From positions 65,709 to 129,708 of the forward strand of contig CAZIEY010000002.1 of NCBI GenBank assembly GCA_964538855.1: DNA of 64,000 nt. Direction: 5' to 3'. The position numbers and the translations under genes are program-made. Shown here piece by piece: positions 1 through 64,000 of this stretch. Under the pieces are notes generated by a model. That model did not search any database and was not told where the DNA came from. It was given only the letters and a program-made list of their open reading frames with translations. The DNA is from an uncultured Candidatus Saccharibacteria bacterium. GTDB taxonomy: Bacteria > Patescibacteriota > Minisyncoccia > Phycocordibacterales > JAACPR01. How positions within the stretch are numbered: position 1 is the stretch's first letter; every line of letters begins with the position of its first letter.

Positions 1-770
1 CAACCGCTCACATGAACTGGTGTAGAAAAAGTCGCTGTTTTAATTTTGACACCATTTTGATCATCCATCACGCGAATTGGTGAAAGCGCATTTTCACATG
101 CCACGAATTGCCCTTGCTCGAGAGTTCCATTTTTAATTACAAGCGTTGCGGAAATTCCGATGCGTTTGTCTTTATTTACTTCGACAATATAACCAGTTGC
201 AGGTAGGGAAGTATCGGCTTTGAGACCTTCTACTTCGGCAGAAAGCAAAATGAGGTCGAGTAATTCCTCGATGTTTTCACCAGTTTTTGCAGAAATTGCA
301 ACGGCTGGCACATTACCACCGTAACCTTCGACATAAATTCCGTTTTCGACAAGGCTGTTTTTTGTTCCATCAACGTTAGCACGCGGCGCGTCGATTTTGT
401 TAATTGCAACAATGAAAGGCATTTTTACGCGATTAATGACCTCGTAAGCTTCCATTGTCTGGGGCATGACACCATCTTCTGCAGACACAATTAGAATCGC
501 AATGTCTGCGACGGAGGCACCGCGACTACGCACACCTTTGAATGCTTCGTGACCAGGAGTATCCAAAAAAGTGATACGTTTTACTATACCTGCCTTGTCT
601 TTATGTTCGACTTCGTATGCACCGAGGTGTTGGGTAATTCCGCCTGCTTCGCCTGCAACAACATTCGATTTGCGAATAAAATCAAGAAGTGTCGATTTTC
701 CGTGATCGATGTGACCCATGATAACAACCACAGGTGGGCGCTCTATGAGGTTAGGAGTTTTGTCAGACAT
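1..770 (-). CDS. infB: Translation initiation factor IF-2, partial; the gene runs off the window start
   Basis: Reverse translation from the ATG at 770..768 gives MSDKTPNLIERPPVVVIMGHIDHGKSTLLDFIRK...FLDTPGHEAF...AINKID, the IF-2 GTPase G1/G3/G4 motifs. The G domain sits at the very N-terminus. Confidence 0.8.
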   Translation of the reverse strand, partial: MSDKTPNLIERPPVVVIMGHIDHGKSTLLDFIRKSNVVAGEAGGITQHLGAYEVEHKDKAGIVKRITFLDTPGHEAFKGVRSRGASVADIAILIVSAEDGVMPQTMEAYEVINRVKMPFIVAINKIDAPRANVDGTKNSLVENGIYVEGYGGNVPAVAISAKTGENIEELLDLILLSAEVEGLKADTSLPATGYIVEVNKDKRIGISATLVIKNGTLEQGQFVACENALSPIRVMDDQNGVKIKTATFSTPVHVSG

Positions 771-774
771 TGCC

Positions 775-1266
775 CTACATGATGCATGATTTTTGGGCGT
801 TTGTCAAAGCTAGATTTTCTTCTTCTGACAGATTTACCTCTGCTTTAAAGCTTGAAATTTTCTTGGTAAAGACATTGACGCGGTCACGAGTGTGGAGGCT
901 CGATACGATAACCCCATCACCGTTGCTATTGAGAAGTGCCACTGCGAATGATTTTCCGCCAGATTCAGCGCCGGCAAACGCATTGAAGTTGATTGCTTCT
1001 ACTCCGCGAATACTTTGGCCAATTCTTTTCTCGACTGTTTTCAAGTAGCTTTCTAGCTCTGTCTTAAACACACCAAAATTGTTCAGGTCTTTGCGCATAA
1101 TAACAAAAGAATCTTCGAGAGATTGGGCGTCTTTTCCATACATCAATTTACTGACTCGAATTTGCAATCGGATATTCCAAACAAGTAAAATAATGAAAAG
1201 AATCGATAAAAGAATCAACATATAAAATTGTATGTCACTTGTGATGAGTTCCATAATGTGTAACAT
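775..1266 (-). CDS. Hypothetical membrane-anchored protein; the start may be an internal Met
   Basis: 163-aa ORF with an N-terminal hydrophobic helix (MLILLSILFIILLVW). Divergent from the downstream + gene, with only 8 bp between the annotated starts. Confidence 0.4.
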   Translation of the reverse strand: MLHIMELITSDIQFYMLILLSILFIILLVWNIRLQIRVSKLMYGKDAQSLEDSFVIMRKDLNNFGVFKTELESYLKTVEKRIGQSIRGVEAINFNAFAGAESGGKSFAVALLNSNGDGVIVSSLHTRDRVNVFTKKISSFKAEVNLSEEENLALTNAQKSCIM

Positions 1267-1274
1267 TATAAAGT

Positions 1275-2495
1275 ATGAATCTATTTTTCAAAAGGGTGTT
1301 CTTAGATTATGCAGCAACAACGCCGGTTGATGCGCGGGTTTTTCGCGCAATGAAACCGTATTTTTCGGATAATTTTTCTAATCCGCTCTCTTTTTACCAA
1401 GAGGGTTTAATCGCAGAAAGGGCCGTGTCAGAAGCGCGTAAAAAAGTTGCTCAAATTACTGGAGTTAAAGACACTGAAGTTTTTTTCACTGGCTCAGGAA
1501 CCGAGAGTGATAATCTTGCTTTATTTGGAATCTTGTCTGGAATTAAAAAAGATGACTCTCATTTATTTGAAATGTGGAAAAATAAAAAGCCGCACATTTT
1601 AACAACGGTTGTTGAGCATCCTGCAATTTTAGAATCAGCACGAGAAATTGAAAAGATGGGTTTGGCGACGGTCGCATATATGCCAGTTTTGGAAGAGGGT
1701 TTGGTCGACACGTCAACACTTCAAAAGTATTTGTCGGAAGACACACTCGTTGTTTCTATAATGCTTGTAAATAATGAGATCGGTTCTATTAATTCTATTC
1801 GAGATGTGAGCCGTGAAATTAAAAAGTTCAAGAATAAAATTGGACGTCGACACGATGAAGCTCCGTATCTTCACACTGATGCGAGTCAGTCACCATGTTT
1901 TCTGGATGTTCATTTGGATAGGCTTGGCGCAGATCTCATGACGCTCGATGGGTCAAAGATTTATGGACCAAAGGGAATTGGGTGTTTGATCAAAAAAAGT
2001 TATGTGCCGATGGCAGGAATTCAGTTCGGTGGTAATCAAGAATATGGTATTCGTCCAGGGACACACAATGTTCCAGCGATTGTCGGATTTGCAAAGGCTC
2101 TTGAGATCGCACATATGTATCGTGAAAAAGATAGTGCAAGAATTGCTGCGCTTCAAACATATTTTTTGGACGTTCTCGCAAAAGATTTTCCAGAGGTGCG
2201 AGTAAACGGTGGAATTAAAAATCGTATCCCTAATAACGTGAATATTTGTGTTGATGGTTTAAATTCTGAATTTGCTGTGATTCAACTCGATGAACTCGGT
2301 GTGGCATGTTCTGCGATGACATCGTGTAAAAGCACTTCCGAAAATGCCCGGTCGTATGTAGTTGATGCGCTTGGAAAAAAATGCGGAACATCGTCGTTAC
2401 GATTCACACTTGGAAGAAACACTTCTCGCACTGACATCAATTTTGTAGCCAAAAAGTTACGAAAGGTTATTGACTTGCAAAAACTTGGAAAATAG
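1275..2495 (+). CDS. Cysteine desulfurase (class V aminotransferase, IscS/NifS family)
   Basis: VFLDYAATTPVD N-terminus, HTDASQS, PLP-lysine context DGSKIYGPKG, and the catalytic Cys region GVACSAMTSC. Confidence 0.85.
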   Translation: MNLFFKRVFLDYAATTPVDARVFRAMKPYFSDNFSNPLSFYQEGLIAERAVSEARKKVAQITGVKDTEVFFTGSGTESDNLALFGILSGIKKDDSHLFEMWKNKKPHILTTVVEHPAILESAREIEKMGLATVAYMPVLEEGLVDTSTLQKYLSEDTLVVSIMLVNNEIGSINSIRDVSREIKKFKNKIGRRHDEAPYLHTDASQSPCFLDVHLDRLGADLMTLDGSKIYGPKGIGCLIKKSYVPMAGIQFGGNQEYGIRPGTHNVPAIVGFAKALEIAHMYREKDSARIAALQTYFLDVLAKDFPEVRVNGGIKNRIPNNVNICVDGLNSEFAVIQLDELGVACSAMTSCKSTSENARSYVVDALGKKCGTSSLRFTLGRNTSRTDINFVAKKLRKVIDLQKLGK

Positions 2496-2523
2496 GTGAA
2501 ATTTTGCTACTATAGAAATACAT

Positions 2524-3327
2524 ATGAATGATTTAAATTCGCAACAAATCGTTTTATTGACTCTTCTCGTAAGCTTCGTAACTTCGATTGCAACGGGTAT
2601 TGTGACTGTATCATTATTAGAGCAGGCTCCTGAACCTGTAACGCAAACTATTAACCGAATTGTAGAGAAAACAGTAGAGCGAGTTGTGTCTGAACCAGTA
2701 GAGGGAAATGATAAACCAACTGAAAAAGAAGTAGTAACCGTGGTTGTTAAAGAAGAGGACCTCACTATCGATGCTGTCAAAAGAAATTCAGACAGTGTGG
2801 TGCGAGTTTACAGTGTAGTGGGCGGTGTCAAACAATTTATCTCGCTAGGTCTTGTCATAGGGGGTAATGGTGATTTTATTACTGACAGTAGTCGAATCCA
2901 AAAACGAAATAAATATGTTGCTGTCTATAAAAACGGAGAATTTCCTATCGAAATTTCATATCAAGAAGACGGTGGATCTTTCGTAATTATGACACCGACT
3001 CAAAAAGATGCGACTGGTTTCGTGACGGGAACATATGCTGATTCAAACAGTATGCAGCTCGGTCAATCGGTAATTGCACTTGCAGGAGAAAATTCGCTTG
3101 CGGTTGCCACAGGAATAATTACACAGATTCTCAAGGAGGGCGAATCGGTTACTCGAATCGACACTTCGATTCCTTCAGTAAGTGTTTTGCCTGGCACAAT
3201 GTTTTTGAATCTCAAGGGTGAAATCGCAGGTCTCAATGTGTCGACCGTTGGCTCGATTTCATTTGTGCCAGCTAATATGGTAAAAGAGTTTTTATCACGT
3301 CGCGTCCCAGTTGTTGCTAATAAATAA
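2524..3327 (+). CDS. Membrane-anchored HtrA/trypsin-like (S1C) domain protein with degenerate catalytic residues (pseudoprotease)
   Basis: N-terminal TM helix. The C-terminal region TRIDTSIPSVSVLPGTMFLNLKGEIAGLNV aligns to HtrA [27 protein letters not shown] with the Ser position replaced. The GYVVTNNHVV region aligns to GDFITDSSRI, with no His. Confidence 0.45.
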   Translation: MNDLNSQQIVLLTLLVSFVTSIATGIVTVSLLEQAPEPVTQTINRIVEKTVERVVSEPVEGNDKPTEKEVVTVVVKEEDLTIDAVKRNSDSVVRVYSVVGGVKQFISLGLVIGGNGDFITDSSRIQKRNKYVAVYKNGEFPIEISYQEDGGSFVIMTPTQKDATGFVTGTYADSNSMQLGQSVIALAGENSLAVATGIITQILKEGESVTRIDTSIPSVSVLPGTMFLNLKGEIAGLNVSTVGSISFVPANMVKEFLSRRVPVVANK

Positions 3328-3333
3328 AAAATT

Positions 3334-6018
3334 ATGGTGCCACCATTCAAAAATTTTACATCGAAAGCAAGAGAGGCGATTCGACAAGCGCATGAATTGG
3401 CGCTTGAACGTGGACAAAATCACGTCAATCCACTCCATTTGCTCACCGCACTTCTCACACAAGACGAGAGTTTGGTTATTTCCATTCTCGATAAAATGTC
3501 CAAAGATAGCACTCTGATTTCAGAACGCCTCTTTGATTTGATTGAGGCGCCAGAAGGTTCACCTACATTGTCACCATCATTTCAAATGTATCTATCACCG
3601 GAATTGGCGCAGGTGATCGAGCATTCTAGTCGTATTGCAACCGCGATGAAGGATGAATTCGTTTCAGTCGAACACCTTTTACTTGCAATGTTTGATGCGG
3701 GTGGAGAGGTCACTGAAATTCTTAATCAATTTAAAATTGATAAAGAAGAAGTACTCCGCATCATGAAAGAATTGAAAAATTCCAAGGGTTCAGAAACACA
3801 CGCCACAAAATCTACAAAATCGATTCAGAAATATACACAAAGCCTGACTAAAAAAGCACTCGAGAAAAAGATTGATCCTGTGATAGGTCGTGATTCAGAG
3901 ACAAATCGCATTATTCAAATTTTGTCTCGTCGCACAAAAAATAATCCAATTTTAATTGGAGAAGCGGGTGTTGGTAAAACCGCGATTGTCGAGGGGCTTG
4001 CGAATCGAATCACATCGGGCGATGTACCAGAATCTTTGAAAGACAAAGATGTCGTTTCGCTTGATCTCGGTTCATTGGTGGCCGGAACAAAATACCGTGG
4101 TGAATTCGAGGATCGCCTCAAGAAAATCATGAAGGAAGTCAAAGAGGCCGACGGTAAAATTATTTTGTTTGTGGACGAAATTCACATGCTTGCAGGTGCG
4201 GGTGCAGCCGAAGGGTCACTTGATGCTTCGAATATGCTAAAGCCGGCTTTGGCACGTGGAGAATTTAAATGCATTGGCGCGACGACTCTCAAAGAATATC
4301 AAAAATATATTGAAAAAGACGCGGCGCTGACTCGACGTTTTCAGCCTGTTTTGGTGAGCGAACCTTCCGTCGAAGACGCAATTGCGATTATGCGTGGACT
4401 CAAAGAAAAATATGAACTTTACCACGGTGTACGAATTACAGATGACGCGATTGTGGCATCAGTTGAATTGTCGAGTCGTTACATCACCGACCGATTTTTG
4501 CCAGACAAAGCAGTTGATTTAATTGATGAAGCTGCATCAAGTTTGAAAATTGCGCTTGATAATATGCCACCGGAATTGGAGGCGGCTCGTCGTAAAATTT
4601 TGCGTCTTGAAATTGAACATGAAGCGTTGAAAAACGAGGAGAAAAAATCTGTCAAAGCCCAAAACCGTTTTCGTGATGTCAAAAAAGAAATTGCTGACCT
4701 CAAAGAGGCTAATAGCGAATTGGATTTGAAATGGAAAAACGAAAAGGAAACTATTGCGATCATCAAAGGCCTCAAACAACAGCTAGAGGTGGCGCGCATC
4801 GATGCGGATGCGGCGGTTGCTTCGGCTGATTTGACGACAGCTGCCGAAATTAAGTACGGTAATATTCCAAATCTCGAAAAAGAATTGGCGGCTGCTGACA
4901 AGCGCCTCAAAAAATTGCAGAGCTCTCGACGTATTTTAAAAGAAGAAATTTTGGAATCGGATATTGCCGAAGTAGTTGAACGATGGACTGGTATCCCAAC
5001 AAACCGCATTTTGGAAGGGGAAATCGATAAATTGTCACGCATCGAGACAGAACTCAAAAAGAAAATCATCGGTCAAGATGTTGCAGTCCGAAAAATCGCT
5101 GATACGATTCGTCGCTCACGCGCTGGGATTTCTGATCCAAATCGTCCGATCGGTTCGTTTATTTTCCTCGGGCCAACAGGTGTGGGTAAAACTGAATTAA
5201 CAAAAACGCTCGCGGAATTTTTATTCAATGACGCCAAGGCACTTATCCGTGTCGACATGTCTGAATTTATGGAGAAACATTCAGTTTCAAAATTAATCGG
5301 TGCTCCGCCAGGATATGTTGGTCACGAAGAATCGGGCAGTTTAACTGAAACGGTACGTCATCGACCGTACTCGGTAATTTTGTTTGATGAAATTGAAAAA
5401 GCCCACCCAGAGGTTTTCAATATTCTTCTTCAAGTTCTCGACAATGGACGCCTCACGGATGGAAAGGGTCGCGTGGTCAACTTCAAAAACACTGTTATTA
5501 TTTTGACTTCAAACATCGGTGCTGAACACATCGACAAGATGGAAAAAATCGGTTTCATCGACAATACGAGCGAAGCGAAACAATACGAGGACGCCAAGAA
5601 AAAAATCGAAAAATCTCTCAAGGATCATTTCCGTCCAGAATTTTTGAATCGTCTCGATGATATTGTGATTTTTGATGTCTTGAATCAGGACGTGATCAAA
5701 CAAATTGTTGATATTCAAATGACCGAAGTTGCAAAGCGTCTTGCTGAAAAAGAAATTACACTCAAATTTACACCGGCTGTCGTTGCGTATCTCGGAGTGA
5801 ATGGTTATGACGCACATTACGGAGCGCGTCCTATCAAGCGCATTATTCAAAACAAGATTTTGAATCAAATTGCACAGCTCATTATTAATCGAAAAATCTC
5901 AGCTGGTGACACGATTTCTCTCAATGTGAAAAACGATCAATTTGTCTTTGACGTAAAATCTGGCAAAATCGCGTCATCTTTCAAAGACTCGGACATCAGC
6001 GAAGTTTTATCTGTCTAA
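3334..6018 (+). CDS. clpB: ATP-dependent chaperone ClpB
   Basis: Clp N-domain repeats, two Walker A boxes ([15 protein letters not shown] and [19 protein letters not shown]), and a long coiled-coil M-domain between the AAA modules; 894 aa. Confidence 0.9.
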
Positions 6019-6137
6019 AAACAAAATAACTCGAAATTTTAAAAGTCTGGTTGATCATCAACACAAAACGCACATCCACTTCTGAACGTGCGTGATGCGA
6101 CCCGAGGACTTTAAAATTTCGAGTTATTTTGTTTTTT
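6019..6137. repeat. Palindromic intergenic element, copy 1 (long form)
   Basis: Outer inverted repeat aaaacaaaataactcgaaatttt / aaaatttcgagttattttgtttt encloses a conserved core, ttaaaagtctggttga...gcgacccgaggactttaaaa, with an inner hairpin (acgcac...gtgcgt). Starts 1 nt after the clpB stop and abuts the tRNA-Tyr 3' end. Confidence 0.75.
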
Positions 6138-6224
6138 TGGTGCGCAGAGAAGGATTCGAACCTTCGTAACCCATTGGGTGACAGATTTACAGTCTGTTGT
6201 AATTGACCACTCTACCATCTGCGC
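6138..6224 (-). tRNA. tRNA-Tyr (anticodon GUA), type II long variable arm; CCA encoded
   Basis: Reverse complement reads GCGCAGA-TG-GTAGAGTGG...AGACTGTAAATCTG...CACCCAATGGGTTACG-AAGGTTCGAATCCTT-CTCTGCGC-A-CCA. Acceptor pairing is perfect, the T-loop is TTCGAAT, and the anticodon loop is CTGTAAA. Confidence 0.9.
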
Positions 6225-6327
6225 AATACATACTATACTAACCGTTTTTGAGGTGATTGTCCATCATGGAAAGTCATCTTTTGTTGACATCGCTAATAAC
6301 TATTAGTATAATATTACCCATACAAAT

Positions 6328-6948
6328 ATGTTTAATCACGACGACTCAAAGGATTTTTATGCAAACATCTCGTACTTCCTTGCGGTTACTATAGGGGTTT
6401 TTGCCGTTACTTTTGGGACCTTGTATTATTTGAATTTGGTTCCTGGTTCGCTTCGACAAGCGGCCACCTTGCCGGAAGAAGAAATAGAAGATGTCGAGGA
6501 CGCTCCAATCAGTGCTACTTTGCCGGATCGAATTACCATTCCAAAAATAGGACTTGATGCAATTGTTGGGCATGCGCCTTCACAGGACATTGCGACACTC
6601 AATAGATATGTTGCAGCTGGCGCAGTGTATTATCCTGGGTCTGGAACAATAGAGCAGGGGAATATGTTCGTATTTGGCCACAGCTCTGATTTGTATCGCT
6701 CGGTGCAAAATCCTGCCGACAAGGTTTTTAATAATTTGACCAAGCTTTCTGCTGGCGATGAAATCACTGTGACAGGGGATGGTCAACGATATGTGTATGT
6801 TGTTACTTCCGTTCGTGCCGCCAAGGAGGACACAGAATTGGTGACTTTTGATACTTCTAAGCGTCGAATTACGCTTTCTACTTGTAATACTTTTGGCGAG
6901 AAACAGGATCGTACTGTGGTTGAAGCCGAATTTAGCTATAGTTTATAA
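6328..6948 (+). CDS. Sortase-family transpeptidase
   Basis: N-terminal TM anchor, beta-barrel motifs PDRITIPKIGLDAIV and FVFGHSS, the active-site TLSTC motif (ITLSTCNTF), and a conserved downstream Arg. Confidence 0.8.
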   Translation: MFNHDDSKDFYANISYFLAVTIGVFAVTFGTLYYLNLVPGSLRQAATLPEEEIEDVEDAPISATLPDRITIPKIGLDAIVGHAPSQDIATLNRYVAAGAVYYPGSGTIEQGNMFVFGHSSDLYRSVQNPADKVFNNLTKLSAGDEITVTGDGQRYVYVVTSVRAAKEDTELVTFDTSKRRITLSTCNTFGEKQDRTVVEAEFSYSL

Positions 6949-6973
6949 GGGTATTTGAGACTATCAATATTGC

Positions 6974-7002
6974 TTGACAAAAGTATACAAGGTGATATAA
7001 TA
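6974..7002 (+). promoter_or_regulatory. Sigma-70-like promoter (TTGACA-16-TATAAT) upstream of the 7092 gene
   Basis: ttgaca at 6974-6979 and tataat about 16 nt downstream. Followed by SD aggagaag 7 nt before the ATG at 7092. Confidence 0.5.
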
Positions 7003-7091
7003 TATTTCAGGAGTTTAGGTGATGCGTCGTTACGCGTTATTCTGAGCTTGCTCATTCTCAAATCTCGAACCAACCCCCTAGGAGAAGTATC

Positions 7092-7964
7092 ATGTGGATG
7101 TGGACCTGGATCAAAACTCATAAGGCGCTGACGGCACTTGTAGTCTTGGCGATTGCCATTGCGGTGACTGCCTGGAGGAAGTGGCCTGATACCACCAAGA
7201 TCGAAGCGTCCGCAAAGGCTGAAATGCATGTTAAACTGCAGCAGCTTGAGGACGAGAAAAAGGTCTTAGCGGATAAACTTGCGAGTTCGGAAAAGTTCAC
7301 CAAAGAGTTGGATGAATGGAGCACGCAGCAAACAAATAAGCTTGCTGCCGTGTCGAACGAACTCGTGCAGGTCAAAGCAGCTCTTGAAGCTGCTACTAAG
7401 CCGGCGACTACAGACGCGGTGGAGCGGGCTTCAAACCCCAGTTCATCGGTGTCGTCGACCCTGACGATCAAGGTGCAGGAGAAGAGTCAGGCAGTTGACC
7501 GAGAGCACGCCGAGGCAAAGCTGCAAGGCATGTTCACTTCGGGAACGTTGGTTGATCCAAAGGCGCCTGTTGAAACCCAGCGTGCCTTCGGAGAAGCTCT
7601 AGCCTCGATGTCTGTTCCCAGCAAGTCTGGTGCAGACCTCAAGGTGACGGAGCGCTTCGTTCCTGCGGGATATCTGTTGGTTCCCACCTGGGAGCAGCAA
7701 CAGACAAAGCTGGGTGGAAACCCAGAGATCGATATCCCCCTGTACAAGGGTGAGTTGGTTGCGGGAACTAAGACCGCTCCACCTGTCGATATCGACTTGG
7801 AATCGGGATACTACTGGTTCCATGTCACCGATGCAAAATTGGTGAATCGGGCGTGGAAACACGCCGTTGAGCAAGAGGTACTTTGGGGCAGAAAGAAAGG
7901 AACTGCGCCCAAGACCCCTTCTCCTCGATCCAGCTTCTTCGGAAGAGGGTCGAGGACATCATAA
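7092..7964 (+). CDS. Hypothetical membrane-anchored coiled-coil protein; conspicuously GC-rich gene
   Basis: 290-aa ORF with strong SD. N-terminal TM (ALTALVVLAIAIAVTAW) followed by a coiled-coil (KLQQLEDEKKVLADKLASSEKF). G+C is visibly above the flanking genes. Confidence 0.6.
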   Translation: MWMWTWIKTHKALTALVVLAIAIAVTAWRKWPDTTKIEASAKAEMHVKLQQLEDEKKVLADKLASSEKFTKELDEWSTQQTNKLAAVSNELVQVKAALEAATKPATTDAVERASNPSSSVSSTLTIKVQEKSQAVDREHAEAKLQGMFTSGTLVDPKAPVETQRAFGEALASMSVPSKSGADLKVTERFVPAGYLLVPTWEQQQTKLGGNPEIDIPLYKGELVAGTKTAPPVDIDLESGYYWFHVTDAKLVNRAWKHAVEQEVLWGRKKGTAPKTPSPRSSFFGRGSRTS

Positions 7965-8110
7965 AGTCGTGGGGGTCGCAAGAGTGAGGATAAACACTCA
8001 AGCGACCTGGTCCATGCAATACGCGTCTCCCGTCTGGGCGACGCGTTTTCATTTGACAAATACTCTTACATATGGTATCATATTAATGAAAATAAATTAT
8101 TTAAAAATAT

Positions 8111-9133
8111 ATGAGTTTATCATTCAACACAAAGAAATATATCAAAATTATCGCATCTTTAATGTGCGTGTTTGCTTTGGTTCCTGGTAGTGTTCATGCA
8201 TTTACAACTATTGCTCCTCAAGATGGTTCATTTACTACAATCGCGCCGCAAGACAGTTCGGTTACAACTATTGCTCCTCAAAATGGATCGGTTACAACTA
8301 TTGCTCCGACGCATCACCAAGACTCGTCTTTTACTACAATCGCACCCTCATACGGTGGTTCTAGTAATTATGGTTCATACGGCGGATCTATCAACTACGG
8401 TGGTTACTCCGGCTATTCAAGCGCATACAGCTACGGCACAAACGGTCCTTCATATACGCCTCGATGGAATCCGAATGTTGGCAACTGGTCTGCGAGCTAC
8501 CAAACAAATTATGCGGTGAATGCCCCTGTTCCAAATACACCAGCTTTCGTTAACGGAAACGGCGGAGAAGTTGATATGAGTGGTTGGACTACAGACTATC
8601 GATTAACATACGGAACAAATACAAGCACAGATTATCGCGTAACTTGTTTCGTTGAAGATACAACTGTTCGACGTGGTGACGATGTAGAATTTTCTGCTCG
8701 AGCTATCGGCGGTTCTGGTGACTACGAATACGAATGGTTTGGTGACGACGGTATCGACAGTTCACGAGATGAATTCGAACATGACTTTGATCACGATGGT
8801 GTGTATCGTGTTTCTGTTGAAGTAACAGATGCGGATGGTTACACTACTTCTGATGATTGTGATCCTATATATGTCGGACAGGGTTATTACGGAGTAAATT
8901 ATGTCCAAGATTACGGCTCACCAGAAGGTGAATTGGCAAATACTTCGTCTGTGTATTTGAGCCAGGTGCCTTATACAGGTGCCAAAGACAATGCGAAAAT
9001 CATTGGTCTTGTCGCACTTGTTGCAGTGTGGTCGGTCGCTCTCGGGTATTATTTCTTGAAGCGCCGAAGCACTCAGGCCGTTTCTAACCGAATTGCAGAT
9101 TTCAAGAAGGCGAATCTCGCAAGTCGAATCTAA
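8111..9133 (+). CDS. Cell-surface protein with tandem repeats, a PKD-like domain and an LPXTG-like (VPYTG) sorting signal
   Basis: Signal peptide, then five ~10-aa repeats (FTTIAPQDGS and variants) and a G/S/Y-rich segment. A PKD-like motif follows (YEYEWFGDDG...HDGVYRVSVEVTDADGYTTS). The C-terminus is VPYTG + hydrophobic helix + KRRS tail, the classic sortase-substrate architecture. Confidence 0.7.
   Translation: MSLSFNTKKYIKIIASLMCVFALVPGSVHAFTTIAPQDGSFTTIAPQDSSVTTIAPQNGSVTTIAPTHHQDSSFTTIAPSYGGSSNYGSYGGSINYGGYSGYSSAYSYGTNGPSYTPRWNPNVGNWSASYQTNYAVNAPVPNTPAFVNGNGGEVDMSGWTTDYRLTYGTNTSTDYRVTCFVEDTTVRRGDDVEFSARAIGGSGDYEYEWFGDDGIDSSRDEFEHDFDHDGVYRVSVEVTDADGYTTSDDCDPIYVGQGYYGVNYVQDYGSPEGELANTSSVYLSQVPYTGAKDNAKIIGLVALVAVWSVALGYYFLKRRSTQAVSNRIADFKKANLASRI
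8201..8362 (+). repeat. Five tandem ~30-39 bp in-frame coding repeats inside the surface-protein gene
   Basis: tttacaactattgctcctcaagatggttca / tttactacaatcgcgccgcaagacagttcg / gttacaactattgctcctcaaaatggatcg and two more variants. Confidence 0.8.
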
Positions 9134-9138
9134 TACGA

Positions 9139-9223
9139 ATCAAACAAAAAACTCTTATATTTTAAAAGTCTGGTTGAGCGAAAGCGACCCGAGGACTTTA
9201 AAATTAAGAGCTTTTTTGTTTGG
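9139..9223. repeat. Palindromic intergenic element, copy 2 (short form) between convergent genes
   Basis: caaacaaaaaactcttatattttaaaagtctggttga-gcgaaa-gcgacccgaggactttaaaattaagagcttttttgtttgg. Same core ends as copy 1, no inner 45-bp module, and the outer arms are again self-complementary. Confidence 0.75.
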
Positions 9224-10996
9224 CTACTTCTGATCTAATCGAGTTGCAATTTCTTCTTTGATTCGAGCAACCAAATCTGATTCCGAAAATGCGATTTTAT
9301 CGCCGGAACGCAATTCAACTTGGAATGTTTTTGATTCAACTTCTTTGTCACCGATTACCACAAGGTACGGCACTTTGTAATTTTTAGCTTCGTGAATACG
9401 TTTACCGAGGCTGCTGTTGCCGCTATACGTAGTGCATCGAATGCCGTTTTCGCGCAACACGTCGTGCAATTTTTTCGCAGCTTCGTCATGATTTTCACGC
9501 ACTGGAATTACCGCAACTTGAATTGGTGACAGCCATGTAGGGAAGTTTCCAGCAAAATGTTCAATCAAAAATCCGATGAACCGTTCGTGAGTTCCAAGGG
9601 GTGCGCGGTGAATGATCGCAGGTGTTTTTCGAGTGCTGTCTTTATCGGTATATTCGAGCCCGAATTTTTTACCCATGTATAAGTCGAGCTGATTTGTCGA
9701 AGCGGTAAATGAGCGTCCGATCGATGAATAAATTTGGAAGTCCATTTTTGGTCCGTAGAATGCAGCACCTTCGTGAGCAATTTTAAATGGTACGCCAGAT
9801 TTTTTCATGGCTTCAATCGTCATATTTTCTGCATCCTTCCAATCATTTTCGTCACCATGATATTTATCCATTTTGTTTGGATCACGCAATGCCAATTCCA
9901 TTTCATAGTTAGTGATACCGAGAATTTCGTAATAGTATTGGTGCATTTTAATTACATTCACAAATTCATCAACCGCTTTTTCTTTTTGAATATAGATGTG
10001 GGCATCATTCATTTGCATTCCTCGAACACGCATCAAACCAAAAAGACTGCCAGAATCTTCGAATCGGTGGCACCAGCCGTATTCAGCGAGGCGCACTGGC
10101 AAATCGCGATAACTTTTTGGTCGAGCTGCAAAAGTTTTATGGTGGAAAGGACAGTTCATTGGCTTGATGTAGTAATTTTCTTCCTCGATTACAATCGGAG
10201 CGTACATACTGTCTTTGTATAATGGCAAGTGACCAGACGTATGGAAGAGGTGCTCTTTTGTAATGAGCGGAGTTGTGACGCGTTGATAGCCCCATTTTTC
10301 TTCGGTTTCTTTTGCCCACTTTTCCAATTCTTCTTTTATAATGTTTCCATTTGGCAACCAAATTGGAAGTCCTTTACCAATTTCTTCGTCGAAATAGAAA
10401 ATGTCCATCGCATCGCCAATTTTTCGGTGATCACGTTTTTCAGCTTCTTCGAGATTTTTCTTGTAAGCCTCAAATTCCGCTCCAGTTTCAAACGCCACGC
10501 CGTAAATTCGTGTGAGCATTTTGTTTTTTTCGCTACCACGCCAATATGCGCCGGCGATTTTTGTGAGCTCGAATCCGTCGGCATCAATTTCGCTCGTGTT
10601 TTCAATGTGAGGGCCTGCGCAGAGATCGGTGAATTTATCACCGGTTTTGTATACAGACAACGTTGCGCCGTCTTTGATAAGGTCGGCAATTAATTCCATT
10701 TTATATGGTTGGTCTGCAAACATTTTCTTTGCTTCGTCTGCGGTCACTTCTGCATACGTGAAAGGGAGTTTGCCACCAATTAACTTTTTCATGCCTTTCT
10801 GAAAATCCTTCAATTCTTTTTCAGTCGGAGCTTTTCCTTCGCTAAATTCAAAATCGTAATAAAACCCATTATCAATAACCGGTCCAATCGCCAATTTGGC
10901 TTTCGGATCGAATTTAAGCACTTCGATTGCAAGAAGGTGCGCCAAAGAATGGCGAACTTTCGCAACGTGCGCTACGTTGTTGTCTGTTTTTGTCAT
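9224..10996 (-). CDS. thrS: Threonyl-tRNA synthetase (short form without the N-terminal TGS domain)
   Basis: Class II aaRS catalytic core and C-terminal anticodon-binding domain. The N-terminus starts at the editing-domain HxxxH region (VRHSLAHLLA); 590 aa. Confidence 0.9.
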   Translation of the reverse strand: MTKTDNNVAHVAKVRHSLAHLLAIEVLKFDPKAKLAIGPVIDNGFYYDFEFSEGKAPTEKELKDFQKGMKKLIGGKLPFTYAEVTADEAKKMFADQPYKMELIADLIKDGATLSVYKTGDKFTDLCAGPHIENTSEIDADGFELTKIAGAYWRGSEKNKMLTRIYGVAFETGAEFEAYKKNLEEAEKRDHRKIGDAMDIFYFDEEIGKGLPIWLPNGNIIKEELEKWAKETEEKWGYQRVTTPLITKEHLFHTSGHLPLYKDSMYAPIVIEEENYYIKPMNCPFHHKTFAARPKSYRDLPVRLAEYGWCHRFEDSGSLFGLMRVRGMQMNDAHIYIQKEKAVDEFVNVIKMHQYYYEILGITNYEMELALRDPNKMDKYHGDENDWKDAENMTIEAMKKSGVPFKIAHEGAAFYGPKMDFQIYSSIGRSFTASTNQLDLYMGKKFGLEYTDKDSTRKTPAIIHRAPLGTHERFIGFLIEHFAGNFPTWLSPIQVAVIPVRENHDEAAKKLHDVLRENGIRCTTYSGNSSLGKRIHEAKNYKVPYLVVIGDKEVESKTFQVELRSGDKIAFSESDLVARIKEEIATRLDQK

Positions 10997-11011
10997 ACCT
11001 GTGAATTATAC

Positions 11012-14000
11012 CTATTTTATAAGATTTTCCAATGTCGCCGCCTTGTCGACGAGTAAACTGAATTCGCCGTTGCGATCCGAATATTTTCCCTTAACAATAA
11101 TACAATTGCCCGGAACGAGTATAGTTTTGGACTTTTTGTACATTTCGGGGAAAAATACAACCTCGGCGGTGTCATTCGCGTCGGCGATTTGTACAAATGC
11201 CATCGCTGCGCCCTTTTTGGTCAAAATTTCTTTGACCGTTTCAACGTGTCCAATGAGTTTAAGTTCAACTCCGGCCTTTGCAGTTTTTTTAATTTTTGAA
11301 ATATTGAAGTCCGATTTCGCAAATTTTCCGCTATATTTGTCGAGAGGGTGGCCGGAAATGTAGAGACCGAGTAATTCTTTTTCCCATCGCAATTTTTGAT
11401 CGTTTGAAACCGGTTCGGCTTTTGTTAATTTCAATTTCGGCGCCGCGACAAGGTCAGAATTCGCAAACAAATTTGTCTGAGATTGTGATGCTTTCGCGAT
11501 TTCTTTGTTGTAGGCTAAAATCTCGTCCAAATTTTCAAGCATTTCATTTCGCTCTCCAAATGAATCGAGCGCGCCAGTTTTAATTAATGCTTCGAGAGAT
11601 TTTTTATTGAAAGCCCGACTGTGAACGCGCGAGATAAAGTTTTCAAGCGACGTATATGGTCCGCGCGCCTTTCGCTCTTCAATCATTTCAAGGGCGATAC
11701 CTTCACCAAAGTTTTTAATACTGCTGAGTCCAAAACGAATATCGCCGTCTGGGTGACCTTCTGGATTAGCTGCATTTTTTCTTTCGACCACAGCAAAGTC
11801 GACGAATGATTCGTTGATGTCGGGTGGCAATACGCGAATCCCAATTTTTTTACACTCCGCAATCATTTCAGCGATTTTTTCAACTTCACCAGAATCGGAT
11901 GTCAAAACGGCCGCCATATAAATGACAGGGAAGTTTGCCTTCAAATATGAAGTTAAATACGCAACGCGACCGTACGAAGCAGCGTGACCTTTGTTGAATC
12001 CGTAGGCGGCGAATGTTTCAATTGACTCCCACAAATGTTGTGTGTCTGATTTTGAAAGCCCACCTTTTTCAATACAACCTTTGGTGAATTTTTCGTACTC
12101 AGCCTTCATAACCTCGGGAATTTTCTTACCCATGGCTTTACGGAATTTGTCGGCTTCTCCCCATGAATATCCCGCTATCTTCACAGCAATCATCATAATA
12201 TCGTCTTGATAAATCAAAACTCCGTAGGTGCCTGCGATAATTTCTTTGAAGCGATCGTCGATGTACGTCACTTTGCTTGGGTCGTGTTTACGTGCGATAT
12301 AATCGGGAATGAAAGCCATCGGACCTGGACGGTAGAGCGCCACCATCGCGTTGATGTCGTTGATGTTTGTTGGTTTGAGCTCTTTCAAAAAGCGTGTCAT
12401 ACCCTGACCGTTCAATTGGAAAGTTGCCGCAGTTTCGCCACGTGCGAGCATCTCGTATGTTTTTTTGTCATCGAGTGGAATCGTTTCTGTATCCAAATCG
12501 AGTCCGCGAATTTTTTTAATAATGCGCAGAGTGTTTCCGATGATGGTTAAGTTTTTCAAACCAAGGAAGTCAAATTTCAAAAGCCCGATGCCGTCTTCAC
12601 CGACCGCGTGCATGTCGTACTGAGTAATTAATTTTCCTTCACCTTTTGGATCATATTGTACGGGCACGTGTTCGATCAGGGGGTCAGGAGAAATCACCAC
12701 ACCTGCGGCGTGGACACCAATGTGACGGGCGCAGCCTTCGATTTTTTGGGCCATATCGAGAATTTGTCCGACCTCTTCGTCGCTCTCGTACATTTCTTTC
12801 AGCTCAGGAACTTCATCAAGTGCCTTTTTGATGGTCATTGGAAAACCTTGCGCACCCATTGGAATTAATTTTGCAATTCTGTCGGCGATAGAAATTTCAA
12901 AACCCATAGCACGAGCAGCGTCGCGCACAGATCCACGGGCAAGCATAGTACCGAAAGTTCCGATTTGAGCCACGTGATTCGCACCATATTTTTCACGTAC
13001 GTAGGCGAGCAATTCGTCACGTCTATCGTCGGCAAAGTCCATATCGATGTCGGGCGCAGACGGACGTTCTGGATTGAGGAAGCGTTCAAACGGCAAACCG
13101 AACGCAATCGGATCAACTGCGGTAATTCCGACGAGATAGGAAATGTACGAACCAGCTGCGGAACCTCTTGTATTACTTTGGATTTTTAATTCTTTTGCTT
13201 TAGAAAAAAGATCCGCCACCACGAGGAAATATTTTGAGTAGCCTTTTTGTGAAATAATTTTAAGTTCGTAATCGATACGTTCTTGAATTGACGGCGTTAT
13301 GTCGATACCTTTTTTCACAGCGCCAGCCAAAGCCATTTCACGTAACGCTTCGTCCGCAGTTTTGCCACCAGGAATTATGAAGTTGGGGAATTTCCATTGT
13401 TTGAGGGGAATTTCCAAATTGCAAGCATCGACGATTTTTTGAATGTTGTCGAGAGCTTCTGGTGTGTCTTTAAAAAACTCGTTCGCTTTTTCTTGTGTTG
13501 TAAATGAAAAATCCTCTGTCGTCGTATCAAAAGTAGACTCTTTGCCACCGAAACTGCTTTGTACGGAAAGGAGAGTTCGTCGCGCACCGTAATCGTCCGG
13601 TTTGATGTAATAGACGTCGTTTGCTGCGACGAGTGGAATTTTTTCGGTCGCTGCGAATTTCTTGATTTTTTCGGTAAGCGCAGGGAATTCGGCAATTTCA
13701 GGGTGATGTAATAATTCGAGGTAAAAATCATCGCCGAAAATACCACGCAAAAATTGCGCTGTCTCACGAGCTTTCTCGGCTTCATCATTTTTCAGGTGCA
13801 CGGAAATTTCCCCAGCAAACGCGGGTGAAATACAAATCAAATCATTGTGATATTTTTCGAGTAACTCGCGGTCGATGCGCGGTTTGTAATAAAAACCTTC
13901 GAGATGCGAATAGGTGACGAGCTTGATGAGGGTTTTGTAGCCTTCGAAATTTTTTGCGAGCAACACGAGTCGTGTGCGCCGGTTATCGATACGCCCCTCT

Positions 14001-14242
14001 TTGTCATGTCGTGTTCGCACCGCCATGTACGCGTCGATTCCTAAAATTGGTTTGATACCTGCGCCTTTGCATTCTTCATAAAAAGAAATCGCACCGTATA
14101 AATTTCCATTGTCGGTGAGTGCAACCGCAGTTGCTCCGTCATTTTTCGCAGCCTCGACAATCTCATCAATTTTCGGAAGTGCGTTCAAAAGACTGTAATG
14201 GCTGTGTACGTGGAGATGGGTGAAGGGCTTCATAATGTGCAC
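11012..14242 (-). CDS. dnaE: DNA polymerase III alpha subunit
   Basis: N-terminal PHP domain FTHLHVHSHYSLL, polymerase core, and C-terminal OB fold; 1076 aa. Confidence 0.9.
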   Translation of the reverse strand: MHIMKPFTHLHVHSHYSLLNALPKIDEIVEAAKNDGATAVALTDNGNLYGAISFYEECKGAGIKPILGIDAYMAVRTRHDKEGRIDNRRTRLVLLAKNFEGYKTLIKLVTYSHLEGFYYKPRIDRELLEKYHNDLICISPAFAGEISVHLKNDEAEKARETAQFLRGIFGDDFYLELLHHPEIAEFPALTEKIKKFAATEKIPLVAANDVYYIKPDDYGARRTLLSVQSSFGGKESTFDTTTEDFSFTTQEKANEFFKDTPEALDNIQKIVDACNLEIPLKQWKFPNFIIPGGKTADEALREMALAGAVKKGIDITPSIQERIDYELKIISQKGYSKYFLVVADLFSKAKELKIQSNTRGSAAGSYISYLVGITAVDPIAFGLPFERFLNPERPSAPDIDMDFADDRRDELLAYVREKYGANHVAQIGTFGTMLARGSVRDAARAMGFEISIADRIAKLIPMGAQGFPMTIKKALDEVPELKEMYESDEEVGQILDMAQKIEGCARHIGVHAAGVVISPDPLIEHVPVQYDPKGEGKLITQYDMHAVGEDGIGLLKFDFLGLKNLTIIGNTLRIIKKIRGLDLDTETIPLDDKKTYEMLARGETAATFQLNGQGMTRFLKELKPTNINDINAMVALYRPGPMAFIPDYIARKHDPSKVTYIDDRFKEIIAGTYGVLIYQDDIMMIAVKIAGYSWGEADKFRKAMGKKIPEVMKAEYEKFTKGCIEKGGLSKSDTQHLWESIETFAAYGFNKGHAASYGRVAYLTSYLKANFPVIYMAAVLTSDSGEVEKIAEMIAECKKIGIRVLPPDINESFVDFAVVERKNAANPEGHPDGDIRFGLSSIKNFGEGIALEMIEERKARGPYTSLENFISRVHSRAFNKKSLEALIKTGALDSFGERNEMLENLDEILAYNKEIAKASQSQTNLFANSDLVAAPKLKLTKAEPVSNDQKLRWEKELLGLYISGHPLDKYSGKFAKSDFNISKIKKTAKAGVELKLIGHVETVKEILTKKGAAMAFVQIADANDTAEVVFFPEMYKKSKTILVPGNCIIVKGKYSDRNGEFSLLVDKAATLENLIK

Positions 14243-14322
14243 CTATTATAGATGAAAAATTGTATTTTGCATAAGTATAAGAATTTCATATACAAAATAT
14301 CTAAGCGAGGTATAATTCTGGC

Positions 14323-15171
14323 ATGATAGATCAAAATCAATCAAACAACCAAACGCCACATTTTACTTCACCAGAAGTTACATCAATAAGAAATTATAAA
14401 CCGTATGTGTATGTTGCTATCCTCGCACTTATTGCAGTCGCAGGACTCGGATATTATGTGATGCCAGAAAAATATACACATCAACCGAGCTCTGTCCTGG
14501 AAGATGTACCAAATGCATCAAGCACTCCGGTTATTACGCAGCCAGTAACTCCACAAAATCCGAACCCAGTTGTAAATCCCACTCCTGAGCCAATCGCCTG
14601 CACAATGGATGCGATGATGTGTCCGGACGGAAGTTATATTGGTCGAAGTGGACCGAATTGCGAGTTTGTGTGTAAACAAAATCCGATAATTGACCGTGCG
14701 AGAGAAGTTTTGTTTATGTTGCAAAATAAAAATTACTCACAACTCGAGGAATTTATCAGTTCAGATGGTTTAGCTCTCAATAACCTTCCGAATGTAAACC
14801 TGACTAAAAATAACGTATTAAAGAAGGATATTTCCGATATTCCAAATGATTCAAAGGTGCATCTCTGGGGGTATACCGACGGGAAAGGGGACCCAATTAA
14901 CTTAACGACGAAAGATTTTATTGAGAAATGGATTACTCCAGAATTATTTATTAATGCTGATGAAATCGTTGTAAACAAAATTAAAGATGAAGGAACAAAC
15001 AGTTTGAATACTGTTTTACAAGATGCGGGAAATCGGACAGTTATCGGATTTTATCACGCAAGTGATGCAGCTTACCCAGGGTTAAATTGGGCGACCTTAT
15101 ATCTAGTTTTTGATCAGGAAAATGGCGTGTATATGTTACGTGGGATTTCAAGAAACCAGTGGTCAATTTAA
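14323..15171 (+). CDS. Hypothetical membrane-anchored protein with a Pro-rich linker
   Basis: 282-aa ORF with a TM helix (YVYVAILALIAVAGLGYYV) and a PVITQPVTPQNPNPVVNPTPEP linker. No recognisable catalytic motif. Confidence 0.55.
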   Translation: MIDQNQSNNQTPHFTSPEVTSIRNYKPYVYVAILALIAVAGLGYYVMPEKYTHQPSSVLEDVPNASSTPVITQPVTPQNPNPVVNPTPEPIACTMDAMMCPDGSYIGRSGPNCEFVCKQNPIIDRAREVLFMLQNKNYSQLEEFISSDGLALNNLPNVNLTKNNVLKKDISDIPNDSKVHLWGYTDGKGDPINLTTKDFIEKWITPELFINADEIVVNKIKDEGTNSLNTVLQDAGNRTVIGFYHASDAAYPGLNWATLYLVFDQENGVYMLRGISRNQWSI

Positions 15172-15184
15172 GAAGAAAAGGTGC

Positions 15185-15817
15185 ATGTTAAAACTTAATT
15201 ATGTTATAGGTATTGATGAAGCTGGTCGTGGCCCATTGTTTGGTCCTGTTTCTGTGGGCACCGTTATGGTTGATTCTGTCGTATTGAAACAAATTCGCAG
15301 AAAAGGTGCCTTGCGCGGTTTGACGGATTCTAAAAAACTTTCAGAAAAAGAGCGCGAGCGATTATATACAGAGTTGGTTGCGTTACAAAAACAAAACATT
15401 CTCAAATTCGCGTGCGCTTTGATACCGGCAAAAATTATTGATACAAAAGGTATCTCGTTTGCAATTAAGTCTGGCATTCAGAAAAATCTAAAACAATTAG
15501 TCGGAAAAGTATGGGATGTAAAAACGACAGATTCGATTCAAATATTGCTCGACGGCTCACTGCACGCTCCAGTAGAATTTGCTCACCAAAAAACCATTAT
15601 TAAAGGCGACCTGAAAGAGCCAATAATTTCCGCCGCATCAATAATCGCCAAGGTGACACGTGACCGACAAATGCAAAAAATCGCTCGGCTTAAAAAATAT
15701 GCTCGATATAAAATAGATGTTCACAAAGGATATGGTACTGCCACACACCGTGCTTTGATTGCAAAATACGGCTTATCGGATATGCACAGAAAGAGCTTTT
15801 GTAAGCGCCTTGCGTAG
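15185..15817 (+). CDS. rnhB: Ribonuclease HII
   Basis: The start was moved to the internal ATG (MLKLNYVIGIDEAGRGPLFGPV) behind SD aaaggtg; the ORF-track start overlaps the upstream gene. IGIDEAGRGP is the RNase HII signature. Confidence 0.85.
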   Translation: MLKLNYVIGIDEAGRGPLFGPVSVGTVMVDSVVLKQIRRKGALRGLTDSKKLSEKERERLYTELVALQKQNILKFACALIPAKIIDTKGISFAIKSGIQKNLKQLVGKVWDVKTTDSIQILLDGSLHAPVEFAHQKTIIKGDLKEPIISAASIIAKVTRDRQMQKIARLKKYARYKIDVHKGYGTATHRALIAKYGLSDMHRKSFCKRLA

Positions 15818-15860
15818 TCTCTTGCCAAAAAACCGTATATCTGCTATTCTATTCAGCATT

Positions 15861-16121
15861 ATGGTAGTACGAATGAGACATACCCGGGCCCACACAGGGA
15901 ACCGACGATCACACCACGCTTTAACAGCGCCTGCAGTTTCTAATGGTCCAGACGGTTTGGCACATCGCCACCGAGTTTCTCCAATCACTGGAAAATACAA
16001 AGGTGTCCAAGTTCTCGATATGACAAAAGGCGAGGCGAAAAAATCTGCAAAAGCTGAAGCAAAAGATTCTAAAAAAATTGCCGCGAAATCAGAAGTAAAG
16101 AAAGACGAAAAGAAGAAGTAG
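15861..16121 (+). CDS. rpmF: Ribosomal protein bL32-like with a Lys-rich C-terminal extension
   Basis: MVVRMRHTRAHTGNRRSHHALTAPAVSNGPDG...HRHRVSP matches the bL32 core (RRSHHALTAP ... HRV). The ORF-track start at 15759 overlaps rnhB and was trimmed. Confidence 0.65.
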   Translation: MVVRMRHTRAHTGNRRSHHALTAPAVSNGPDGLAHRHRVSPITGKYKGVQVLDMTKGEAKKSAKAEAKDSKKIAAKSEVKKDEKKK

Positions 16122-16172
16122 ACAAATAACTGGCACTTGGCCGGTTTTTTGTTATACTAGAAAAGTATTCAT

Positions 16173-17072
16173 ATGGCGAATCGGCACCTTTCCAGATCAA
16201 TAGTGTTACAAACGCTTTTCGAAAGCGATGTGCGTGAAAAAGGATTAAAAGAATCCGAGGAGATTTTGATACGAAACGCAACTGAATTTGCAGAAGGAAC
16301 TTCTGATTCAGGCTTTATGATGGGTCTCTTGGCGACAGTTTTAGGCAAGCAAACTGAAATTAATAACATTATTGAAAAGGCGGCGCCTGACTGGCCTCTC
16401 GAAAAAATCTCGGTGATTGATAGAAATGTGCTGCGAATTGGTCTCGCGGAATTAATTTTTGGAAATCGTGCTGAAGTGCCGGCAAAAGTTGCAATTAACG
16501 AAGCGATTGAGCTCGCCAAAGCGTTCGGTGGTGAATCGTCTGGCAAATTCGTGAATGGAGTTTTGGGGGCGGTATACAAAGAACTTGGTGAACCCGGAAA
16601 AGACGAGGTGGCGAAGGACAAAAAAGTTCACGAAAAAATTCCGACCGAAACAAAGGCGGGTGCAATTATTTATGCACGCCAAGGAGAAGAAATTTATATG
16701 GCGCTCGTGCATGACGTATTTGGGCACTGGACTTTGTCAAAAGGTGGCATTGAAAAAGATGAAAATCCAGAGGAGGGTGTGGTGCGTGAGATAAAAGAAG
16801 AGCTCGGTCTTGAAATAATCGTTCGTGATAAAATTGGTGAAAATCAGTATATTGCAAATCACCCAGAGCGCGGAAAGATTCGCAAACACGTTGTGTATTT
16901 TTTGGCAGAAGCAGAGTACGCTGAAATCAAGCTCGAAAAATCAGGCGGGCTTGATGACGCACGATGGTTTAAATTAAAAGAGATACTTGATTTGAATTTT
17001 TATGATGATATTATGCCGCTCATCACGGATGCGGTGAAAAAAATTAGTAAACTCACGAAATTACCTTCGTAA
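16173..17072 (+). CDS. nusB: NusB (N-terminal ~140 aa) fused to a C-terminal NUDIX hydrolase domain
   Basis: The N-terminal half is NusB-like ([18 protein letters not shown]...[28 protein letters not shown]). The C-terminal half carries a Nudix box [24 protein letters not shown] (Gx5Ex7REUxEExGU). Confidence 0.8.
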
Positions 17073-17078
17073 ACTCTT

Positions 17079-17768
17079 ATGGATTTTAAAATTTTAGAGA
17101 AAAAAATCGGCATTGATTTCAAGGATAAAAATTTATTGAAACAAGCTTTTACACATCGCTCTTACCTAAATGAAAATCGTAAATTAGAAATGGGGCATAA
17201 TGAACGCCTCGAATTTTTGGGTGATGCGGTGCTCGAACTCGTGACAACTGATTTTTTGTATCATAAATACCCAAAGAAAGACGAAGGGGATTTAACTTCT
17301 CTTAGATCAGCACTAGTGAACACTATTACTATTTCAGAAACAGCGTCGGAACTTGGTTTCAATGAATACTTGTTAATGTCTCGAGGGGAAGCCAAAGACA
17401 CAGGTCGCGCGCGTCAATATATTTTAGCAAACACATTTGAATCGGTAATTGGTTCAATTTATCTTGATGGTGGATATGCCGAGGCTTTAAAATTCATTTC
17501 TACTTTTCTATTACCAAAACTAGATGAAATCGTCGAAAAGGGTTTGTGGTTGGATGCGAAAAGTAAGTTACAAGAAATTTCTCAAGATAAGTTTTCGATG
17601 ACACCCCTATACGAAACGATTAAACAAACAGGGCCAGATCACGACAAGACATTTACTGTTGTTGTGACATATGGCAAGGGTAAAAAAGCCGAAGGTGACG
17701 GAAAATCAAAACAAGAGGCCGAACAAGATGCGGCGCGCAATGTCCTTGTCGACGAAAATTGGTTATAA
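17079..17768 (+). CDS. rnc: Ribonuclease III
   Basis: ERLEFLGDAVLELV signature and a C-terminal dsRBD. Confidence 0.9.
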   Translation: MDFKILEKKIGIDFKDKNLLKQAFTHRSYLNENRKLEMGHNERLEFLGDAVLELVTTDFLYHKYPKKDEGDLTSLRSALVNTITISETASELGFNEYLLMSRGEAKDTGRARQYILANTFESVIGSIYLDGGYAEALKFISTFLLPKLDEIVEKGLWLDAKSKLQEISQDKFSMTPLYETIKQTGPDHDKTFTVVVTYGKGKKAEGDGKSKQEAEQDAARNVLVDENWL

Positions 17769-17776
17769 TATACCTC

Positions 17777-19999
17777 ATGAATTTGAAGTCGCTAGAAATA
17801 AATGGTTTCAAGTCCTTTGCGAAAAAGGCGATTTTGAATTTTAACGCGCCAATTTCTTCGATTGTGGGACCGAATGGTTCTGGAAAATCTAACGTGGCAG
17901 AAGCGTTTCGATTTGCACTTGGTGAACAATCTTTTAAATCGATGCGTGGAAAACGTGGCGAAGATTTGATTTTTGGTGGAACGGCGACTGTACCAAAACA
18001 AAATCGGGCGAGCGTGAAAGTGACTTTGGACAACTCTGACAAAAAATTACCAATTGATTTCGAAGAAGTTATTTTAGAGCGCGTTGTACACCGTGACGGT
18101 GTGAATGAATATCTGATTAATGGATCACAGGTACGTTTGCGTGATATTAACGAATTGCTTGCTTCTGCAAATATTGGTTCGAGTGGTCATCACATCATTT
18201 CTCAGGGTGAGGCGGACCGGCTTTTGAATGCTTCAATCAAGGAGCGCAAGCAGACGTTAGAAGAAGCACTCGGCTTACGAATTCACCAATACAAAAAAAT
18301 TGAGAGTCAAAAGAAGTTACAGAAAACTCGTGAAAATATCGAGAAGGTCGAATCGTTACGTCGCGAGATTATTCCGCATTTGAAATTTTTGAAAAAGCAG
18401 GTGGAAAAAATTGAGGAAGGTAAAAAGCTCAAAGAAAGTTTGAAGGCGGCGTATCAGACGTATTTGAAAATCGAATCACTCTATTTGCAGGCTGAAAAAA
18501 ATCGTATCGCAGTGGAAATCACTGTACCAAAAGATCGTCTCAAAGAAATTGAGCGTGATATTCAAAAATATGAGGTGGAAACTAAACAGGCAATAAATAA
18601 TGCCCTTGTCGAAGCCGTTAAGCAAGGTGAAACAAATGTGTCGGCTATCTTTGCTTTAAAAAGCGAATTACAGAGAAAAATCGGGCGTCTGGAGGGGCAA
18701 ATCAGTTCGCTTGAGAAATTAAGGGAAAAAACTGAAAGAAAAGAGCAGTTTAGTTCGCTTACACTTTCGTCTGAAGATGTGCACACGCTCAAAAAAGAGA
18801 GTGAATTGATGGAGGTGAATGTCGGCAATATCGAACTATTGCGCGAAGTCGTAACGCGCGTGATTGCATTTATAAAGAAAATTACTCAGTCAAACTATTC
18901 AAACGAAAAGGAGAATGTTTTTTACGACGAGGAAATTAAAAATTATCGCGCCGAATTGGCGGAGGCTGAAGATGAATTGGTTGTGGCTGAGCAAAAAGAA
19001 TTGCATGCTCAACAAACTCTCGCTGATGCGCGCGTCGCTTTGGAAGCTGATAAATCTCAGTCGTTTGAAGCGGAAAAGAAAATTATTGCTCTTATGTCGG
19101 AAAAAAATGATTTACAAAAAATTGTTTCAAATTTTGCAATTGCACTCGACATTTTGGAACGTGACGAGGCTGCGTATAAATTGGAATTGACCGAGGCAGC
19201 GGTGCTCGTAGGTCGTGACGTGCTCGAATTTGAATCAGTTGTGGTGCCGACTAATGAATCGCGTGATGCACAAATTTCTCGTCGCAAAGATTTGGAGCGA
19301 ACGAAAATCAAGGTTGAAGAATCTGGTATTGGATCAGGTGATGATACCATAAAAGAATTTAAAGAAGTTTCAGATCGCGATGTATTTTTGCTTGCCGAAA
19401 TTACTGATTTGGAAAATTCTGCACAATCGCTCGAAATGCTCATCGTGGATTTGGAAAATAAGATAGAAACTGAGTTCGAGTCGGGTCTCGAAAAAATCAA
19501 CACCCAATTTCAAAAGTTTTTTGAGCTTATGTTTGGTGGGGGAAGTGCTTCTCTCAAGAAAATCAAAATCGCAGCACGTAAACGCAAAGACACGGATTTG
19601 CTATCCGAAGACGACATGGAAAATCCAGAAGAGTTTGATGAAGGTGAGGAAGGTGTCGACATCAGTGTGAATTTACCTCGCAAAAAAGTGCGGGATTTGA
19701 TGATGTTATCGGGTGGGGAACGCGCGCTGACTTCGATTGCGCTTTTGTTTGCAATTTCTCAGGTCAATCCGCCACCATTTATTATTTTGGATGAAACTGA
19801 TGCCGCCCTCGACGAAGCAAATAGCCGAAAATACGGTGACATGATCGAAAGTCTTTCAAAATATTCTCAACTCATTCTAATTACTCATAATCGAGAAACG
19901 ATGTCGCGCGCAGGAATTTTGTATGGTGTGACTATGATGCATGGCGTATCCCAATTATTGTCGGTCGCGTTTGAGGAGGGTGTGAAGTTTGCGAAGTAG
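17777..19999 (+). CDS. smc: SMC-like chromosome segregation ATPase (short, ~740 aa)
   Basis: N-terminal LEINGFKSFA...IVGPNGSGKSNVAEAFRFALGEQS Walker A. C-terminal signature LSGGERALTSIALLFAI plus Walker B ILDETDAALD, with long coiled-coils. The start was moved to MNLKSL (17777) because the track start overlaps rnc. Confidence 0.8.
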   Translation: MNLKSLEINGFKSFAKKAILNFNAPISSIVGPNGSGKSNVAEAFRFALGEQSFKSMRGKRGEDLIFGGTATVPKQNRASVKVTLDNSDKKLPIDFEEVILERVVHRDGVNEYLINGSQVRLRDINELLASANIGSSGHHIISQGEADRLLNASIKERKQTLEEALGLRIHQYKKIESQKKLQKTRENIEKVESLRREIIPHLKFLKKQVEKIEEGKKLKESLKAAYQTYLKIESLYLQAEKNRIAVEITVPKDRLKEIERDIQKYEVETKQAINNALVEAVKQGETNVSAIFALKSELQRKIGRLEGQISSLEKLREKTERKEQFSSLTLSSEDVHTLKKESELMEVNVGNIELLREVVTRVIAFIKKITQSNYSNEKENVFYDEEIKNYRAELAEAEDELVVAEQKELHAQQTLADARVALEADKSQSFEAEKKIIALMSEKNDLQKIVSNFAIALDILERDEAAYKLELTEAAVLVGRDVLEFESVVVPTNESRDAQISRRKDLERTKIKVEESGIGSGDDTIKEFKEVSDRDVFLLAEITDLENSAQSLEMLIVDLENKIETEFESGLEKINTQFQKFFELMFGGGSASLKKIKIAARKRKDTDLLSEDDMENPEEFDEGEEGVDISVNLPRKKVRDLMMLSGGERALTSIALLFAISQVNPPPFIILDETDAALDEANSRKYGDMIESLSKYSQLILITHNRETMSRAGILYGVTMMHGVSQLLSVAFEEGVKFAK

Positions 20000-20000
20000 A

Positions 20001-20040
20001 TTGACTATATTATTGCTTTTTAAAAAAGTAGAGTTATAAT
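20001..20040 (+). promoter_or_regulatory. Candidate promoter for the GC-rich unit upstream of rnr
   Basis: ttgact 20001-20006 and ttgctt 20014-20019 as alternative -35 elements; tataat at 20035-20040. Spacing of 15 or 28 bp is suboptimal either way. Confidence 0.35.
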
Positions 20041-20091
20041 CGTATTTGGATGCACTGAAACCACAACGCAAGCACTGGAGGTAAAGACCAC

Positions 20092-20202
20092 ATGTCAAAG
20101 CGTCACGAAAAACAAAAAGCGAAGAAAAGGCACAGAGAGGCTAGCAATGGAGGTCCGTCTAGCAATTCGGGGACTCGGCAGAGCGGTAGAGGGGGTAAAT
20201 AG
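20092..20202 (+). CDS. Candidate small basic protein (36 aa) with strong SD; could instead lie within a structured RNA
   Basis: SD ggaggt is 9 nt upstream of the ATG. MSKRHEKQKAKKRHREASNGGPSSNSGTRQSGRGGK. Not in the ORF track because it is under 60 aa. Confidence 0.35.
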   Translation: MSKRHEKQKAKKRHREASNGGPSSNSGTRQSGRGGK

Positions 20203-20204
20203 CC

Positions 20205-20366
20205 ATGGCGCTTAAACCCCTGAAGTTCACATGCCGAAATCCTTGTTTCCGCTCGATTGACGGTACTGGCGGTGGCAAAGGAAAACGGGTGTTCGTTGCC
20301 CGTAAACTCTCGAAGGGTGCTTGCCCTTCCGCTTCTGGTATTCCCAATAAGGCGAGGTGGGAATAA
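20205..20366 (+). CDS. Candidate small protein (53 aa) with strong SD, immediately downstream
   Basis: SD gaggggg is 9 nt upstream of ATG 20205. MALKPLKFTCRNPCFRSIDGTGGGKGKRVFVARKLSKGACPSASGIPNKARWE has three Cys. A GC-rich segment inside an AT-rich genome. Confidence 0.35.
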   Translation: MALKPLKFTCRNPCFRSIDGTGGGKGKRVFVARKLSKGACPSASGIPNKARWE

Positions 20367-20390
20367 TCGTTTCTCTCCCTTGTCTCATTT

Positions 20391-20421
20391 GGCCCGCGCA
20401 AGCACGCGGGCCTTTCCTTTT
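20391..20421 (+). terminator. Rho-independent terminator
   Basis: ggcccgcgcaagcacgcgggcc is a perfect 8-bp stem, followed by tttccttttat. Confidence 0.7.
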
Positions 20422-20449
20422 ATCTACAAACTGCTACCATATATATCAA

Positions 20450-22381
20450 ATGCCAGATTCAACTTTCGAGGGGATTATTAATATAAGTACAAAGGCGGTT
20501 GGATACGTGCGAAATCCAAATGGGGGTGATGACGTGGTGATTGAGAGTGCTGATTTAAACAAAGCCCTCAACGGCGATAAAGTTCGCATTCAATTACAAG
20601 CTGCGACTGTCGATGGAAAGCCAAAAGGCGAAGTGACTGCGATTCTTTCTCGAGCTCGTGAACAATTCGTAGGTACTGTTTTGAAAAAAGAAACTGGTTG
20701 TGAAATTTTACCAGACAATCGTCGCATTCATGTGCGTTTTAATTTGCCGGAGGCCGATGCGGAAAAAACTGCTGCAAACGACAAGGTACTCATCAAATTG
20801 GGTGATTGGATTGATGAGAGTCAAAACCCAAGTGCAAAGCTTCTCAAAATTTTTGGTCAGAAAGGCAAACACGAAGTCGAAATGCAATCGATCATTTACG
20901 ACAAAGGTTTCGATTCAGAATTTCCAGCCGAAGTTGAGGCCGAAGCAAAACGCCTCAAGGCAGAATGGACTCCAATTCCTGCCGCAGAAATCGCAAAGCG
21001 TCGCGACATTCGCGAGAAAAACGTTTTTACAATTGACCCGTATGACGCAAAGGACTTTGACGACGCCCTCCACATTATTCCGCTTGAAAATGGGAATTTC
21101 GAAGTTGGTATTCACATCGCCGACGTTTCAAATTTCGTGACGCCGGGCAGCGCTTTGGACCGTGAAGCACATGAACGTGCGTTTTCTGTCTATCTCGTTG
21201 ACCGCACAATTCCGATGTTGCCAGAAATTTTGTCGAACGAACTTTGCTCGCTTAATCCGAACGAAGACAAAATGTCATTCAGTGCCATTTTTGAAATGAA
21301 CGCCAATGCCGAAGTCGTTTCTCGATGGTTTGGGAAAACAATTATGAATTCCAAAAAGCGCTTCACGTATGAAGAAGCTCAAGCGGTGCTCGACGCGGAA
21401 TCAGGACCTCTCGCTGCGGACTTGCTCAAAATGAATGAGCTCGCCAAAATCATGCAAAAGCGTCGAAAGGAAAGTGGCGCCATCGATTTTGAAAGTCAAG
21501 AAATTAAATTCGAGCTCGATAAAGATGGTCACCCAATTCGCATCATTAAAAAAGACCGTATCGACACAAACAAATTGGTCGAGGAATTTATGCTTCTTGC
21601 AAACAAAGAAGTAGCGAAATTTATTTACGATCAAAACAAAAAAGTCGGAGGCAACGACATTGGTCTTATGTATCGAATTCACGATGTCCCGAACCCTGAC
21701 AAAATTAAACAACTCGCATTGTTCCTCAAAGCGATGGGATATGTGTTGCCCATTAATGACGAAGGTAGTATCACAGCAAAAGACTTGAACGCACTTTTCG
21801 AAAAAGTGGCTGGCAAAGCAGAAGAAGCACTCGTGAAAACCGCGTCTGTGCGAACAATGAGCAAGGCGATTTATTCAACCGAAAATTCCGGTCACTTTGG
21901 TTTGGCGTTTGAATATTACACGCACTTTACATCGCCGATTCGGCGTTATCCGGACTTGCTTGTGCACCGCATTCTGCAAGCCTTTTTAACGAACAAAAAA
22001 TTGGAAGAAAGCGAATTGCAACATTTCCAAGAATCAGCTAGCCGTTCAAGTGAACGCGAAGTCAACGCTGCTGATGCAGAACGTGATTCTATCAAATATA
22101 AACAGGCCGAATACATGGCGGATCATATTGGCCAAGTTTATGAAGGTGTGATTTCCGGCGTGTCTGCATGGGGAATTTATGTTGTGGTTGATGAAACTCT
22201 CGCCGAAGGTATGGTGCACATCTCAAAACTCGGCAACGATTTCTTTAACTTGGATGAGAAAAATTACGCAATTGTCGGCGAGAAAACCAAAGTCCGCTTC
22301 AGTTTGGGCGATAAAATTAAGGTAAAAGTTGAAAAGACTGATTTGGACAAGAAAAACATAGATTTTTCTTTGGCGAAATAA
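20450..22381 (+). CDS. rnr: Ribonuclease R
   Basis: RNB catalytic domain (IDPYDAKDFDDALH), cold-shock/OB domains, and a C-terminal S1 domain. The start was moved to MPDSTFEG; the upstream part of the track ORF covers the GC-rich unit. Confidence 0.85.
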   Translation: MPDSTFEGIINISTKAVGYVRNPNGGDDVVIESADLNKALNGDKVRIQLQAATVDGKPKGEVTAILSRAREQFVGTVLKKETGCEILPDNRRIHVRFNLPEADAEKTAANDKVLIKLGDWIDESQNPSAKLLKIFGQKGKHEVEMQSIIYDKGFDSEFPAEVEAEAKRLKAEWTPIPAAEIAKRRDIREKNVFTIDPYDAKDFDDALHIIPLENGNFEVGIHIADVSNFVTPGSALDREAHERAFSVYLVDRTIPMLPEILSNELCSLNPNEDKMSFSAIFEMNANAEVVSRWFGKTIMNSKKRFTYEEAQAVLDAESGPLAADLLKMNELAKIMQKRRKESGAIDFESQEIKFELDKDGHPIRIIKKDRIDTNKLVEEFMLLANKEVAKFIYDQNKKVGGNDIGLMYRIHDVPNPDKIKQLALFLKAMGYVLPINDEGSITAKDLNALFEKVAGKAEEALVKTASVRTMSKAIYSTENSGHFGLAFEYYTHFTSPIRRYPDLLVHRILQAFLTNKKLEESELQHFQESASRSSEREVNAADAERDSIKYKQAEYMADHIGQVYEGVISGVSAWGIYVVVDETLAEGMVHISKLGNDFFNLDEKNYAIVGEKTKVRFSLGDKIKVKVEKTDLDKKNIDFSLAK

Positions 22382-22461
22382 TTCGGCGTATTAAAATTGT
22401 AAAACCCCGCTGAGCGATTGCTCGAGCGAGGCAGAAAGAGGGCGCCTCTTTCTAATGCGAG

Positions 22462-22959
22462 TCACCAGATGTCCGGACCTTCTTGGATGACCTCGATGGT
22501 GCCGGGTTGGTAACCCTCCTCTCCGGATCGTCCTGCATTCAGCAGACGTTGGAGTTCTTGAGCGTTACTGGTTGTAATCGTTATTGTGACGAACCCATCA
22601 GCCGGGAAGTGTTTCCGAATCACACGAATGTACAGCTGCCGCCTGACTCCACCTGCGTCCAGCATTTCTTTGAACAGGTAACGGACCTTATCGTTGTGAC
22701 ACATGAGGTAATGAAGGTCGCGCCAGCAAGCTTCACGAATAACCTGACGTGCAGCGTCCATATTTTCGTACATGGCGCGAAAAGCTTCCAGTGTAACCTC
22801 ATGAAAATCATGAGTAGGCAAGGAGATCGTGCCAGCCTTAGCCGTCACCAACAAATCACGGCACTTTCTTGCCTGCGTAATATCAAACTTCTCGCGACCC
22901 CACATGAGGTCGTACAGTCCTTGGTAAAACGCAAAGACCTGCTCCATAGGCTTTTTCAT
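22462..22959 (-). CDS. Hypothetical protein; GC-rich gene
   Basis: 165-aa ORF with no recognisable motif and markedly higher G+C than its neighbours. Convergent with rnr, with a palindromic hairpin (agaaagagggcgcctctttct) between them. Confidence 0.5.
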   Translation of the reverse strand: MKKPMEQVFAFYQGLYDLMWGREKFDITQARKCRDLLVTAKAGTISLPTHDFHEVTLEAFRAMYENMDAARQVIREACWRDLHYLMCHNDKVRYLFKEMLDAGGVRRQLYIRVIRKHFPADGFVTITITTSNAQELQRLLNAGRSGEEGYQPGTIEVIQEGPDIW

Positions 22960-23165
22960 CGTCTATACTCCCGAAAGGTCATGTTTTTCACGATGACCAA
23001 CGTGAAGCTTGGCAAACCGACGTGGTAGCCATAGCCAATAAATTCCTAGGTGCAAGAATCTCTTGGCTATGGCTAACAGTGTGTAAAAGAACTTTGGATA
23101 CAATTATATCACATATAAGACACATGTCAAATACTGCGTATCACACCAATATCCAAGTGTATCAG

Positions 23166-23194
23166 TTGACCAAAATCACGTATTCTGTTAGTAT
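23166..23194 (+). promoter_or_regulatory. Promoter TTGACC-17-TAGTAT placing the start site about at the rpsP ATG (probably a leaderless mRNA)
   Basis: ttgacc at 23166-23171 with a 17-nt spacer, then tagtat at 23189-23194. The ATG sits 7 nt after the -10 element and there is no SD. Confidence 0.5.
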
Positions 23195-23201
23195 TTCACC
23201 C

Positions 23202-23549
23202 ATGTTATCAATACGACTACAACGAGTAGGTCGAAAGAACGAACCAGCATTTCGTTTTGTTTTGACTGACTCAAAAAATTCAACAAAAAGCGGCAAGTTT
23301 TTAGAAATTCTTGGTTCACACGATCCTCGCAATAAAAAGGCGACTGTCATGAATGTGGAACGAATGAAGGAACTTATTGCCCAGGGTGCAAAACCTTCTG
23401 ACACAATCACAAACATGTTGATTGAGAAAAAGGTAATCACAGGAAAGAAAATCAACGTTCTTCCAAAGAAAAGCCCGATTAAAAAAGAGGGTGCGGACGC
23501 GGCGGCGGCTCCAGCAGCAGAAGCTCCAAAAGAAGAAGTGAAGGCATAA
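23202..23549 (+). CDS. rpsP: Ribosomal protein bS16 with an Ala/Lys-rich C-terminal tail
   Basis: MLSIRLQRVGRKNEPAFRFVLTDSKNSTKSGKFLEILGSHDP...AQGAKPSDT matches the bS16 consensus. The track start at 23022 was trimmed. Confidence 0.85.
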   Translation: MLSIRLQRVGRKNEPAFRFVLTDSKNSTKSGKFLEILGSHDPRNKKATVMNVERMKELIAQGAKPSDTITNMLIEKKVITGKKINVLPKKSPIKKEGADAAAAPAAEAPKEEVKA

Positions 23550-23585
23550 GCTTCATAAAAACTGTCCGAAAGGGCGGTTTTTCAT

Positions 23586-23615
23586 TTGACAAACCACTGT
23601 TTTTTGATTTATAAT
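23586..23615 (+). promoter_or_regulatory. Promoter TTGACA-18-TATAAT upstream of the KH-domain gene
   Basis: ttgaca at 23586-23591 and tataat at 23610-23615. Confidence 0.5.
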
Positions 23616-23672
23616 ATAACCTAGGCAGTGCGTAATGCACGCTGAAAGTGTTTTAAGAATAATAAACCATAC

Positions 23673-23987
23673 ATGACTGACAATAAAGAACTAGACTATC
23701 AATTTCTAGAGTACGTGGTTAAAAATCTCGTAGACAAGCCGGATGAAGTCAAAATCACCCGAACAGTCGACGAAATGGGAGTGCTACTTACTTTGGGAGT
23801 GAGCCCGGAAGACATGGGAAAAATTATTGGTCGACAAGGTAACACAGCAAAAGCTATTCGAATTTTGCTTCGAGTGGTAGGTATGAAAAATACAGCACGT
23901 GTAAACTTGAAGATTAACGAACCAGAAGGAGGATCTCGAGTCGCGCCAAAATCAGTTGATGAGGCGGTGGATGATTTGAAGCTTTAG
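23673..23987 (+). CDS. KH-domain RNA-binding protein (YlqC/UPF0109-like)
   Basis: The GXXG KH core is LTLGVSPEDMGKIIGRQGNTAKAIRILL. It sits in the typical position after rpsP. Confidence 0.75.
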   Translation: MTDNKELDYQFLEYVVKNLVDKPDEVKITRTVDEMGVLLTLGVSPEDMGKIIGRQGNTAKAIRILLRVVGMKNTARVNLKINEPEGGSRVAPKSVDEAVDDLKL

Positions 23988-23989
23988 CT

Positions 23990-24117
23990 AAGAAAAACAA
24001 AGTAACTAAATTTTAAAGTCCTCGGGTCGCATCACGCACGTTCAGAAATGAATGTGCGTTTTGTGTTGATGCTCAACCAGACATTTAAAATTTAGTTACT
24101 TTGTTTTTCTTGACAAG
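23990..24117. repeat. Palindromic intergenic element, copy 3 (long form, inverted orientation)
   Basis: aaaaacaaagtaactaaattttaaagtcctcgggtcgc...ctcaaccagacatttaaaatttagttactttgttttt. Near-exact reverse complement of the copy-1 core, including the 45-bp inner module. The outer arms, taactaaa / tttagtta, are self-complementary but differ from copy 1. Confidence 0.75.
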
Positions 24118-24193
24118 ATCCCTCGCATGGTGTTTGATTGCAGTAGATGGAACGTTCCATCATCACTTGGTAATCCTATAACGGAGATACACG

Positions 24194-24487
24194 ATGACTG
24201 AACCTGAGTTTCAAACGCTCTTGAAGACAGCTGCTGGGCCGTATCAATCGGCTTATTTTGCGGGTCAGAATGCGCGAGGTGAATTTGTCCGTCTTGGTTT
24301 CAATCGAGAACAGGTGGACTCAGCCGTCAAGGCGGTGGAAAAGCTGTTCGAGGGTAATCTTGGTTTTTTCCCCCAACCCCACATCGTCACGGCGGCTTAT
24401 GAAGATCACAATAGGCTCGGGTTGCAAAACTCCGAAAGCGAACAAGGCATCAGTCTTGTTGATGCTGAGGTGTCTGGCAAGATTTGA
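24194..24487 (+). CDS. Hypothetical protein (97 aa) at the position where rimM is usually found
   Basis: ORF followed by a strong terminator. No RimM motifs. Moderately GC-rich. Confidence 0.45.
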   Translation: MTEPEFQTLLKTAAGPYQSAYFAGQNARGEFVRLGFNREQVDSAVKAVEKLFEGNLGFFPQPHIVTAAYEDHNRLGLQNSESEQGISLVDAEVSGKI

Positions 24488-24506
24488 GCCGCTTGCCTTT
24501 TCTGGA

Positions 24507-24539
24507 CTCTGGAGCGTGCCCACGCTCCAGAGTTTTTTA
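24507..24539 (+). terminator. Rho-independent terminator
   Basis: ctctggagcgtg-ccc-acgctccagag, followed by ttttttat. Confidence 0.8.
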
Positions 24540-24559
24540 TTTGTCAAACACATAAACTT

Positions 24560-25219
24560 GTGATTAAATATAGCCCAATGAATTTCCATATCATCACACT
24601 TTTTCCAGAATCATTTGATTCGTATGTTAATGCGTCTATCATCGGTCGCGCTATTAACGATAAGAAAATTCGTATTAAATTTTATAATCCCCGCGACTAC
24701 ATGGCTCGACCAAAAGACCGCGTTGATAAGAAACCGTACGGTGGCGGACCTGGCATGGTGCTCGAAGCTTTACCAATTGTAAAAGCCATCGCTAAAGCCA
24801 AAGGTTCCAAGAAGAAAGTGAAAATATTTTTCATGTCGCCTGGCGGGGAAAAATTCACGAATGAAATCGCGCACACCGCAGTTGAAAAATTCACCGATAT
24901 TATTATTATTTGTGGTCGCTATGAAGGCATCGATGAACGAGTCAACAAAATTTTTAAAACTGAAAAGATTTCTATCGGTGATTATGTTGTAACTGGCGGA
25001 GAATTGCCAGCTATGATTATGATCGACACCATGGCGCGACAGATACCGGGTGTGCTCGGTAATTTTGACTCAGTCGAAGAAAATCGTATCTCGACAAACG
25101 CGGTGTATACCCGTCCGGAAAAGCTTGTTTATAAAGGCAAAGCATACAAAGTGCCAAAGGTCCTCCTCAGCGGTAATCACGCCAAAATCGACGAGTGGAA
25201 ATTGCAAAATAGGGGATAA
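24560..25219 (+). CDS. trmD: tRNA (guanine37-N1)-methyltransferase
   Basis: FHIITLFPESFDSY N-terminus and SPOUT knot motifs (GGELPAMIMID). The start could alternatively be MNFHII at 24578. Confidence 0.85.
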   Translation: MIKYSPMNFHIITLFPESFDSYVNASIIGRAINDKKIRIKFYNPRDYMARPKDRVDKKPYGGGPGMVLEALPIVKAIAKAKGSKKKVKIFFMSPGGEKFTNEIAHTAVEKFTDIIIICGRYEGIDERVNKIFKTEKISIGDYVVTGGELPAMIMIDTMARQIPGVLGNFDSVEENRISTNAVYTRPEKLVYKGKAYKVPKVLLSGNHAKIDEWKLQNRG

Positions 25220-25262
25220 CTCGCTTGAAAATACGGCTTTGAATTGCTGTGGGTAACTCGGT

Positions 25263-25292
25263 TTGACAGCGCGCCTAAATTTGTGCTATATT
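25263..25292 (+). promoter_or_regulatory. Promoter TTGACA-18-TATATT in the 270-bp AT-rich region upstream of rpoB
   Basis: ttgaca at 25263-25268 and tatatt at 25287-25292. Confidence 0.45.
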
Positions 25293-25495
25293 ACTTGTCA
25301 AGTGAATAACGAATGTGTTACGGGACACGATATATGTTAAGGGTTTTATGGATTAGAATTTTTTGCAAAATTTTTTAATAATGTAGGATTCATTTATTTG
25401 AATCAAAAAAATCGATATTAAATATAAGAAAAACCAATCTTGGGGAAGATTTGGCTCACCTTCTTTTATTTTTTGTTGAGTAAATACAATTACAC

Positions 25496-28400
25496 ATGTC
25501 CACTGAAAAAAGCGCGAAGGATTTTGGAATGAGCGTGGGAGCTCGTCCGAAAAAGTATTTCAAACGGTATCATAAATCCGCTTTGGAATTACCTGATTTG
25601 TTTGAAGGTCAAACCAAATCATTCGAATGGTTATTAAAAGACGGCATCAAAGAAGTTTTTCAAGAATACGGATCAATTCCTGATTACTCTGGTAAGAAAT
25701 TCGAACTAAAGTTCACTGATTTCACTTTTGAAAAGCCAAAATTTGACGACAAACATGCGAAAGTCAAGAATTTGACTTACGAAGCTGCGCTGAAAGTCAC
25801 TGCAAAGTTGATGAATCGTGTTTTGGGTACAGAAAAAGAACAGGAAATTTTCCTTTCTGATTTTCCAATGATGACAAAGTACGGAACCTTCATCATCAAC
25901 GGTGTTGAACGTGTTATCGTTCCACAACTCGCTCGTTCTTACGGAATCATCTTTACGAGTCAAATTGTGAAGGGTCACAATACATTCGGTGCAAAAGTTA
26001 TTCCAGCTCGTGGTGCATGGGTTGAACTTGAAACTGATCAAGACGACATTGTCTATATTCGCATCGACCGAAATCGAAAATTCCCAATTACTTCATGGCT
26101 CCGCGTCATGGGTCTTTCGACTGACGAAAAAATCCTTGCTCTCTTCAAAAAGAATGAAAAAGTCCTCACTGCGATCAAAAAGACTCTTGAAAAAGACTCT
26201 GTAAAGACCGTAGAAGAAGCTTACACAGACATTTATAAGCGCCTTCGTGACGGAGACTTGGCGACACTTGAAAATGCCCGTGAATTTATCGATTCTATTT
26301 TGTCTGAAACTCGTTACGATCTTTCTGAAGTTGGACGATTTAAATTTAATTCACGATTTTCTCTTGCGACAGATAAAAAATCTCTTGCGATTCGAACTCT
26401 CACTACAGATGATTTTGCGGTAATTATTAATCATATGATTGCGCTCAACCACACTCCTGGCGCAGAAGCTGATGATATCGATCATCTCGGATCACGACGT
26501 GTTCGTTATGTTGGTGAATTGCTCCAGCAAAAATTGCGAACAGGTATGGCGCAAATGAAGCGAAATATTCAAAACCGAATGTCGACTATCGACACGGATA
26601 CTTCTTTGCCGATCAGCCTTATTACACCTCGACCGCTCCAGGCGCGTATCAAGGAATTTTTCACTACAAACCAGTTGTCACAATTCATGCAACAGGAAAA
26701 CACGCTCACTGAAATCGAGCACTTGCGAACAATTTCAGCACTTGGTCCCGGCGGTTTGACTCGTGAACGAGCAGGTCTTGAAGTTCGTGACGTGCACCCT
26801 TCGCACTACGGTCGAGTTTGTCCAATCCATACACCAGAAGGTCAAAACATTGGTTTGATTTTGCGCTTCTCACTTTTTGCTCGAACAAATATTTTCGGAA
26901 TGATCGAAACTCCATATTTGCGAGTAAAAAATGGAAAACTTACTAAAGAAATTGTGTATTTAAACGCTCTCGAAGAACACGATCATAGAATTGCGAATGC
27001 GACTTCTCCAATGACAGACGGTGAATTGACTGAGAAATACGTAAACATTCGTATCGATGGTCGTCCTGATGTTTGTAAAAATGAAGAAGTTGACCTCATC
27101 GACATTGTTCCGAGCCAGGCGTTTTCTATCGCGACTTCGATGATTCCATTTTTGGATCACGACGATGCAAACCGTTCTTTGATGGCATCGAACATGCAAA
27201 AGCAAGCGACACCTGTTTTGGTTCCAGAAGCTCCGCTCGTTGCAACTGGTGTCGAAGAAGAGGCTCTTACATATTCAAACCGGATTATCCGATCGAAAGA
27301 AGAAGGTGTTGTTTCAAAAGCTGACGCTCGAAAAGTTGCTGTCAAAGATTCAAAGGGTAAGGAAACTGTATACGATTTGATTAACTTTGAACGAACAAAC
27401 GGCTTTACTTCATTCCATCAACGACCTGTTGTTGAAGTTGGACAAAAAGTAAAAAAGAATCAATTGCTCGCTGACAACTCGACAACTGATAATGCACAAA
27501 TTGCGATTGGTAAAAACCTCCGCATCGCGTTCTTGTCATGGTCTGGTTCTAACTACGAAGATGCGATCATCTTGAATGAACGCCTCGTAAAAGACAGCGA
27601 ATTGACTTCTATTCACCTCGAAGAAGTTGTAGTAAACGTTCGTGATACAAAACTTGGTCCGGAAGTTACAACATCTGATATTCCAAACGTAAGCGATCAG
27701 AAACTTAAGAACCTCGACGAAGAAGGTATTATCCGAATCGGTGCCGAAGTTCGACCTGACGATATTTTGGTTGGTAAAATTACTCCAAAGGGTGAAACAC
27801 AATTGACTCCAGAAGAACGCTTGCTCCGATCTATTTTCGGTGAAAAAGCGCGTGAAGTAAAAGACTCTTCAAAGCGAGCTGAAGGTGGTTTGCGAGGTCG
27901 TGTTGTTGGTATCAAGGTATTCTCACGAGAAAATGGCGATAAATTGGATTCAGGTATTATCAAGAAAATTCACGTCGAAGTAGCACAACTCCGTAACATT
28001 TCTGTCGGTGATAAATTGGCGGGTCGTCACGGTAACAAGGGTGTTATCTCAAAAGTTCTTCCTTCAGAAGATATGCCATTCACAGAAGACGGTGAACCTG
28101 TCGATTTGATTTTGACACCACTTGGTGTTCCGAGCCGTATGAACCTCGGTCAGATTTTGGAATTACACCTTGGCCATGCTGCGCACAAATTGGGTTATCA
28201 AGCGATTTGCCCAGCATTTGCCGGAGCAACTGTAGATGAAATTCGTGAAGAATTGAAAAAAGCTGGTCTTCAGGAAGATGGTAAGGCGAAATTGTTCGAT
28301 GGACGAACAGGAGAAAAATTTGAACAAGACGTCTCGGTCGGTTACATGTACATGTTGAAACTTCACCACATGGTCGAAGACAAATTGCACATGCGATCTA

Positions 28401-28711
28401 TTGGTCCATACTCTCTCATTAACCAACAACCGCTCGGAGGTAAGGCTCAAAACGGAGGACAGCGATTCGGAGAAATGGAAGTCTGGGCATTGCTCGGTCA
28501 CGGAGCGGCTCACACGTTGCGAGAAATGTTGACGTACAAATCTGACGATATTTTGGGTCGTTCGGCAGCGTTTGACGCCATCGTGAAAGGCGAACCGATT
28601 TCACAAGCAAACTTACCAGCCTCATTCGATGTGTTGGTCAAAAATATGAGAGGACTTGCTCTCGATATTGACTTCAAGAATGTTGATGAAGCTAACGGTG
28701 AAAACAAATAA
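25496..28711 (+). CDS. rpoB: DNA-directed RNA polymerase beta subunit
   Basis: 1071 aa. Conserved RpoB blocks include GAKVIPARGAW and, near the C-terminus, MEVWALLGHGAAHTLRE. Confidence 0.95.
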   Translation: MSTEKSAKDFGMSVGARPKKYFKRYHKSALELPDLFEGQTKSFEWLLKDGIKEVFQEYGSIPDYSGKKFELKFTDFTFEKPKFDDKHAKVKNLTYEAALKVTAKLMNRVLGTEKEQEIFLSDFPMMTKYGTFIINGVERVIVPQLARSYGIIFTSQIVKGHNTFGAKVIPARGAWVELETDQDDIVYIRIDRNRKFPITSWLRVMGLSTDEKILALFKKNEKVLTAIKKTLEKDSVKTVEEAYTDIYKRLRDGDLATLENAREFIDSILSETRYDLSEVGRFKFNSRFSLATDKKSLAIRTLTTDDFAVIINHMIALNHTPGAEADDIDHLGSRRVRYVGELLQQKLRTGMAQMKRNIQNRMSTIDTDTSLPISLITPRPLQARIKEFFTTNQLSQFMQQENTLTEIEHLRTISALGPGGLTRERAGLEVRDVHPSHYGRVCPIHTPEGQNIGLILRFSLFARTNIFGMIETPYLRVKNGKLTKEIVYLNALEEHDHRIANATSPMTDGELTEKYVNIRIDGRPDVCKNEEVDLIDIVPSQAFSIATSMIPFLDHDDANRSLMASNMQKQATPVLVPEAPLVATGVEEEALTYSNRIIRSKEEGVVSKADARKVAVKDSKGKETVYDLINFERTNGFTSFHQRPVVEVGQKVKKNQLLADNSTTDNAQIAIGKNLRIAFLSWSGSNYEDAIILNERLVKDSELTSIHLEEVVVNVRDTKLGPEVTTSDIPNVSDQKLKNLDEEGIIRIGAEVRPDDILVGKITPKGETQLTPEERLLRSIFGEKAREVKDSSKRAEGGLRGRVVGIKVFSRENGDKLDSGIIKKIHVEVAQLRNISVGDKLAGRHGNKGVISKVLPSEDMPFTEDGEPVDLILTPLGVPSRMNLGQILELHLGHAAHKLGYQAICPAFAGATVDEIREELKKAGLQEDGKAKLFDGRTGEKFEQDVSVGYMYMLKLHHMVEDKLHMRSIGPYSLINQQPLGGKAQNGGQRFGEMEVWALLGHGAAHTLREMLTYKSDDILGRSAAFDAIVKGEPISQANLPASFDVLVKNMRGLALDIDFKNVDEANGENK

Positions 28712-28712
28712 C

Positions 28713-32384
<3,672 letters not shown>

Positions 32385-32394
32385 ACAAAAACTC

Positions 32395-34113
32395 ATGAGC
32401 CAAAGCGACGTTGAAAAAATCAAAGAGCGGCTCAGTATCGAAGAAGTGGTTGGGACATATGTCAAATTGGAAAAAGCGGGCAAAAATCTGAAGGCTCGAT
32501 GTCCTTTTCACAACGAAAAAACTCCGTCATTTACGGTGTCACCGGACCGCGCTTCGTACTATTGTTTTGGTTGTGGGGCAAAGGGCGATATTTTCACTTT
32601 TGTTCAAGAATTCGAGGGGATGGATTTTCGGGCTTCATTAAAGTTTTTGGCAGATCGTGCCGGGATTCAATTGACTGACGCTTCAAGCAAAATTAAAAAT
32701 TCAGATGATACATTACGTCGAATATTAGAATTGTCAGTAAAATTCTTCCAGGCGCAACTAGCTAAAAAGAATGATGCGGTAAAATATTTGCTCGATCGCG
32801 GACTCACCTCTGCGACCATCAAAGAGTGGCAAATCGGTTTTGCTCCAGAGGGGTGGCAAAATTTGATGAATTTTTTGAAGGAGAGTAACTATTCTGATAG
32901 TGAACTCGAAAAAGTTGGTCTCATCAAAAAAGGTGATAAAGGGAAATACTACGATCGATTTCGAAGTCGAATTATGTTTCCTATCTTTGACTCAAGTGGG
33001 CGTCCCGTTGGTTTCTCTGGCCGAATTTTTAATGGCAAGGAGGACGAGGCAAAATACTTGAATAGTCCGGAAACTATTTTCTTCGATAAGTCGCGCATTT
33101 TGTACGGTTTCGATCGTGCGAAAAGTGTGATTCGCAAAAGCGATTTCTCGATTCTCGTAGAAGGGCAAATGGACTTAATTATGTGTCACCAGGCGGGTTA
33201 TAAAAACGCAGTGGCATCGTCAGGGACCGCATTAACACGAGAACAATTGGAAAAACTATTTCGTATTTCGGAGCGATTAGTCATCGCATATGACTCGGAC
33301 GGAGCTGGATTTCGAGCTTCTGAAAAAGCTTGGCAAATGGCGCTCTCTTTGGGAATGGATGTCAAAATCGCGCCAATTCCTGACGGTTATGACCCAGCCG
33401 ATGTGATCAAGGAGGATAAAAATAAATGGAAGGAAATCGTCAAAAATTCTCGGCACATTATCGAAATTATTATTGAACACATCGCACGTGATGCAAAAGA
33501 CGAGCGAGATACTGGCCGAAAAGTTTCTTCGCACCTCATTCCGTATTTGGCGAGTATCTCAAGCCACATTGATCAAGCACATTTTGTGAAAATGATTAGC
33601 GAAAAATTGAACATTGAAAGTGATTCTATTCGGGCAGAAATTACAAACTACATAAGTAGTCACGGGACAAGTACAGTCGGATCGACTATTATGAGCAAAT
33701 CTTCGATTAAAGAGAACAATGACATCATAAAAATAGCTCGACAACTTATCGGTATCGCATTTTGGCAGGAACAAGAAAAGGATAAAGTGGTAGACTCGCA
33801 GGAAATATATTCAAAGACTCATGAAATTTTGGGAGATGAGTATCAAAAAGTTTTTGAGAATATAAGTAGTCAGCGTGAAGCACTTATATTTGAGATCGAA
33901 TCAATGTATGCGCGTTCGAAGAAAAACGAAACAGTTACACACGAAGTCGCAGAGTTGTTAGAGAACCTCAAGAGTAAGCATCTTCTCCATCGAAAGGAAG
34001 CCCTGAAAGATGAATTGAAACGGGCTGAATCAATAAAGGATGATGCAAAAATTGAGGAAGTGTTGCGAAAAATTCACGATATTACCACACAAATGAAGCC
34101 GGGCAGTCAATAA
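32395..34113 (+). CDS. dnaG: DNA primase
   Basis: Zn-ribbon CPFHNEKTPSFTV...CFGCGAKGD and a TOPRIM domain (EGQMDLI). Begins 10 bp after rpoC. Confidence 0.9.
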   Translation: MSQSDVEKIKERLSIEEVVGTYVKLEKAGKNLKARCPFHNEKTPSFTVSPDRASYYCFGCGAKGDIFTFVQEFEGMDFRASLKFLADRAGIQLTDASSKIKNSDDTLRRILELSVKFFQAQLAKKNDAVKYLLDRGLTSATIKEWQIGFAPEGWQNLMNFLKESNYSDSELEKVGLIKKGDKGKYYDRFRSRIMFPIFDSSGRPVGFSGRIFNGKEDEAKYLNSPETIFFDKSRILYGFDRAKSVIRKSDFSILVEGQMDLIMCHQAGYKNAVASSGTALTREQLEKLFRISERLVIAYDSDGAGFRASEKAWQMALSLGMDVKIAPIPDGYDPADVIKEDKNKWKEIVKNSRHIIEIIIEHIARDAKDERDTGRKVSSHLIPYLASISSHIDQAHFVKMISEKLNIESDSIRAEITNYISSHGTSTVGSTIMSKSSIKENNDIIKIARQLIGIAFWQEQEKDKVVDSQEIYSKTHEILGDEYQKVFENISSQREALIFEIESMYARSKKNETVTHEVAELLENLKSKHLLHRKEALKDELKRAESIKDDAKIEEVLRKIHDITTQMKPGSQ

Positions 34114-34160
34114 GTTCCAGGCATTTATTAAAAGTTATTGTATAATACAACCCAGTCGTT

Positions 34161-35324
34161 ATGACAAATAAAAAGTTAGTTAAAAAAAATAAAAAAGTTG
34201 TCAAAAAGGCTTCAAAAAAAGCCCCTTCAAAAAATACAAAAACCGCCAAAGGCGGAAAAGGAGATTGGGAAGCGAAAGCTCGAAAGATCGTTTCTCGTGG
34301 TCGTGAAAAAGGTTTCGTAACATACGATGAAATCATCAAGGAGTTTCCAAATATTGAACAAGATATTTCATTTTTGTCTGATTTGTATGATCAGTTGCAG
34401 ACTGCGTCTATCGATGTTCTTGAGAGCGGTGGATTTTTGGAAATGGAAAAAGAGGAAGACACTAAAAAATATTTATACGGAAAAAATCCTTCACAATATG
34501 ACTCGATTCAAATGTATTTGAAAGAGATTGGTCAGTATCCTCTCATTAGTGCTTCTGATGAAAAAGATTTGGCAAAACGAATTGAAAAAGGTGATGTCGA
34601 GGCGACCAATTTGCTCGCCAAAGCAAACCTTCGATTGGTTGTTTCAATTGCTAAAAAATACGTCGGTCGAAGTCCTGATCTGACCCTTCTTGACCTTATT
34701 CAAGAAGGAAACCTCGGGCTTTACAAGGCCGTCAGCAAATTCGATTGGACTAAGGGGTATAAATTCTCGACGTATGCGACATGGTGGGTGCGCCAAGCGA
34801 TTACACGTGCCTTGGCTGACCAATCTCGAACTATCCGCGTTCCGGTGCACATGGTTGAAACTATTGCGAAATACAAGCAATTCCACCGTCGTCTGTCCCA
34901 AGAATTAGGCCGCGAACCGATGCCAGAAGAAATTGCGATTGAAATGGGTGTAGATGTCGACAAGATTTACATTATTGAAAAAATCGATCAAAATACCGTT
35001 TCGCTCGAAAGCCCAGTTGGTGATGACGGAGATGAGAAATCAACTCTCGGCGATTTTTTGGCTGATGATAAAATTTCTTCGCCTGATCAAGATGCTTCAC
35101 GTAGAATTTTACGCGACCAAGTGAGCGTTATTTTGAATGAGCTCTCTGAAAAGGAACGTGAGATTTTGGAATTACGACATGGATTACATGACGGGATTCA
35201 GCATACTCTCGAAGAAGTGGGTAAGAAATTTGGTGTCACTCGCGAACGAATTCGACAAATTGAAGCCAAGGCTCATGAAAAAATTCGCCAACATAAAGAC
35301 GCACATCGCCTTCGAAACTATTAA
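34161..35324 (+). CDS. rpoD: RNA polymerase sigma-70 factor
   Basis: Region 2 [36 protein letters not shown] and region 4 [20 protein letters not shown], with a Lys-rich N-terminus. Confidence 0.9.
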
Positions 35325-35330
35325 AATAAA

Positions 35331-36842
35331 TTGATGGTCAAAGTTGAAAACAAACACCTTCAAATTACCAAGACGGATTATTTGAATTTTCGATTTTGTC
35401 GTAAAAATTTGTGGCTCGAGAAAAATCGACCTGACGAATTTCAGCGTATGCCAATGTCGGAATTCGAATTGGCGTTACTGCACGAAGGTCAGGATGTTGA
35501 TACAGAGGCGCAACATTTATTTCCCGAAGGCATCGTGGTGCGAAATCCAAAAAAGGAGGATGCGATTGAAAAAACTGCGGAATTACTACCTCTTAAAAAA
35601 ACGCTTTTTCAGGCGGCAATTTTCACCGAACCTTATTATATTCGTGCCGATGTTTTGCGGTGGAACGATAAAATAGCGGGGTGGGAAATTATCGAAGTAA
35701 AAGCAACAACACAAGTTAAAACTGAAAAGTTCAATAATCACGTGTACGATTTGGCTTTCCAATATAATGTATGTCGGCTCGCAGGACTTGATATAAAAAA
35801 AGTGAGTGTTACTCACCTCAATTCTGAATATAAAAAAGACGGAGATATAGACTATCAAAAATTATTTATCACCGAAGATATTACGAAGGAAGTGTTGGAG
35901 ATTCATGAAAAAGTCGCAGGTGAGATGGATATTATGATTTCGTATTTGAATGGTCCTGAAGAGAAGCATTGTCAATGTAGAATTCGTACCAGAAGTAATC
36001 ACTGCACTTCTTTCGCGTATTCAAACCCAGATGTGCCGTCGTATTCTGTACATGATATCACTCGTATTAATGCGAAAAAATTGACTATGCTCGTGGATGA
36101 TGGCTGTCTCGATATTACTTCAGTTCCAGATACATTGAAATTATCAGAAGGGCAGAAGTTACAAATTCAAACTGCGCAACGTGGCGAACCCTACATTGAC
36201 GAGGAAAAGATATCGGCGTTTCTTAAAAGTCTCGAATATCCGATTTATTTCATTGACTACGAATCATATTTGCCAGCCATTCCAATTTTTGATCGCTATG
36301 GTCCGTATCAGAATATTGTTTTTCAGTATTCTCTGCATATTTTGGAAAAACCTGGCGGACAACTGACGCATACTGATTTTTTGGCAACGATTCCGGGGCA
36401 TGAACCAAGCGGTGATTTGGTGGAAAAAATGACCAGAGATATCGGAAAACTCGGTTCAATTATTGTGTGGCATAAACCTTTTGAGATGGGTCGTAATCGT
36501 GAAATGGCGAAACTCAATCCGCGATTCGAGAAATTTTTGATCGAAGTAAATGACCGTATCGTTGATTTGAAAGAAGTCTTTTCCAAGAGTATGTACGTTG
36601 ATGCCAAATTCAAGGGTAGCGCTTCAATAAAAAAAGTATTACCAGTACTTGTGCCAGAATTGAGTTACAAGAATTTGGAAATTAATAACGGAGCCGATGC
36701 TAATAAACAGTGGGGGAAAATGATGAGTGGAGAATTAGATCAAGATGCTAAAGATGAGGTAGTTAAAAATTTGCTCGTATATTGTAAATTAGATACGTTT
36801 GCAATGGTCAAGATTTTCGATTTTCTCCAGAAATTTATTTAA
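35331..36842 (+). CDS. Two-domain nuclease: N-terminal Cas4/RecB-like PD-(D/E)xK domain with a 4-Cys cluster and C-terminal DnaQ/RNase H-like domain (architecture recalled as DUF2779-like)
   Basis: An N-terminal Cys (FRFCRKNLW) plus CQCRIRTRSNHC form the cluster, and D...EIIEVK is the PD-(D/E)xK motif. C-terminal Exo-like motifs are IYFIDYES, YSLHIL and YCKLDTFAM. Confidence 0.5.
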   Translation: MMVKVENKHLQITKTDYLNFRFCRKNLWLEKNRPDEFQRMPMSEFELALLHEGQDVDTEAQHLFPEGIVVRNPKKEDAIEKTAELLPLKKTLFQAAIFTEPYYIRADVLRWNDKIAGWEIIEVKATTQVKTEKFNNHVYDLAFQYNVCRLAGLDIKKVSVTHLNSEYKKDGDIDYQKLFITEDITKEVLEIHEKVAGEMDIMISYLNGPEEKHCQCRIRTRSNHCTSFAYSNPDVPSYSVHDITRINAKKLTMLVDDGCLDITSVPDTLKLSEGQKLQIQTAQRGEPYIDEEKISAFLKSLEYPIYFIDYESYLPAIPIFDRYGPYQNIVFQYSLHILEKPGGQLTHTDFLATIPGHEPSGDLVEKMTRDIGKLGSIIVWHKPFEMGRNREMAKLNPRFEKFLIEVNDRIVDLKEVFSKSMYVDAKFKGSASIKKVLPVLVPELSYKNLEINNGADANKQWGKMMSGELDQDAKDEVVKNLLVYCKLDTFAMVKIFDFLQKFI

Positions 36843-37527
36843 TTGCTTCGATAATTTCTACCAAGTCTTCGTATTCTTGAACTCCGCTGATTTGGGTTTG
36901 AATACCAGATTTAGAAGTTATGATAATGTACGGTGTCCCAAATGAGGCGTCATTATGGTAAATCAATTTCCCGTCTGCAATATCAGAGTTTATTTTAGAA
37001 TCAAATTTATTGAGTAATAAACATGCGTCATATTTCGCATCATCGATTTCAAGACTAGTTGCAATGCGTCTGAGATTTTCGGGTAAGAGAGAATTTGGGG
37101 CTTCATCAAAAACAATATCTGCAAAATCCCAAAACTTTTTCGCACCACCAACATCAGCAACACATTCAGACGCTTTTGCCGCACCGAGAGCATTAGCGTG
37201 TACTTCTTCGATAGGAAAATGTCGATAGACCCATGCTACTTCTCCTTTTTTACCATACTCGTCAATTACGCGTTGCATAATCGGGTGGAATTCTTTGCAG
37301 GCAGGACATTCGAAATCAGAATATTCAACAATCAATACCTGCGCATCAGGATTGCCAAGCACATGATCGGTGTTTGATATTGGTTGCACGTCGATTTTTT
37401 TGTCGATAGGAACCATGGCGGGGAGTTCTGGTTGTTTGTATTCTCTTCGAGAAAACATAATTCCTCCAGCAATAATAAGTGCAATAATCACAATTGATAA
37501 CGGGAAAAGAATATTGTTCCGATTCAT
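36835..37527 (-). CDS. DsbA-like thiol:disulfide oxidoreductase, membrane-anchored
   Basis: N-terminal TM and a thioredoxin fold with CPACKEF (CxxC). Confidence 0.8.
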   Translation of the reverse strand: MNRNNILFPLSIVIIALIIAGGIMFSRREYKQPELPAMVPIDKKIDVQPISNTDHVLGNPDAQVLIVEYSDFECPACKEFHPIMQRVIDEYGKKGEVAWVYRHFPIEEVHANALGAAKASECVADVGGAKKFWDFADIVFDEAPNSLLPENLRRIATSLEIDDAKYDACLLLNKFDSKINSDIADGKLIYHNDASFGTPYIIITSKSGIQTQISGVQEYEDLVEIIEAIK

Positions 37528-37548
37528 GAGAAAATTATAGCATGAAAT

Positions 37549-38190
37549 TTAAAACGACATGGAATGTGTCATACCAGAATCCTTTTTTTCTTCCCACGTC
37601 TTTGTATTAAGCGGAATTTTGATAATTTCTCCTTTAAAGTCTTTGATTTTGACGAACGCATTGTCGCGAGCGAATTTAAAAAGTTCGTGGGTGAGGGCTA
37701 CATCAGCTTCACAGTATTTGATAATTTGATCAATTTTTCCTTCCTTCCACCATTTTACAGCTTCCAAACCATGAGCTGTTTTTTTAGCACCAAGTGTGGC
37801 GTGTGCAATATCGTCTAATTTCGGACGCCGCCCGAGCGATTCTTTTATGAAAACCATTAAATCAATACTTTTAATTTGAGTAAGGTCTCCGGAATAGTAT
37901 TTATTAAGCAAGGGAATGTCGAAGTGTTCACTGTTATATCCAATGATCGCATCTGTATTTTCAAACAGTGACCACATCTTTGGGAAATCTTTTTCGAGGA
38001 AACTTTGCATCGAATTGTCAGCTGAATTGTAGATTGATACTACTGAAATATCGAGCGCTGTCGGGTCGTTTGAACCAACATCACTAAAGATATTTTTTGT
38101 TTCGATATCGAATACCAGATAATTCATTCCACAAATTGTAACTTTAATGGTAAAATTACGCAAAGGCCTATGAAGGAAAAAATCGTACAA
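37549..38190 (-). CDS. DEDDy-type 3'-5' exonuclease (DnaQ-like fold)
   Basis: Exo I YLVFDIETKN, Exo II IIGYNSEHFDIPLL, and Exo III YCEADVALTHELF. The start is possibly the internal MNYLVFD. Confidence 0.7.
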   Translation of the reverse strand: MYDFFLHRPLRNFTIKVTICGMNYLVFDIETKNIFSDVGSNDPTALDISVVSIYNSADNSMQSFLEKDFPKMWSLFENTDAIIGYNSEHFDIPLLNKYYSGDLTQIKSIDLMVFIKESLGRRPKLDDIAHATLGAKKTAHGLEAVKWWKEGKIDQIIKYCEADVALTHELFKFARDNAFVKIKDFKGEIIKIPLNTKTWEEKKDSGMTHSMSF

Positions 38191-38400
38191 ATTATTGCGT
38201 CAGTTCAGCCAGATTTTTTGTGGGGTATTTTAGCCTTTGTGCTTTTTATTTTTTTAATTATTGCGCTTATATTGCAATATCATTGGAAGCATTACGGTAT
38301 TGAAGGTAGCGGAAAAGTATTTGCAAAAAGTATTTTTTGGATCGTTTCGATTTTCTTAATTTTAATCGCCACTTTTGCGCTTGTAGCCTTTGAAGCCTAA
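38170..38400 (+). CDS. Small two-TM membrane protein
   Basis: 76-aa ORF with two hydrophobic helices. Confidence 0.45.
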   Translation: MKEKIVQIIASVQPDFLWGILAFVLFIFLIIALILQYHWKHYGIEGSGKVFAKSIFWIVSIFLILIATFALVAFEA

Positions 38401-39016
38401 ACCTATGATTGATTTTGATCAAGATGAAAAAATAATATATGAAGTTCGCAAGCATTGGCTTATCTTCTGGTCTGAAGTTGGTGTACTTTTGCTTATCGCA
38501 ATTGCGCCACTCGGGCTCGCTTCGATTTTTAGTGTCGAAGCGTGGGATAGTAGTTTTTCCTACACCGGGTTACTGAGCCTTTTTGTATTTTTATATTCGC
38601 TATGGCTACTCGTATGTTGGACTCTTATATTTGTATTTTGGACCAATTATTATTTGGATGTGTGGATTATTACTAATAAAAAAATCCTGAGTGTTGATCA
38701 ACACGGTTTATTCAAACGTGAAGTTATGATTTTACACCTCGATAAAATCCAAGACATCGCCTATATGATTGATGGTTTAGTAGCGACAACTTTGAATTAC
38801 GGAAATATTTCTATTACCAGTGCTGGTACGGACACCGAATTTAAGATCAAGGGAATTCCAAACCCTGCACTTGTTCAATCCAAAGTTAACGAAGCACTTC
38901 TTGCCTTCAAGACCGAATCCCTTAAAGAAGATTTAGAGCTCGAACAGACTGTTCGAGATTCAAAAAATGAAATCGATGGATTGGTAAATACACAGACAAC
39001 TACGCCCCGATTTTAA
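38390..39016 (+). CDS. Membrane protein with a bacterial PH-like (YdbT/bPH_2-like) domain
   Basis: Two TM helices after DEKIIYEVRKHWLIFW, then a soluble domain; pattern typical of the bPH_2 family (inference). Confidence 0.45.
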   Translation: MKPKPMIDFDQDEKIIYEVRKHWLIFWSEVGVLLLIAIAPLGLASIFSVEAWDSSFSYTGLLSLFVFLYSLWLLVCWTLIFVFWTNYYLDVWIITNKKILSVDQHGLFKREVMILHLDKIQDIAYMIDGLVATTLNYGNISITSAGTDTEFKIKGIPNPALVQSKVNEALLAFKTESLKEDLELEQTVRDSKNEIDGLVNTQTTTPRF

Positions 39017-39701
39017 CAGGTGTTTTTCTAATAGTTTCAATCACCAAATCCATATCGTCAGTAATCGTATAGAGATTCAAATCCTCGGCATCGATTTTTT
39101 CGTGAGTGAGCATGTGATCTTTGATGAATTTTTCCATTGGTTTCCAATATTCTGAACCGAACAAGATGACCGGTACTCGCGGAATCTTTTTGGTTTGAAT
39201 CAAAGTTAGAATTTCAAAAAGCTCGTCGAATGTTCCAAATCCTCCAGGAAAATAGATGTATGTTTCTGCTGAGAAAGAAAGACATACTTTGCGAGTGAAG
39301 AAATACTTGAAATCAACATGTTCTGACAAATATAAATTTGTTGATTGTTCGTTTGGTAAGTTTATAGTGAGACCAATTGACCGACCGCATGCATCGATGG
39401 CACCACGATTTGCCGCTTCCATAATTCCGAGGCTACCACCGGTAACAATGGTGTAGTTTAATTCTTTGCAAATTCGGCTTGATAATGTTCGAGCATTGAT
39501 GTAATCCTTTTCGTCTTCCATAGTGCGTGCTGATCCGAAAAAAGTGACCGTTTTTGGGTATTTTTTGATTAAATCGAGTCCTGCTTTGAGTTCATGTCCA
39601 ATAACCTCAATTCTATTGTCGATTGACTCGTCAATCTTTTTTAAAGTAAACGTCTCTAGTGCGTCTGGTTTTTGTGGTCTTTGTCTTTTTATTTCATCCA
39701 T
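39000..39701 (-). CDS. LOG-family protein (cytokinin riboside 5'-monophosphate phosphoribohydrolase-like)
   Basis: VTFFGSAR, GGSLGIMEAANRGA, and PGGFGTFDELFEILTLIQTKK (the PGGxGTxxE motif). Confidence 0.8.
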   Translation of the reverse strand: MDEIKRQRPQKPDALETFTLKKIDESIDNRIEVIGHELKAGLDLIKKYPKTVTFFGSARTMEDEKDYINARTLSSRICKELNYTIVTGGSLGIMEAANRGAIDACGRSIGLTINLPNEQSTNLYLSEHVDFKYFFTRKVCLSFSAETYIYFPGGFGTFDELFEILTLIQTKKIPRVPVILFGSEYWKPMEKFIKDHMLTHEKIDAEDLNLYTITDDMDLVIETIRKTPVKIGA

Positions 39702-39738
39702 GCGCTATATTGTAAGCTAAAAAATCAATCCTTCCAAA

Positions 39739-40275
39739 TTGATTTCGAGGAAGATTAGTGGCATAATGGTTTTTATGAAAAACTCGTATAGCAGTATTAT
39801 TGTAATTTTAGTAGTCATAATCGCAGTGCTTTCTTTGATGCTTGTGAATACTAAAAGAGACGAGAAGATTTCAGAAGTTATTAATCAAGTTAATCAAATT
39901 GCAACAACAACTATGACTACACCACAATCAGTAGCCGGTTTAGATATTAAAGTTTTAGCAGAAGGTAGTGGCCCAGAAGCGAAAAATGGTGATACTGTTT
40001 TTGTTCACTATACAGGAAAATTAACCGATGGATCTGTTTTTGATAGCTCGATTCCACGAGGTACACCTTTGGATTTTGTACTTGGATCTGGCAGGGTAAT
40101 TGTTGGTTGGGAAAAAGGCGTGCTCGGTATGAAAGTTGGTGAGAAACGAGTGCTTACTATTGCACCAGAATTGGCATACGGAAGCCGTGAAATTACTAGT
40201 CCTGCAAACGGCAAGGTAATCATTCCTAGCAACGCGACTCTTGTGTTTGATGTCGAATTGGTAGAAATTCAGTAA
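39739..40275 (+). CDS. FKBP-type peptidyl-prolyl cis-trans isomerase, membrane-anchored
   Basis: [21 protein letters not shown]...[39 protein letters not shown]. Confidence 0.85.
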
Positions 40276-40292
40276 GTATCTCGATCTAAAAA

Positions 40293-41519
40293 GTGAAATT
40301 CGAAATTCTCAAAAAACTGGACGGCGCATTGGGCCGGGCCGGCGTCATTGAAACAGAACATGGTCGGATTGAGACTCCGGCGTATGTTACCGTTGGAACA
40401 AAAGCGACAGTGAAATCGTTGACTCCGGAACAGGTGGCGTCGCTCGGGGCGCAGGTCGTGCTCGCAAATACGTATCATTTGTATTTGCAGCCGGGGCATG
40501 AGCGCATTGCGCGGGCGGGCGGTCTGCACAAATTCATGAATTGGAATGGGCCGACAATGACGGATTCAGGCGGGTTCCAGGTTTTTTCGCTTGGCGCGGC
40601 GTTCGGAAAAAACATCACGAAAATTACTCGTGAAGAAGACCCAGAGCGGCTTTTGACTGAAATTACAGAGACGACCAAGGCGCGCGGTGGCCAAGTGTCT
40701 GCGCATTTCAAGCCGGCAAAAATCATGGAAGATCGCGTGATTTTTCGCTCGCACATTGATGGGACGGTGCACGAATTTACTCCGGAACGTTCTATCGAAA
40801 TTCAGCATGCGATTGGTGCCGATATTATTTTTGCATTTGATGAATGTACTTCGCCGAATGAATCGATTCATTATCAACGCGAGGCGTTAGATCGCACACA
40901 TCGTTGGGCGAAAAAATGTTTGGCGTATCATCAGTCAAAAGAAAATTCGAAACACCAGGCGTTGTTTGGCGTGATTCAAGGTGGACGTCATGAAGAATTG
41001 CGTAAACAGAGCGCGGAATTTTTTGCGGGGCTTGATTTCGATGGTTATGGTATTGGCGGCAGCTTTGCAAAACAAGACATGACGCAGGGTGTGCAGTGGG
41101 TGAATGCGATTTTACCAGAAGGGAAACCGCGGCACCTGTTGGGCATCGGCGAGCCAGAAGATTTATTTATGGCGGTTGAACATGGTTGTGATTTGTTCGA
41201 TTGCGTGGCAGCGACGCGTGTTGCGCGCAACGGCCAGGTGTACACTGCGCACGGAAAAATAAATTTGTTTAATGAAAAATTCCAAGATGATTTCACGGCG
41301 CTCGAGGCGGACTGCGGATGTGAGACGTGTAAACATTACACCCGCGCGTATCTCGCGCACCTATTCCGAGCCGATGAAATGCTCGCAGCGACACTGGCGT
41401 CGGTGCACAATTTGTATTTTTTGATTAATTTGGTAAAGAAAATGCGAGCGACACTTTTGGATGGGACTTTTTTTGAGTTTAAAAAAGCGTGGTTAGAGAC
41501 ATACGCATCAAAGAAATAA
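40293..41519 (+). CDS. tgt: Queuine tRNA-ribosyltransferase
   Basis: MKFEILKKLDGALGRAGVIETEHGRIETPAYVTVGT, LANTYHLYLQPG, and the Zn site CGCETCKHYTRAYLAHL. Confidence 0.9.
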   Translation: MKFEILKKLDGALGRAGVIETEHGRIETPAYVTVGTKATVKSLTPEQVASLGAQVVLANTYHLYLQPGHERIARAGGLHKFMNWNGPTMTDSGGFQVFSLGAAFGKNITKITREEDPERLLTEITETTKARGGQVSAHFKPAKIMEDRVIFRSHIDGTVHEFTPERSIEIQHAIGADIIFAFDECTSPNESIHYQREALDRTHRWAKKCLAYHQSKENSKHQALFGVIQGGRHEELRKQSAEFFAGLDFDGYGIGGSFAKQDMTQGVQWVNAILPEGKPRHLLGIGEPEDLFMAVEHGCDLFDCVAATRVARNGQVYTAHGKINLFNEKFQDDFTALEADCGCETCKHYTRAYLAHLFRADEMLAATLASVHNLYFLINLVKKMRATLLDGTFFEFKKAWLETYASKK

Positions 41520-41520
41520 T

Positions 41521-42228
41521 ATGGTACATAATTTTTCACCAATACAAAATCATATTCTATCAATGCTGAAAAACGCGCTGTCTTTGAAATATAGTGAACT
41601 TAAACCTGATAAAGTCCCGAATGATTTATTTAATTATCACTTGCAGTATTTAGTGAAAAAAGACTTTGTGACTAAAAATGATTCGACATACTCGCTCTCT
41701 CCGCAAGGTATTAAATATGTAGCAGATCCATTTACTACTGATACCAGTATCTCGAGTCTATTTAAAGTTAATGTGATTACAATTGTGTCTCGGATACACA
41801 ATGGTGAGCTGCAAATCTTAAATCAGCTTCGCACATCACATCCTTCGTATGGAAAAATCGGAGTGATGGGTGGGGTAGTGCGTAAGGGTGAATTGATTGA
41901 AGCCGCCGCGACACGTAAATTACAAGACGAAACAGGCCTCATTGCGTCATTTAAAATTTTGGGATGCGAACGACGCATTATGTATAAAGATAGCGAACTC
42001 TTTTCGGATGTACTTTTTCCTATTGCATACGCGGATACACACTCAGGAGAACTTTTATTTGAAACTAAATTCGGGCGAAATGTATGGGTTCCTATAGATC
42101 AAGCCATTCAAAATGAATCCGCAGAATTTGATTCAATTAGAAGTATTACTCACGTATTGCGAGCCATCAAAGACAACACAGTACGTACAATGCCATATTT
42201 CTTCAACGAAGAAATCCAAAGCAATTAA
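41521..42228 (+). CDS. Winged-helix DNA-binding domain fused to a C-terminal NUDIX domain
   Basis: N-terminal MarR-like wHTH (ILSMLKNALSLKYSELK...YLVKKDFVTKNDSTYSLSPQGIKYV). Nudix box GGVVRKGELIEAAATRKLQDETGL. Domain order is the reverse of NrtR. Confidence 0.5.
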   Translation: MVHNFSPIQNHILSMLKNALSLKYSELKPDKVPNDLFNYHLQYLVKKDFVTKNDSTYSLSPQGIKYVADPFTTDTSISSLFKVNVITIVSRIHNGELQILNQLRTSHPSYGKIGVMGGVVRKGELIEAAATRKLQDETGLIASFKILGCERRIMYKDSELFSDVLFPIAYADTHSGELLFETKFGRNVWVPIDQAIQNESAEFDSIRSITHVLRAIKDNTVRTMPYFFNEEIQSN

Positions 42229-42303
42229 AAGCTTGATACATAAGCCTATTTTTACCGAGGACCCCCTCGCTTTTTTATAATTTTTAGTATTTTAGAATGA
42301 TGT

Positions 42304-43188
42304 TTGGTCGTCATGTCTGGCGACTATCAACGTAACCATCCATCAAGGATCACCATCATGAATTCATCAATCAGAGACTTGCTATCAAAAGGCATTGTGC
42401 GGGTTGAATATCCACCTCGCGTTCGGAAACTTATTATCGACGCTGTGGAGGCCTGGAAAGTTTTTTGCACCTTACCGCTCGAATTAAAGCAGTCACTTCC
42501 GTACAGTGACCCGAGCACTGGTGTCGGCTATGAAAATAAAGACGGATCAGGACTGCGCGGTGACAAAAAAGAAAATTTCGATTTCGCATTGCGTGGAGCA
42601 GAATGGTTGTCGCGTAATCGTGGCAGTCTCCCATCCGAAGCTATTGCATTTCTTGATAAAGCAGAGCGTGCAGTGATTGCGGTGCGAGATATCATTCATG
42701 CATTTGCGCGAGATGTTGAGGCACAGTACGGTTTGAAGGATTTTTACAACGAAGTTGTTGACAGCGACGAATTGTTTTTTATTCGGTTCATTCATTATCA
42801 GGGTGATCGTGAAATTGGAGATGAAACTGCCACGGCACACGTTGATCAGAGTGGCTTCACGTTACACTTGTTTGAAAGCGCCCCGGGGTTCCAATGCCTG
42901 ACTTATGGAGACAAACAATGGCAGGACGTGGCATTTGATGGCACAGATACTGTCATTATCTCGTCCATGCAAATGCAACTACGTTCGAACAATGCAATCA
43001 AAGCAATGTGTCATCGTGTGGTGGCGACTGCGGAGACTGCAAATACGGGGCGTTATTCGGCGGTTTGCTTTGTTCAGTTGCGTTGGACTGCAAAATATAA
43101 CAAGGAAAGATTCGGACGTTTGCAGGAAAAAGCACCGGGCTTTAATTACGACATGAACGAGCAGGCGTTTGCGAACATGTTCAAATAA
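42304..43188 (+). CDS. 2OG-Fe(II) oxygenase superfamily protein
   Basis: HxD...H...RxS pattern: AHVDQSGF, MCHRVV and RYSAVCF. The start is possibly the internal MNSSIRD. Confidence 0.45.
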   Translation: MVVMSGDYQRNHPSRITIMNSSIRDLLSKGIVRVEYPPRVRKLIIDAVEAWKVFCTLPLELKQSLPYSDPSTGVGYENKDGSGLRGDKKENFDFALRGAEWLSRNRGSLPSEAIAFLDKAERAVIAVRDIIHAFARDVEAQYGLKDFYNEVVDSDELFFIRFIHYQGDREIGDETATAHVDQSGFTLHLFESAPGFQCLTYGDKQWQDVAFDGTDTVIISSMQMQLRSNNAIKAMCHRVVATAETANTGRYSAVCFVQLRWTAKYNKERFGRLQEKAPGFNYDMNEQAFANMFK

Positions 43189-43202
43189 TATAGTCTGAAA
43201 AA

Positions 43203-43231
43203 AACCGCAGCGTGGCGACCTGCGGTTTTTG
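43203..43231 (+). terminator. Rho-independent terminator
   Basis: aaaaaaccgcagcgtggcgacctgcggttttt. Confidence 0.8.
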
Positions 43232-43270
43232 ATTTTGTCAAAATTAGAAAATATGCTAAACTCAGTGTCA

Positions 43271-45358
43271 ATGAGCGTCTTTAACCTCAAATCCGAATAC
43301 AAACCCGCCGGCGATCAACCAAAGGCAATCGCGTCGCTTATGGACGGCCTCAAAAAAGGCATGCGTCATCAGACGCTTTTGGGTGTGACTGGGTCTGGTA
43401 AAACGTTTACCGCGGCCAATGTGATTGCGCAGGTAGGCAAGCCGACGCTCGTTATCGCACACAACAAAACGCTCGCCGCGCAATTGACTCAGGAGTACAA
43501 GGAATTTTTTCCTGACAACGCCGTGCATTATTTCGTGTCATATTACGACTACTATCAACCCGAAGCCTACATGCCGGCATCCGACACCTATATCGAAAAA
43601 GAGGCGATGATTAACGAAGAAATCGAGCGACTTCGTCACGCTTCGACGCAGGCACTTTTGTCACGCAAAGACGTGATTATTGTCGCGTCAGTTTCATGTA
43701 TTTATGGTTTGGGTTCGCCGGTTGAATATGAAAAAGTGAACTTCAAAATTTTTAAAGGCCTCAAGATGACGCGCAGTGAGTTTATGCGAAAATTAGTTTC
43801 GATTCATTACGACCGTACTACGGCGGATTTAACTTCGGGCGTATTCCGAGCAATCGGTAACAAAGTTGAATTAATGCCGGTTTCTGAAAAATTTATTCTC
43901 TCGATGGAATTTGATATCGACGGAATTTCTCGCATTCAAAAAATCGACGGCATCACACGCGAAATTATCGAAGAAGATGTCGCGCCATTTTTCCTTTTCC
44001 CAGCAAAACACTTTATCGCCGACAAGGAAAAAACAAAACTCGCGATTGATACAATCGAAGCCGAGCTTAAAGAGCGCCTCGCCGAATTCAAAGAGCAAGG
44101 CAAAATTTTGGAAGCAGAGCGTCTGAAACGCCGCACAAAATACGACATCGCGCTCATTCGCGAAGTCGGCTATTGCAACGGAATCGAAAACTACTCTCGA
44201 CATTTCGATGGTCGCAGCGCAGGCGAACCTTCTGATTCGCTGCTCTCATATTTTCCACACAAACCTGACGGAACGCCGGACTTTTTGACTATTATCGACG
44301 AATCACACGTGACAGTTTCTCAAATTGGAGGAATGTTCGCGGGGGATGCTTCTCGAAAAAAGACACTCGTTGAGCACGGCTTCCGATTGCCGAGCGCCTG
44401 CGACAATCGCCCTCTGAAGTTTGATGAATTCGAAGCTCGTGTTGGGCAAACAATTTACACTTCGGCAACACCCGGCAAATACGAATTGGAACACAGCACC
44501 AATGTGGCGGAACAAATTATTCGTCCAACAGGATTGATTGATCCGGTTATTGATGTAAAACCGATTATCGAGCAAGGAAAATATCCAGGTCAAGTTAAAG
44601 ATTTTATAAAAGAAGCCGAAGCGGCAATTAAAAAAGGTGGGCGTGTCATCGCGACGACCTTGACCAAAAAAATGGCCGAAGATTTGTCTGAATATTTGAA
44701 AGAAAAGGGAATTAAGGCGGCGTATTTGCATAGCGAAATTAAAACCATCGAGCGCATCGAAATCATTACAAATTTCCGCAAGGGCGAGTTTGATATTTTG
44801 GTGGGTGTGAACTTGCTGCGTGAAGGTCTTGATATGCCAGAAGTGACCTTGATTGGCATTTTGGACGCCGACAAAGAAGGATTTTTGCGTTCTGAAAGTT
44901 CTCTTATTCAAACGATTGGTCGCGCTGCGCGTAATGTGGATGGACGCGTGATTTTGTATGCTGACGTGGTGACTGGTTCAATGGAACGTGCAATGAAAGA
45001 AACGTTGCGACGTCGAGCTTTGCAATTGGCGTATAACGAAAAGCATGGCATCACCCCAAAAACAATTATCAAAGCAATCAAAGACATCACCGAGCATATG
45101 AAAACCGAACATGGTCGGGCGGTTGACGCGATGTTGCTTGTCGATAAAAAAATGTTGGAGAAGGACCCAGAAAAATTGATGCGACAAAAAGAAAAGCAGA
45201 TGAATGCGGCTGCGAAAATTTTGGATTTCGAGACGGCGGCCATTTTGCGCGACGAAATCGCTAAATTGGAAGAGCTGATTGATAAAAAGGCGAAGCAAGA
45301 TAAGAAAGATGAAAACGCGCGATTGAAGGCTCAGAAGAAATTCGGGAGGGTGGATTAG
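43271..45358 (+). CDS. uvrB: Excinuclease ABC subunit B
   Basis: Start set to MSVFNLKSEYKPAGDQPKAI, the canonical UvrB N-terminus. Helicase motifs GVTGSGKTF, a beta-hairpin, and a C-terminal UVR domain FETAAILRDEIAKLEE. Confidence 0.9.
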   Translation: MSVFNLKSEYKPAGDQPKAIASLMDGLKKGMRHQTLLGVTGSGKTFTAANVIAQVGKPTLVIAHNKTLAAQLTQEYKEFFPDNAVHYFVSYYDYYQPEAYMPASDTYIEKEAMINEEIERLRHASTQALLSRKDVIIVASVSCIYGLGSPVEYEKVNFKIFKGLKMTRSEFMRKLVSIHYDRTTADLTSGVFRAIGNKVELMPVSEKFILSMEFDIDGISRIQKIDGITREIIEEDVAPFFLFPAKHFIADKEKTKLAIDTIEAELKERLAEFKEQGKILEAERLKRRTKYDIALIREVGYCNGIENYSRHFDGRSAGEPSDSLLSYFPHKPDGTPDFLTIIDESHVTVSQIGGMFAGDASRKKTLVEHGFRLPSACDNRPLKFDEFEARVGQTIYTSATPGKYELEHSTNVAEQIIRPTGLIDPVIDVKPIIEQGKYPGQVKDFIKEAEAAIKKGGRVIATTLTKKMAEDLSEYLKEKGIKAAYLHSEIKTIERIEIITNFRKGEFDILVGVNLLREGLDMPEVTLIGILDADKEGFLRSESSLIQTIGRAARNVDGRVILYADVVTGSMERAMKETLRRRALQLAYNEKHGITPKTIIKAIKDITEHMKTEHGRAVDAMLLVDKKMLEKDPEKLMRQKEKQMNAAAKILDFETAAILRDEIAKLEELIDKKAKQDKKDENARLKAQKKFGRVD

Positions 45359-45442
45359 TGCTTGACGGACTAAAAATACATATGTAACATAGGAATCTGG
45401 TGATCCTTTTTTCATAAACCGAAACTCACATGGAGGTGAACT

Positions 45443-46075
45443 GTGTTTGATCTCATTACTCAACCCGTGATGGTTTTGTGTGGTCGTGCCGCATCAGGCA
45501 AACGAAAGTTTGCAAGACTATGCAAAGATCGTTATCCCAGCATTGAGCACATCGAAGTGGGGCAACTGCTTCGTGATGCGGCTAGGTTCAGTAATTCTGG
45601 TATTGGAACAATCATCGCTGGCTACCAATTACGAGGTGAACACGTTCCGGATAATTTGGTGTTTGAATTTCTTCGAAAACGTATCGAGGATCTGAAGGCA
45701 CCAATTATTTTGGATGGATTTCCTCGTACTATGCCACAGGCAAGAGTCTTCTCTTCATTTAGACAAGCTTGGTACGGAGTCCGGATCGAGCGCGATGAGG
45801 AATTTTGTCGCAACCTGGTTCAGCGTCGTATCGCCGAATATCGGGAGTTAGGTGAGGAACCTCGACCTGATGATACACTCGAAACCTTCGAAAAGCGGGT
45901 TGCGAAGTATCCAAAGGAATTGGCTTCGTTCGAATTCGCAGTCGAATTGTGTGGTTCTGCCGTGTATCATACCCATCCCAATACTCCGGAATTGCAGCCG
46001 GAGGTCGAAGCTGTCATTAAATATCACGCTGGTTTTTTCAAGGGACTCCAGTGTGTTAGTGAGCGAGCTGGGTGA
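45443..46075 (+). CDS. Adenylate-kinase-family protein with a non-canonical P-loop; GC-rich gene
   Basis: ILDGFPRTMPQA (the Adk NMP-binding signature), IEVGQLLRDA, and GEHVPDNLV. Walker A is GRAASGKRK, with Arg where Thr/Ser is expected. GTG start behind SD ggaggtg. Confidence 0.55.
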   Translation: MFDLITQPVMVLCGRAASGKRKFARLCKDRYPSIEHIEVGQLLRDAARFSNSGIGTIIAGYQLRGEHVPDNLVFEFLRKRIEDLKAPIILDGFPRTMPQARVFSSFRQAWYGVRIERDEEFCRNLVQRRIAEYRELGEEPRPDDTLETFEKRVAKYPKELASFEFAVELCGSAVYHTHPNTPELQPEVEAVIKYHAGFFKGLQCVSERAG

Positions 46076-46096
46076 GACCAGTTTCGCCCTCCTTGA

Positions 46097-46129
46097 GCCG
46101 CGTAAGTACATTGGTACGCGCGGTTTTTA
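46097..46129 (+). terminator. Rho-independent terminator after the Adk-like gene
   Basis: gccgcgtaagtacattggtacgcgcggttttt. Confidence 0.6.
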
Positions 46130-46142
46130 AATCTCACATATT

Positions 46143-46171
46143 TTGACACCCCCTCATTTTTCATATACAAT
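46143..46171 (+). promoter_or_regulatory. Promoter TTGACA-17-TACAAT for uvrA
   Basis: ttgaca at 46143-46148 and tacaat at 46166-46171. About 100 nt of structured leader follows. Confidence 0.55.
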
Positions 46172-46274
46172 CACCTCTGTAGCCAGCTTAAAAATCGCTT
46201 ACCCCCTGTACGAAAGGACAGAGGGGACGTTGCTTTATTAACCACAAAAACGCCCGAATCGGCGCTTCAACAAC

Positions 46275-48893
46275 ATGTCAAAACCAATCAATCGCAAAGA
46301 CGAAAAAATCATCGTAAAGGGTGCCCGCACGCACAACCTTAAAAATATCGATGTTGAAATGCCACGCAACAAGTTGGTGGTTTTCACTGGACTTTCTGGT
46401 TCTGGAAAGTCGTCGCTCGCCTTCGATACGATTTTTGCCGAAGGTCAGCGTCGATATGTGGAATCTCTCTCGGCGTATGCTCGTCAATTTTTGAATACGA
46501 TGCAAAAGCCGGACGTGGATGAAATTATTGGGCTTTCGCCAGCGATTTCGATTGATCAAAAATCTCGCTCAAACAATCCGCGTTCAACCGTAGCGACTAT
46601 CACTGAAATTTACGACTACTTGCGTATTTTGTTTGCTCGAGTCGGCCGCCCTCACTGTTTGGAATGTGGTCGCGAAATTAAAAAACTTTCGCACGAAGAA
46701 ATCATGCACACAATTATCGAATTCGTTGAATCGATTGATGTGTCAAAAGATCAGAAAGAAGTGCTCGGCGTGAAATACGACGATTTTAAAGTGCAACTCT
46801 TTGCGCCGGTTGTTGTTGGACGAAAAGGTGAATACTATCAGCTTCTCTACGATATGTTGAACAAGGGCTACACGAAAGCCAAAATCGACGGCCACATTGT
46901 CAGCTTGCGCGATAAAATCGTCTTGAGCAAAAACAAAAAGCATGACATCGACATCATGGTCGAAGAATTTTACATGTCTGAAATTTTGAAAAAGGAAGCG
47001 ACGTTTAAAGAACGCCTTTCCGAAGCAATCGAGCGTTCAATTCAAGAATCAAACGGCCTCATTAAAATCATTACGCCGGTCGAAGAGCGCCTCATGTCGT
47101 CAAAATTCATGTGTCCTTACGACGGATTTTCTTTCCCGGAAATCGAACCGCGTCTTTTCTCCTTTAACTCTCCGCACGGGGCCTGCCCAGAATGTAATGG
47201 TCTCGGGACAAAACACATGTTCGGTGACGAACCTTGCGCTGTATGTGAAGGCCGCCGTTTGCGAGCCGAAGCTTTGCGTGTCTATTTGCCGAACACCGGT
47301 GAGAAAAAGGGCGAGCACACCATCAACATCGATGCGGTTGTAAAATTGTCGGTGAAAAACGCACTCGACTTTTTCGAGGGCTTGAAATTATCCGAAAAAG
47401 ATCGCGAAATTGCCAAAGTCATTTTGAAAGAAATCAGCGAGCGTCTCAAATTCATGAACAATGTTGGTATTGAATATTTGACTCTTGAACGACGGGCGCA
47501 CACTCTGTCTGGTGGGGAAGCACAACGTATTCGTTTGGCGTCGCAACTCGGTTCCGGCCTCGTCGGTGCGACATATGTGTTGGACGAGCCTACAATCGGT
47601 TTGCATTCTCGCGACAACGACCGCTTGATTCAGACTCTTCTTGATTTGCGTGATGCCGGCAACACTATTATCGTAGTCGAACACGACGAGGACACAATTT
47701 ACGCGTCTGACTATTTGGTGGACATTGGTCCGGGTGCGGGGCGACACGGTGGAAACGTAGTGGTGTCTGGCGACATGGACAAATTGCTGACTGCAAAAAC
47801 GAATCCTTCGAAATCGGTTACGCTCGATTATTTGCGAGGCGACAAAGAAATTGAAGTTCCTAAAAAACGTCGCGATGCCGACAAGGGAAAGATTAAAATT
47901 CGCGGAGGTCACGCGTTCAACATCAAAAATTTGAATGCCGACATTCCGCTTGGAAAATTTGTGGCGGTGACTGGTGTGTCTGGTTCTGGAAAATCGACTT
48001 TTGTGTACGAAATTTTGCACAAGAATTTGCAGAATCGTTTTGATCGCCGATATCGTTCTAACGAAGTTGTGAATTGCGCAGAAATCACCGGCACCGAATA
48101 CGTGTCACGTGCGATTTTGATTGACCAATCTCCGATTGGACGAACTCCGCGTTCAAACCCTGCGACGTACACCGGCGCATTCACATTCATCCGCGACATG
48201 TTTGCTGAAACAGAAGAAGCTCGTTTTCGCGGTTGGAAATCAAATCGATTTTCTTTCAACGTCAAAGGTGGTCGCTGCGAGGCGTGCCAAGGTAATGGTT
48301 ACATCGCCGTTGAAATGCACTTTTTGCCGACGGTCTATGTGCCGTGCGACGTCTGCGAGGGTAAGCGCTTTATGAAAGAAACGCTCGAGGTGAAATACAA
48401 AGGTAAAAGCATTTACGAAGTCCTCAATATGACAATCGAGGAGGCTTTGAAATTTTTCGAAGATATTCCTGCGATTTACGATCGATTGAAAACGCTCGAC
48501 GAAGTGGGGCTCGGCTATTTGCAACTCGGACAATCCGCGACAACGTTGTCTGGCGGTGAAGCGCAACGCGTGAAAATTTCTTCTGAATTGTATCGCGCCC
48601 ACATTGCAAAAACGATTTACATTTTGGACGAGCCAACAATCGGTCTCCACTACGAAGACGTTAAAAAATTAATCGAGATTTTGCAAAAACTTGTCGACAC
48701 CGGCAACTCAGTTCTTGTTATCGAACACAACTTGGACATCATTAAAAGTGCTGACTACATCATCGATATCGGCCCAGAGGGAGGTGATAAGGGTGGTACT
48801 GTCGTTGCCCGCGGTACTCCTGAACAAGTCGCTGACGTCCAAGAAAGTTACACTGGGCAGTATTTGAAGAAGGTGTTGAAGAAGAGGAAGTAA
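46275..48893 (+). CDS. uvrA: Excinuclease ABC subunit A
   Basis: [25 protein letters not shown], two ABC modules ([14 protein letters not shown] and [10 protein letters not shown]), LSGGEAQR signatures, and Zn-finger Cys pairs. Confidence 0.9.
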
Positions 48894-48972
48894 AAACGAA
48901 AACCGCCGATCTCATCAAGTGAGACCGCGGTGGGTGGAGCATTTTCGACAGGTTGCTCAACCTGGTCCTACT

Positions 48973-49323
48973 TCAGTAGGTGTTGCCGGGAAGGATCATC
49001 GGTTGGCTCTGGTTGGGAAACCATGCCACACTCAGATACTTCGGCGTGAATTCTTCGTTGTCCGCCATGGATCCCGAATCATACGGGATGATCTTCAGGC
49101 CGTTTTGGCTCTTGACCAGGAACCCGGGCGAGCCCGAGAATCCGTCGAAGGACTGATTGTAACGGCCGACGACTTCGACGACCTCCTCGCGACGGGTGTC
49201 ATCGGTTTTCTTCTCCATACGGTCGAGCACCAGTGTGCTCGCAATGACGATCAGACAGATCGTCTTCAGGACGTTCAGCAGGTCTTTCATTGTGCTTATC
49301 TTTGGTGTTGGTTTTTGGGACAC
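48973..49323 (-). CDS. Hypothetical small membrane-anchored protein; GC-rich, between uvrA and uvrC
   Basis: GTG start behind SD aggagg with 5-nt spacing, and a TM/signal-anchor LKTICLIVIASTLVL; 116 aa. Confidence 0.5.
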   Translation of the reverse strand: MSQKPTPKISTMKDLLNVLKTICLIVIASTLVLDRMEKKTDDTRREEVVEVVGRYNQSFDGFSGSPGFLVKSQNGLKIIPYDSGSMADNEEFTPKYLSVAWFPNQSQPMILPGNTY

Positions 49324-49424
49324 CAGGGCCTCCTTTCAAGGCCACTACCCACTAAATCGTATAATACCACATGTATATACTACTTGTCAAACATCCCAAA
49401 ATCCTGTAATATCAAACCAATCGT

Positions 49425-50660
49425 ATGATTTTCGCCGACCTCAAAAAACTTCATCTGCCAAGCCAGCCCGGCGTCTATTTCTTTCGCAAAGGACGCGAGA
49501 TTTTGTATATCGGCAAGGCGACGTCGCTTTCTGACCGAACCAAAAGTTATTTTTCAAACGACCTCATTGCGACACGCGGACCGCTCATCATCGACATGGT
49601 GACGCAGGCAGACACGGTGACATGGCAGACGACGGACTCGGTGTTGGAGGCGCTCATTTTGGAATCGGCGCTCATCAAAAAACATCAGCCTCGCTACAAC
49701 ATCAAGGAGAAAGATAATAAAAGTTACAACGCTGTCATCATCACCGACGAGGAATTTCCACGCGTGTTTGTGATGCGTAGTCGAGATTTGAAAATGCGAG
49801 AAGCAACTGGCGCGAGTGATTTCAAAATCAAGCGCGAGTTCGGCCCATTTCCAAATGGTACACAACTAAAAGAAGCTCTCAAAATCGTGCGCAAACTTTT
49901 CCCATTTTTCGACAAGTCGGGCACGACGGGGCAATCGACGCTCAATGTTCAACTCGGGTTGATGCCGGACATTCGCACCATCACACGTCGCGAGTATCAA
50001 AAAAATATTCGCAACATCTCGCTCTTTTTTGCAGGCAAGAAAAGCACGCTCGTCGCCGCTCTTAAACGCGACATGAAATCGGCTTCGAAAAAGCGTGATT
50101 TTGAAACGGCGGAACGCATCAAACGCACTATGTTTTCGCTCGAACACATTAACGATGTGTCGCTCATTTCGCGTGACGCGGATTTTGCGCAGGCGACAGG
50201 CGACATATTCCGCATCGAGTCATATGACATCGCGCATCTCGGCGGATCAAACACAGTCGGTGCGATGGTGGTGATGGAAAACGGCGAGCTCAACAAAAAC
50301 GAATATCGTAAATTCATCATTCGTGAAGCCAAAGCCGGCGACGATTACGGAGCGCTTCGCGAAGTGTTGCGCCGCCGCTGTGCCCACGATGATTGGCGAA
50401 TGCCGAATTTGATTGTGATTGACGGAGGTAAAGCTCAAAAAGCCGTCGTCGAAAAAGTTCTGCGCGAATTTTCCGAAAAAGGTTTCGACAAAATCCCTCT
50501 CGTCTCAGTCGTTAAAGACGAATTTCACCGCGCCCGCGAAATTTTGGGCGACACTGCGCTCGTTGAAAAACATAATCTCGACATTTTGAAAGTTAATGCG
50601 GAGACACATAGGTTTGCGATCGGGTTTCATAGAAAACGGAGAAATAATAGCTTAAGATAA
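49425..50660 (+). CDS. uvrC: Excinuclease ABC subunit C, short form lacking the C-terminal (HhH)2 region
   Basis: GIY-YIG (GVYFFRKGREILYIGKA), a UvrB-interaction UVR motif (RDFETAERIKRTMFSLE), and an RNase H-like endonuclease domain (ESYDIAHLGG). 411 aa versus about 600 for typical UvrC. Confidence 0.8.
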   Translation: MIFADLKKLHLPSQPGVYFFRKGREILYIGKATSLSDRTKSYFSNDLIATRGPLIIDMVTQADTVTWQTTDSVLEALILESALIKKHQPRYNIKEKDNKSYNAVIITDEEFPRVFVMRSRDLKMREATGASDFKIKREFGPFPNGTQLKEALKIVRKLFPFFDKSGTTGQSTLNVQLGLMPDIRTITRREYQKNIRNISLFFAGKKSTLVAALKRDMKSASKKRDFETAERIKRTMFSLEHINDVSLISRDADFAQATGDIFRIESYDIAHLGGSNTVGAMVVMENGELNKNEYRKFIIREAKAGDDYGALREVLRRRCAHDDWRMPNLIVIDGGKAQKAVVEKVLREFSEKGFDKIPLVSVVKDEFHRAREILGDTALVEKHNLDILKVNAETHRFAIGFHRKRRNNSLR

Positions 50661-50826
50661 CTAATAGAAAGTATTGTTACTGTATACCAATCTAGGTAAT
50701 GGCGACGTAGAGGGTAAATTGCCTATAAAAATTGTAGGTAACTCATCCTCTACGAGGATTACTATCTCATGTCGGGATAGTGAAACTTGGCACGCCACAG
50801 TGGCACGCCAAAAAAGGAGATTAGCA

Positions 50827-52160
50827 TGAAATCGTTATCGCAATTACGTGATAAGGCGCAACTTGCACTTGCAAAACGCGAACTGGTTCAAGTGGCCGAG
50901 AATTTCTCGCCCACAGCAGCTTACGAGCGAGCAATCGCATTATACTATAGCGAAGAGATGGCGCGAAGCTGTCGATTCCTAGCGATCATCTACCGTGACT
51001 ATGGCAAGGATGCTGTTGAGAATTTGATCAGGGATAAGCGCGAGGCAGACCTTGACCGATTTTTCAAGGAACGTGTAGTTCCAGGCATCTCTCTTCTGGA
51101 AACGGTTGGCGGTGGTAAATTGATGATTGTCGATCCTCAAGATTGTGATTTGCCGCTATTGGATTATCTCGAGAGATCGAAGGTTCACTCGTTGGACGTT
51201 GGGATGACGCTCGGAGAATACAGAATTGCTTTCAAGTGGCAGATTAAAAAGGACAGTAAGCACAACGATACGGAATGTCGTCTCGTTGTGATTGGTCCCG
51301 ATGGCAAGAACTTGGAATACACGGACTCCGACAACAAGGTTTATACCGAACAGTCCTTTACTATGATGTGTGGAAAGAGGCATCATCCAGACTCTGTGAA
51401 TCTTCGAAGCGAATTGTATCATGCCATCGAGAGACTCCTGTACGGAAACGTAGAGTGGCCTCACCAATCTGTAATGCTTCTGATTATTGCTGACTTGGAG
51501 AAGCGTGGGTGTAAGATGGCTCCCCGCCTCCAGCAGTACTGCAAAGATCGTGGGTTGGAACTGTGGAAGTTGAATGAGTATGGTCTCGTTGGTCAACTCA
51601 AACAGTTCGCCATGGATCTTCGTGGAAAAGCAGTTGCTGATGGAGTGTGTCCGCAAGGACTCGCATTTCTTGATCTGCAGATCGACCGAGCTATCAGTGA
51701 AGCAACTCTCTATAATGAAGTGTTCGATATGGGCACTTTACTTGTGAGTAAGCTTCATAATGTACATTTTTGGGTCGATTACCACGTAATTCCTGGCCCG
51801 AGGGCTGAAAAGACTTACAATTTTTTGCTCCACACGGATTCAGGAATGGGTGATTGGGTTACATTGCTGGAGAAGAAGGGTTACGGTGGTAGCGTCGTGA
51901 TTGCATTCTTTAATATCCACAGTGGCATGCAAGTTGCTCGGACCGGACAATGCGATGCCCTCCTTCTCCAACAGCACGGAGGTTGTCAAAAAGATGACAT
52001 CCTTGCTGAAGCTCAGAGTTCAATGGAGATAGCACAAGCAGCTCGTGGTAACACCAAAGTCTCGAAACTTCCGAGGTACAAATGGGACTCACACCATAGC
52101 GGTAGTCATCAGACGTGCGGTGGTTTCGATAAATTTCTTGACGAGTACTTTCCTAAATAA
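50827..52160 (+). CDS. Hypothetical protein (444 aa); GC-elevated, no recognisable domain
   Basis: Start set at MKSLSQ behind a perfect SD aaggag. Cys/His-rich C-terminal part. Confidence 0.55.
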
Positions 52161-52187
52161 GAACTGAATTGGTCGTAAAAGAAACTC

Positions 52188-52216
52188 AAGAGAGCCTGAC
52201 CAGCTCTCTTTTTTAA
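52188..52216 (+). terminator. Rho-independent terminator
   Basis: aagagagcctgaccagctctct followed by tttttaatttttt. Confidence 0.75.
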
Positions 52217-52282
52217 TTTTTTAATTTCTCACCTTGGGTACATAAAAACCTTTTCAAAATTTTCCCATGCTAAAATATCTTC

Positions 52283-53251
52283 ATGATTCGCAAACGCATC
52301 GCCATCGTCCGTGGGGGACCTTCGTCCGAATATGATGTATCGCTCAAATCGGGCAAGCATGTTTTGCATGAATTGTCTGACGATTTTCATGTCGTTGATG
52401 TCGTGATTGACAAAGCCGGCGTCTGGCATATTTCTGGCCTGCCACGCGACCCTCACGAAGCACTCGCGCACGTCGATGTGGTTTTCAATGCGATGCACGG
52501 CGAATACGGCGAGGACGGCAAATTCCAACAGCTCATGGAAAATTTGGGCAAGCCTTACACAGGATCTGGTGCGCTTGGTGCCGCGATGTCGATGAATAAA
52601 GAAAAGGCGAAAGAGCTTTTCAAAAAAGCCGGCCTCAAAACGCCCGTGCATAAAACGCTGTCTCGTCCAGAGAGCGAGGGCGGTCTCGAATTTCAAGCGA
52701 CGCTCGTCTTTCGCAATTTCACGATGCCCGTCATTGTAAAGCCGATTAACAAAGGCTCATCGATTGGCGTTTCGAAAGCTCACACATTCGAAGAATTAAA
52801 AACCGCGATGTCGACCGCGTATTCGTTCAGCGAAAAAATTATTGTCGAAGAATTCATCGACGGCAAAGAGGCAACAGTCGGCGTTCTTGAAAATTTCCGA
52901 GGCGAAAATGTCTATGCATTTATGCCCGTCGAAATTGAAGTTCCAAAACAGAAAAAACTTTTTGATTATGAAGCAAAAACGTCGGATGAAACTCGTAAAA
53001 AAAGCCCCGGCAATTTCACTCGCGAGGAAAGCAAATTGCTCGAAGACGCGGCTCGCACCGCCCACGAAGTGCTCGGCTTGCGCCACTACTCTCGCTCTGA
53101 TTTTATCGTGCACCCACGCCGTGGCGTCTACATTTTAGAAACGAACGCGTTGCCCGATATTTCGCGCGACTCGACATTGCATCATTCGTTGCAGGCGGTG
53201 GGGATGTCGTACAAGGATTTCTTGATTCATGTGATTAATTTACTAAATTAA
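52283..53251 (+). CDS. ddl: D-alanine--D-alanine ligase (paralog 1, compact)
   Basis: MIRKRIAIVRGGPSSEYDVSLKSG and an ATP-grasp fold; 322 aa. Confidence 0.85.
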   Translation: MIRKRIAIVRGGPSSEYDVSLKSGKHVLHELSDDFHVVDVVIDKAGVWHISGLPRDPHEALAHVDVVFNAMHGEYGEDGKFQQLMENLGKPYTGSGALGAAMSMNKEKAKELFKKAGLKTPVHKTLSRPESEGGLEFQATLVFRNFTMPVIVKPINKGSSIGVSKAHTFEELKTAMSTAYSFSEKIIVEEFIDGKEATVGVLENFRGENVYAFMPVEIEVPKQKKLFDYEAKTSDETRKKSPGNFTREESKLLEDAARTAHEVLGLRHYSRSDFIVHPRRGVYILETNALPDISRDSTLHHSLQAVGMSYKDFLIHVINLLN

Positions 53252-53253
53252 AA

Positions 53254-53276
53254 CCCACCAACTTGTCATTGGTGGG
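53254..53276. terminator. Hairpin cccaccaa-cttgtcatt-ggtggg; the T-run lies on the minus-strand side
   Basis: Perfect 8-bp stem. On the minus strand it is followed by tttt, terminating leftward transcription of the tiny ORF; it may also act for ddl. Confidence 0.45.
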
Positions 53277-53316
53277 CACAGCGGACCTGCTCCACTGTGT
53301 AAGAAGAAGTGCCGGC

Positions 53317-53388
53317 TTATTGGCCGGTCAATATCGCTTCTTCTTCGTCCTGAGATCCTTCGTAATCTTCATCCCATTGGTGCTTCAT
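53317..53388 (-). CDS. Candidate 23-aa acidic micro-ORF with a strong SD
   Basis: MKHQWDEDYEGSQDEEEAILTGQ. SD gaaaggag sits 10 nt upstream. Confidence 0.2.
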   Translation of the reverse strand: MKHQWDEDYEGSQDEEEAILTGQ

Positions 53389-53494
53389 GATAATCTGACT
53401 CCTTTCTAGGGAATCACCACAACAATGCAGTGAATTCACCTATATATTATAATAAGTATATAACTCAATTTGTCAATACCTATTGGTAATGCGG

Positions 53495-53653
53495 ATTTAT
53501 TGTTATGAAAATCATTGTAAACAACATCGCCACCGAATACACGGATGAGGGCTCTGGCCCAGTCATTTTGTGTTTACATGGATGGAAGGACAGTTTGCGA
53601 ACATTTGATGCGCTCGAGCCTGAATTAGTGAAAAAAAATGTAGAAAACTCCGC
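53495..53653 (+). pseudogene. Truncated duplicate of the 5' end of the alpha/beta hydrolase gene
   Basis: 53495..53610 is 116/116 identical to 54135..54250, both starting exactly at the ATG. It then diverges and hits a stop after 13 codons (52 aa). Confidence 0.7.
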
Positions 53654-53666
53654 TCGTATGTAGGCG
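53636..53666 (+). terminator. Rho-independent terminator after the truncated duplicate
   Basis: aactccgctcgtatgtaggcggagtt followed by tttga. Confidence 0.7.
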
Positions 53667-53702
53667 GAGTTTTTGAGGGCTGAAACCTCGCGTTGATGTT
53701 TG

Positions 53703-53996
53703 TCAGACCGGATCCCATGGTGCCGATTTGTTGTTCGGACGGTTCTTTGCTGGGCTGATCACCATGATGAGTCCAACAATGAGGGCGTATGCCGCTAGAC
53801 AATTTGAAAGGCCATGAGCGACAACGTGCAGAAAGGTCTCATCTCCATGCACGAGCCCATCCTCGATCCGTATTTGCTCTGCGTGCACGGTCTCGACGAT
53901 GGTTGTTGCCTCGGCGCGGGTTTTTTGGTTGATGACCAAAAACCAGATTGTATAGTACATCAAGATAACTATAATCAATTTCTCTGAGGTATGCAT
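53703..53996 (-). CDS. Small two-TM membrane protein carried on the 524-bp insert
   Basis: 97 aa with hydrophobic helices at both ends. SD gaggag 5 nt before the ATG. Confidence 0.6.
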   Translation of the reverse strand: MHTSEKLIIVILMYYTIWFLVINQKTRAEATTIVETVHAEQIRIEDGLVHGDETFLHVVAHGLSNCLAAYALIVGLIMVISPAKNRPNNKSAPWDPV

Positions 53997-54048
53997 GACT
54001 TCTCCTCACATGTGCCTGCTTAGAAAATCCAGCTATCAGCACATTATT

Positions 54049-54077
54049 AGTATAGCATACATGTAGTATAAAGTCAA
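54049..54077 (-). promoter_or_regulatory. Minus-strand promoter TTGACT-17-TATACT for the small membrane-protein gene
   Basis: On the minus strand: ttgactttatactacatgtatgctatact. Confidence 0.55.
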
Positions 54078-54134
54078 GTATATAAAAACTCATATTTCAC
54101 AATTCAAAAATGCTACAATATTTCCACCACTCAC

Positions 54135-54884
54135 ATGAAAATCATTGTAAACAACATCGCCACCGAATACACGGATGAGGGCTCTGGCCCAGTCATTTTG
54201 TGTTTACATGGATGGAAGGACAGTTTGCGAACATTTGATGCGCTCGAGCCGGCATTGCTCCAAAAAGGCCGAGTCATCGCCGTTGATTTGCCGGGCTTTG
54301 GCGAAACGGGAAATCCACCCGAAGCGTGGCAGGTTGGTGATTATGTGCAATTCGTCGCGGACTTTTTGAAAAAATTGAATGTCGAGGCGGACGTGCTCAT
54401 TGGCCACTCGTTCGGCGGGCGTATCATCATCAAGGGGCTTGGTGAAGGGAAATTGCGAGCTCAGAAAATAGTTTTGATCGCTTCCGCTGGAATCGTTCCT
54501 GAGAAAACGTGGCGAAGCCGTCTCGTCGCGATTGTCTCGCGTGCCGCGGCCGTTTTCTTCCGCATCCCGCCATTTCATTTTCTTCGCAATAAAATGCGCG
54601 CGATTTTCTATAAAAAAATCGGTAGCGATTATTTGAATGCCGGCGCTCTCCAGGAAACTTTCCTAAAAATTATTGCCGAAGATCTCTCTGACTACGCGCG
54701 ACGCATCACTATTCCGACCTTGCTCATCTGGGGCAAGCACGACAAGGCGACTCCTCTCGCGACCGCTGAAAAATTGCACGCGCTCATCGCTGGGTCTCGT
54801 CTCGAAGTTTTTCCCGACGCTGCTCATTTTGTGCATCATGAAAAAGCGGTGGAAGTCGGAGGGTTGATCAGTCGATTTTTGTAG
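54135..54884 (+). CDS. Alpha/beta-fold hydrolase
   Basis: LHGWKDS, nucleophile elbow GHSFGG, and a C-terminal His in the catalytic triad region. Extended -10 tgctacaat upstream. Confidence 0.8.
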   Translation: MKIIVNNIATEYTDEGSGPVILCLHGWKDSLRTFDALEPALLQKGRVIAVDLPGFGETGNPPEAWQVGDYVQFVADFLKKLNVEADVLIGHSFGGRIIIKGLGEGKLRAQKIVLIASAGIVPEKTWRSRLVAIVSRAAAVFFRIPPFHFLRNKMRAIFYKKIGSDYLNAGALQETFLKIIAEDLSDYARRITIPTLLIWGKHDKATPLATAEKLHALIAGSRLEVFPDAAHFVHHEKAVEVGGLISRFL

Positions 54885-55000
54885 TTATTGACATCGCCGT
54901 TTTAAAAGGGTAATAATATATTTAGAAGGAGGTAAAATCTGGCGTGTGCTAGGTTACTTCCGCTCTTTTTGTTGGAACTTAACTGGAGGATAGACGAATC

Positions 55001-55339
55001 ATGTATGCAAGAACCGTGTTGCAAATAACCACTTGGCATGATGACTTGGAATTCGTTATTCGAGAGCACAAAGCCAAAGGAAAATTCGGTTATTGGATTT
55101 CGCGGGGACCAGGAGGCCATATGGGACTTTTGTCGACCACTAATGCCGATTACCCTGTGACTGAAGCCCATGCATTCGAAGAGATTTCGAAGTTGCTTGA
55201 AAAAGCGCTCGAAGTCGCGGCATTGTTCGATGAAGGTGGTGGCCTTATGACCCGTGCTACTGTTGATCGAATTCTCTCTGATCTCAGGATAGGGAGGGTC
55301 GCGTCGACTTACAAATACAAACAACCGGCGATGACCTGA
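55001..55339 (+). CDS. Hypothetical protein (112 aa); GC-rich
   Basis: SD ggagga upstream; no recognisable domain. Confidence 0.45.
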   Translation: MYARTVLQITTWHDDLEFVIREHKAKGKFGYWISRGPGGHMGLLSTTNADYPVTEAHAFEEISKLLEKALEVAALFDEGGGLMTRATVDRILSDLRIGRVASTYKYKQPAMT

Positions 55340-55443
55340 GAAACCGACGCCTTCTGAAGACCTCGAACACCAGTTGTTCGGGGTCTTGCTTCATTATGTA
55401 ACTACTATTTAACCTCACCACATTTTAGTGATAAACTATTGGT

Positions 55444-56922
55444 ATGTTGAAAAGCTTTTTTAAAAAATTCCTCTCGCAATTTCACTATCGATTTCCGCGT
55501 AGTATTATTTATATGTTGCAAGTGAGCGAGTATAACATTCGCGACTATGTGCAGTGGTTGGATCGTGTGCATCATTTTGGTCGAGTTGAAGTGCGCAAAA
55601 CTCTTGTGCCGACCGCAAAATCGAAATTGATGCGAATCAAATTATGGGCAATTATCGTGGCGCTTTTTGCGGGGTCGATTGCTGGGTTCGTGTTCGCCGA
55701 TACTTTTTTTGAGAACCTGATCGCAGTCGTCGTGTTTTTATTCACGCCGATTTTGTCCGCGTATGTGATGGTTATTCCGGTCTTTTTCTTTGCGCTTCTT
55801 GTGCAGAAACCGCATGAGTGGCATATGATTCGTCAGGCTACCAAAAAATTGGCTGGGCATAAAGGCTTCAAAATCGCAATCGCTGGCAGTTATGGCAAGA
55901 CTTCGATGCGCAACATGCTCGCAACTGTTTTGCGCGAGGCAAAAAATGTGGCGACGCAAGAAAAAAACTTTAACACGTTGGCCGGTATTAGCCGCTTCAT
56001 TACAAATCTGAAAGGTGATGAGGAAGTGATCATTTTCGAGCTCGGCGAATACATGCCTGGTGATATTGCAAAAATGTGCACGATTATTCGGCCGGACCTC
56101 GGTATTGTGACGGGGATTAACGAGGCGCACCTACATAATTTCAAGAATGTAAACGCAACGGCGCACGAAATTTTTACGCTTGCTGATTTTGTCCACGACA
56201 AGCCGCTTTATGTGAACGGAGAAAATACTCGCGCGCGGCAATTTGTGGCGCACATGAACTCAAAGAATTTGCACGAATATTCTCGAGAGGGAATCGCGGT
56301 CGCACATGTGGCTGGTGCGAATTTCACCGTGTCCGAAGCTGAAACGGATTTGGATGGGGTGCGTTTTACTATCACTTGTGACGATACGCCGATTCGAGCA
56401 GAATCAGGATTGCTCGGGCTTCATCAAATTGGGCCGTTGTCTGCGGCGATTAAAATTGCACATGATATGGGTTTGACTCGTGAGCAGATCGAAGCTGGCA
56501 TCACTAAAACGCGCGCGTTTGAACATCGTCTCGAACCTAAAATAAATTCAGTTGGAGTAATTACGCTCGATGACAGTTACAATGGCAATCCTGATGGAGT
56601 GGTTGCGGTGATTGATTTTTTGGCGAGTCTCCGCAACACACGCCGATTTTATGTAACACCTGGTCTTGTCGAAATGGGGAGTGCGAGCGAAGCGGTCCAC
56701 CGCATGATTGGTCAGAAATTGGCTCGGTCCGGAATTGAAAACGTGGTGCTCATTCAAAATTCTGCGACACCCGATATCGAATTCGGACTTCTCGAAAATA
56801 AATATCCGGGCAAAATTATTACATTCCCAAACGCATTCGCGGCATTTGCGGCACTCGAACATTTGACGACGACAGGTGATGTGGTGCTTTTGCAAAATGA
56901 TTGGCCGGACCAGTATGCGTAA
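55444..56922 (+). CDS. murF: MurF-like Mur ligase with an unusual N-terminal multi-TM domain
   Basis: IAGSYGKTSMRNM (compare MurF GSSGKTSVKEM), NTLAGI, and LDDSYNGNPDGV (compare MurF DDSYNAN). The first ~120 aa are hydrophobic helices instead of the usual MurF N-domain. Confidence 0.7.
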   Translation: MLKSFFKKFLSQFHYRFPRSIIYMLQVSEYNIRDYVQWLDRVHHFGRVEVRKTLVPTAKSKLMRIKLWAIIVALFAGSIAGFVFADTFFENLIAVVVFLFTPILSAYVMVIPVFFFALLVQKPHEWHMIRQATKKLAGHKGFKIAIAGSYGKTSMRNMLATVLREAKNVATQEKNFNTLAGISRFITNLKGDEEVIIFELGEYMPGDIAKMCTIIRPDLGIVTGINEAHLHNFKNVNATAHEIFTLADFVHDKPLYVNGENTRARQFVAHMNSKNLHEYSREGIAVAHVAGANFTVSEAETDLDGVRFTITCDDTPIRAESGLLGLHQIGPLSAAIKIAHDMGLTREQIEAGITKTRAFEHRLEPKINSVGVITLDDSYNGNPDGVVAVIDFLASLRNTRRFYVTPGLVEMGSASEAVHRMIGQKLARSGIENVVLIQNSATPDIEFGLLENKYPGKIITFPNAFAAFAALEHLTTTGDVVLLQNDWPDQYA

Positions 56923-56931
56923 ATAAAAAAA

Positions 56932-56970
56932 CCTGCGTCGCCGTACGCAGGAAGGCCGCCGGCCTTTTCT
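56932..56970 (+). terminator. Tandem-hairpin rho-independent terminator
   Basis: cctgcgtcgccgtacgcagg, then ggccgccggcc followed by ttttctt. Confidence 0.7.
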
Positions 56971-56979
56971 TACTTTCAT

Positions 56980-57408
56980 TCACCCTTCGGCTACCACAAC
57001 CGCGGGATTGGATTTGTCGGCCGTCGCCCAGTCGCTGGTCGTCGAGTGCCCAGTCTTCTCGACCTCTGCGACAATTCTGTCGATCTGGGCATAGGTCATG
57101 ATACTGCCCCTGTCTTTGTGAGCTCTCGGGATGTACCTGACCACTTTTCTTAGGAGTTTGCGAATAATCTTCGCCCCCTCCTTCGAATCCTGGATTTTCA
57201 ACGACTTTCTCGTCATGAAGATCTTTTCGGGTTTTGGCCCCGGATCGAGTCGCATGAGAATCCGAAGTTCGTTATCTCCTCCGTTATGTCGTTTTCCGAC
57301 GATAAACTCCAGGCGGAGAGGATTTTCCCAGATCAACCTCCTGCGAGTTTTGGGTATCTTCACATTGGGTATCTTAACAGTACGTTTTTTCACAAGACGC
57401 TTCTTCAC
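56980..57408 (-). CDS. Hypothetical highly basic protein (142 aa)
   Basis: Lys/Arg-rich ORF (MKKRLVKKRTVKIPNVKIPKTRRR...). Function unknown. Confidence 0.4.
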   Translation of the reverse strand: MKKRLVKKRTVKIPNVKIPKTRRRLIWENPLRLEFIVGKRHNGGDNELRILMRLDPGPKPEKIFMTRKSLKIQDSKEGAKIIRKLLRKVVRYIPRAHKDRGSIMTYAQIDRIVAEVEKTGHSTTSDWATADKSNPAVVVAEG

Positions 57409-57553
57409 GGCACATTCCTCCGTTTGAGCCTAAGGAACAGAACCCACCTGGCGCATGCCAAGTTTCGCTTCCTTCTAATGTACCTTTCTACCTAAAATTG
57501 CTAAATGTGTCAAACCTCGCGCCCATCTCGGAACTTGTGCTAAAATAAATCCC

Positions 57554-58891
57554 ATGAACACCACCCGTAAAACAGTCGCCGTTATTTTTGGAGGTCGCAG
57601 CGCCGAGCACGACGTTTCGATTATCACCGCACACAATCCAATTATCGAGTCGCTTCTCGCAACCAATTTGTACGAAGTTGTGCCAGTTTACATTTCCAAA
57701 AAAGGCGTGTGGTATTCCGATGTGGCAATGAACGATTTGGCTTTCTTCAAAAATCCGGCGTATGAACAAAATTTGGAAAAGACAAAACCAGTTTCAATTT
57801 CGGTGAATGGCGCTTTCGAATTAATTTGGCATGGACTACGCGACAAGCGCGTCAAAATCGATCTTGTGTTTCCTGCAATGCACGGAACATACGGCGAGGA
57901 CGGTTCGCTCATGGGATTGCTCCGTATGGCGAATGTGCCATTTGTGGGATGTGATTTGTTTGCATCGGCCGTTGCGATGGACAAAGTCTTGACCAAAGAC
58001 CTTGTGAAATCAAATGGTGTGCCAGTCGTGCCTCATGTGTGGTTTACCGCGTCTGATTGGGCTGATAAAACAAAACGCGTCGCTTTAAAAACAGAAATGA
58101 TGAAATTGATGAAGGTCGAGATTCCTGATCCTACTCCGACGCCAGCACCTGTGGTGGAACCGGTTGTAGAGGTTGCGCCAATGTCGGCGGGGGAAGTTTC
58201 TTTGGAAAATCCTGTTGCACCAGCACCAGCCCCCGCTCCTGTCGAAGCTCCAAAACCAATTTTCAAAATACGCCCGCTTTTCGTAAAGCCAGTGCACCTT
58301 GGCTCTTCGATCGGAATCACAAAGGTCAAAACTGAACGCGAATTGGACAACGCGATAGAAGTTGCGCTTCACTATGACGACAAGGTGCTTGTCGAACTTG
58401 GTGTTGAAAATTTGATCGAGGTCACTTTGCCGATGATCGGAAACGACGTCGTGGAATTTGCAGCAATCGAACGCCCTTTGAACAAAGGAGAATTTTTGGA
58501 TTACAATGAAAAATATTTAAAGGGTGGTAAAAAGGGTGGAGGAGTCAATAGTGGCGACCAACGAGAAATTCCCGCAAAAATTGACGATGAATTATCTGCG
58601 CGTGTTCGTGAAATCGGCGAGAAGACTTACAAGACACTTGGGTGTACTGGAATCGCTCGTGTTGACATGCTTATTGATTCAATGGCGCGTACTGTTTTCA
58701 TGAACGAAGTGAACACTTTGCCAGGCAGTCTCTATGCGCACAATTGGCGCCGAGTCGGGGTCTCAAATATCGACCTTATCACGAAACTAATCACATTTGC
58801 CGAGGCTCGCTTTGCAGCACAAAACAAAATTACACACACATTCAATTCTACAATTTTGCAAAAGTCAGGAGGTGGAAAAAAGCTGGGCTAG
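57554..58891 (+). CDS. D-alanine--D-alanine ligase family (paralog 2) with a ~60-aa Pro/Ala-rich insertion
   Basis: VAVIFGGRSAEHDVS, HGTYGEDGSLMGLL, and ATP-grasp C-terminal motifs. The insertion is IPDPTPTPAPVVEPVVEVAP...PAPAPAPVEAPKP. Confidence 0.8.
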   Translation: MNTTRKTVAVIFGGRSAEHDVSIITAHNPIIESLLATNLYEVVPVYISKKGVWYSDVAMNDLAFFKNPAYEQNLEKTKPVSISVNGAFELIWHGLRDKRVKIDLVFPAMHGTYGEDGSLMGLLRMANVPFVGCDLFASAVAMDKVLTKDLVKSNGVPVVPHVWFTASDWADKTKRVALKTEMMKLMKVEIPDPTPTPAPVVEPVVEVAPMSAGEVSLENPVAPAPAPAPVEAPKPIFKIRPLFVKPVHLGSSIGITKVKTERELDNAIEVALHYDDKVLVELGVENLIEVTLPMIGNDVVEFAAIERPLNKGEFLDYNEKYLKGGKKGGGVNSGDQREIPAKIDDELSARVREIGEKTYKTLGCTGIARVDMLIDSMARTVFMNEVNTLPGSLYAHNWRRVGVSNIDLITKLITFAEARFAAQNKITHTFNSTILQKSGGGKKLG

Positions 58892-59035
58892 GAACAATCC
58901 CTCTTGGTTCTATTGCGTGGTAACATAATATGTGCTATAGTATTTTCTGGTTTTTTCAGGGTTTCCAGATGTGACTGATGTCATGTCGCCCTTGTTCGTT
59001 GAATCGTTTGTTGGATTGTGAAGAAGGGGTTTTCA

Positions 59036-59304
59036 TGAGAATTTCCATTGATCGACGCGCTGGCTGTATTGTAGTTGAAGCCGACGCGAAGAGTAAGACC
59101 GAAACTGCAATTAGAATGATGGAAGATCTCCATCAGCATGGTCAACTCAAAGATGTGACCGAGATTAAGATCAGGGGCTTCGTACGAGCTGCGGCCGAAA
59201 GGGTGCTTCTTATCATCGCCCGAAGGGTTGCGTTTGTGCGGGAATACATCTACGATGATGCCGCTCAGGATTACCTCGTCTACGATGAGACTGAACCCGC
59301 TTAA
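59036..59304 (+). CDS. Hypothetical protein (89 aa); GC-rich
   Basis: Start chosen at MRISIDRRAG behind a weak purine-rich SD-like element (gaagaagggg). Confidence 0.4.
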
Positions 59305-59387
59305 CCGCGGCACCAAGACAATAAGACTTTTATTTAAATCTTCAACCACAAACGAAAAAATCGCGTGCCACATCAGCCGCGATTTTT

Positions 59388-59693
59388 TCAATTTATTCTC
59401 GCTTTTTCAAAAGCCTCGGTAAGAAAATTCGCGACATCCGAAAGTCCGGGTAAAAATCCCATTAATTTTAAAATCCAACCAGCGAGAATTACAAAAGCGG
59501 TTGCACCAACGATGATGCCAGCTCCGCGCAACATTCCTCCCCAAAACATATGACCCCAACCAAACATTTTTAAGCTTCGATCGATTGATTCGCGTAGTTT
59601 TACAACTTCCTCTGCCATGTTTGCACGTGGCGCAATAATATTTGATTTGTTATTAAGCTCTTCTTGAATTGATTCTAGTTCTGTGTCGGCCAT
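59388..59693 (-). CDS. Hypothetical small membrane protein
   Basis: 101 aa. Hydrophobic segment GAGIIVGATAFVILAGWILKLMGFL. Confidence 0.45.
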   Translation of the reverse strand: MADTELESIQEELNNKSNIIAPRANMAEEVVKLRESIDRSLKMFGWGHMFWGGMLRGAGIIVGATAFVILAGWILKLMGFLPGLSDVANFLTEAFEKARIN

Positions 59694-59966
59694 GGGAATA
59701 TTGTAACATTAAAAAAGTGCGGACGAAAAGATTCATCCGCAGCACGCTTATTGCCACACTGTCAAATATGTGCTATTGACAAATATATCACATATGATAT
59801 ATTTACCATAAGACAGAAAGTTCATTAAAAACTCAACCGGCCCATTCTCCTGTAGACGGCATTGTTGATTTAATGATGGTTTTTACTGGGGAGGGGGTAG
59901 GATGGCAATCAGGCTATCGCGAGCGCAGTCGAGCGCACGTCAAACCTTCTCGTAAAAATCAACCAT

Positions 59967-60146
59967 ATGAAGATTTTCCGGGTATTAGGAATCGCCTTGT
60001 TTATAGTCGTCCTACGCGCCCTCGCGCCGAGCCTCTGGCACGCGCTTGAGGGCACCCTCCTGACGTTCTTTGAGACACTGCAAAAACTGCTCGCGATGAG
60101 TACAAACTTTGCAGCGTCAGGACCAGGAATTTGGATACCTCAATAG
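59967..60146 (+). CDS. Candidate 59-aa hydrophobic small protein with its own promoter and terminator
   Basis: MKIFRVLGIALFIVVLRALAPSLWHALEGTLLTFFETLQKLLAMSTNFAASGPGIWIPQ. Promoter ttgaca-16-tatatt at 59776-59803 overlaps the palindrome gtcaaata-N5-tattgac. GC-rich 150-nt leader and no clear SD. Confidence 0.35.
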   Translation: MKIFRVLGIALFIVVLRALAPSLWHALEGTLLTFFETLQKLLAMSTNFAASGPGIWIPQ

Positions 60147-60159
60147 GGTGTCCACATGC

Positions 60160-60189
60160 AAAACCGCATCTATACAGGTGCGGTTTTTT
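60160..60189 (+). terminator. Rho-independent terminator
   Basis: aaaccgcatctatacaggtgcggtttttt. Confidence 0.7.
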
Positions 60190-60251
60190 GATTATGTAAT
60201 CACACTCGTTCTACTTTCAAAAAAGCGCCTTTGTGCTATACTCTTTTGCAT

Positions 60252-60335
60252 GCGCGGGTGGCGAAATTGGTAGACGCACTACCTTGAGGTGGTAACGCTC
60301 GCAAGGGCATGGAGGTTCGAGTCCTCTCTCGCGCA
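60252..60335 (+). tRNA. tRNA-Leu (anticodon GAG), type II; CCA not encoded
   Basis: GCGCGGG-TG-GCGAAATTGGTAGACGC-A-CTACC-TTGAGGT-GGTAA-[long variable arm]-GGAGG-TTCGAGT-CCTCT-CTCGCGC-A. Extended -10 tgctatact just upstream. Confidence 0.85.
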
Positions 60336-60493
60336 CATCAATGTGTCTGATTGACATATTACCTATAAATTGTGTAGTATTAGCCACGGCGTTATTGAAC
60401 CTTAACCCGAGCTGTCTTCGGACATCTCACACTGGCTTAATCAACCCGTGTCATTCAAAATCACCGATTGATTATCGGTTGTAGGAGAAGCAA

Positions 60494-61204
60494 ATGCATT
60501 CGGAACACCAGAAAACCTGGCGCGAGTTGTTAAACGGGCCGCGCGGGTGGGTCTTTGTTTGGTTGATGCTCATAATCGTTCTGTCCACAACGTGTGGCAG
60601 AACCGCAGAGGTGGAGGGTGGAGGATTTAACTTCACCGCGAGCGGCGAGCTGATCAATCTTCCAGCGTTCACACACGCGCATTTAACCCACCGAGGAGAT
60701 TCTTTCTTGCCGAATTCCCAGGCGTCTGGGTCGGCGGGGACGACCTCTGTTGGGGGATCGTGGGAGCCATTTTGTGCAATCGGGGTTGAATATCAACGAC
60801 CTTTGATTGCGGACAAGCTTCAGCTTTCTGTGGCTGGATCATTGATGCTCAGTGACGAGCGTGATCAGGTGCAGAATAAAAACGATTCGCGCCCTGCCTC
60901 TGAATCGGCCTATGTTTTTTCCTCCGCTGAATGCGGTGGAAATGCGCAAGTAGGCTTACTCTATAATCTGGCACCATCAATCGGTGTTGGAGTAGTGGGG
61001 CAACTCACTGTCATTAGTGAGAGATACGGATGGAACCGGTTCGGTGAGGATGAAACGAGTGGAAGGCAATTCCATCCGTTTATGTCCGTTGGACCAAAAG
61101 TCCATTGGGCGTTTTGCAAAACTCAGAGGCTAGAGTTTGCCGTACTTGCCGGCGAATTGACTAGTTTTCGGGTGATGTGGTTGCTTGAGGTGGGTGATCC
61201 GTAA
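60494..61204 (+). CDS. Hypothetical secreted/membrane protein (236 aa); GC-elevated
   Basis: N-terminal hydrophobic segment WVFVWLMLIIVLSTTCG. SD aggaga upstream. Structured ~105-nt 5' UTR with a GUC-UUCG-GAC hairpin. Confidence 0.5.
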   Translation: MHSEHQKTWRELLNGPRGWVFVWLMLIIVLSTTCGRTAEVEGGGFNFTASGELINLPAFTHAHLTHRGDSFLPNSQASGSAGTTSVGGSWEPFCAIGVEYQRPLIADKLQLSVAGSLMLSDERDQVQNKNDSRPASESAYVFSSAECGGNAQVGLLYNLAPSIGVGVVGQLTVISERYGWNRFGEDETSGRQFHPFMSVGPKVHWAFCKTQRLEFAVLAGELTSFRVMWLLEVGDP

Positions 61205-61231
61205 AGGAGGAGGCGGACCCTTTTTTTTGGG

Positions 61232-61266
61232 GAGGTGAATCGTGCGCACGATTCACCTCTTTTTTC
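61232..61266 (+). terminator. Rho-independent terminator (12-bp perfect stem)
   Basis: gaggtgaatcgtg-cgc-acgattcacctc followed by ttttttc. Confidence 0.8.
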
Positions 61267-61269
61267 AAT

Positions 61270-61875
61270 TTAATTAAGCGGATATTTTTTATATTCCTCC
61301 AATAATTGTTTCCCGTGAATGAGTCTTGAAAAAGCCTCGGCTTCGAGTCGCGCGCCATTAATTGCGATATGCGGTTTCGGTTCTTCTGGCAATCCTAAAT
61401 ATTTTAAGGTATCGTCGAGTCGTATCGACGGTTTCGTGTTGTTCATTGGGATCGGTATTCCTTTTTTCAAATGTTCGGCGTATGAAATGGAGTGGAGATC
61501 GATAAAATGACGCGGGAAGAAATATTCAATTTTGGCTCGCGCACATGCCGCTTGTAAATATTCGATGTCTTTGGAAATAAATTGACCCGCGATAATTTTC
61601 ATCGTGTTTTGACGTGCGACCCATGCGGCGAATCGCGCGACTAGTTCTGCTTCAGATTGTTTGCGCGGATCGGTCGCTTGCTCCATTGTGTAACCATTGA
61701 CGAACATTCCATCTTCGGTAAAAGTCGCACCGTCGAATGCACGACACTCTTCGTAAAATTGTTCAGTTGGGTTATCAAAATTAATTGCGCCAATGCTTAA
61801 AATGCTGCATGTGTCTGCGTCGAGCCCAGTTGCTTCTATGTCGGTAATTATCATGTGGTATATTGTAGCACTCAC
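61270..61875 (-). CDS. DEDDh 3'-5' exonuclease (DnaQ/epsilon-like)
   Basis: Exo I IITDIEATGLD and Exo III HIAINGARLEAEAF (H-x4-D). Confidence 0.7.
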   Translation of the reverse strand: MSATIYHMIITDIEATGLDADTCSILSIGAINFDNPTEQFYEECRAFDGATFTEDGMFVNGYTMEQATDPRKQSEAELVARFAAWVARQNTMKIIAGQFISKDIEYLQAACARAKIEYFFPRHFIDLHSISYAEHLKKGIPIPMNNTKPSIRLDDTLKYLGLPEEPKPHIAINGARLEAEAFSRLIHGKQLLEEYKKYPLN

Positions 61876-61957
61876 GCCATGTACTTAAAAATGAAAAAGA
61901 GCCCGCATATGTAAGAGGGAGGACTCTTTTTCATGGGGCTCGTTTTTACCAGAACCA

Positions 61958-62194
61958 CTAGTGGCTCTTGAAGGTGTTGATGGCACTCGCGACCAGAAGG
62001 GCACGGAGGTGGCCAGGAAAACGTCTTCCGATACACTCATCTTGTATCACCCGGGTAATTGCTTTTTGTTGGTCTACGGATATTTTCACACCCCAGTTCG
62101 TCGCAAGAATTATGGTTTCCAGAAACTCTTTAGTTTCATCACCTCGATATGATGGCTGGGTAAGCAAAGTCCGCAGAAACGTGCGTGCATTCAT
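61958..62194 (-). CDS. Hypothetical protein (78 aa)
   Basis: Strong SD aaggaga 7 nt upstream of the ATG. No recognisable motif. Confidence 0.4.
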   Translation of the reverse strand: MNARTFLRTLLTQPSYRGDETKEFLETIILATNWGVKISVDQQKAITRVIQDECIGRRFPGHLRALLVASAINTFKSH

Positions 62195-62315
62195 GAGATC
62201 TTCTCCTTGCGTTGGATTGGTTTTTCGAAAAGGTCATTCCTCCACGTCTTGAATTACAATACTCCAATGAAATTTAGTTTGCAAGACATGGTTATTTGAC
62301 TATTGTATTTATATG

Positions 62316-62388
62316 TGGACCGGAGAGGACTCGAACCCCCTACCTCCTCAGTGCAAGTGAGGCGCTCTACCAGGTGAGCTACCGGCCC
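62316..62388 (-). tRNA. tRNA-Ala (anticodon UGC); CCA not encoded
   Basis: Reverse complement GGGCCGG-TA-GCTCACCTGGTAGAGC-G-CCTCA-CTTGCAC-TGAGG-AGGTAGGGG-GTTCGAGTCC-TCT-CCGGTCC-A. The G3:U70 identity pair is present. Confidence 0.9.
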
Positions 62389-62478
62389 TTAATTAGGACT
62401 TTGATTATTCTACCTGCTTTGGCTAATAAATCAAGTCCAATATGCGATTTCGTTGGTATAATAAAAGCAACTGGGTCT

Positions 62479-63462
62479 ATGCGACGTACAAAATTACATC
62501 ACAAAATTCGGAATCATGTGGCGCGAAATTATGCTTTTTTCATATTCGTCTCTGTTTTTGCTGGTGTTTATCTATTGTCGAATTCGGTGCGTAGTGATAA
62601 GCCGGAAATTGTTTTCATTAAAGCTGCGAGCGAAGAGACTATCTTGCAAGAGTTAGACGACCGTGGATTTTTCAAAAACCGTCCGACATATTGGTTTGTT
62701 TCGGCTCTCGCTCGGTTCGACGAGAAAATTCAATCGGGCGGATATGTTGTGTCGCGAAACGCGAATGCAATTGCACTCTATTCAGAATTACGTGATCCGT
62801 CGTATCGATATGTGGCGATTCAGGAGGGTTTGCGCAAGGAAGAGATTGCTGAAAGATATGCCAAGGTGTTGGATTGGGATCCGGCAAAAACCGCCGAATT
62901 TCAAGCGAGTCCAAACGCCTGCCTCTATTCTGGTCGCGAAGGGAGACTTTATCCTGGAGAATATTTGGTTTCCAAGGATGTGAGTATTCAAAAAATTCAG
63001 GATGAAATGGAAAATAATTTTGCGAACGCTTTTTCGAGCGTAATTTCGACCGAGAAAGAAAAAACTCTCGACGAAGATCAGATTGTAATTGTCGCCTCGC
63101 TCATTCAACGCGAGGCGGCCGGCGCGCACGATATGCGTCTCATTTCTGGCATCATTTGGAATCGCATTTTTGCAGGTATGCCGCTACAACTGGACGCGAC
63201 GTTGCAATATGCAAAAGGGGACGATGGCAAATGGTGGCCTCAGGTGAAATCCGAGGATAAATTTCTAGATTCGCCGTTCAACACGTATCAAAACGCGGGG
63301 CTTCCGCCGGCACCAATCGCAAATCCTGGCAAAGCGGCGCTCGATGCGGCTGCAAACCCGATCAAAACCGATTGTCTCTTTTACTTGCATGATCGCAACC
63401 GCACAATTCATTGTTCGCCGACCTATGAAGGGCATTTGCTGAATATTAAAAATTATTTGTAA
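62479..63462 (+). CDS. mltG: Endolytic murein transglycosylase MltG (YceG-like)
   Basis: The start was moved to MRRTKLHH because the track ORF overlaps the tRNA-Ala. N-terminal TM and the YceG signature NTYQNAGLPPAPIANPGKAALDAAANP. Confidence 0.8.
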   Translation: MRRTKLHHKIRNHVARNYAFFIFVSVFAGVYLLSNSVRSDKPEIVFIKAASEETILQELDDRGFFKNRPTYWFVSALARFDEKIQSGGYVVSRNANAIALYSELRDPSYRYVAIQEGLRKEEIAERYAKVLDWDPAKTAEFQASPNACLYSGREGRLYPGEYLVSKDVSIQKIQDEMENNFANAFSSVISTEKEKTLDEDQIVIVASLIQREAAGAHDMRLISGIIWNRIFAGMPLQLDATLQYAKGDDGKWWPQVKSEDKFLDSPFNTYQNAGLPPAPIANPGKAALDAAANPIKTDCLFYLHDRNRTIHCSPTYEGHLLNIKNYL

Positions 63463-63527
63463 GGAGTTGCGGTACGCTGTGATTTTTGATAAGAAATAGA
63501 GCGGACCACAACCATAAGGAGGTTTTC

Positions 63528-64000
63528 ATGGGTGGATCTTTGTCGGCAAAAATGCCGCAACTCTTGATTGATGCTTCTGTCAAAGCAACGCTGGCTGATT
63601 TGATAGAAGAAATCGGCTTTGCATTCGTTGATCATCGTATCAATCTGGATACTATCGACTGCGAAGCTAGCGGTGTTCCATTCACTGCTGAATTCCACGA
63701 TTTGCTCGAGGTGCCTTCGGTATATCAAGTCACTGAAACCGAGGGGCGACACTTGGCGACCTTGCGCGACATACTGCTTTTTACCCAGGAATTGATTTTG
63801 CAGTGCGAAACCGACGTATTGGAAAAGCTGCACGTAGTGATTTACGCGCTTGGCTCCGAGGTGAGGATTGGAAGTGTTATCCATCTTCCGAAAGTCGAGA
63901 TCGATCGCGGGGTGTTCCGGCTTGAGCTCGTCTTCATGTACGAGGAGAAGTTTTCTGCTCGAGACGTGTACATGAAGCGCGGTGACCCAGCCGCCGCTTA
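63528..64000 (+). CDS. Hypothetical protein, partial (runs off the window end); GC-rich
   Basis: SD aaggagg 5 nt upstream of the ATG. Preferred over the overlapping minus-strand ORF 63453..63884, which lacks an SD. Confidence 0.45.
   Translation, partial: MGGSLSAKMPQLLIDASVKATLADLIEEIGFAFVDHRINLDTIDCEASGVPFTAEFHDLLEVPSVYQVTETEGRHLATLRDILLFTQELILQCETDVLEKLHVVIYALGSEVRIGSVIHLPKVEIDRGVFRLELVFMYEEKFSARDVYMKRGDPAAA

Follow-up and report, generated by a model that had tools for sequence, protein, structure and literature searches.

The three palindromic intergenic sequences of the window (the whole 64-kb stretch of DNA that was analysed) are best read as members of a previously undescribed family of interspersed palindromic repeats in Parcubacteria/Paceibacterota, one that resembles SPRITE, bcr1, Correia and REP. 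On balance they are probably copies of a small non-coding mobile or recombinogenic repeat that occupies terminator sites, selfish-like rather than a dedicated regulatory RNA.

Copies of the element in the window

The 20-mer GCGACCCGAGGACTTTAAAA has three exact matches in the 64-kb window (6097, 9184 and, on the minus strand, 24011) against a chance expectation of 0, and TTTTAAAAGTCTGGTTGA is found at the corresponding spots with 0–1 mismatches. The view taken in the initial annotation, that three copies of one family share a common core, was thereby borne out. The copies and their parts are as follows:

6017–6137, plus strand: copy c1, long form; takes up the entire clpB–tRNA-Tyr spacer, from the stop codon to the tRNA 3' end; folding energy −48 kcal/mol, z −9.2
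6044–6109, plus strand: c1 core; bulged A at 6044, GTCTGGTTGATC at 6045–6056, 40-nt inner module at 6057–6096, GCGACCCGAGGAC at 6097–6109
6068–6093, minus strand: c1 inner hairpin; 11-bp stem and GAAG loop followed by UUUGUGUUGA; the top terminator-like match
9141–9222, plus strand: copy c2, short form; core at 9168–9196, GTCTGGTTGAGC-GAAA-GCGACCCGAGGAC
23990–24111, minus strand: copy c3, long form, inverted; arms pair 28/28
24034–24067, plus strand: c3 inner hairpin and T-rich tail; ACGCACGTTCA GAAA TGAATGTGCGT, the same module as in c1
23557–23582, plus strand: plain terminator in the rpsP-khpA spacer; AAAAACTGTCC GAAA GGGCGGTTTTT; the 'empty' state of a site that is filled in the related sequences L005, L009 and L011

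The asymmetric core is invariant and the arms are AT-rich; as had first been described, the arms differ from copy to copy and pair inside each one. Those of c1 (6017–6043 and 6110–6136) are complementary at 27/27 positions; the 26-nt arms of c2 reach 77% ungapped complementarity, the misfit being due to two 1-nt bulges. All three copies fold far more stably than their shuffles (z = −5 to −13). An inner module is common to c1 and c3, its place in c2 being taken by GAAA; its restriction to the long copies had been noted correctly, and its length is 40 nt rather than 45 bp. This module is structured on the strand opposite to the core. Judged by sequence, on the minus strand the c1 inner hairpin has the form of a canonical intrinsic terminator, in a direction that would suit ending the tRNA-Tyr transcript, and that of c3 is a putative terminator-like module in the sense direction for khpA.

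The surroundings of the copies agree with the earlier description. Copy c1 overlaps the clpB stop codon (6016–6018), and the base next to its other end already belongs to tRNA-Tyr (6138–6224, minus strand). Copy c2 lies between two convergent genes, that of a PKD protein (stop 9131–9133) and thrS (stop 9224–9226, minus strand), and c3 follows the khpA stop at a distance of 3 nt in the gene row rpsP-khpA-(rimM)-trmD. A TTGACA box (24110–24115) overlaps the final bases of c3, and three short-read contigs (L006, L008 and L012) end within this copy. Copy number is low, at 3 per 64 kb. There is no strict replication-strand bias: the cumulative GC skew rises across the window, and the copies are oriented +, + and − (n = 3).

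Anatomy and covariation of the family

The core was sought in related DNA, a check proposed at the outset, and the resulting sample comprises 12 independent loci in 333 kb from two genus-level Parcubacteria lineages. These carry the signature GTCTGG...C(C)GAGGAC with complementary flanks, which occurs 0–2 times in shuffles; as the loci are few and partly akin by descent, counts made on them are not counts of independent events. From the outside inwards, the element consists of a variable stem, a 5' bulge (a single nucleotide in all copies), a 4-bp GUCU/GGAC helix, a 3-nt 3' bulge (CGA), a GG/CC step and an apex. The stem is AT-rich, 25–38 bp long and differs in sequence among copies. What forms the apex varies: a GAAA loop, a 12-nt insert, the 40-nt module with its putative opposite-strand terminator, or another copy of the element. 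Elements measure ~80–180 bp (82–180 in the size test), contain no ORF and are in every case intergenic.

All window copies, and loci from other assemblies, have an identical core, which is also the same between lineages whose TGT proteins are just 60% identical. The outer 10–20 bp of the arms are unlike between copies, and the inner part beside the core is common within subfamilies only. Thus L018_2 and the outer L021 copy, which are different loci, have the inner 15 bp of both arms in common, including two G.T positions.

The covariation initially seen in the stems holds across the family. At the 12 loci, 26/35 pairs are altered on both sides, and 92.4% of cells are paired versus 71.7% in shuffles and ~62% after a one-column shift of the register. 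Read on the forward strand, the arms have 12 G.U pairs, compared with 4 when read on the reverse. For the second lineage alone these numbers are 11 and 0, and some of the copies counted there have a forward strand that runs antisense to the host mRNA.

When the window was searched with the Rfam covariance models, only tRNAs reached the gathering score and no family matched the element; at E-values up to 10 the only matches were spurious miRNA hairpins on L002–L004. Viral contigs scanned with two gapped core patterns gave 0 matches, and an exact look-up of the window sortase returned no record. No paper on small interspersed repeats in candidate phyla radiation genomes was found in the literature.

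Turnover among close relatives

The element is present or absent at 4–5 orthologous sites among close relatives. At the thrS site the window has the short form, L013 (thrS 95% identical) the long form within the same arms, and L014–L017 (thrS 83–84% identical) a plain terminator. The clpB/tRNA-Tyr site, filled in the window, has plain hairpins in L013 and L014. In the rpsP-khpA spacer L005, L009 and L011 have the element; the window has a plain terminator there, as do L006–L008 and L010. The khpA 3' site is filled in the window, L006, L008 and L012 and holds a plain hairpin in L005, L007, L009 and L010. The terminator-type placement originally suggested is supported by these plain terminators at the places of the window copies.

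Copies also change internally. The L021 element at 4932–5051 holds a reversed copy at 4971–5007. Counted in the element's own direction, L001 and L018_1 have one and the same mismatch, TxT at position 13 of the arm; relative to the same gene, however, they face opposite ways, an inversion in place. With respect to host transcription ~3 copies are forward and ~4 reverse, the remainder being at convergent sites. They are located at gene 3' ends and, in the second lineage, in 5'UTRs, where they have no U tail; the rule that all copies follow a stop codon holds for the window copies only. In c1, c2, c3, L002–L004 and L013, which follow stop codons, the stem bases are A-rich on the 5' side and T-rich on the 3' side. 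By its sequence features the element thus has the hairpin and U-tract after a gene that are expected of an intrinsic terminator, and in the window lineage it most likely acts as a bidirectional terminator or 3'-end hairpin.

Origin of the arm complementarity

It is possible, although we consider it unlikely, that the element is a functional cis-acting RNA module, the bulged helix being a site where a protein binds or where a structure-specific RNase, such as RNase III, cuts. Transcripts would then be terminated or stabilised by the long stem and U-tract, and selection at the RNA level would preserve pairing. Covariation together with invariant bulges is in keeping with this, as are the GAAA tetraloop capping the variable apex of the short forms, the placement in 3' and 5' UTRs, and the G.U pairs of the core, one of which (U.G) becomes U-A through a G-to-A change in L009. 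An RNase III is also encoded in the window (17079–17768), its Pfam domains being listed for the orthologous genes in L005/L006. An RNA module is, however, hard to reconcile with the mixture of orientations to host transcription, and the forward-strand G.U bias is kept even in the antisense copies L001, L018_2 and the inner copy of L021. The reversed nested copy, the in-place inversion and an inner module structured on the strand opposite to the core speak against it as well; moreover, the L009 copy is in decay and every examined site is empty in some close relatives. Given the turnover, nesting, inversion and mixed orientation, covariation is insufficient for calling a dedicated regulatory RNA, and that earlier suggestion is not supported: among close relatives copies are gained and lost, long and short forms are exchanged, and elements invert and nest.

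On the preferred reading the element is a mobile or recombinogenic DNA unit: among close relatives it appears, vanishes, trades its apex, flips via its own inverted arms and takes a second copy into the apex. In the window lineage it lies between an A-tract and a T-tract, where an intrinsic terminator has its GC stem-loop. Recognition or propagation would act on the folded 'forward' single strand of the element, hence the complementarity of the arms; one candidate form is a hairpin of single-stranded DNA to which a structure-specific enzyme binds, much like REP/IS200-type substrates. Self-correction of the palindrome by template switching might contribute further. Our best reading is that stem complementarity stems from the element's own single-strand fold and not from regulation of neighbouring genes.

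Several observations tell against mobility. Copy number in the window is low, and the sample of 12 loci is small. The element has neither a target-site duplication nor defined termini, so that it points to no known transposition chemistry. No consistent 2–9-bp duplication was seen at the palindrome bases, the flanks being inverted and not direct, and ~40 window ORFs that were checked include no transposase, RAYT or recombinase. At terminator sites the GC stem is replaced, which is not simple insertion, and ectopic recombination between similar terminators could do likewise. A strictly conserved asymmetric core with its bulges would also be expected of a protein-binding RNA motif.

A more specific and rather improbable proposal is that the invariant core is the recognition site of an enzyme that moves whole hairpins, or an RNA-excision motif comparable to archaeal bulge-helix-bulge introns. 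Were a whole-hairpin enzyme at work, the reach of the fold, and not the sequence of the ends, would define where the element stops, which would explain the variable self-complementary arms, the lack of target duplication, nesting at the tip and replacement of terminator stems.

We regard as quite improbable the reading in which the arms are independent, pre-existing host terminator hairpins, the core alone is mobile and enters their loops, and TTTAAAA is its target-site duplication. Relatives do have plain hairpin terminators at the same places, c1 without its core and one TTTAAAA is a perfect palindrome, plain and filled sites have the same outermost A/T tracts (AAACAAAAA for thrS, AAAATAAAAA for rpsP-khpA), and L004 has an outer arm, AAAACAAAAACAAC, that is identical to the outer stem found in L015 at its plain thrS terminator. 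Non-palindromic core flanks are nevertheless still inverted (TTTTTATG/CTAAAAA, TTTTTTGA/CAAAAAA and TTTGTGAGA/CGAACAAA) and are therefore stems and not duplications, which rules out TTTAAAA as a target-site duplication. At filled terminator sites the host GC stem is missing, not split. The empty 5'UTRs of L021, L025 and L030 contain no hairpin, so the arms come along with the element, and arm sequence (AACTC... and TGTTTGATTTTAAAA) is common to copies at different loci. A custom scan found short A/T tracts in the plain terminators of the window; the long AT-rich arms thus belong for the most part to the element and not to the host.

A known structure-specific site, either integron attC-like or an archaeal-type bulge-helix-bulge splice motif excising the insert from RNA, is scarcely credible: a 4-bp helix between two bulges that lie on opposite strands, a variable terminal structure, a strand-specific fold and GTTGAGC, an apparent match to the attC consensus GTTRRRY, recall such sites, but neither type was found, there being only one GTTRRRY-like heptamer with no RYYYAAC partner box, no integrase in the window, housekeeping neighbours (clpB, thrS, dnaE, rpsP and khpA) instead of cassettes, a 5' bulge of 1 nt instead of 3 (the 4-bp helix and 3-nt 3' bulge do fit), and no paper in our literature search linking the splice motif to these bacteria.

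Three other candidates were rejected. In a K-turn the tandem G.A register misfits the 3-nt bulge of the internal loop, and a G-to-T change in c1 breaks the required pair; group II intron domain 5 lacks its AGC triad and Intron_gpII gave no match; and the spacing of a promoter (TTGAGC-N17-TTTAAA) fails in the long forms.

Comparison with known interspersed repeats

SPRITE is a terminator-like repeat near convergent 3' ends (PMC3184786). Both it and the element are interspersed repeats of ~100 bp with a fold resembling an intrinsic terminator; their sequences are unrelated, and the element differs in its conserved bulged centre, variable stems, 5'UTR sites and replacement of terminator stems. 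The non-autonomous bcr1 of the Bacillus cereus group is transcribed, has a distribution that is not conserved between close strains, and shows compensatory base-pair changes that preserve its double-stranded structure (PMC3184786). With this precedent, compensatory changes are compatible with a mobile repeat. In contrast to bcr1, which has 5-bp direct repeats and two independent stem-loops, the element has no direct repeats and a single nested hairpin.

Correia/NEMIS and ERIC exist in long and short forms set apart by an internal block, and their hairpins are co-transcribed; those of Correia are RNase III substrates and are able to terminate transcription. Correia/NEMIS of Neisseria and ERIC of enterobacteria are 100–160-bp imperfect intergenic palindromes with presence/absence polymorphism (PMC3184786). 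The element is likewise an intergenic imperfect palindrome, present or absent between strains. In these families, however, the terminal inverted repeats are conserved and a TA duplication is present, whereas the element has variable termini, a conserved centre and no duplication.

With REP/REPIN, which RAYT proteins (IS200-like Y1 transposases) mobilise, the element shares a short palindrome with asymmetric bulges, an extragenic location, often after genes, a strand-specific fold and the lack of target-site duplication. The 29-nt core hairpin of the short form, an imperfect palindrome with two bulges, falls within the 20–40 nt of extragenic REP/REPIN palindromes, and REPIN arms are likewise kept complementary. 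Unlike REP/REPIN it has no GTAG-type 5' motif, its hairpin is set in long AT-rich arms, and its density points to tens of copies per genome versus hundreds. No Y1 transposase (RAYT) was among the window ORFs checked.

Like a MITE, the element is small, non-coding, multi-copy and polymorphic for insertion (12 loci), and it has neither target-site duplication nor conserved terminal inverted repeats. No IS with its ends was seen in the sequences examined. The initial annotation was thus right that this is not a simple MITE, as duplication and conserved termini are lacking; its use of covariation as an argument against mobility is not supported.

Significance

Little has been reported on small interspersed repeats in bacteria of the candidate phyla radiation, whose genomes are streamlined, and this element explains contig breaks in assemblies from these organisms. 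A conserved bulged centre with free self-complementary stems is the classical MITE layout reversed. The family offers a clean case for studying how mobile palindromes stay complementary, through selection on a single-strand intermediate versus self-correction by template switching, and it warns that, in a repeat family, a regulatory RNA should not be called on strong covariation alone. On the best reading, an active and horizontally shared repeat is present in these tiny genomes, where it assumes the role of transcription terminators and invades 5'UTRs.

The repeat family in the window

Scanning the window with the core GCGACCCGAGGACTTTAAAA returned exactly three occurrences, at 6097 (+), 9184 (+) and 24011 (-), where none is expected by chance, and the left half of the core, TTTTAAAAGTCTGGTTGA, was present at the matching places. 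The three copies of the palindromic element, c1 to c3, are as follows:

6017-6137, c1: arms pair 27/27; follows clpB, with tRNA-Tyr facing from the opposite strand
9141-9222, c2: arms pair with two single-base bulges; follows a PKD-domain protein gene, with thrS facing from the opposite strand
23990-24111, c3: inverted; arms pair 28/28; stands in the gene row rpsP, khpA, c3, short ORF, trmD

Whichever strand is taken, all fold much better than shuffles do. The core scan, arm pairing and folding confirm the three-copy palindromic family proposed in the initial annotation, and its neighbours (clpB/tRNA-Tyr, PKD gene/thrS and khpA) are as described there. The source names attached to thrS homologues place the organism in Parcubacteria/Paceibacterota.

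TTGACA -35 boxes at 24110-24115 and 23589-23594 begin right at the foot of the element and terminator hairpins, the terminator and the following promoter being packed back to back. Three independent short-read contigs of relatives are broken inside c3 (L006 end, 10366; L008 end, 6895; L012 end, 499), as expected of a repeated palindrome that disrupts assemblies. The window also contains four tandem 30-39-nt repeats (8202-8347) within the PKD-domain surface-protein gene, a 132-nt direct repeat (53505-53636 and 54135-54266; 95% identical, copies 630 nt apart) and a tRNA predicted by ARAGORN at 60252-60336 (+), with its anticodon undetermined ('tg') and an Rfam tRNA model score of 46 bits, where the other two reach ~62 bits.

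Further copies and shared anatomy

Exact 20-mer scans led to L001, a genome representing its species, and to three contigs from metagenomes (L002-L004), and orthologous regions of relatives, fetched via KhpA, ThrRS and a CxxC-x17-CxxC protein, amounted to 333 kb. Twelve independent loci, the window's three included, carry the signature GTCTGG...C(C)GAGGAC between complementary flanks, against 0-2 in shuffles. All copies have the same layout: a variable stem, a 5' bulge, a 4-bp helix, a 3' bulge, GG/CC and a variable apex. The 5'-side bulge is a single A, T, C or G, while the helix (GUCU/GGAC, including one U.G pair) and the 3-nt CGA bulge are found in every copy; the GG/CC above the latter is extended to GGUUG/CGACC in most. 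Four apex forms exist:

GAAA (short form): c2, L003
12-nt insert: L001, L018_2 (one of two copies on contig L018)
40-nt module (long form): c1, c3, L002, L004, L005, L013
complete second copy, reversed: L021, 4971-5007 within 4932-5051

The 40-nt module is the region's top terminator-like site, located on the strand opposite the core. Its hairpin has an 11-bp stem with G.U pairs and a GAAR loop, followed by UUUUGUGUU, and in L002 it carries a compensated change from G-C to A-U. No Rfam family matched the element. Long AT-rich hairpins whose centres are unrelated also lie at L002 762-813, L002 833-918 and L025 about 9858-9935, one of them containing TTTGAGCGAGGACT; a long palindrome topped by a structured tip seems to be a common feature of these genomes.

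Covariation of the stems

RNAalifold analysis of 10 copies gave 36 pairs, 18 of them changed on both sides. When the 12 independent loci were cut to arms and core halves, 92.4% of cells paired versus 71.7 +/- 1.4% in shuffles (0/500 reaching the observed value), both-side changes were present in 26/35 pairs, and sliding the partner by one column lowered pairing to about 62%. The covariation is real, and the compensatory conservation of structure first read from the window alone stands. Since the changes extend right to the core (TTTTAAAA/TTTAAAA, TTTTTTGA/CAAAAAA, TTTTTATG/CTAAAAA and TTTGTGAGA/CGAACAAA), the flanks are stems, and their interpretation as target duplications was rejected.

Turnover at orthologous sites

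The thrS/PKD site holds the short form in the window and the long form, with nearly the same arms and orientation, in L013 (ThrRS 95% identical); in four relatives (83-84% identity) the same genes flank a plain terminator, AAAACAAAAACAACCGCC-loop-GGCGGTTGTTTTTT. The clpB/tRNA-Tyr site carries the element in the window and plain hairpins in L013 and L014. In the rpsP-khpA spacer, plain terminators occur in the window, L006-L008 and L010, and the element in L005, L009 (apex decayed, one core substitution) and L011. The site 3' of khpA is occupied in the window, L006, L008 and L012, with plain hairpins in L005, L007, L009 and L010. Where the element is present it has replaced the GC stem-loop and not split it, and both the A-tract and the T-tract of the host are retained. 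The terminator-like placement is thus upheld, relatives having plain terminators or hairpins at the same sites.

In three close relatives the rpsP-khpA terminator stem is wholly different (window 23557-23582, CTGTCC/GGGCGG; L007 about 2590-2625, TCATCTC/GAGGTGA; L005 9790-9912, the element), with the flanking A/T tracts and khpA promoter conserved; it seems that whole terminator stem-loops are swapped. At about 14860-14900 of L013, the final ~20 nt of tRNA-Tyr are duplicated in inverted orientation beside the real gene, with a hairpin between, and this duplicate may be an integration-site remnant.

Copies in a second lineage

L001 and L018-L024 form a second lineage, distant from the window as judged by proxy from the TGT protein of its relative L030, which is 60% identical to the window's. 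Copies in this lineage are located in 5'UTRs, with a clear promoter on one side and the start codon on the other. L021, L025 and L030 have these 5'UTRs without the element and without a hairpin, so the arms arrive together with the element. L018_2 and the outer L021 copy, at different loci, match over 15 bp at the inner end of each arm, two G.T positions included. At one locus, L001 and L018_1 are oriented oppositely with respect to the gene, and when each is read in the element's own direction both have a TxT mismatch at arm position 13; this indicates in-place inversion through the inverted arms or re-insertion.

Two empty 5'UTRs (L021 7333-7510, L025 12119-12340) contain AAAAGTCGG(G/T)T, similar to the element end AAAAGTCCTCGGGT without CTC; a footprint, a target preference or a chance resemblance may account for this. 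A conserved palindrome, GTGAACGnnCGTTCAC, at L018 12463-12500 and the same place in L021, L025 and L030, separates the -35 box from the -10 box of a 71-aa gene, itself situated upstream of a gene for an S24 (LexA-like) peptidase, and is probably an SOS-type operator.

Strand asymmetry and nature of the element

Relative to host transcription, the element's forward strand is sense in ~3 copies and antisense in ~4, the rest lying between convergent genes. G.U-compatible arm pairs number 12 on the forward versus 4 on the reverse strand over all copies, and 11 versus 0 in the second lineage, where folding favours the forward strand by 6-15 kcal/mol. The two U.G pairs of the core have the same direction. 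The bias persists even where the forward strand is antisense to host mRNA, as in L001, L018_2 and the inner L021 copy, so that the pairing constraint follows the element's own strand and not the host message; an intermediate of single-stranded DNA (or of RNA borne by the element) would agree with this. At the rpsP-khpA and khpA 3' sites, the plain terminators have their G.U pairs on the sense strand, as expected under RNA-level selection.

Given the strict conservation of the bulged core, a functional RNA module is still a serious competing explanation, but it leaves unexplained the orientation-independence, nesting, inversion, decay and dispensability of the copies. On these grounds the part of the initial annotation that preferred a regulatory RNA over a mobile element was not sustained, while its structure conservation and terminator-like placement were. 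A classical MITE was rejected, the element having neither a target-site duplication nor conserved termini, and attC and bulge-helix-bulge motifs were rejected on their defining tests.

The closest kinds are SPRITE, bcr1, Correia, ERIC and REP/REPIN. REP/REPIN are imperfect hairpins without duplication, and Correia and ERIC are palindromes in long and short forms. SPRITE is terminator-like and sits at convergent 3' ends, and bcr1 is a mobile repeat showing compensatory changes (PMC3184786). We classify the element as a previously known kind of repeat in a new variant form; the literature search turned up no description of repeats like these from such bacteria.

No transposase-like domain was found among the roughly 40 window ORFs checked. 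Long quasi-palindromes may self-correct by template switching. Stems would stay complementary through such self-correction, through recognition or copying of the folded forward strand, or through both. The evidence best supports a new family of palindromic repeats, small and mobile, which in the window's lineage takes the place of intrinsic terminators and probably terminates transcription in both directions.

Follow-up and report, generated by a model that had tools for sequence, protein, structure and literature searches.

A sortase and a single adjacent substrate as a probable surface-display module of Paceibacteria

The locus at positions 6328-9133 of the window (the whole 64,000-nucleotide stretch of DNA analyzed here) probably encodes a dedicated module for surface display in Paceibacteria (Parcubacteria, CPR), in which one sortase of an unclassified clade serves one cognate substrate encoded downstream. 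Three genes lie on the + strand, encoding the sortase, a middle protein, and the substrate, each with its own promoter upstream, and all of the elements described in the initial annotation were found in their places (Table 1). We infer cleavage, its site, the nucleophile, wall attachment, and adhesive function as follows: the substrate would be exported by Sec via its signal peptide and held in the membrane through its C-terminal transmembrane (TM) helix and basic cluster; the extended recognition sequence for the sortase would be V-[YF]-L-[SN]-Q-[VI]-P-Y-T-G, and Cys186 would attack the predicted scissile bond, Thr289-Gly290, to form a thioester; and the N-terminal part (repeats, Tyr-rich region, and PKD domain) would then be transferred to an amine nucleophile, most likely a peptidoglycan precursor. 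In the covalently displayed product, the PKD domain would lie closest to the wall and the hypervariable, aromatic-rich tip would form the outer end, with the protein acting as an adhesin or recognition factor. Two Ddl genes and one Mur ligase gene for peptidoglycan synthesis are present in the window. This sortase/substrate module is not described in the family libraries and literature searched.

Table 1. Features of the sortase locus and its upstream flank (positions in the window)
Feature	Position	Strand	Basis or remark
Hairpin element, about 120 nt, perfect stem	6017..6136		Just after clpB stop codon
tRNA-Tyr (GTA)	6138..6224	-	ARAGORN; Rfam tRNA 62.6 bits
Sigma-70-like consensus promoter, TTGACA-17-TATAAT, 12/12	6284..6312	+	16 nt before sortase ATG
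Sortase, 206 aa	6328..6948	+	Pfam PF04203
Sortase catalytic residues	His118 6679-6681; Cys186 (in TLSTC) 6883-6885; Arg195 6910-6912	+	Alignment
Consensus promoter, TTGACA-16-TATAAT, extended TG, 12/12	6974..7001	+	Upstream of middle gene
Middle gene: orphan bitopic helical membrane protein, GC-rich, 290 aa	7092..7964	+	AlphaFold, GC, database search
Hypervariable segment	7220..8375		blastn of window against locus L001
Near-consensus promoter, TTGACA-17-TATCAT with TG, 11/12	8053..8081	+	30 nt before substrate ATG
Putative sortase substrate, 340 aa	8111..9133	+	Sequence, Pfam, alignment of relatives
Signal peptide, residues 1-30, ...PGSVHA/F	8111..8200	+	Read from sequence
Five (F/V)TTIAP units	8201..8365	+	TRF, repeat search, sequence
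Tyr/Gly/Ser-rich low-complexity region	8345..8515 (approximate bounds)	+	Sequence
PKD domain, residues 181-251, two Cys	8651..8863	+	PF18911, PF00801
Recognition motif VYLSQVPYTG, residues 281-290	8951..8980	+	Logo, 133 unique members
TM helix, residues 297-316 (W307-S308), and KRR 317-319	8999..9067	+	Sequence, conservation
Cytoplasmic tail, residues 320-340, I328-x-x-F331-K332-x-x-N335	9068..9130	+	Conservation

The first gene encodes a bona fide sortase. Its product matched the Pfam Sortase model PF04203 (E=7.9e-23, 81 bits, cutoff 26.6), bearing out the TLSTC sortase gene of the initial annotation, as well as TIGR01076 (40.5 bits, cutoff 39.35), and the catalytic His, Cys, and Arg were unchanged in an alignment of 23 diverse relatives. 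An N-terminal TM anchor at about residues 15-37 and an acidic linker precede the catalytic domain (67-206), and the AlphaFold model (pLDDT 85) has the eight-stranded beta-barrel sortase fold; Foldseek with this model returned 129 PDB matches at E<=0.001, the best 50 of the 129 all being sortases. Class models in NCBIfam for C, D, E, F, and GN (NF033745-NF033748, NF058671, and TIGR03784) were not reached, with scores of 22-36 bits against cutoffs of 140-166; matches to classes C, D, E, and F were weak and partial (30-36 bits). The model matched solved structures from classes A, C, D, and E about equally (E of about 1e-9 to 1e-10) at 18-27% identity, and the best PDB match by sequence was C. perfringens SrtD (4d70, E=1.2e-5). 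The enzyme thus belongs to a clade outside the NCBIfam C-F and GN models and is no closer to class A structures, falling into no named class, whether pilus-specific or other, by either NCBIfam models or Foldseek.

The substrate ends in SVYLSQVPYTG-AKDNAK-IIGLVALVAVWSVALGYYFL-KRRS and then 20 further residues, TQAVSNRIADFKKANLASRI; a SSVYLSQVPYTGAKD peptide would be expected to be cleaved by the sortase. The variant VPYTG motif, the hydrophobic helix, and KRR of the initial annotation all stand, whereas two of its details do not: the conserved motif spans about 10 residues (VYLSQVPYTG) rather than 5, and the protein continues past KRRS with 20 conserved residues instead of ending there. A profile built from relatives matched this C-terminal domain at E=1.9e-32; its chance origin is excluded, and the domain family comprises 470 representative proteins (50% identity) in a library of 1.84 billion. 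Among 133 unique members, the motif positions L, P, T, and G were invariant (133 each), followed by Q (129), Y preceding T (127), and the initial V (125), and the tripartite layout of P-x-T-G motif, hydrophobic helix, and basic residues was present in all 133. The family consensus reads S-V-[YF]-L-[SN]-Q-[VI]-P-Y-T-G..D..K, a TM helix with W-S (W in 85/133, S in 119/133), a basic cluster, and I..FK..N. Rather than being poorly conserved or absent in orthologues, the C-terminal segment is their most conserved part, with the motif the best-conserved stretch of otherwise hypervariable proteins. The LPXTG anchor models PF00746 and TIGR01167 gave no match to the substrate at E<=1 in Pfam or NCBIfam.

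Sortase and substrate occur together across the lineage. The forward survey comprised 80 genomic loci with sortase relatives 35-50% identical, covering the 64 kb of the source genome and +/-10 kb around the loci of others. Exactly one open reading frame (ORF) with the C-terminal domain was found in 52 of the 80, that is, in 52 of 65 informative loci (80%), since 15 of the 28 loci without such an ORF had 2.2 kb or less downstream and were left out as uninformative. This ORF was always on the same strand and downstream of the sortase, and in roughly half of the 52 loci the gap measured 0-250 bp. In a reverse survey, a DNA pattern encoding VYLxQVPYTG retrieved 65 metagenome loci, 64 of them true domains, and a sortase lay upstream in 14 of the 17 contigs having at least 4 kb upstream. 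No second sortase was found in the loci, and close relatives (L001, L002, and L149) share the arrangement. In most of the informative loci, one sortase adjoins one signal-bearing gene, which supports the substrate-specific pair with a variant motif that had been proposed from the window. The housekeeping-independent character also proposed initially would require a second, housekeeping sortase, of which the loci examined gave no sign, and the sortase may be the only one of its genome.

No substrate adjoins the sortase in about 20% of sortase loci, and roughly 18% of substrates have no sortase next to them. Together with the failure of the signal to match LPXTG anchor models and with long cytoplasmic extensions in relatives, which would suit an uncleaved membrane protein, these cases could point to a stable type I membrane protein whose VYLSQVPYTG is a structural juxtamembrane motif, the sortase acting on other proteins encoded elsewhere in the genome. 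However, adjacency holds at about 80% in both directions among sortases just 35-50% identical and in differing contexts, and the invariant P-x-T-G, acidic residue, TM helix, and basic residues follow sortase logic. Furthermore, no other signal of the form xPx[TSA][GANSD] followed by a TM helix and basic residues, and hence no alternative substrate, was detected in the window and 1.17 Mb of flanking sequence (about 1.23 Mb together), and we judge this explanation very unlikely. The same search bears on whether the enzyme is a general housekeeping sortase with many substrates across the genome, of which the adjacent gene would be merely one. The sortase gene does lie in conserved core synteny (clpB, tRNA-Tyr, sortase ... 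thrS, dnaE), suggesting a vertically inherited core function, and each genome was examined in part. Nevertheless, zero further signal-bearing ORFs in roughly 1-2 genome equivalents limits any additional substrates to about 2 per genome at most, and the 470 representatives of the C-terminal domain suit about one per genome because the N-termini are hypervariable; we give a housekeeping role very little credence.

Upstream of its sorting domain, the substrate is a secreted, acidic, lysine-free, and Tyr-rich protein, with N-terminal signal peptides present in every member of the family. The initial annotation had described five tandem 30-bp repeats; five units are indeed present, yet only three are clean 10-residue (30-bp) units, the fourth having 13 residues and the partial fifth running into the Tyr/Gly/Ser-rich region. 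TRF placed the array at 8202-8307 (period 30, 3.5 copies, 76% matches), and a repeat search found units spaced 30, 30, and 39 apart that were 64-83% identical. Orthologues 49-60% identical to the substrate differ in both repeat units and repeat numbers, in line with the suggestion that the repeats are a source of variation, and in the closest relative an assembly gap falls exactly in the repeat region. The aromatic-rich, acidic composition of the low-complexity N-terminus is common to the family, and its sequence is not conserved. The PKD domain was recognized by PF18911 (PKD_4; E=2.2e-8, 34.4 bits, cutoff 27) and PF00801 (E=1.7e-5, 25.1 bits, cutoff 23.5), and PKD_4 occurs in 36 of 52 family members.

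The composition of the mature substrate, with 0 Lys and 25 Tyr in 259 residues, also speaks to pilus-type polymerization, in which a class C-like sortase would join substrate monomers head to tail into a fiber. A class C structure did rank first in Foldseek (8t28, E=1.3e-10), the NCBIfam class C model scored 33.8 bits, and SpaA-type prealbumin-fold domains occur in 2 of 52 family members; in addition, CPR cells bear pilus-like appendages, and pili and sortase in CPR have been discussed (Meheust 2019, PMC6744442). However, the class C score falls far short of the cutoff (160) and does not improve on the class D and E scores, class A, D, and E folds match equally well, and the locus has one substrate gene with no tip or base pilins. 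The mature proteins of at least six relatives (L005, L013, L018, L019, L041, and L065) likewise contain no Lys. Without lysine, there is no pilin-motif (YPKN-like) nucleophile, and the product would be monomeric, which argues against a pilus. Polymerization is thus already disfavored, and we regard it as highly improbable.

The part of the signal that follows the TM helix differs from a sorting signal at the extreme C-terminus with a short charged tail. The window substrate has 50 residues beyond the motif, including 21 past KRR; every one of 151 family members has more than 30 residues beyond the motif, and in 24 of them this number is above 100. A subfamily has 90-370 residues past the TM helix, including a conserved cytoplasmic domain (24/151 members, 13/52 loci), which had no Pfam match. 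Such extensions would be unexpected if the C-terminal fragment were mere waste. Among the unique members, F and K (130/133 each) and N (131/133) of the tail are as well conserved as the P-Y-T-G core, with I retained in 106/133, and this near-invariance implies a feature missing from classical LPXTG signals: either an additional step of recognition or retention, or a function of the remaining fragment. In the latter case, cleavage could serve signaling or quality control, mainly or equally producing a membrane-embedded C-terminal fragment that acts inside the cell, e.g., by reporting successful display or contact; the fragment would consist of the Gly290 stub, TM helix, basic cluster, and I..FK..N tail or, in relatives, a domain of about 70-340 residues. 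A comparable case would be Streptococcus gordonii, in which C-peptides left over from LPXTG proteins are sensed. The conservation of the cytoplasmic F, K, and N, the lack of any classical short tail in the family, and the cytoplasmic domain in relatives all favor such a role. On the other hand, the neighborhood contains no conserved partner or sensor gene, its flanks being housekeeping genes; a profile of the long domain matched the short tails no better than shuffled controls; and the tail could be a plain retention or recognition element for the sortase. We therefore consider signaling by the fragment unlikely.

The proposed display module resembles several known systems in part. As in class A/LPXTG sorting of Firmicutes (PF04203/PF00746, TIGR01167), the enzyme is a type II membrane-anchored cysteine transpeptidase with His-Cys-Arg and TLxTC, the substrate has an N-terminal signal peptide, and the signal has a P-x-T-G core, with an acidic residue following the Gly, ahead of a TM helix and basic cluster. 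In contrast to LPXTG sorting, the motif has ten conserved positions rather than five, Val/Ile replaces Leu, Tyr is near-invariant at X, a conserved cytoplasmic tail or domain is added, the residues past the motif number 50 rather than about 30-35, and there is one substrate instead of many. The fold is comparable to those of classes C, D, and E, with no class F structure among the top Foldseek matches; the motif, however, departs from the consensus of each of classes C, D (LPNTA), E (LAXTG), and F, and, unlike class C, the window sortase has neither a lid nor pilin substrates. Class GN ("marine," subfamily 6) sortases of Proteobacteria have a single adjacent target (TIGR03784/TIGR03788), as reportedly described by Comfort and Clubb in 2004. 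They too place one sortase beside one variant-motif target outside the classical Gram-positive groups, but the window sortase scored 22 bits against the TIGR03784 cutoff of 158, and motif, taxon, and architecture differ (PKD and low complexity here, a vWFA-type target there).

Dedicated sorting pairs with tripartite C-terminal signals are also known from the work of Haft, namely, exosortase/PEP-CTERM, archaeosortase/PGF-CTERM, and rhombosortase/GlyGly-CTERM. They share with the window locus a short motif, TM helix, and basic C-terminal cluster and an enzyme that co-occurs with its targets, sometimes a single adjacent one; however, their enzymes are unrelated polytopic membrane proteins, whereas the window locus has a true sortase and a signal with an extra conserved cytoplasmic element. 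Sdr and serine-rich-repeat proteins are Gram-positive repeat adhesins that, like the substrate, combine a sortase-type C-terminal signal with fast-varying low-complexity repeats and Ig-like domains. In the window protein, by contrast, the aromatic, acidic low-complexity region is N-terminal, at the distal tip, instead of forming a wall-spanning stalk by the anchor, and the PKD domain is the wall-proximal part.

A lifestyle of attachment to other cells is assumed for Paceibacteria and other CPR bacteria, and to our knowledge, almost nothing is known of CPR cell-surface molecules. The module probably serves cell-surface display and attachment, and a lineage-wide system of one sortase and one substrate would pick out one protein per genome for covalent display. 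A single displayed protein with a very fast-evolving outer part would thus be a specific candidate for a host attachment or recognition factor and offers a handle for tagging or pull-down work. Furthermore, the recognition sequence of about 10 residues is a potential orthogonal ligation tag, the conserved cytoplasmic element in the signal challenges the idea of a disposable C-terminal fragment, and sortase biology gains a clade outside the tested class models (NCBIfam C-F and GN).

The upstream boundary of the locus is a hairpin (RNA fold -48.2 kcal/mol, z=-8.2), a repeated element with an inverted copy at 24008-24115 (87%) and, in locus L001, a copy downstream of the substrate gene (91%). In 20 of 60 loci scanned, a tRNA-Tyr gene preceded the sortase by 100-700 bp, its position directly upstream being conserved within one lineage; the match of window positions 6139-7220 to L001 suggests that it is present there too. 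Of just 12 promoter sites matching at 11/12 or better in the entire 64 kb, three belong to the sortase locus. The hypervariable segment comprises the ectodomain of the middle protein, the intergenic stretch, and the substrate signal peptide and repeats; blastn against L001, the closest relative, found no DNA similarity in it, whereas its flanks are 84-87% identical. No repeat of this segment was found anywhere within the 64 kb, and in view of this absent template repeat it was not classed as a diversity-generating retroelement target.

The middle gene, whose probable true start is 7098 by comparison with P0278 and L001, is fast evolving and occupies a hypervariable slot. AlphaFold predicted that residues 2-29 form a TM helix and, with confidence, that residues 34-112 form a long helix, the remainder being unpredicted and the C-terminal part of about 180 residues having no assignable fold; with a GC content of 0.537, this agrees with the GC-rich membrane protein initially placed after the sortase. 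A search of 5.8 billion clusters returned nothing but the protein itself, and only the N-terminal 134 residues align with the L001 orthologue (48% identity). It is quite unlikely, in our estimation, that the locus forms a three-part host-interaction cassette instead of a simple anchor system. If so, the sortase would act at an extended recognition site of a type I membrane protein, cleavage would display a hypervariable, Tyr-rich "sticky" ectodomain, the freed membrane/cytoplasmic fragment (I..FK..N, or a domain of about 70 residues in relatives) would signal inside the cell, and the middle gene, in this reading invariably bitopic, orphan, hypervariable, and the most GC-rich part of its surroundings, would be a repeatedly replaced specificity determinant, possibly host derived. 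No stretch of equal length in the 64 kb is richer in GC than the middle gene (GC3 of the gene, 0.60; window mean GC, 0.431), and in 13 of 15 other loci the gene occupying the same slot likewise marks the GC maximum, a compositional anomaly among non-homologous genes that merits study in its own right.

Gene neighborhood comparisons support the reading of this locus as a sortase and its putative dedicated substrate, a secreted 340-aa PKD protein, as the initial annotation had suggested; the observation behind that suggestion was confirmed, with small corrections. The support applies to the dedicated pairing; independence of the sortase from a housekeeping enzyme and an adhesive role for the substrate, also put forward there, are possibilities. 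Three plus-strand ORFs lie between clpB and the convergent genes thrS and dnaE, and each is preceded by a promoter from a set of just 12 sites with at least 11 of 12 matches across the whole 64 kb on both strands.

Features of the sortase locus and its flanks (nucleotide positions in the window unless residues are stated)
Feature	Position	Strand	Remarks
clpB	3334-6018		upstream boundary of the three-ORF locus
Hairpin, perfect, ~120 nt	6017-6136		precedes the three ORFs; fold -48 kcal/mol, z=-8.2
tRNA-Tyr	6138-6224	-	precedes the three ORFs
Promoter before sortase ORF	6284-6312		sigma-70-type consensus, 12/12 matches
Sortase	6328-6948	+	206 aa; Pfam Sortase, 81 bits
Promoter before middle ORF	6974-7001		sigma-70-type consensus, 12/12 matches
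Middle gene	7092-7964	+	290 codons with no interruption; perfect promoter upstream
Promoter before substrate ORF	8053-8081		near-consensus sigma-70-type, 11/12 matches
Substrate	8111-9133	+	in order: signal peptide, repeats, low-complexity stretch, PKD, sorting domain
Substrate signal peptide	residues 1-30		ends ...VHA|F
Substrate PKD domain	residues 181-251		PF18911, E=2.2e-8; one copy
Substrate peptide spanning recognition motif			SSVYLSQVPYTGAKD
Substrate C-terminus			SVYLSQVPYTG-AKDNAK-(20-aa TM)-KRRS-TQAVSNRIADFKKANLASRI
thrS	9224-10996	-	convergent with the locus
dnaE	11012-14242	-	convergent with the locus

In a forward test, 80 sortase loci from species-representative genomes were drawn from the 255 relatives found, and exactly one ORF with the C-terminal domain of the PKD protein was present in 52 of them, always downstream of the sortase and on the same strand. 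The gap between the two genes was 0 to 250 bp in approximately half of these 52 loci and otherwise 0.7 to 3.3 kb, with one locus at 6 kb. Since 15 of the 28 loci lacking such an ORF have at most 2.2 kb of downstream sequence and are uninformative, the pairing rate is 52/65 informative loci (80%). At the other 13 (L008, L010, L030, L031, L034, L036, L044, L052, L055, L062, L068, L077, and L082), thrS or another gene directly follows the sortase, and inspection by regular expression and ORF revealed no divergent motif; these loci suggest that the module was lost or replaced. At L068 and L077 the upstream gene is transcribed divergently, and its product looks by eye like a PKD-type protein that has a hydrophobic segment at the N-terminus and lacks the C-terminal signal; another upstream protein takes its place at L036, L044, L055, L062, and L082.

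For the reverse direction, metagenome contigs were scanned for exact matches to a degenerate DNA pattern for VYLxQVPYTG, which returned 65 loci, 64 of them real C-terminal domains. At 17 loci the contig extends 4 kb or more upstream of the motif gene, and 14 of these 17 carry a sortase there. No second sortase was found at any examined locus. A search of 1.17 Mb of flanks plus the window for the generic pattern xPx[TSA][GANSD] followed by a TM segment and basic residues near the C-terminus yielded nothing else credible, which limits additional substrates to roughly two per genome at most, a bound derived from these flanks and the window. The gene order of sortase, middle gene or genes, PKD substrate, thrS, and dnaE is common to L001 (a close relative whose sortase is 92% identical), L002 (62%), and L149. 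In three metagenome loci (L113, L130, and L144), a VPYTG protein is accompanied by a much longer sortase-like ORF (~450 aa) on the opposite strand, 1.5 to 2.5 kb upstream, an alternative layout of the pair.

The enzyme itself has an N-terminal TM anchor, and His118, Cys186 (within the previously noted TLSTC), and Arg195 were unchanged in an alignment of 23 relatives at 37 to 63% identity. An AlphaFold model built from this alignment had a mean pLDDT of 85 and the expected strand order. Foldseek against the PDB matched classes A, C, D, and E at near-equal significance (E of ~1e-10 to 1e-9, 18 to 27% identity), such that the modeled fold appears no nearer to class A than to C, D, or E; by sequence, the closest solved sortase was C. 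perfringens SrtD, with an E value of just 1.2e-5. HMM classification with an expected class E or F outcome had been proposed, and the protein proved to be a real sortase, but no such class could be assigned: the NCBIfam models for classes C, D, E, F, and GN scored 22 to 36 bits against cutoffs of 140 to 166. Taken together, the Pfam match, catalytic residues, fold, and sub-cutoff class scores indicate a true sortase outside the tested NCBIfam C-F and GN models. Its named relatives come from MAGs of Paceibacteria, Parcubacteria, Paceibacterota, or Patescibacteria, and the taxonomic placement is based on these names.

Homologues of the substrate have almost nothing in common N-terminally, differing in repeats and low-complexity sequence and carrying one to several PKD or Ig domains, and every one of them ends in the same ~50- to 70-aa C-terminal domain. 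A profile of this domain matched 470 proteins at E<=1e-3 and 150 at E<=1e-10 among 1.84 billion representatives. Pfam Gram_pos_anchor, TIGR01167, and the NCBIfam CTERM models did not match the substrate at E<=1. Among 133 unique members, the motif reads S (112), V (125), Y/F (82+44), L (133), S/N (78+50), Q (129), V/I (106+24), P (133), Y (127), T (133), and G (133). The G is followed by x-x-D (99) and x-x-K (106), a TM segment carrying W-S (W in 85, S in 119), a basic cluster, and a cytoplasmic tail, I (106)-x-x-F (130)-K (130)-x-x-N (131), with the tail figures somewhat inflated by ascertainment because the profile that recovered these members included the tail. The tail is also the point at which the earlier description of a VPYTG-hydrophobic-KRRS terminus needed amendment: those elements were found, and the protein continues past KRRS.

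Among 151 members, the number of residues after the motif was 30 or fewer in none, 45 to 60 in 112, and more than 100 in 24. The long-tailed members, which have 90 to 370 residues past the TM segment (L020, L032, L037, L046, L049, L061, L064, L069, L070, L071, L074, L078, L080, and a subset of family proteins P0200-P0277), have in common a conserved cytoplasmic domain of ~70 aa, (I/L)E.YAR..KV(I/L)LS.DA...(E/D)W..(I/L)GE.D, for which a Pfam search gave no match. Such domains are unexpected in proteins whose cleaved C-terminus is supposedly waste. A resemblance by eye between the short 20-aa tail and the first helix of the long domain (IADFKKAN versus IEDYARxN) was unsupported, since the domain HMM scored short tails no better than shuffled ones.

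Upstream of its single PKD domain, which had likewise been anticipated, the substrate carries five (F/V)TTIAP units and then a Tyr/Gly/Ser-rich low-complexity stretch. The five tandem 30-bp repeats reported initially hold as to number of units, but only three are clean 10-mers, with one 13-mer and one partial unit (TRF, 3.5 copies, 76% matches). The mature protein is acidic, with ~10% Tyr and zero lysine, and the mature part is also lysine-free in at least six relatives. Lysine-mediated pilus polymerization is thereby excluded for the window protein and these relatives.

We infer the cleavage, the acceptor, and the function of the substrate, and the most economical reading would be classical sortase chemistry acting on one client. 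The substrate would be exported by Sec and retained by its TM segment and basic stop-transfer; the sortase would then recognize the extended motif (VYLSQVPYTG, residues 281-290) and form a thioester at Thr289, to be resolved by the amine of a cell wall precursor. The window codes for two D-Ala-D-Ala ligases and a Mur ligase, indicating that peptidoglycan is made. The ligase paralogues (52283-53251, 322 aa, and 57554-58891, 445 aa) lie on either side of the Mur ligase gene (55444-56922), and their genes have a common 46-nt patch of 78% identity. A ten-residue recognition sequence fits a one-to-one enzyme/substrate relationship, in which promiscuity is unnecessary. Conservation of the cytoplasmic tail falls outside what the classical model explains; the tail may serve in docking or retention, or the C-terminal fragment left behind may itself be functional.

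The module follows the same working logic as sortase/LPXTG systems, and its greatest likeness is to the "marine" class GN sortases, which form dedicated pairs with a single target. It differs from LPXTG in its longer motif, the Tyr at the X position, and the added conserved cytoplasmic element, and neither the tested class models nor the LPXTG-anchor models claimed it as a member. In the literature that was searched, nothing linked VPYTG or PYTG to a sortase, or LPXTG/sortase signals to CPR taxa. Meheust et al. 2019 (PMC6744442) reported a sortase family in more than half of CPR genomes and nothing further on it. The module is apparently undescribed so far, and it would represent a clean lineage-wide sorting system in a poorly understood phylum. 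Two of its features are puzzling: that a cytoplasmic tail or domain is conserved, and that the middle gene is GC-rich and hypervariable.

Variability affects the substrate and the middle protein. In substrate orthologues with 49 to 60% overall identity, the PKD and sorting domains are retained and differences lie in the N-terminal repeat units (FTTIAPQ.., YSTPISSQS, TNFVSPTVH, and QTYGTPISS) and copy numbers; the closest relative has a run of N, an assembly gap, in its repeat region. The window and L001 are 84 to 87% identical in DNA on either side of 7220-8375, a segment comprising the middle-protein ectodomain and the 5' end of the substrate gene, and are dissimilar within it save for a 64-nt patch.

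The middle gene is taken to be a real protein-coding gene on the basis of its long uninterrupted ORF (chance p ~4e-6, estimated from base composition), its consensus promoter, and a single-sequence AlphaFold model confident for a TM segment and an ~80-residue helix only. The sole match to its product in a big-database search was itself. No other stretch of the window is as GC-rich (0.537 versus 0.431), and the gene has a GC3 of 0.60 versus 0.38 and 0.34 in its neighbors. Among 15 other loci in which sortase and substrate are at least 800 bp apart, GC peaks for the entire 12- to 20-kb locus inside this gap in 13, and middle-slot GC3 is 0.41 to 0.73 versus 0.14 to 0.58 for the sortase. All middle-slot proteins are bitopic; all-against-all phmmer and jackhmmer linked close pairs only, and Pfam and PHROGs gave nothing meaningful. 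The slot may be a hot spot into which genes are repeatedly acquired, its composition may reflect codon bias linked to expression, or a host-interaction factor may be evolving very fast there. A repeat search found no DGR-like template repeat, and a search for structured RNA with Rfam gave nothing in this segment beyond chance-level matches. Across 12- to 64-kb neighborhoods, middle slots are consistently the GC-richest part, with high GC3 and a GC content 5 to 22 points above that of the locus (window 7092-7964; L001 1118-1903; L002 6869-7813; L149 2933-3617; also L004, L009, L016-L019, L026, L041, L045, L054, and L059).

A tRNA-Tyr (GTA) gene lies directly 5' of the sortase in one lineage (20/60 scanned loci, e.g., L004 1105-1191 and L016 9813-9897), largely the loci whose middle gene is GC-rich. 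Tyr is strikingly abundant in the substrate family, reaching 28% in L005; the co-occurrence may be coincidence or may be tied to expression or integration. The hairpin is a repeated palindromic intergenic element of ~110 to 120 nt with ~30-bp terminal inverted arms, which looks like a MITE or bidirectional terminator. Copies occur at 6017-6136 and 24008-24115, in part at 9197-9225, and at 3115-3235 of L001; the element is 3' of clpB in the window but 3' of the substrate gene in L001. The genome is compositionally heterogeneous, with GC and GC3 noticeably higher in 40000-64000 (~0.45-0.56) than in 1-40000 (~0.30-0.44). A direct repeat of 132 nt, 95% identical and 630 nt apart (53505-53636 and 54135-54266), overlaps the start of an ORF at 54135-54884.

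Follow-up and report, generated by a model that had tools for sequence, protein, structure and literature searches.

Shine-Dalgarno-led accessory genes, probably exchanged as single-gene cassettes, between conserved genes of a Paceibacteria genome

Why do small genes of foreign appearance sit between the conserved housekeeping genes of a streamlined bacterial genome, and where did they come from? The window studied here, a stretch of 64,000 nucleotides of contig DNA, derives from a member of the Paceibacteria (Patescibacteria/CPR), and the relatives of its UvrA are Paceibacteria MAGs. An earlier sequence-only reading had flagged ten ORFs in it as higher in G+C than the "~40%" core genes around them, and had proposed their horizontal acquisition from a high-GC donor, for instance a host. 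All ten exist and are annotated as genes in public assemblies (exact look-up), although two of the starts (c6 and c8) were one base off and two further members, possibly three, had been overlooked (Table 1). The remark that only the Adk-like gene has a recognizable function holds: c4 alone among the candidates matches a family in Pfam, NCBIfam, PHROGs or PADLOC.

Table 1. Cargo ORFs and an associated repeat in the window. Excess values are relative to core genes within 8 kb.
Name	Coordinates	Strand	Product and flanks	GC	GC3	SD	GC excess	GC3 excess
c1	7092..7964	+	290-aa membrane-anchored coiled-coil ORFan; sortase / PKD-domain protein	0.537	0.598	AGGAGAAG	+0.112	+0.207
c2	22462..22959	-	165-aa ORFan; RNase R, rpsP	0.506	0.554	GGGAG	+0.090	+0.185
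c3	24194..24487	+	97-aa ORFan; KH-domain gene, trmD	0.500		GGAG	+0.084	+0.119
c4	45443..46075	+	ADK-like NMP-kinase paralogue; uvrB, uvrA	0.476		GGAGG	+0.032	-0.048
c5	48973..49323	-	116-aa single-TM ORFan; uvrA, uvrC	0.538	0.726	AGGAGG	+0.078	+0.233
c6	50826..52160	+	444-aa three-domain cytoplasmic protein; uvrC, ddl	0.469		AGGAG	+0.002	
extra member	53703..53996	-	97-aa two-TM ORFan; ddl, alpha/beta hydrolase	0.490	0.582	GAGGAG		
c7	55001..55339	+	112-aa ORFan; hydrolase, Mur ligase	0.478		GGAGG	+0.012	
extra member	56980..57408	-	142-aa basic ORFan; Mur ligase, second ddl-like gene	0.506	0.615	GGAGG		
c8	59035..59304	+	89-aa ORFan; between convergent ddl2 and DUF5665	0.493		AAGGGG (weak)	+0.028	
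possible extra member	59967..60146	+						
c9	60494..61204	+	236-aa TM + all-beta ORFan; tRNA (60252-60336) 158 bp upstream	0.520		AGGAG	+0.059	
c10	63528..63998	+	ORFan, >=157 aa; follows yceG, runs past window end	0.501	0.561	AAGGAGG	+0.047	
direct repeat, upstream copy	53505..53636	+	132 nt; 95% identical to 54135-54266					

The GC of the whole window is 0.433. The "~40%" baseline is sound at 1-40 kb, where core genes have a mean GC of 0.409 and a GC3 of 0.367, but wrong at 40-64 kb, since core genes there average 0.456 (GC range 45-49%), with a GC3 of 0.465. Measured against core genes within 8 kb, c1, c2, c3, c5, c9 and c10 are indeed GC-richer, whereas c4, c6, c7 and c8, all in the 40-64 kb part, are not distinct. 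The spacers separating core genes have a GC of only ~0.25-0.37, so neutral drift points toward AT and not toward GC. Codon usage splits the candidates (hereafter, with the extra members, the cargo) from the core in both halves of the window, and this split takes in c4, c6, c7 and c8 as well. The G-ending fraction of Lys, Glu and Gln codons is 0.49 in the cargo vs 0.24+-0.08 in the core (Mann-Whitney p=2e-6), the core value being 0.24 in either half, and cargo and core lie 0.45-0.57 apart in RSCU distance, where resampling gave 0.27 at most. The codons enriched in the cargo end in G or C (CTG, AGG, AAG, GAG and CCC).

Cargo and core also differ in the Shine-Dalgarno (SD) sequence. A strong SD, with a duplex dG of -6.6 to -12.5, precedes 12 of the 13 cargo ORFs, whereas the median core gene has none and a dG of 0 (39 genes; p=6e-7); the earlier statement that several candidates have strong SDs was thus correct, if understated. 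As the SD lies ahead of the first start codon of the frame in nine of the SD-bearing cargo ORFs, a bias in the picking of starts is excluded. A -10 box adjoins the start in 14/40 core genes and in no cargo gene. The lack of SDs in the core, together with -10 boxes that often abut the ATG, suggests that core genes are expressed from leaderless or short-leader mRNAs. By codon usage and SD, the ten flagged ORFs, 53703-53996(-) and 56980-57408(-) form a single class.

Such ORFs might be spurious frames in GC-richer, stop-poor spacer DNA, or have arisen through chimeric assembly of the metagenome, and this notion could draw on the long antisense ORF that nearly every candidate also contains and on the presence of a known domain in c4 alone. 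However, the SD motifs are correctly spaced ahead of the first start codon, dN/dS is below 1 for c2, c9 and 56980-57408, c2 and c9 are common to sister genomes, and c6 belongs to a conserved family with a confident predicted fold (AF2 model, pLDDT 89.5). Junctions are identical in independent assemblies from three sequencing runs: c1 and c2 recur with their flanks at 100% identity in independent Logan assemblies (c1 as exact copies in two of them), hence these two loci are no assembly chimeras. The artefact explanation is already largely refuted, and we regard it as highly improbable.

The claim that several candidates are inserted within conserved clusters such as uvrB/uvrA/uvrC was borne out by a synteny comparison with 80 Paceibacteria species and with closer sister genomes. 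The gene order slog-fkbp-tgt-uvrB-uvrA-uvrC-ddl is kept in most of the 80 species, with core-gene spacers from 0 to >6 kb in length, and none of c5, c6 and c7 is present in these neighborhoods. The sisters (L085; L086/L096; L092/L094; L087, amounting to three or four genomes) share ~80-90% nucleotide identity with the window, ~73-98% amino-acid identity in core proteins and the core order. Within this genus c1 (N-terminal half only), c2, c4, c9 and 56980-57408 are conserved in place, which by the standard set in the earlier reading itself counts against its proposal for these genes. The slots of c3, c5, c6, c7, c8, c10 and 53703-53996 contain other ORFs or none, and homology breaks off sharply where genes begin and end. 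From sister to sister, genes are present, absent or replaced slot by slot. Neither an integrase nor a transposase was found in the 64-kb window, nor consistent target-site duplications around its cargo slots.

In the first part of the window, the c1 slot of L096 is occupied by a 261-aa gene (GC 0.545, same SD as c1), of which the N-terminal 117 aa are 51% identical to c1 and the C-terminal domain is unrelated. The c2 orthologue of L085 is 94% identical, with a dN/dS of 0.15 and a dS of 0.175 vs 0.53-1.7 in the flanking core genes; this three- to five-fold deficit indicates that c2 is younger than the split of the genomes. A block of high identity also stands out locally. The c3 gene, which ends in its own terminator hairpin, is replaced in L085 by three unrelated ORFs of 70 aa (GC 0.47), 138 aa (0.31) and 144 aa (0.315).

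In the uvrB-uvrA-uvrC-ddl region, c4 has the P-loop GRAASGKR and matches Pfam ADK with E=9e-15, scoring 69 bits with NCBIfam adk (cut-off 168). The same slot of L092 contains an ADK-like gene only 50% identical to c4 between a uvrB of 95% and a uvrA of 98% identity, and ADK domains occur in 4/150 slot ORFs of distant relatives. The c5 slot of L092 contains a Bro-N protein and a 284-aa ORF, and searches of JGI metagenomes and IMG/VR gave no close relative of c5. A search of 1.84e9 representative proteins yielded 51 relatives of c6, which is missing in L086 and L092; ~17 of these relatives are full length. Those homologues whose contigs were inspected lie at other loci on Patescibacteria-like contigs and are GC-richer than the surrounding host DNA (0.45-0.47 vs 0.35-0.42). 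A conserved GGCACGCCA motif stands upstream of the c6 SD, and the conserved 5'UTR motif accompanies members of the family. The distribution of c6 is patchy and position-variable; judged by these sequence matches, its family appears to be small, Patescibacteria-only where context was inspected, and placed at differing loci. The c6 model has no whole-chain match in the PDB, while structure comparison with the PDB shows its C-terminal alpha/beta domain to be weakly CheY/flavodoxin-like.

From ddl to yceG, 53703-53996(-), missing in L086 and L092, is bracketed by the two copies of a 132-nt direct repeat. In its downstream copy the repeat makes up the hydrolase gene's 5' end, both L086 and L092 have a matching hydrolase N-terminus, and the pair looks like an insertion footprint. 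Likewise, a cassette in L086 is flanked by copies of the ddl2 RBS and ATG, duplicated over 18-19 bp. In L092 the c7 slot is an empty spacer of 50 bp; in L086 it is filled by unrelated DNA. The 3' end of c8 is a bidirectional terminator hairpin; as ddl2 and DUF5665 are only ~8-10 bp apart in L086, which lacks c8, the ~500-bp c8 segment is an indel. The c10 slot of L086 has an unrelated 75-aa ORF, then ychF. The L086 orthologue of 56980-57408 retains ~50-55% protein identity and the SD (GC 0.55, dN/dS 0.42). As for c9 (GC2 0.468; AF2 model poor, pLDDT 47), its position adjoining RNase T is common to L086 and L087, and only 4 homologues (64-79% identity) were found among 5.8e9 clusters. It evolves with a dN/dS of 0.15 and a dS of ~0.95, in line with its neighbors.

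Sister orthologues of cargo keep the SD, and strong SDs precede 11/16 GC3-rich cargo ORFs of the sisters, 2/14 AT-rich ones and 7/52 core genes. AT-rich, SD-less cargo (methyltransferase, Bro-N, Nudix) also occupies the same slots there, so GC-richness is not intrinsic to cargo. Class-wide, slot cargo tends toward an intermediate GC and its GC3 excess is inversely related to core GC3 (Spearman -0.65, p=7e-26), genomes with a core GC of 0.36-0.40 having cargo at a mean of +0.04 GC and +0.10 GC3. The class-wide link of SD to GC-rich cargo is weak and not significant (27% vs 14-18%), start sites being imprecise at that scale.

These data bear on whether the cargo is a native specialized class, that is, resident lineage-specific genes, many of them for the envelope, with a selected SD and codon regime and a patchiness owed to divergence and loss. 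The five genes conserved in place retain SD and composition too, c2, c9 and 56980-57408 are under purifying selection, and dN/dS values of 0.15-0.42 speak for function. At a dS of ~1, gains and losses of GC at the third positions of c9 are in balance (GC>AT 48, AT>GC 37), showing no clear GC-to-AT amelioration, and its composition therefore looks maintained rather than that of a decaying relic. Yet sister slots carry unrelated sequence rather than diverged orthologues, c2 is younger than its flanks, the homologues of c6 in other lineages are found at loci unrelated to its own, and the c4 alleles have diverged amid nearly identical flanks; we consider a native origin unlikely.

The proposed high-GC host or neighboring bacterium, itself SD-using, would have donated genes or fragments that are now partly ameliorated. 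SD-led initiation and G/C-ending codons are foreign to the resident genome, GC3 reaches 0.73, CTG makes up 80% of the Leu codons of c5, and the spread of GC3 from 0.41 to 0.73 could mean different ages. But the relatives of c9 are confined to sister genomes (5.8e9 proteins searched), those of c6 lie on other Patescibacteria-like contigs wherever their context was inspected (1.84e9 proteins searched), c5 has no close metagenomic relative, c9 is without clear amelioration, and the candidates searched had no matches in GenBank phages, PLSDB plasmids, IMG/VR or PDB sequences, nor, c4 excepted, in Pfam or NCBIfam. No donor was identified for any candidate, with sensitive large-database searches covering c6 and c9. 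Host-derived transfer is thus very doubtful. Of the original proposal, the data support foreign-looking accessory genes inserted in conserved clusters, patchy in sisters and in the case of c2 young; they do not support the high-GC donor. According to published work, the majority of the transfers detected in Patescibacteria originate from other members of that group (PMC12455944).

We favor, with moderate confidence, the view that the flagged ORFs are flexible (accessory) genes of a streamlined Paceibacteria genome, exchanged horizontally as single-gene cassettes. The unit would be one gene with its own SD, placed exactly in the spacer between conserved collinear housekeeping genes, and perhaps with its own terminator hairpin, as in both cassettes closely examined (c3 and c8). 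The cassettes would stem from a gene pool unlike the resident genome in codon usage and initiation, probably that of other Patescibacteria that use SDs, or of their mobile elements, and not that of a high-GC host. Cells might take up DNA and integrate it by homology-facilitated or illegitimate recombination, and one Campbell-type footprint supports this mode of entry. Cassettes would be gained, swapped and lost by recombination at slots on the time scale separating congeneric species, while some would stay, evolving fast under purifying selection. TM segments suggest that several products (c1, c5, c9 and 53703-53996) belong to the envelope or the cell surface. The pattern would amount to gene flux of an ordinary kind that has left an unusually clean signature.

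Genomic islands and single-gene transfers have been reported for Patescibacteria (PMC12455944). The cargo resembles flexible-genome islets in its atypical composition and codons, patchiness in close relatives, short ORFans without known function, insertion between conserved genes and sometimes near a tRNA, and in that most traceable relatives are within the phylum. Unlike such islets, it consists of single genes over many spacers instead of multi-gene islands, differs from the core in initiation mode, and lies in a window without mobility genes. Bacterial ORFans are reportedly AT-richer than their host as a rule (attributed to Daubin and Ochman, 2004), whereas those of the cargo are GC-richer. 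Integron cassettes, too, are small units of one ORF and an SD of its own, with no adjacent promoter box, mostly unassigned function, fast turnover and composition unlike the host, but the cargo is singly dispersed and not arrayed. No attC site or integron integrase was found at the cargo, the c3 and c8 hairpins being short terminator-like stems followed by T-runs. Free-standing homing-endonuclease genes and phage morons are likewise optional small genes between conserved collinear genes, varying between relatives, but the host here is a cellular genome and no phage; the cargo ORFs contain no GIY-YIG, HNH or LAGLIDADG domains and have no PHROG matches. GeneMarkS-2 is said to model genomes of mixed leaderless and SD-led genes with a separate "atypical" gene class, and the present genome likewise combines promoter-adjacent and SD-led starts with an atypical compositional class. 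In such mixed genomes the SD reportedly belongs typically to operon-internal genes; here, in contrast, the core is SD-less whether or not a gene leads an operon, and SD use and membership of the atypical accessory class go together almost perfectly.

The window (GC 43.3%) contains, by Pfam annotation, a housekeeping run of clpB, sortase, thrS, dnaE, rnhB, rpmF, nusB, rnc, smc and rnr, together with rpsP, a KH-domain gene, trmD, rpoB, rpoC, dnaG and sigA, and with tgt, uvrB, uvrA, uvrC, ddl, a Mur ligase and yceG. Searches with back-translated UvrA recovered 80 species-level relatives, all of them Paceibacteria/Parcubacteria-type Patescibacteria MAGs, the best at 78% identity. Closer sister genomes were obtained via exact-sequence and cluster look-ups (locus L085 in GCA_013565675.1; L086 and L096 in GCA_964412465.1; L087 in GCA_020047435.1; L092 and L094 in IMG 3300050184). 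The ten ORFs flagged as GC-rich by the sequence-only reading, here c1 to c10, all exist in the frames called in public assemblies, with the starts of c6 and c8 corrected by one base. The flagged ORFs are real genes. As c1 and c2 with their flanks are reproduced at 100% identity in three independent Logan assemblies, a chimeric assembly is excluded.

Core (housekeeping) genes have an average GC of 0.409 and an average GC3 of 0.367 between 1 and 40 kb, and of 0.456 and 0.465 respectively between 40 and 64 kb. When each candidate is compared with the core genes within 8 kb, raw GC is significantly raised in six of the ten (c1, c2, c3, c5, c9 and c10), whereas c4, c6, c7 and c8 are indistinguishable from their neighbours; hence, the original observation of genes richer in GC than the surrounding core was only partly right. 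The spacers between core genes have a GC of approximately 25–37%, indicating that neutral drift runs towards AT and does not explain the GC-rich ORFs.

The candidates are set apart from the core by codon usage, and this applies to every one of them. The fraction of Lys, Glu and Gln codons ending in G is 0.49 in the candidates versus 0.24±0.08 in the core genes of both halves of the window (p=2e-6), the RSCU distance from the core is 0.45–0.57 against a null maximum of 0.27, and CTG, AGG, AAG, GAG and CCC are likewise enriched. Those candidates whose GC is not raised (c4, c6, c7 and c8) group with the other candidates and not with the core. A second signal is the Shine-Dalgarno (SD) site: GGAG, GGAGG or AGGAG lies about 5–12 nt upstream of the start in 12 of 13 cargo ORFs, and precedes the first start codon of the ORF in 9 of these 12, whereas the anti-SD duplex energy of 39 core genes has a median of zero (cargo vs core p=6e-7). 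The strong SDs first noticed among several flagged genes are thereby borne out. The codon and SD criteria also add two minus-strand ORFs (53703–53996 and 56980–57408) and possibly a third on the plus strand (59967–60146), all missed in the sequence-only reading. All ten candidates and two or three more ORFs thus form one class that is separated from the core by both codon usage and SDs. Two independent signals, the SD and the G-ending codons, make accessory genes recognizable in the window against a core that is AT-biased and lacks SDs.

Positions of the cargo ORFs and associated features (window coordinates unless a sister locus is named; excesses are relative to core genes within 8 kb)
Feature	Position	GC excess	GC3 excess	Slot or site	Same slot in sister genomes
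c1	7092-7964	+0.112	+0.207		
c2	22462-22959	+0.090	+0.185		
c3	24194-24487	+0.084	+0.119	KH/trmD	L085: three unrelated ORFs
c4	45443-46075				
c5	48973-49323	+0.078	+0.233	uvrA/uvrC	L092: Bro-N protein (12731-13537; AT-rich, without SD) and 284-aa ORF
c6	50826-52160			uvrC/ddl	L092: 181-aa ORF; L086: TrpR-like gene and 90-aa ORF upstream of ddl
c7	55001-55339			hydrolase/Mur	L092: empty; L086: unrelated DNA
c8	59035-59304			ddl2/DUF5665	L086: genes ~8-10 bp apart
c9	60494-61204	+0.059	+0.067		
c10	63528-window end	+0.047	+0.109	after yceG	L086: unrelated 75-aa ORF
Added ORF	53703-53996 (-)				
Added ORF	56980-57408 (-)				
Possible third ORF	59967-60146 (+)				
132-nt direct repeat	53505-53636; 54135-54266			flanks 53703-53996 cassette	
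18-19-bp direct repeat	L086 6427-6444; 6996-7013			ddl2 RBS region and ATG	
Palindromic repeat	6012-6138			downstream of clpB	
Palindromic repeat	9142-9221			PKD gene-thrS	
Palindromic repeat	23990-24115			after KH gene, left edge of c3 slot	
Palindromic repeat	L096 11772-11892				
Spacer	20000-20449			smc|rnr	
80-aa antisense ORF	20159-20401			smc|rnr	
Methyltransferase	L092 9260-9835			uvrB|uvrA	
rve-family gene	L087 500-1447			directly upstream of c9 homologue	
tRNA	60252-60336				
Core, upstream part	1-40275				
Core, tgt to ddl2	40293-58891				
nudixHTH	41521-42228				
DUF5665	59388-59693				
Identity mosaic with L092	36917-58614				

In 14 of 40 core genes a -10-like box ends 5–16 nt before the ATG, while none of the cargo genes shows such a box. 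This suggests mRNAs that are leaderless or have short leaders. The boxes read TATAAT, TACAAT or TAAAAT, and there is essentially no SD at core starts. Across 80 Paceibacteria species a strong SD was found in 6% of 263 core genes (tgt, uvrABC and ddl). Within the sister genomes, it precedes 11 of 16 GC3-rich ORFan cargo genes as opposed to 2 of 14 AT-rich cargo genes, which often have known domains (methyltransferase, Bro-N, Nudix). Outside the genus of the window the association of SDs with GC-rich cargo is a weak, non-significant trend, probably because imprecise start sites blur the test.

The GC of the core changes stepwise near 40.28 kb, between fkbp and tgt, and this step is common to the sister genomes, including that of L092. 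Core GC3 is about 0.46–0.56 from tgt to ddl2 versus about 0.37 upstream, with the nudixHTH and DUF5665 genes as low-GC exceptions in the GC-richer half. As G-ending Lys/Glu/Gln codons are not involved in this step, it is a phenomenon separate from the cargo class. Regional shifts of this kind in the GC of core genes can be mistaken for islands.

The gene order slog-fkbp-tgt-uvrB-uvrA-uvrC-ddl is widely conserved among the 80 distant relatives, with spacers ranging from 0 to more than 6 kb. No c5, c6 or c7 was found in these neighborhoods, and c4 has only two matches there (23–24%). Homology between the window and its sisters ends sharply at gene boundaries, and the same slot, i.e. the spacer between two conserved core genes, holds different contents in different genomes. 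The proposed insertion inside conserved clusters such as uvrB/uvrA/uvrC therefore stands: relatives keep the order while the slot contents differ. Vertical conservation, which would speak against acquisition, applies to part of the set. On the one hand, c1 (in its N-terminus), c2, c4, c9 and ORF 56980–57408 are present in sisters, hence not patchy, and part of the set is stably inherited within the genus; on the other, c3, c5, c6, c7, c8, c10 and ORF 53703–53996 are patchy between conserved flanks. The class thus behaves as single-gene accessory cassettes with rapid turnover; genes turn over one at a time within the spacers, and the gene order is otherwise rigid.

In the uvrB|uvrA slot of L092 an AT-rich methyltransferase gene without SD adjoins the ADK-like gene. 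The smc|rnr spacer of the window, unusual for both its length and its high GC (0.476), contains an antisense ORF of GC 0.539 without SD, and may be a decayed cassette; the corresponding slot in sisters carries different SD-led GC-rich ORFs (L094, 100 aa; L096, 130 aa).

For 203 slot ORFs from the 80 relatives, the GC3 excess over the core drops with increasing core GC3 (Spearman -0.65, p=7e-26). Slot cargo averages +0.04 GC and +0.10 GC3 in genomes with a core GC of 0.36–0.40, and -0.07 GC in those with a core GC above 0.50. The slot cargo of 80 species thus regresses to a common intermediate GC, a pattern consistent with a common pool of genes whose composition is intermediate. In a Pfam census of 150 of these slot ORFs the matches include response regulators (22), histidine kinases, four ADK-like genes, a YafQ toxin and miscellaneous enzymes.

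The insertion junctions lie at gene boundaries, namely a stop codon, a terminator or the start of the next gene, and c3 and c8 each have a terminator-like hairpin of their own at the end of the cassette. The cassette of ORF 53703–53996 is flanked by a 132-nt direct repeat (95% identical) corresponding to the 5' end of the downstream α/β hydrolase gene, which is the footprint expected of single-crossover integration of a circular fragment. An 18–19-bp direct repeat (TAAAATAAATCCCATGAA) likewise flanks a cassette in L086; that cassette consists of a 187-aa AT-rich gene, absent from the window, that has taken over the original ddl2 start codon. Relative to L092 the window is a mosaic, with tgt, uvrB, uvrA, uvrC and ddl 92–98% identical at the protein level versus 73–78% for LOG, FKBP, the hydrolase and Mur, which is evidence of frequent homologous recombination within the genus; the Mur protein is 94% identical to that of L086. 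A domain scan of the window ORFs and inspection of the junction sequences and window slots revealed neither an integrase nor an attC site nor any consistent target duplication, and a search for target-site duplications at every window slot gave nothing over shuffled controls. We infer that the cassettes arrive through DNA uptake and then recombine into the spacers, by either a homology-facilitated or an illegitimate route. An origin as integron cassettes is rejected, since the junctions hold short terminator-type hairpins only and the scanned window ORFs contain no integrase domain; homing endonucleases are rejected on domain and motif tests.

Apart from c4, a sub-threshold ADK-like gene, every candidate was negative in searches of Pfam, NCBIfam, PHROGs and PADLOC, in agreement with the earlier statement that none but the Adk-like gene has a recognizable function. 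The c4 protein passes the Pfam ADK cut-off (55.6 bits vs 26.8), but scores 69 bits against a cut-off of 168 with NCBIfam TIGR01351, all equivalogs being far under their cut-offs. Its GRAASGKR at residues 13–20, with Arg after the lysine, does not match the canonical P-loop GxxGxGK[G/S/T], and it is without GxPGxGKGT. A prophage is rejected on the negative results with PHROGs (nothing at E<0.009), with tblastn of the nine class members queried against 50,697 GenBank phage records, and with IMG/VR scans for relatives of c5 and c2; a JGI metagenome scan for c5 was also negative, as were PLSDB plasmids and PDB sequences for those nine members. An anti-phage defense island is rejected likewise, PADLOC having given one marginal match (E=0.006) to the coiled-coil region of c1. 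No donor was found for any gene, with sensitive all-database searches made for c6 and c9; as these covered only the two genes, the idea of a host donor is unsupported rather than excluded. Of the proposed acquisition from a high-GC donor or host, horizontal transfer in general is supported; a high-GC host donor is not shown.

Abundant horizontal transfer in Patescibacteria, mostly from other Patescibacteria, has been reported, with a BRO-family gene among the transferred genes (PMC12455944). The finding is an instance of this known phenomenon, with an unusually crisp signature.

Among the persisting genes, c2 is 94% identical in L085 with a dN/dS of 0.15, and its dS (0.175) is below that of the flanking genes (0.53–1.7), indicating that it is younger than the genome split. 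The c9 gene adjoins RNase T in L086 and L087 and also has a dN/dS of 0.15; its dS equals that of its neighbors, implying vertical inheritance since that split. Its polarized third-position changes are balanced (48 GC>AT versus 37 AT>GC), and thus its composition is not visibly decaying. An AF2 model of c9 from 5 sequences (pLDDT 47) is too poor for a fold search; the protein may be an outer-membrane-type β-barrel. The sister orthologue of ORF 56980–57408 is about 50–55% identical, with a dN/dS of 0.42. The c1 protein has in common with the product of the same slot in L096 the membrane anchor and coiled coil alone (51% identity), the C-terminal domain being unrelated, and c4 is 50% identical to the L092 ADK-like protein between a UvrB and a UvrA at 95% and 98%, which indicates in-place replacement by a divergent allele.

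An exhaustive HMMER search of 1.84 billion representative proteins gave 51 relatives of c6, about 17 of them full length, and a metagenome scan with a reduced c6 alignment gave 3 loci. The homologues with readable context are on Patescibacteria-like contigs at unrelated positions (one beside MetRS, another after dnaG-sigA), with a GC of 0.45–0.47 versus 0.35–0.42 in their surroundings, and a GGCACGCCA...AGGAG leader is common to three of them. AlphaFold gives a confident three-domain model (pLDDT 89.5) with no whole-chain match in the PDB; the C-terminal α/β domain of the model is weakly CheY- or flavodoxin-like.

We consider it unlikely that these observations amount to either two separate gene-expression regimes in a Paceibacteria genus or a signature pointing directly to the host as donor. 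If there are two regimes, housekeeping genes may be expressed SD-less and largely leaderless, and fast-turnover GC3-rich ORFans, many of them envelope proteins, via conserved SDs. On the reading of two regimes, the signature would be actively maintained and no fading relic, because orthologues retain the SD and c9 shows no amelioration, and SD-dependent initiation would control whether accessory or host-interaction genes are expressed.

The findings on this window bear on three matters in CPR bacteria such as the Paceibacteria: their hosts, their gene flow and the role of their many ORFans. The SD, codon and slot signals also provide a practical classifier for recently imported genes, and a concrete route to a donor or host search.

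An rve-family integrase/transposase gene, located just upstream of the c9 homologue of L087, was the sole mobility gene seen beside any class member. The tRNA found 158 bp upstream of c9 has a conserved counterpart in L086 and scores 46 bits as a tRNA in Rfam; ARAGORN gives it an odd two-base anticodon, and by eye it is type-II tRNA-Leu(GAG)-like with a mismatched anticodon stem. A palindromic repeat of about 120 nt occurs three times in the window, one copy being shorter, and once in L096. It matches no Rfam family, and two Logan contigs end within it. The repeat forms a long hairpin (dG -59.5 kcal/mol, z=-11), in which the outer stems differ among the copies yet stay complementary, while the core is conserved.

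What the first reader, a model, noticed from the sequence alone, without database searches (positions are those of the whole stretch)
16173..17072. NusB fused in-frame to a NUDIX hydrolase domain
The first ~140 aa are a recognisable NusB antitermination factor. The C-terminal ~150 aa carry a complete Nudix box ([24 protein letters not shown]). A transcription antitermination factor covalently linked to a nucleotide-pyrophosphatase domain could couple rRNA transcription to (p)ppGpp, Ap4A, NAD-cap or similar nucleotide levels. It is not an arrangement I know from model bacteria.
Basis: partly seen in the sequence, partly recalled or inferred. Interest (0 to 1): 0.6.

Follow-up and report, generated by a model that had tools for sequence, protein, structure and literature searches.

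The report
NusB with tethered Nudix domain
A real, widely conserved gene in tiny "candidate phyla radiation" bacteria joins the rRNA-transcription factor NusB to a nucleotide-polyphosphate-binding Nudix domain; nobody appears to have studied it, and it may link ribosomal RNA synthesis to RNA 5'-end or nucleotide chemistry.

Summary
Window 16173-17072 (+) is one 299-aa ORF. It holds a bona fide NusB (aa 4-138; TIGR01951 114.5 bits against a cutoff of 88), a flexible Lys/Glu-rich linker, and a Nudix domain (aa 158-295) with a perfect Nudix box.

It is not a frameshift artefact. All 120 best homologue clusters carry both domains, and 80 species-level Patescibacteria genomes encode it full-length. 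In 80/80 related loci RNase III (rnc) lies directly downstream, within a conserved rnhB-rpmF-[nusB::nudix]-rnc-smc order.

The Nudix half belongs to the NUDT2 / Ndx1 / Aquifex aq_158 diadenosine-polyphosphate hydrolase type (TM 0.91 to 3I7U). It is not RppH, NudC or MutT by curated cutoffs.

New finding: the phosphate-binding and base-stacking pocket residues (K190, Y226, Y277) are almost invariant across 230 fusions. The catalytic Glu206, equivalent to NUDT2 E58, is kept in only 106/230 and has changed at least 45 times. Only 71/230 have a complete box; this window's protein is one of them.

The domain's conserved role is therefore ligand or 5'-end binding, with hydrolysis optional. I found no paper describing it. 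Verdict: a new variant of known kinds, of moderate to good interest, with the mechanism inferred rather than shown.

The parts
16173..17072 (+). Complete nusB::nudix fusion gene (299 aa plus stop)
   Evidence: ORF listing and sequence. Pfam NusB plus NUDIX. An identical protein is called as one gene on an independent Logan contig.
16173..16586 (+). NusB domain, aa 1-138. It has seven helices, an N-terminal MANRHLSRS motif and the C-terminal signature [30 protein letters not shown].
   Evidence: TIGR01951 scores 114.5 bits, above its 88.35 cutoff. PDB sequence hits to NusB of Thermotoga, Aquifex, E. coli and Mycobacterium. AF2 helices at 4-21, 25-39, 46-58, 60-70, 81-96, 104-119 and 121-138, mostly with pLDDT 80-96. 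39% identity to E. coli NusB, including the F122-equivalent F126.
16587..16643 (+). Junction and linker, aa 139-157. A strongly conserved G-E-P-G-K motif (aa 139-143) is followed by a variable Lys/Glu/Asp-rich tether.
   Evidence: AF2 pLDDT is below 50 for aa 140-154 and pTM is 0.53, so no fixed domain orientation is predicted. G139 217/231, E140 209, P141 216, G142 199, K143 211. The aa 139-160 segment (the linker plus the first residues of the Nudix domain) measures mostly 22-29 aa across the family, with composition K 21%, E 15%, D 10%.
16644..17057 (+). Nudix domain, aa 158-295, of the NUDT2 / Ndx1 / aq_158 ApnA-hydrolase type
   Evidence: Pfam NUDIX E 1.8e-16. Foldseek: 3I7U Aquifex Ap4A hydrolase TM(target) 0.91, rmsd 1.8 A; then CT771, Ndx1, MutT1/Rv2985 and NUDT2. 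phmmer hits to CT771 at 1.8e-11, aq_158 at 1.5e-9 and Dcp2 at 3e-8.
16743..16811 (+). Nudix box, aa 191-213: [23 protein letters not shown], canonical at every specified position
   Evidence: Direct reading and regex match. E206 aligns to NUDT2 E58 (NUDT2 sequence verified). E210 occupies the last-Glu position of REUXEE, the position mutated in Ndx1 E50Q.
16725..16742 (+). H185-W-T-L-S-K190: the 'HW-T-x-x-K-G' phosphate-binding motif preceding the box (NUDT2 H37 and K42 equivalents)
   Evidence: Alignment to NUDT2. The roles of His, Lys42, Tyr82 and Lys89 at the P1 phosphate site come from PMC4734340. W186 and T187 are invariant and K190 is 229/230.
16848..16850 (+). Y226 codon: equivalent of NUDT2 Tyr82 (adenine stacking and P1 phosphate contact). 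Its stacking partner Y277 is at nt 17001-17003.
   Evidence: alignment. PMC4734340 for residue roles. Y226 225/230 and Y277 229/230.
15873..16121 (+). rpmF (ribosomal protein L32, 82 aa), the conserved upstream neighbour
   Evidence: Pfam Ribosomal_L32p. Found upstream on the same strand in 70/80 related loci.
16128..16158 (+). Intergenic hairpin plus T-run (16128-16146) overlapping a promoter-like site (CTGGCA-17-TATACT with TG, 16130-16158). This is a possible own promoter giving a very short leader.
   Evidence: Consensus scan only; the counts are not above shuffled expectation. Weak evidence.
17079..17768 (+). rnc (RNase III, 229 aa). It starts 6 nt after the fusion gene's stop and is probably co-transcribed.
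   Evidence: Pfam Ribonuclease_3 plus dsrm. Lies downstream on the same strand in 80/80 related loci, and also next to the most divergent fusions.

Best explanation
SHOWN: The gene encodes the organism's NusB (the boxA-RNA/S10-binding nucleator of the rRNA antitermination complex). Its C-terminus carries an NUDT2/Ndx1/aq_158-type Nudix domain on a flexible, charged tether of roughly 15-25 residues. The fusion is ancient and fixed in a large group of Patescibacteria, and it always sits between rpmF and rnc.

INFERRED MECHANISM: NusB-S10 binds boxA in the 5' leader of the nascent pre-rRNA. This places the tethered Nudix domain at high local concentration next to the 5' end of that transcript. 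The domain's conserved pocket has His/Lys/Tyr/Lys for the phosphate chain and a Tyr-Tyr pair to sandwich a purine. It would capture the 5'-terminal nucleoside polyphosphate (pppN/ppN or an Np4N cap). In proteins with an intact catalytic box, such as this window's, it would hydrolyse that end to a 5'-monophosphate, as NUDT2 and RppH do. Together with the co-encoded RNase III, this would mark the excised leader or pre-rRNA end for 5'-P-dependent processing.

In the many orthologues that have lost Glu206 or more of the box, the domain would only hold or read the 5' end. Binding is therefore the conserved activity and hydrolysis the optional one.
For: - NusB identity: TIGR01951 above its curated cutoff, the NusB fold, and the RNA-binding C-terminal signature shared with E. 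coli NusB.
- Real fusion.
- Flexible tether: pLDDT below 50 at aa 140-154 and pTM 0.53.
- Nudix subtype: 3I7U with TM 0.91 and rmsd 1.8 A, then CT771, Ndx1, Rv2985 and NUDT2. Sequence hits to CT771, aq_158, the Dcp2 decapping domain and NUDT2. The stand-alone relative P0209 hits aq_158 at 9e-23.
- Pocket residues align to NUDT2 H37, K42, Y82, K89 and F128. Their phosphate-binding and adenine-stacking roles are described in PMC4734340. They are nearly invariant: K190 229/230, Y226 225/230, Y277 229/230, K238 218/230.
- The NUDT2 family acts on RNA 5' ends. NUDT2 converts PPP-RNA to P-RNA, and the E58A mutant is inactive (PMC8616924).
- This window's protein has every catalytic box residue.
- rnc is immediately downstream in 80/80 loci and next to the most divergent fusions.
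- Precedent for a NusB-like domain delivering an enzyme to rRNA: the RsmB models hit the NusB half. That RsmB has an N-terminal NusB-like RNA-binding domain is established knowledge.
- Anecdotal: one RNase E/G protein carries two related degenerate Nudix domains.
Against: - No experiment exists, and no RNA substrate or boxA element was examined (there is no rRNA operon in the window).
- Glu206 (NUDT2 E58) is kept in only 106/230 fusions, with at least 45 changes on an NJ tree. Only 71/230 boxes are complete. An essential catalytic step is therefore unlikely to be the family-wide function.
- The Nudix half is acidic (median pI 5.2, net charge -6) and has no obvious basic RNA-binding surface. 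NUDT2 is equally acidic, however.
- The curated RppH models are far below cutoff: 31 bits against 118.
- The rpmF...rnc-smc synteny could be inherited gene order rather than functional coupling.
- The RNase E/G-Nudix example is a singleton on a 2x-coverage contig, and no homologues of it were found.
Confidence: 0.35

Rival explanations
1. Small-molecule sensor. The Nudix domain binds a free adenine-nucleotide polyphosphate (Ap4A/ApnA, ATP or a related alarmone) and, depending on the ligand, modulates NusB's assembly into or activity within the antitermination complex. This would tie rRNA synthesis to nucleotide supply or stress in nucleotide-scavenging CPR cells. Where retained, hydrolysis only resets the sensor.
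For: - The conservation pattern is that of a ligand-binding pseudoenzyme. Pocket residues are invariant, while catalytic Glu206 is variable and often accompanied by further box decay: 86/230 have 2 or more non-canonical positions and 41/230 have 3 or more.
- The closest solved relatives are ApnA hydrolases.
- The Nudix sensor domain of NrtR, which binds ADP-ribose, appears among the top structural matches, though with poor rmsd. NrtR is an established precedent for a degenerate Nudix domain acting as a regulator's effector-binding module (own knowledge).
Against: - AF2 predicts no interface between the domains (linker pLDDT below 50, pTM 0.53), so there is no visible route for allostery.
- E210 (222/230) and E209 (E or D in 206/230) stay conserved. 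This suggests that metal-phosphate chemistry still matters.
- No data on alarmone metabolism in these genomes.
Confidence: 0.3
2. Functionally independent housekeeping ApnA / nucleotide-polyphosphate hydrolase. It became fused to NusB during genome compaction and is co-expressed with it, with no mechanistic coupling to antitermination.
For: - CPR genomes are highly compacted. The window has genes spaced by a few nt or overlapping, for example rnc/smc.
- The linker is flexible, with no predicted domain contact.
- The Nudix half resembles ordinary stand-alone ApnA hydrolases.
Against: - A housekeeping hydrolase would not tolerate repeated loss of its catalytic Glu (at least 45 changes; complete box in only 31%) while keeping its binding pocket.
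- The fusion has persisted down to 32-39% identity in the Nudix half with unchanged gene order.
- No genuine fission was found. The two apparent splits examined are a contig-edge truncation and a single in-frame TAA.
- The junction motif GEPGK is conserved.
Confidence: 0.15
3. Non-catalytic structural subunit. The Nudix fold serves as a protein-protein docking module of the CPR rRNA antitermination complex, analogous to the inositol-monophosphatase-fold protein SuhB in the E. coli rrnTAC.
For: - Catalytic residues are dispensable in many lineages.
- Conserved clade-specific surface motifs lie outside the box (HDVFGHW, GENxYxANHPExGK, [17 protein letters not shown]) in close homologues.
- NusB chains occur in rrnTAC structures 6TQN/6TQO. 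SuhB's structural role there is established knowledge and was not tested here.
Against: - The residues that stay invariant even in the most divergent fusions (K190, Y226, Y277, W186, T187) are the ligand-pocket residues of ApnA hydrolases, not a new surface.
- Most of the clade-specific motifs are not conserved in the divergent set.
Confidence: 0.1
4. Artefact: two separate genes (nusB and a Nudix gene) joined by a sequencing or assembly frameshift.
For: None found. One related metagenome contig (L084) shows the two halves as separate calls.
Against: - The same uninterrupted architecture occurs in hundreds of independent assemblies from four data sources.
- The L084 split is a single in-frame TAA at the Tyr135 codon, with the frame and the conserved motif continuing.
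Confidence: 0.01

Closest known systems
NusB (transcription antitermination factor; E. coli, Aquifex and Thermotoga NusB; PF01029 / TIGR01951)
   Same: The N-terminal 138 aa have the seven-helix NusB fold. They score above the curated equivalog cutoff and share the [24 protein letters not shown] signature, including the F122 equivalent.
   Different: All characterised NusB proteins are single-domain, about 130-160 aa. This one continues through a conserved GEPGK junction and a charged tether into a 140-aa Nudix domain.
Aquifex aeolicus Ap4A hydrolase aq_158 (3I7U), T. thermophilus Ndx1 Ap6A hydrolase (1VC8), Chlamydia CT771 (4ILQ), human NUDT2 (3U53)
   Same: These are the best structural and sequence matches to the C-terminal half: TM 0.91 and rmsd 1.8 A to 3I7U, with 27-30% identity. 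They share the W-T-x-x-K-G motif, the loop-5 Tyr, the Lys after it and the C-terminal aromatic stacking residue. This window's protein also has a full Nudix box.
   Different: Those enzymes are free-standing, with conserved catalytic glutamates. Here the domain is fused to NusB. Pro in the WT-x-P-K-G motif is Ser. Family-wide, the first Glu of REUXEE (NUDT2 E58) is frequently replaced by V, K, A, I or G.
RppH / NUDT2 / Dcp2 RNA 5'-end Nudix hydrolases
   Same: They have the same fold and are related by sequence (Dcp2 Nudix domain E 3e-8; BdRppH among the Foldseek hits). [quoted passage not shown]
   Different: The protein does not reach the curated RppH models (31 bits against 118). It has no Dcp2 regulatory domain or Box B, and no activity data.
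RsmB/Sun 16S rRNA m5C967 methyltransferase (NusB-like domain fused to an enzyme)
   Same: It is a natural precedent for a NusB-type RNA-binding module covalently joined to an rRNA-acting catalytic domain. The RsmB models hit the NusB half (E 8e-11).
   Different: In RsmB the NusB-like domain is a diverged paralogue and the partner is a SAM methyltransferase. Here the NusB half is the orthologous NusB itself and the partner is a Nudix domain.
NrtR-type regulators (degenerate Nudix effector-binding domain plus DNA-binding domain)
   Same: A Nudix fold is used as a tethered ligand-binding module whose catalytic box is often degenerate. The NrtR Nudix domain is among the structural matches.
   Different: NrtR's Nudix is ADP-ribose-type and is fused to a winged helix that binds DNA. 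The structural match is poor (rmsd 7.4 A). The partner here is an RNA-binding elongation factor.

Membership tests
NusB (TIGR01951 / PF01029) | Sequence profile match above the curated equivalog cutoff | tested here: met
   TIGR01951 scores 114.5 bits against a cutoff of 88.35, over aa 4-137. Pfam NusB scores 106 bits against 23.1.
NusB (TIGR01951 / PF01029) | All-alpha, seven-helix NusB fold | tested here: met
   The AF2 model has seven helices between aa 4 and 138, mostly with pLDDT 80-96. phmmer hits to solved NusB structures 1TZT, 2JR0, 3D3B and 1EYV.
NusB (TIGR01951 / PF01029) | Conserved C-terminal RNA/NusE-proximal signature (E. coli [30 protein letters not shown], including F122) | tested here: met
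F126, N128 and G129 are invariant in 230 fusions.
NusB (TIGR01951 / PF01029) | Forms a heterodimer with S10 (NusE) and binds boxA RNA; sole nusB of the genome | not testable with these tools
   There is no rRNA leader in the window and no whole-genome access. No second NusB is present in the 64-kb window.
Nudix hydrolase superfamily (PF00293) | Nudix box GX5EX7REUXEEXGU | tested here: met
   aa 191-213 match at every specified position.
Nudix hydrolase superfamily (PF00293) | alpha/beta/alpha Nudix fold | tested here: met
   The AF2 strands and helices of aa 158-295 superpose on many Nudix structures with Foldseek probability 1.00.
Nudix hydrolase superfamily (PF00293) | Catalytic glutamates conserved among orthologues, as expected for an enzyme under selection for hydrolysis | tested here: not met
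   E206 is kept in 106/230, with at least 45 changes. The full box is present in 71/230, and 41/230 have 3 or more non-canonical positions. E210 is kept in 222/230. This criterion is met for this window's own sequence but not for the family.
NUDT2 / Ndx1 / aq_158-type ApnA hydrolases | Closest fold and sequence neighbours are members of this group | tested here: met
   3I7U has TM(target) 0.91 and rmsd 1.8 A. CT771, Ndx1, Rv2985 and NUDT2 all fall in the top 41. phmmer E-values range from 1.8e-11 to 1e-6.
NUDT2 / Ndx1 / aq_158-type ApnA hydrolases | P1-phosphate ligands (His before Trp, Lys of the P-K-G motif, loop-5 Tyr, following Lys) and the aromatic pair that stacks the adenine | tested here: met
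   H185, K190, Y226, K238 and Y277 align to NUDT2 H37, K42, Y82, K89 and F128 (NUDT2 sequence verified against 3U53). The residue roles come from PMC4734340.
NUDT2 / Ndx1 / aq_158-type ApnA hydrolases | Mg2+-dependent asymmetric hydrolysis of Ap4A-Ap6A | not testable with these tools
   Requires an enzyme assay.
RppH (RNA pyrophosphohydrolase, NCBIfam PRK00714 models) | Profile match above the curated cutoff | tested here: not met
   The best RppH model, NF001936, scores 30.9 bits against a cutoff of 118, and the match covers only the box region aa 170-215.
NudC (NAD-cap / NADH pyrophosphatase, NF001299) | Profile match above cutoff, with an N-terminal/zinc-binding domain and a downstream NADH-pyrophosphatase motif | tested here: not met
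   26.1 bits against a cutoff of 158. The domain is a minimal Nudix fold of about 140 aa. NudC structures rank only 39-40 in Foldseek.
RsmB (NusB-like domain plus methyltransferase) | Profile match above cutoff and presence of a methyltransferase domain | tested here: not met
   41.3 bits against a cutoff of 319, over the NusB part only. No methyltransferase domain was found.

The most novel reading that the evidence does not exclude
The Nudix domain is a dedicated reader of a nucleoside-polyphosphate signal. That signal is either the 5'-ppp/Np4N-capped end of the nascent pre-rRNA or a free ApnA-type alarmone, and it gates or directs Nus-factor antitermination and RNase III-linked pre-rRNA processing in Patescibacteria. 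This would be a previously unknown regulatory input to the bacterial rRNA antitermination complex. Lineages would toggle between a hydrolysing form (intact box, as here) and a purely binding form.
Probability: 0.3. Interest if true: 0.8.

Novelty: new variant of a known kind. Interest (0 to 1): 0.55.

Why it matters
NusB is one of the most conserved and best-understood bacterial transcription elongation factors, and it has been regarded as a single-domain protein.

A large, uncultivated branch of bacteria has permanently attached a nucleotide-polyphosphate-binding, RNA-decapping-type domain to it. That branch has minimal genomes, scavenges nucleotides and processes rRNA in unusual ways. The fusion implies a direct physical link between the rRNA antitermination complex and either RNA 5'-end chemistry or nucleotide or alarmone sensing.

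The natural series of orthologues with and without the catalytic Glu offers a ready-made set of 'active' and 'dead' variants for testing this. The protein is small and soluble-looking, and both halves have well-established assays, so the hypothesis can be tested directly.

If the domain proves to be an ordinary housekeeping hydrolase, the case is still a useful example of gene fusion under genome reduction, but of limited wider importance.

Tried and rejected
1. Frameshift or assembly artefact: rejected.

2. Natural fission forms that would act as a 'Rosetta stone'. The Nudix-only representatives of high identity are mostly fragments. The two I examined are not true splits. P0134 starts 38 nt from a contig edge and is followed by rnc. 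P0138/L084 is split by one in-frame TAA at the Tyr135 codon.

3. Taxonomic names for divergent fusions and stand-alone relatives via cluster look-ups. Almost no names were returned, only 'bacterium' and one Omnitrophota Nudix. The class-level range beyond Parcubacteria-type lineages therefore stays open. Many loci are labelled 'uncultured Candidatus Saccharibacteria' by one submitter series, which I could not verify.

4. Foldseek against AFDB50 to find fusions in UniProt: the library was not available.

5. How common the RNase E/G-Nudix architecture (P0242) is: the word-index homology search of its C-terminus returned nothing. I treat it as an anecdote only.

6. Literature: four searches combining NusB, Nudix, Patescibacteria, Parcubacteria, CPR and fusion found no paper describing the fusion (one search was for NUDT2).

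7. Looking for an rRNA operon or boxA in the window: there are none, only three tRNAs.

8. Charge of the Nudix half as a hint of RNA binding: it is acidic (pI about 5.2) like NUDT2, so this is uninformative.

9. Promoter and terminator scan around the gene: the matches are not above the shuffled background.

10. NAD-cap (NudC), MutT, ADP-ribose and CoA-type Nudix assignments: all curated models fall far below cutoff.
Full report
**1. Observation**

Window 16173-17072 (+) is one open reading frame of 299 codons. Pfam detects NusB at aa 7-136 (E 2e-30) and NUDIX at aa 161-275 (E 1.8e-16). The NCBIfam equivalog model for NusB, TIGR01951, scores 114.5 bits, above its curated cutoff of 88.35.

It fits the Nudix signature GX5EX7REUXEEXGU at every specified position: G191, E197, R205-E206, I207, E209-E210, G212, L213 (regex). 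There is no other NusB or Nudix ORF in the 64-kb window, whose GC content is 43%.

**2. Not an artefact, and widely conserved**

- The identical protein is present in other assemblies (P0001) and is called as a single gene on an independent contig.
- All 120 best homologue clusters carry both Pfam domains. They are 62-100% identical, about 295-315 aa long, and come from NCBI, JGI, ENA and Logan.
Both search patterns lie in the NusB half, so not all 594 need be fusions.
- The 80 best loci all align over residues 1 to 288 or more, and 75 full-length ORFs of 290-330 aa were extracted from them.
- Named sources are Patescibacteria, Parcubacteria and Paceibacterota lineages: Kaiser-, Adler-, Nomura-, Taylor-, Lloyd-, Yonath- and Zambryskibacteria. 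Many records from one submitter series are labelled 'uncultured Candidatus Saccharibacteria', which I could not verify.
- A full HMMER scan of 1.84 billion representatives with the Nudix half alone found only 199 clusters at E of 1e-10 or better. Of the best 150 listed, 37 carry a (near-)full-length NusB match and 18 more a partial one.
- Of the 38 representatives kept as full-length fusions, plus this window's protein (39 in all), all match Pfam NusB and 37 match Pfam NUDIX.
- Nudix-only hits of high identity are mostly fragments. Two apparent splits were examined: one starts 38 nt from a contig edge and one is split by a single in-frame TAA replacing the Tyr135 codon. I found no genuine fission.

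**3. Genomic context**

The window order is dnaE(-), an unknown ORF, rnhB, rpmF (15873-16121), nusB::nudix, rnc (17079-17768, starting 6 nt after the stop), and a short smc.

In the 80 related loci, the neighbours occur as follows:

| Neighbour | Position | Loci |
|---|---|---|
| rnc | directly downstream, same strand | 80/80 |
| smc | follows | 71 |
| rpmF | precedes | 70 |
| rnhB | upstream | 64 |
| dnaE | upstream | 56 |

The most divergent fusions, with only 32-39% identity in the Nudix half, have the same rpmF-fusion-rnc-smc order. A hairpin plus T-run and a promoter-like site lie between rpmF and the gene, but such matches are not above the shuffled background.

**4. Anatomy**

AlphaFold2 on a 46-sequence alignment gives mean pLDDT 83.
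- Seven helices span aa 4-138 (NusB).
- Residues 140-154 have pLDDT below 50.
- A well-folded alpha/beta Nudix domain covers aa 158-295.
- pTM is only 0.53, meaning two rigid domains with no predicted fixed orientation.

The junction motif Y135-K-E-x-G-E-P-G-K143 is strongly conserved, at 199-225 of 231 sequences per position. The aa 139-160 segment that starts with it is mostly 22-29 residues long across the family; after the motif its sequence is variable and rich in Lys/Glu/Asp.

The NusB half shares 39% identity with E. coli NusB over the aligned part. That part includes the signature [25 protein letters not shown] and the F122 equivalent.

**5. What kind of Nudix domain**

- Foldseek against the PDB puts Aquifex Ap4A hydrolase aq_158 first: TM 0.91 normalised to the target, rmsd 1.8 A, 29% identity. 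It is followed by mycobacterial MutT1/Rv2985 (a diadenosine polyphosphatase), Chlamydia CT771, Thermus Ndx1 (Ap6A hydrolase), human NUDT2 and C. elegans Ap4A hydrolase. BdRppH, NudC and Dcp2 rank lower.
- By sequence, the best solved relatives are CT771 (1.8e-11), aq_158 (1.5e-9), the Dcp2 decapping Nudix domain (3e-8) and NUDT2 (5e-7).
- Stand-alone relatives of about 140-150 aa from other bacteria have a canonical box and a W-T-[FL]-P-K-G-H motif. One of them hits aq_158 at 9e-23.
- Curated models for RppH (31 against 118 bits), NudC (26 against 158), MutT, NudI and others are all far below cutoff.

The domain is therefore an ApnA-hydrolase-type (NUDT2/Ndx1-like) Nudix fold. This is the group that also includes enzymes acting on RNA 5' ends. 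NUDT2 converts PPP-RNA to P-RNA, and its E58A mutant is inactive (PMC8616924).

**6. Residue-level mapping**

The E58A crystal and NMR constructs differ from it exactly at the first Glu of REUXEE.

BLASTP of the Nudix half against NUDT2 gives these equivalences:

| This protein | NUDT2 |
|---|---|
| H185 | H37 |
| W186 | W38 |
| K190 | K42 |
| G191 | G43 |
| E197 | E49 |
| R205 | R57 |
| E206 | E58 |
| E209/E210 | E61/E62 |
| Y226 | Y82 |
| K238 | K89 |
| Y277 | F128 |

PMC4734340 describes the roles of these residues. The His, Lys42, Tyr82 and Lys89-equivalent residues hold the P1 phosphate. The loop-5 Tyr plus a Tyr/Phe (Phe128) stack the adenine. The Ndx1 E50Q trap mutant changes the last Glu of REUXEE, the position that E210 occupies in this protein's box.

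**7. The unexpected pattern**

I examined 230 full-length fusions: the close homologues, the GTDB loci and the divergent representatives. The pocket residues are almost invariant, while the catalytic box is not.

| Residue | Retained (of 230) |
|---|---|
| W186, T187 | entropy below 0.15 bits |
| K190 | 229 |
| Y277 | 229 |
| Y226 | 225 |
| K238 | 218 |
| E210 | 222 |
| G212 | 202 |
| R205 | 187 |
| E197 | 181 |
| E209 | 179 (plus 27 Asp) |
| E206 | 106 |

- E206 is replaced by V (45), K (31), A (18), I (16) or G (10).
- On a neighbour-joining tree, E206 needs at least 45 E/non-E changes, against 1 for K190 and 1 for Y277. This is a rough parsimony count, not a model-based test.
- Only 71/230 proteins have the full canonical box. 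86 have two or more non-canonical positions and 41 have three or more.
- In the 39-sequence divergent set, E206 is Glu in 10/39. Several boxes are wholly degenerate, for example VDILKRKINM and VKKIKEKLDV. The domain, its pocket residues and the gene order nevertheless persist.

This window's protein belongs to the minority with an intact box and is predicted to be catalytically competent. Family-wide, what is under strong selection is the nucleotide-polyphosphate pocket, not the chemistry mediated by Glu206. I cannot exclude that these proteins hydrolyse with E209/E210 and another base.

**8. Mechanism**

*Shown:* a bona fide NusB; a flexible tether; an ApnA/NUDT2-type pocket; optional catalytic residues; and invariant linkage to rnc.

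*Inferred (best guess, about 0.35):*
- NusB-S10 binding to boxA in the pre-rRNA leader brings the tethered Nudix domain next to the transcript's 5' end.
- The pocket captures the 5'-terminal nucleoside polyphosphate or an Np4N cap.
- Intact-box proteins such as this one convert it to a 5'-monophosphate, as NUDT2 and RppH do, cooperating with RNase III in leader removal.
- Degenerate-box orthologues only hold or read the end.

Supporting analogies:
- RsmB, in which a NusB-like domain delivers an enzyme to rRNA.
- The established role of Nus factors in RNase III processing of pre-rRNA (own knowledge).
- A single RNase E/G protein carrying two related degenerate Nudix domains. This is a singleton on a 2x-coverage contig, and no homologues of it were found.

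Rivals:
- *Free-nucleotide or ApnA sensor regulating antitermination (about 0.30).* It fits the pseudoenzyme-like conservation pattern and the NrtR precedent. However, no interdomain interface is predicted.
- *Uncoupled housekeeping hydrolase fused by genome compaction (about 0.15).* This is hard to reconcile with repeated catalytic loss alongside pocket retention and the absence of fissions.
- *SuhB-like structural subunit (about 0.10).* The residues that remain invariant are ligand-pocket residues rather than a new surface.
- *Artefact (about 0.01).*

**9. Comparison and novelty**

Each half is a member of a well-known family. The NusB membership tests were met. The Nudix fold, box and ApnA-type pocket tests were met. 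Membership of RppH, NudC and RsmB was tested and not met.

The combination is absent from characterised bacteria. Public annotation calls these proteins simply 'transcription antitermination factor NusB'. Four literature searches found no description of the fusion. I rate it a new variant of a known kind.

Interest is 0.55. The fusion is real, ancient, phylum-scale and directly testable, and the catalytic-toggle pattern is an added curiosity. The mechanism is inference only, and domain accretion on housekeeping proteins in reduced genomes is not in itself rare.

Noticed in passing
L083 4001-4453 (protein P0146): The closest genuinely stand-alone relative of the fused Nudix domain (150 aa, 46% identity) lies among phage or mobile-element-like genes. 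These are an integrase (weak hit), a DNA methylase, Phage_rep_O (faint hit) and many small unknown ORFs. A mobile copy of this Nudix subtype may therefore exist.
   Followed up: partly
L084 542-1459: An apparent split into nusB (133 aa) plus nudix (141 aa) between rpmF and rnc is caused by a single in-frame TAA where the conserved Tyr135 codon should be. The frame and the KELGEPRKD motif continue, so this is a nonsense mutation or a read error in one metagenome contig, not a real fission.
   Followed up: yes
L088 6001-9225 (protein P0242): A 1074-aa protein with S1, RNase E/G and a thioredoxin-like domain carries two tandem degenerate Nudix-like domains at its C-terminus (boxes YHAIKNDLGL and YRTVKGELGL). 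They are related to this Nudix domain (E 2.4e-14). It is a singleton on a 2x-coverage contig of a non-CPR-looking genome, and no homologues of the C-terminus were found by the word-index search.
   Followed up: partly
proteins P0213 and P0217: Two other architectures contain this Nudix subtype. One is a 577-aa protein with an uncharacterised N-terminal extension of about 300 aa before NusB plus Nudix. The other is a 379-aa protein with Sigma70_r4 and DnaA-C helix-turn-helix domains followed by Nudix.
   Followed up: no
window 15873-16121: Ribosomal protein L32 is 82 aa, with a long Lys-rich C-terminal tail (…KGEAKKSAKAEAKDSKKIAAKSEVKKDEKKK). Relatives have 85-105 aa versions (L084-L086).
   Followed up: no
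window 17759-19999: The SMC-family gene downstream of rnc encodes only 746 aa (696-735 aa in L085 and L086). The SMC_N match spans aa 9-729. The gene overlaps the end of rnc by 10 nt. This suggests an unusually short SMC.
   Followed up: no
window 14323-15171: A 282-aa ORF between dnaE and rnhB has no Pfam match. It has an N-terminal hydrophobic segment, a Pro/Thr/Asn-rich linker and a Cys-rich motif (CTMDAMMCPDGSYIGRSGPNCEFVC). It was found in only 1 of 80 related loci.
   Followed up: no
window 16587-16601 (aa 139-143): The G-E-P-G-K motif at the NusB/linker junction is conserved in about 90% of 231 fusions, even though it lies in a region AlphaFold models as disordered. Its role is unexplained; it could be a docking or hinge element.
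   Followed up: partly
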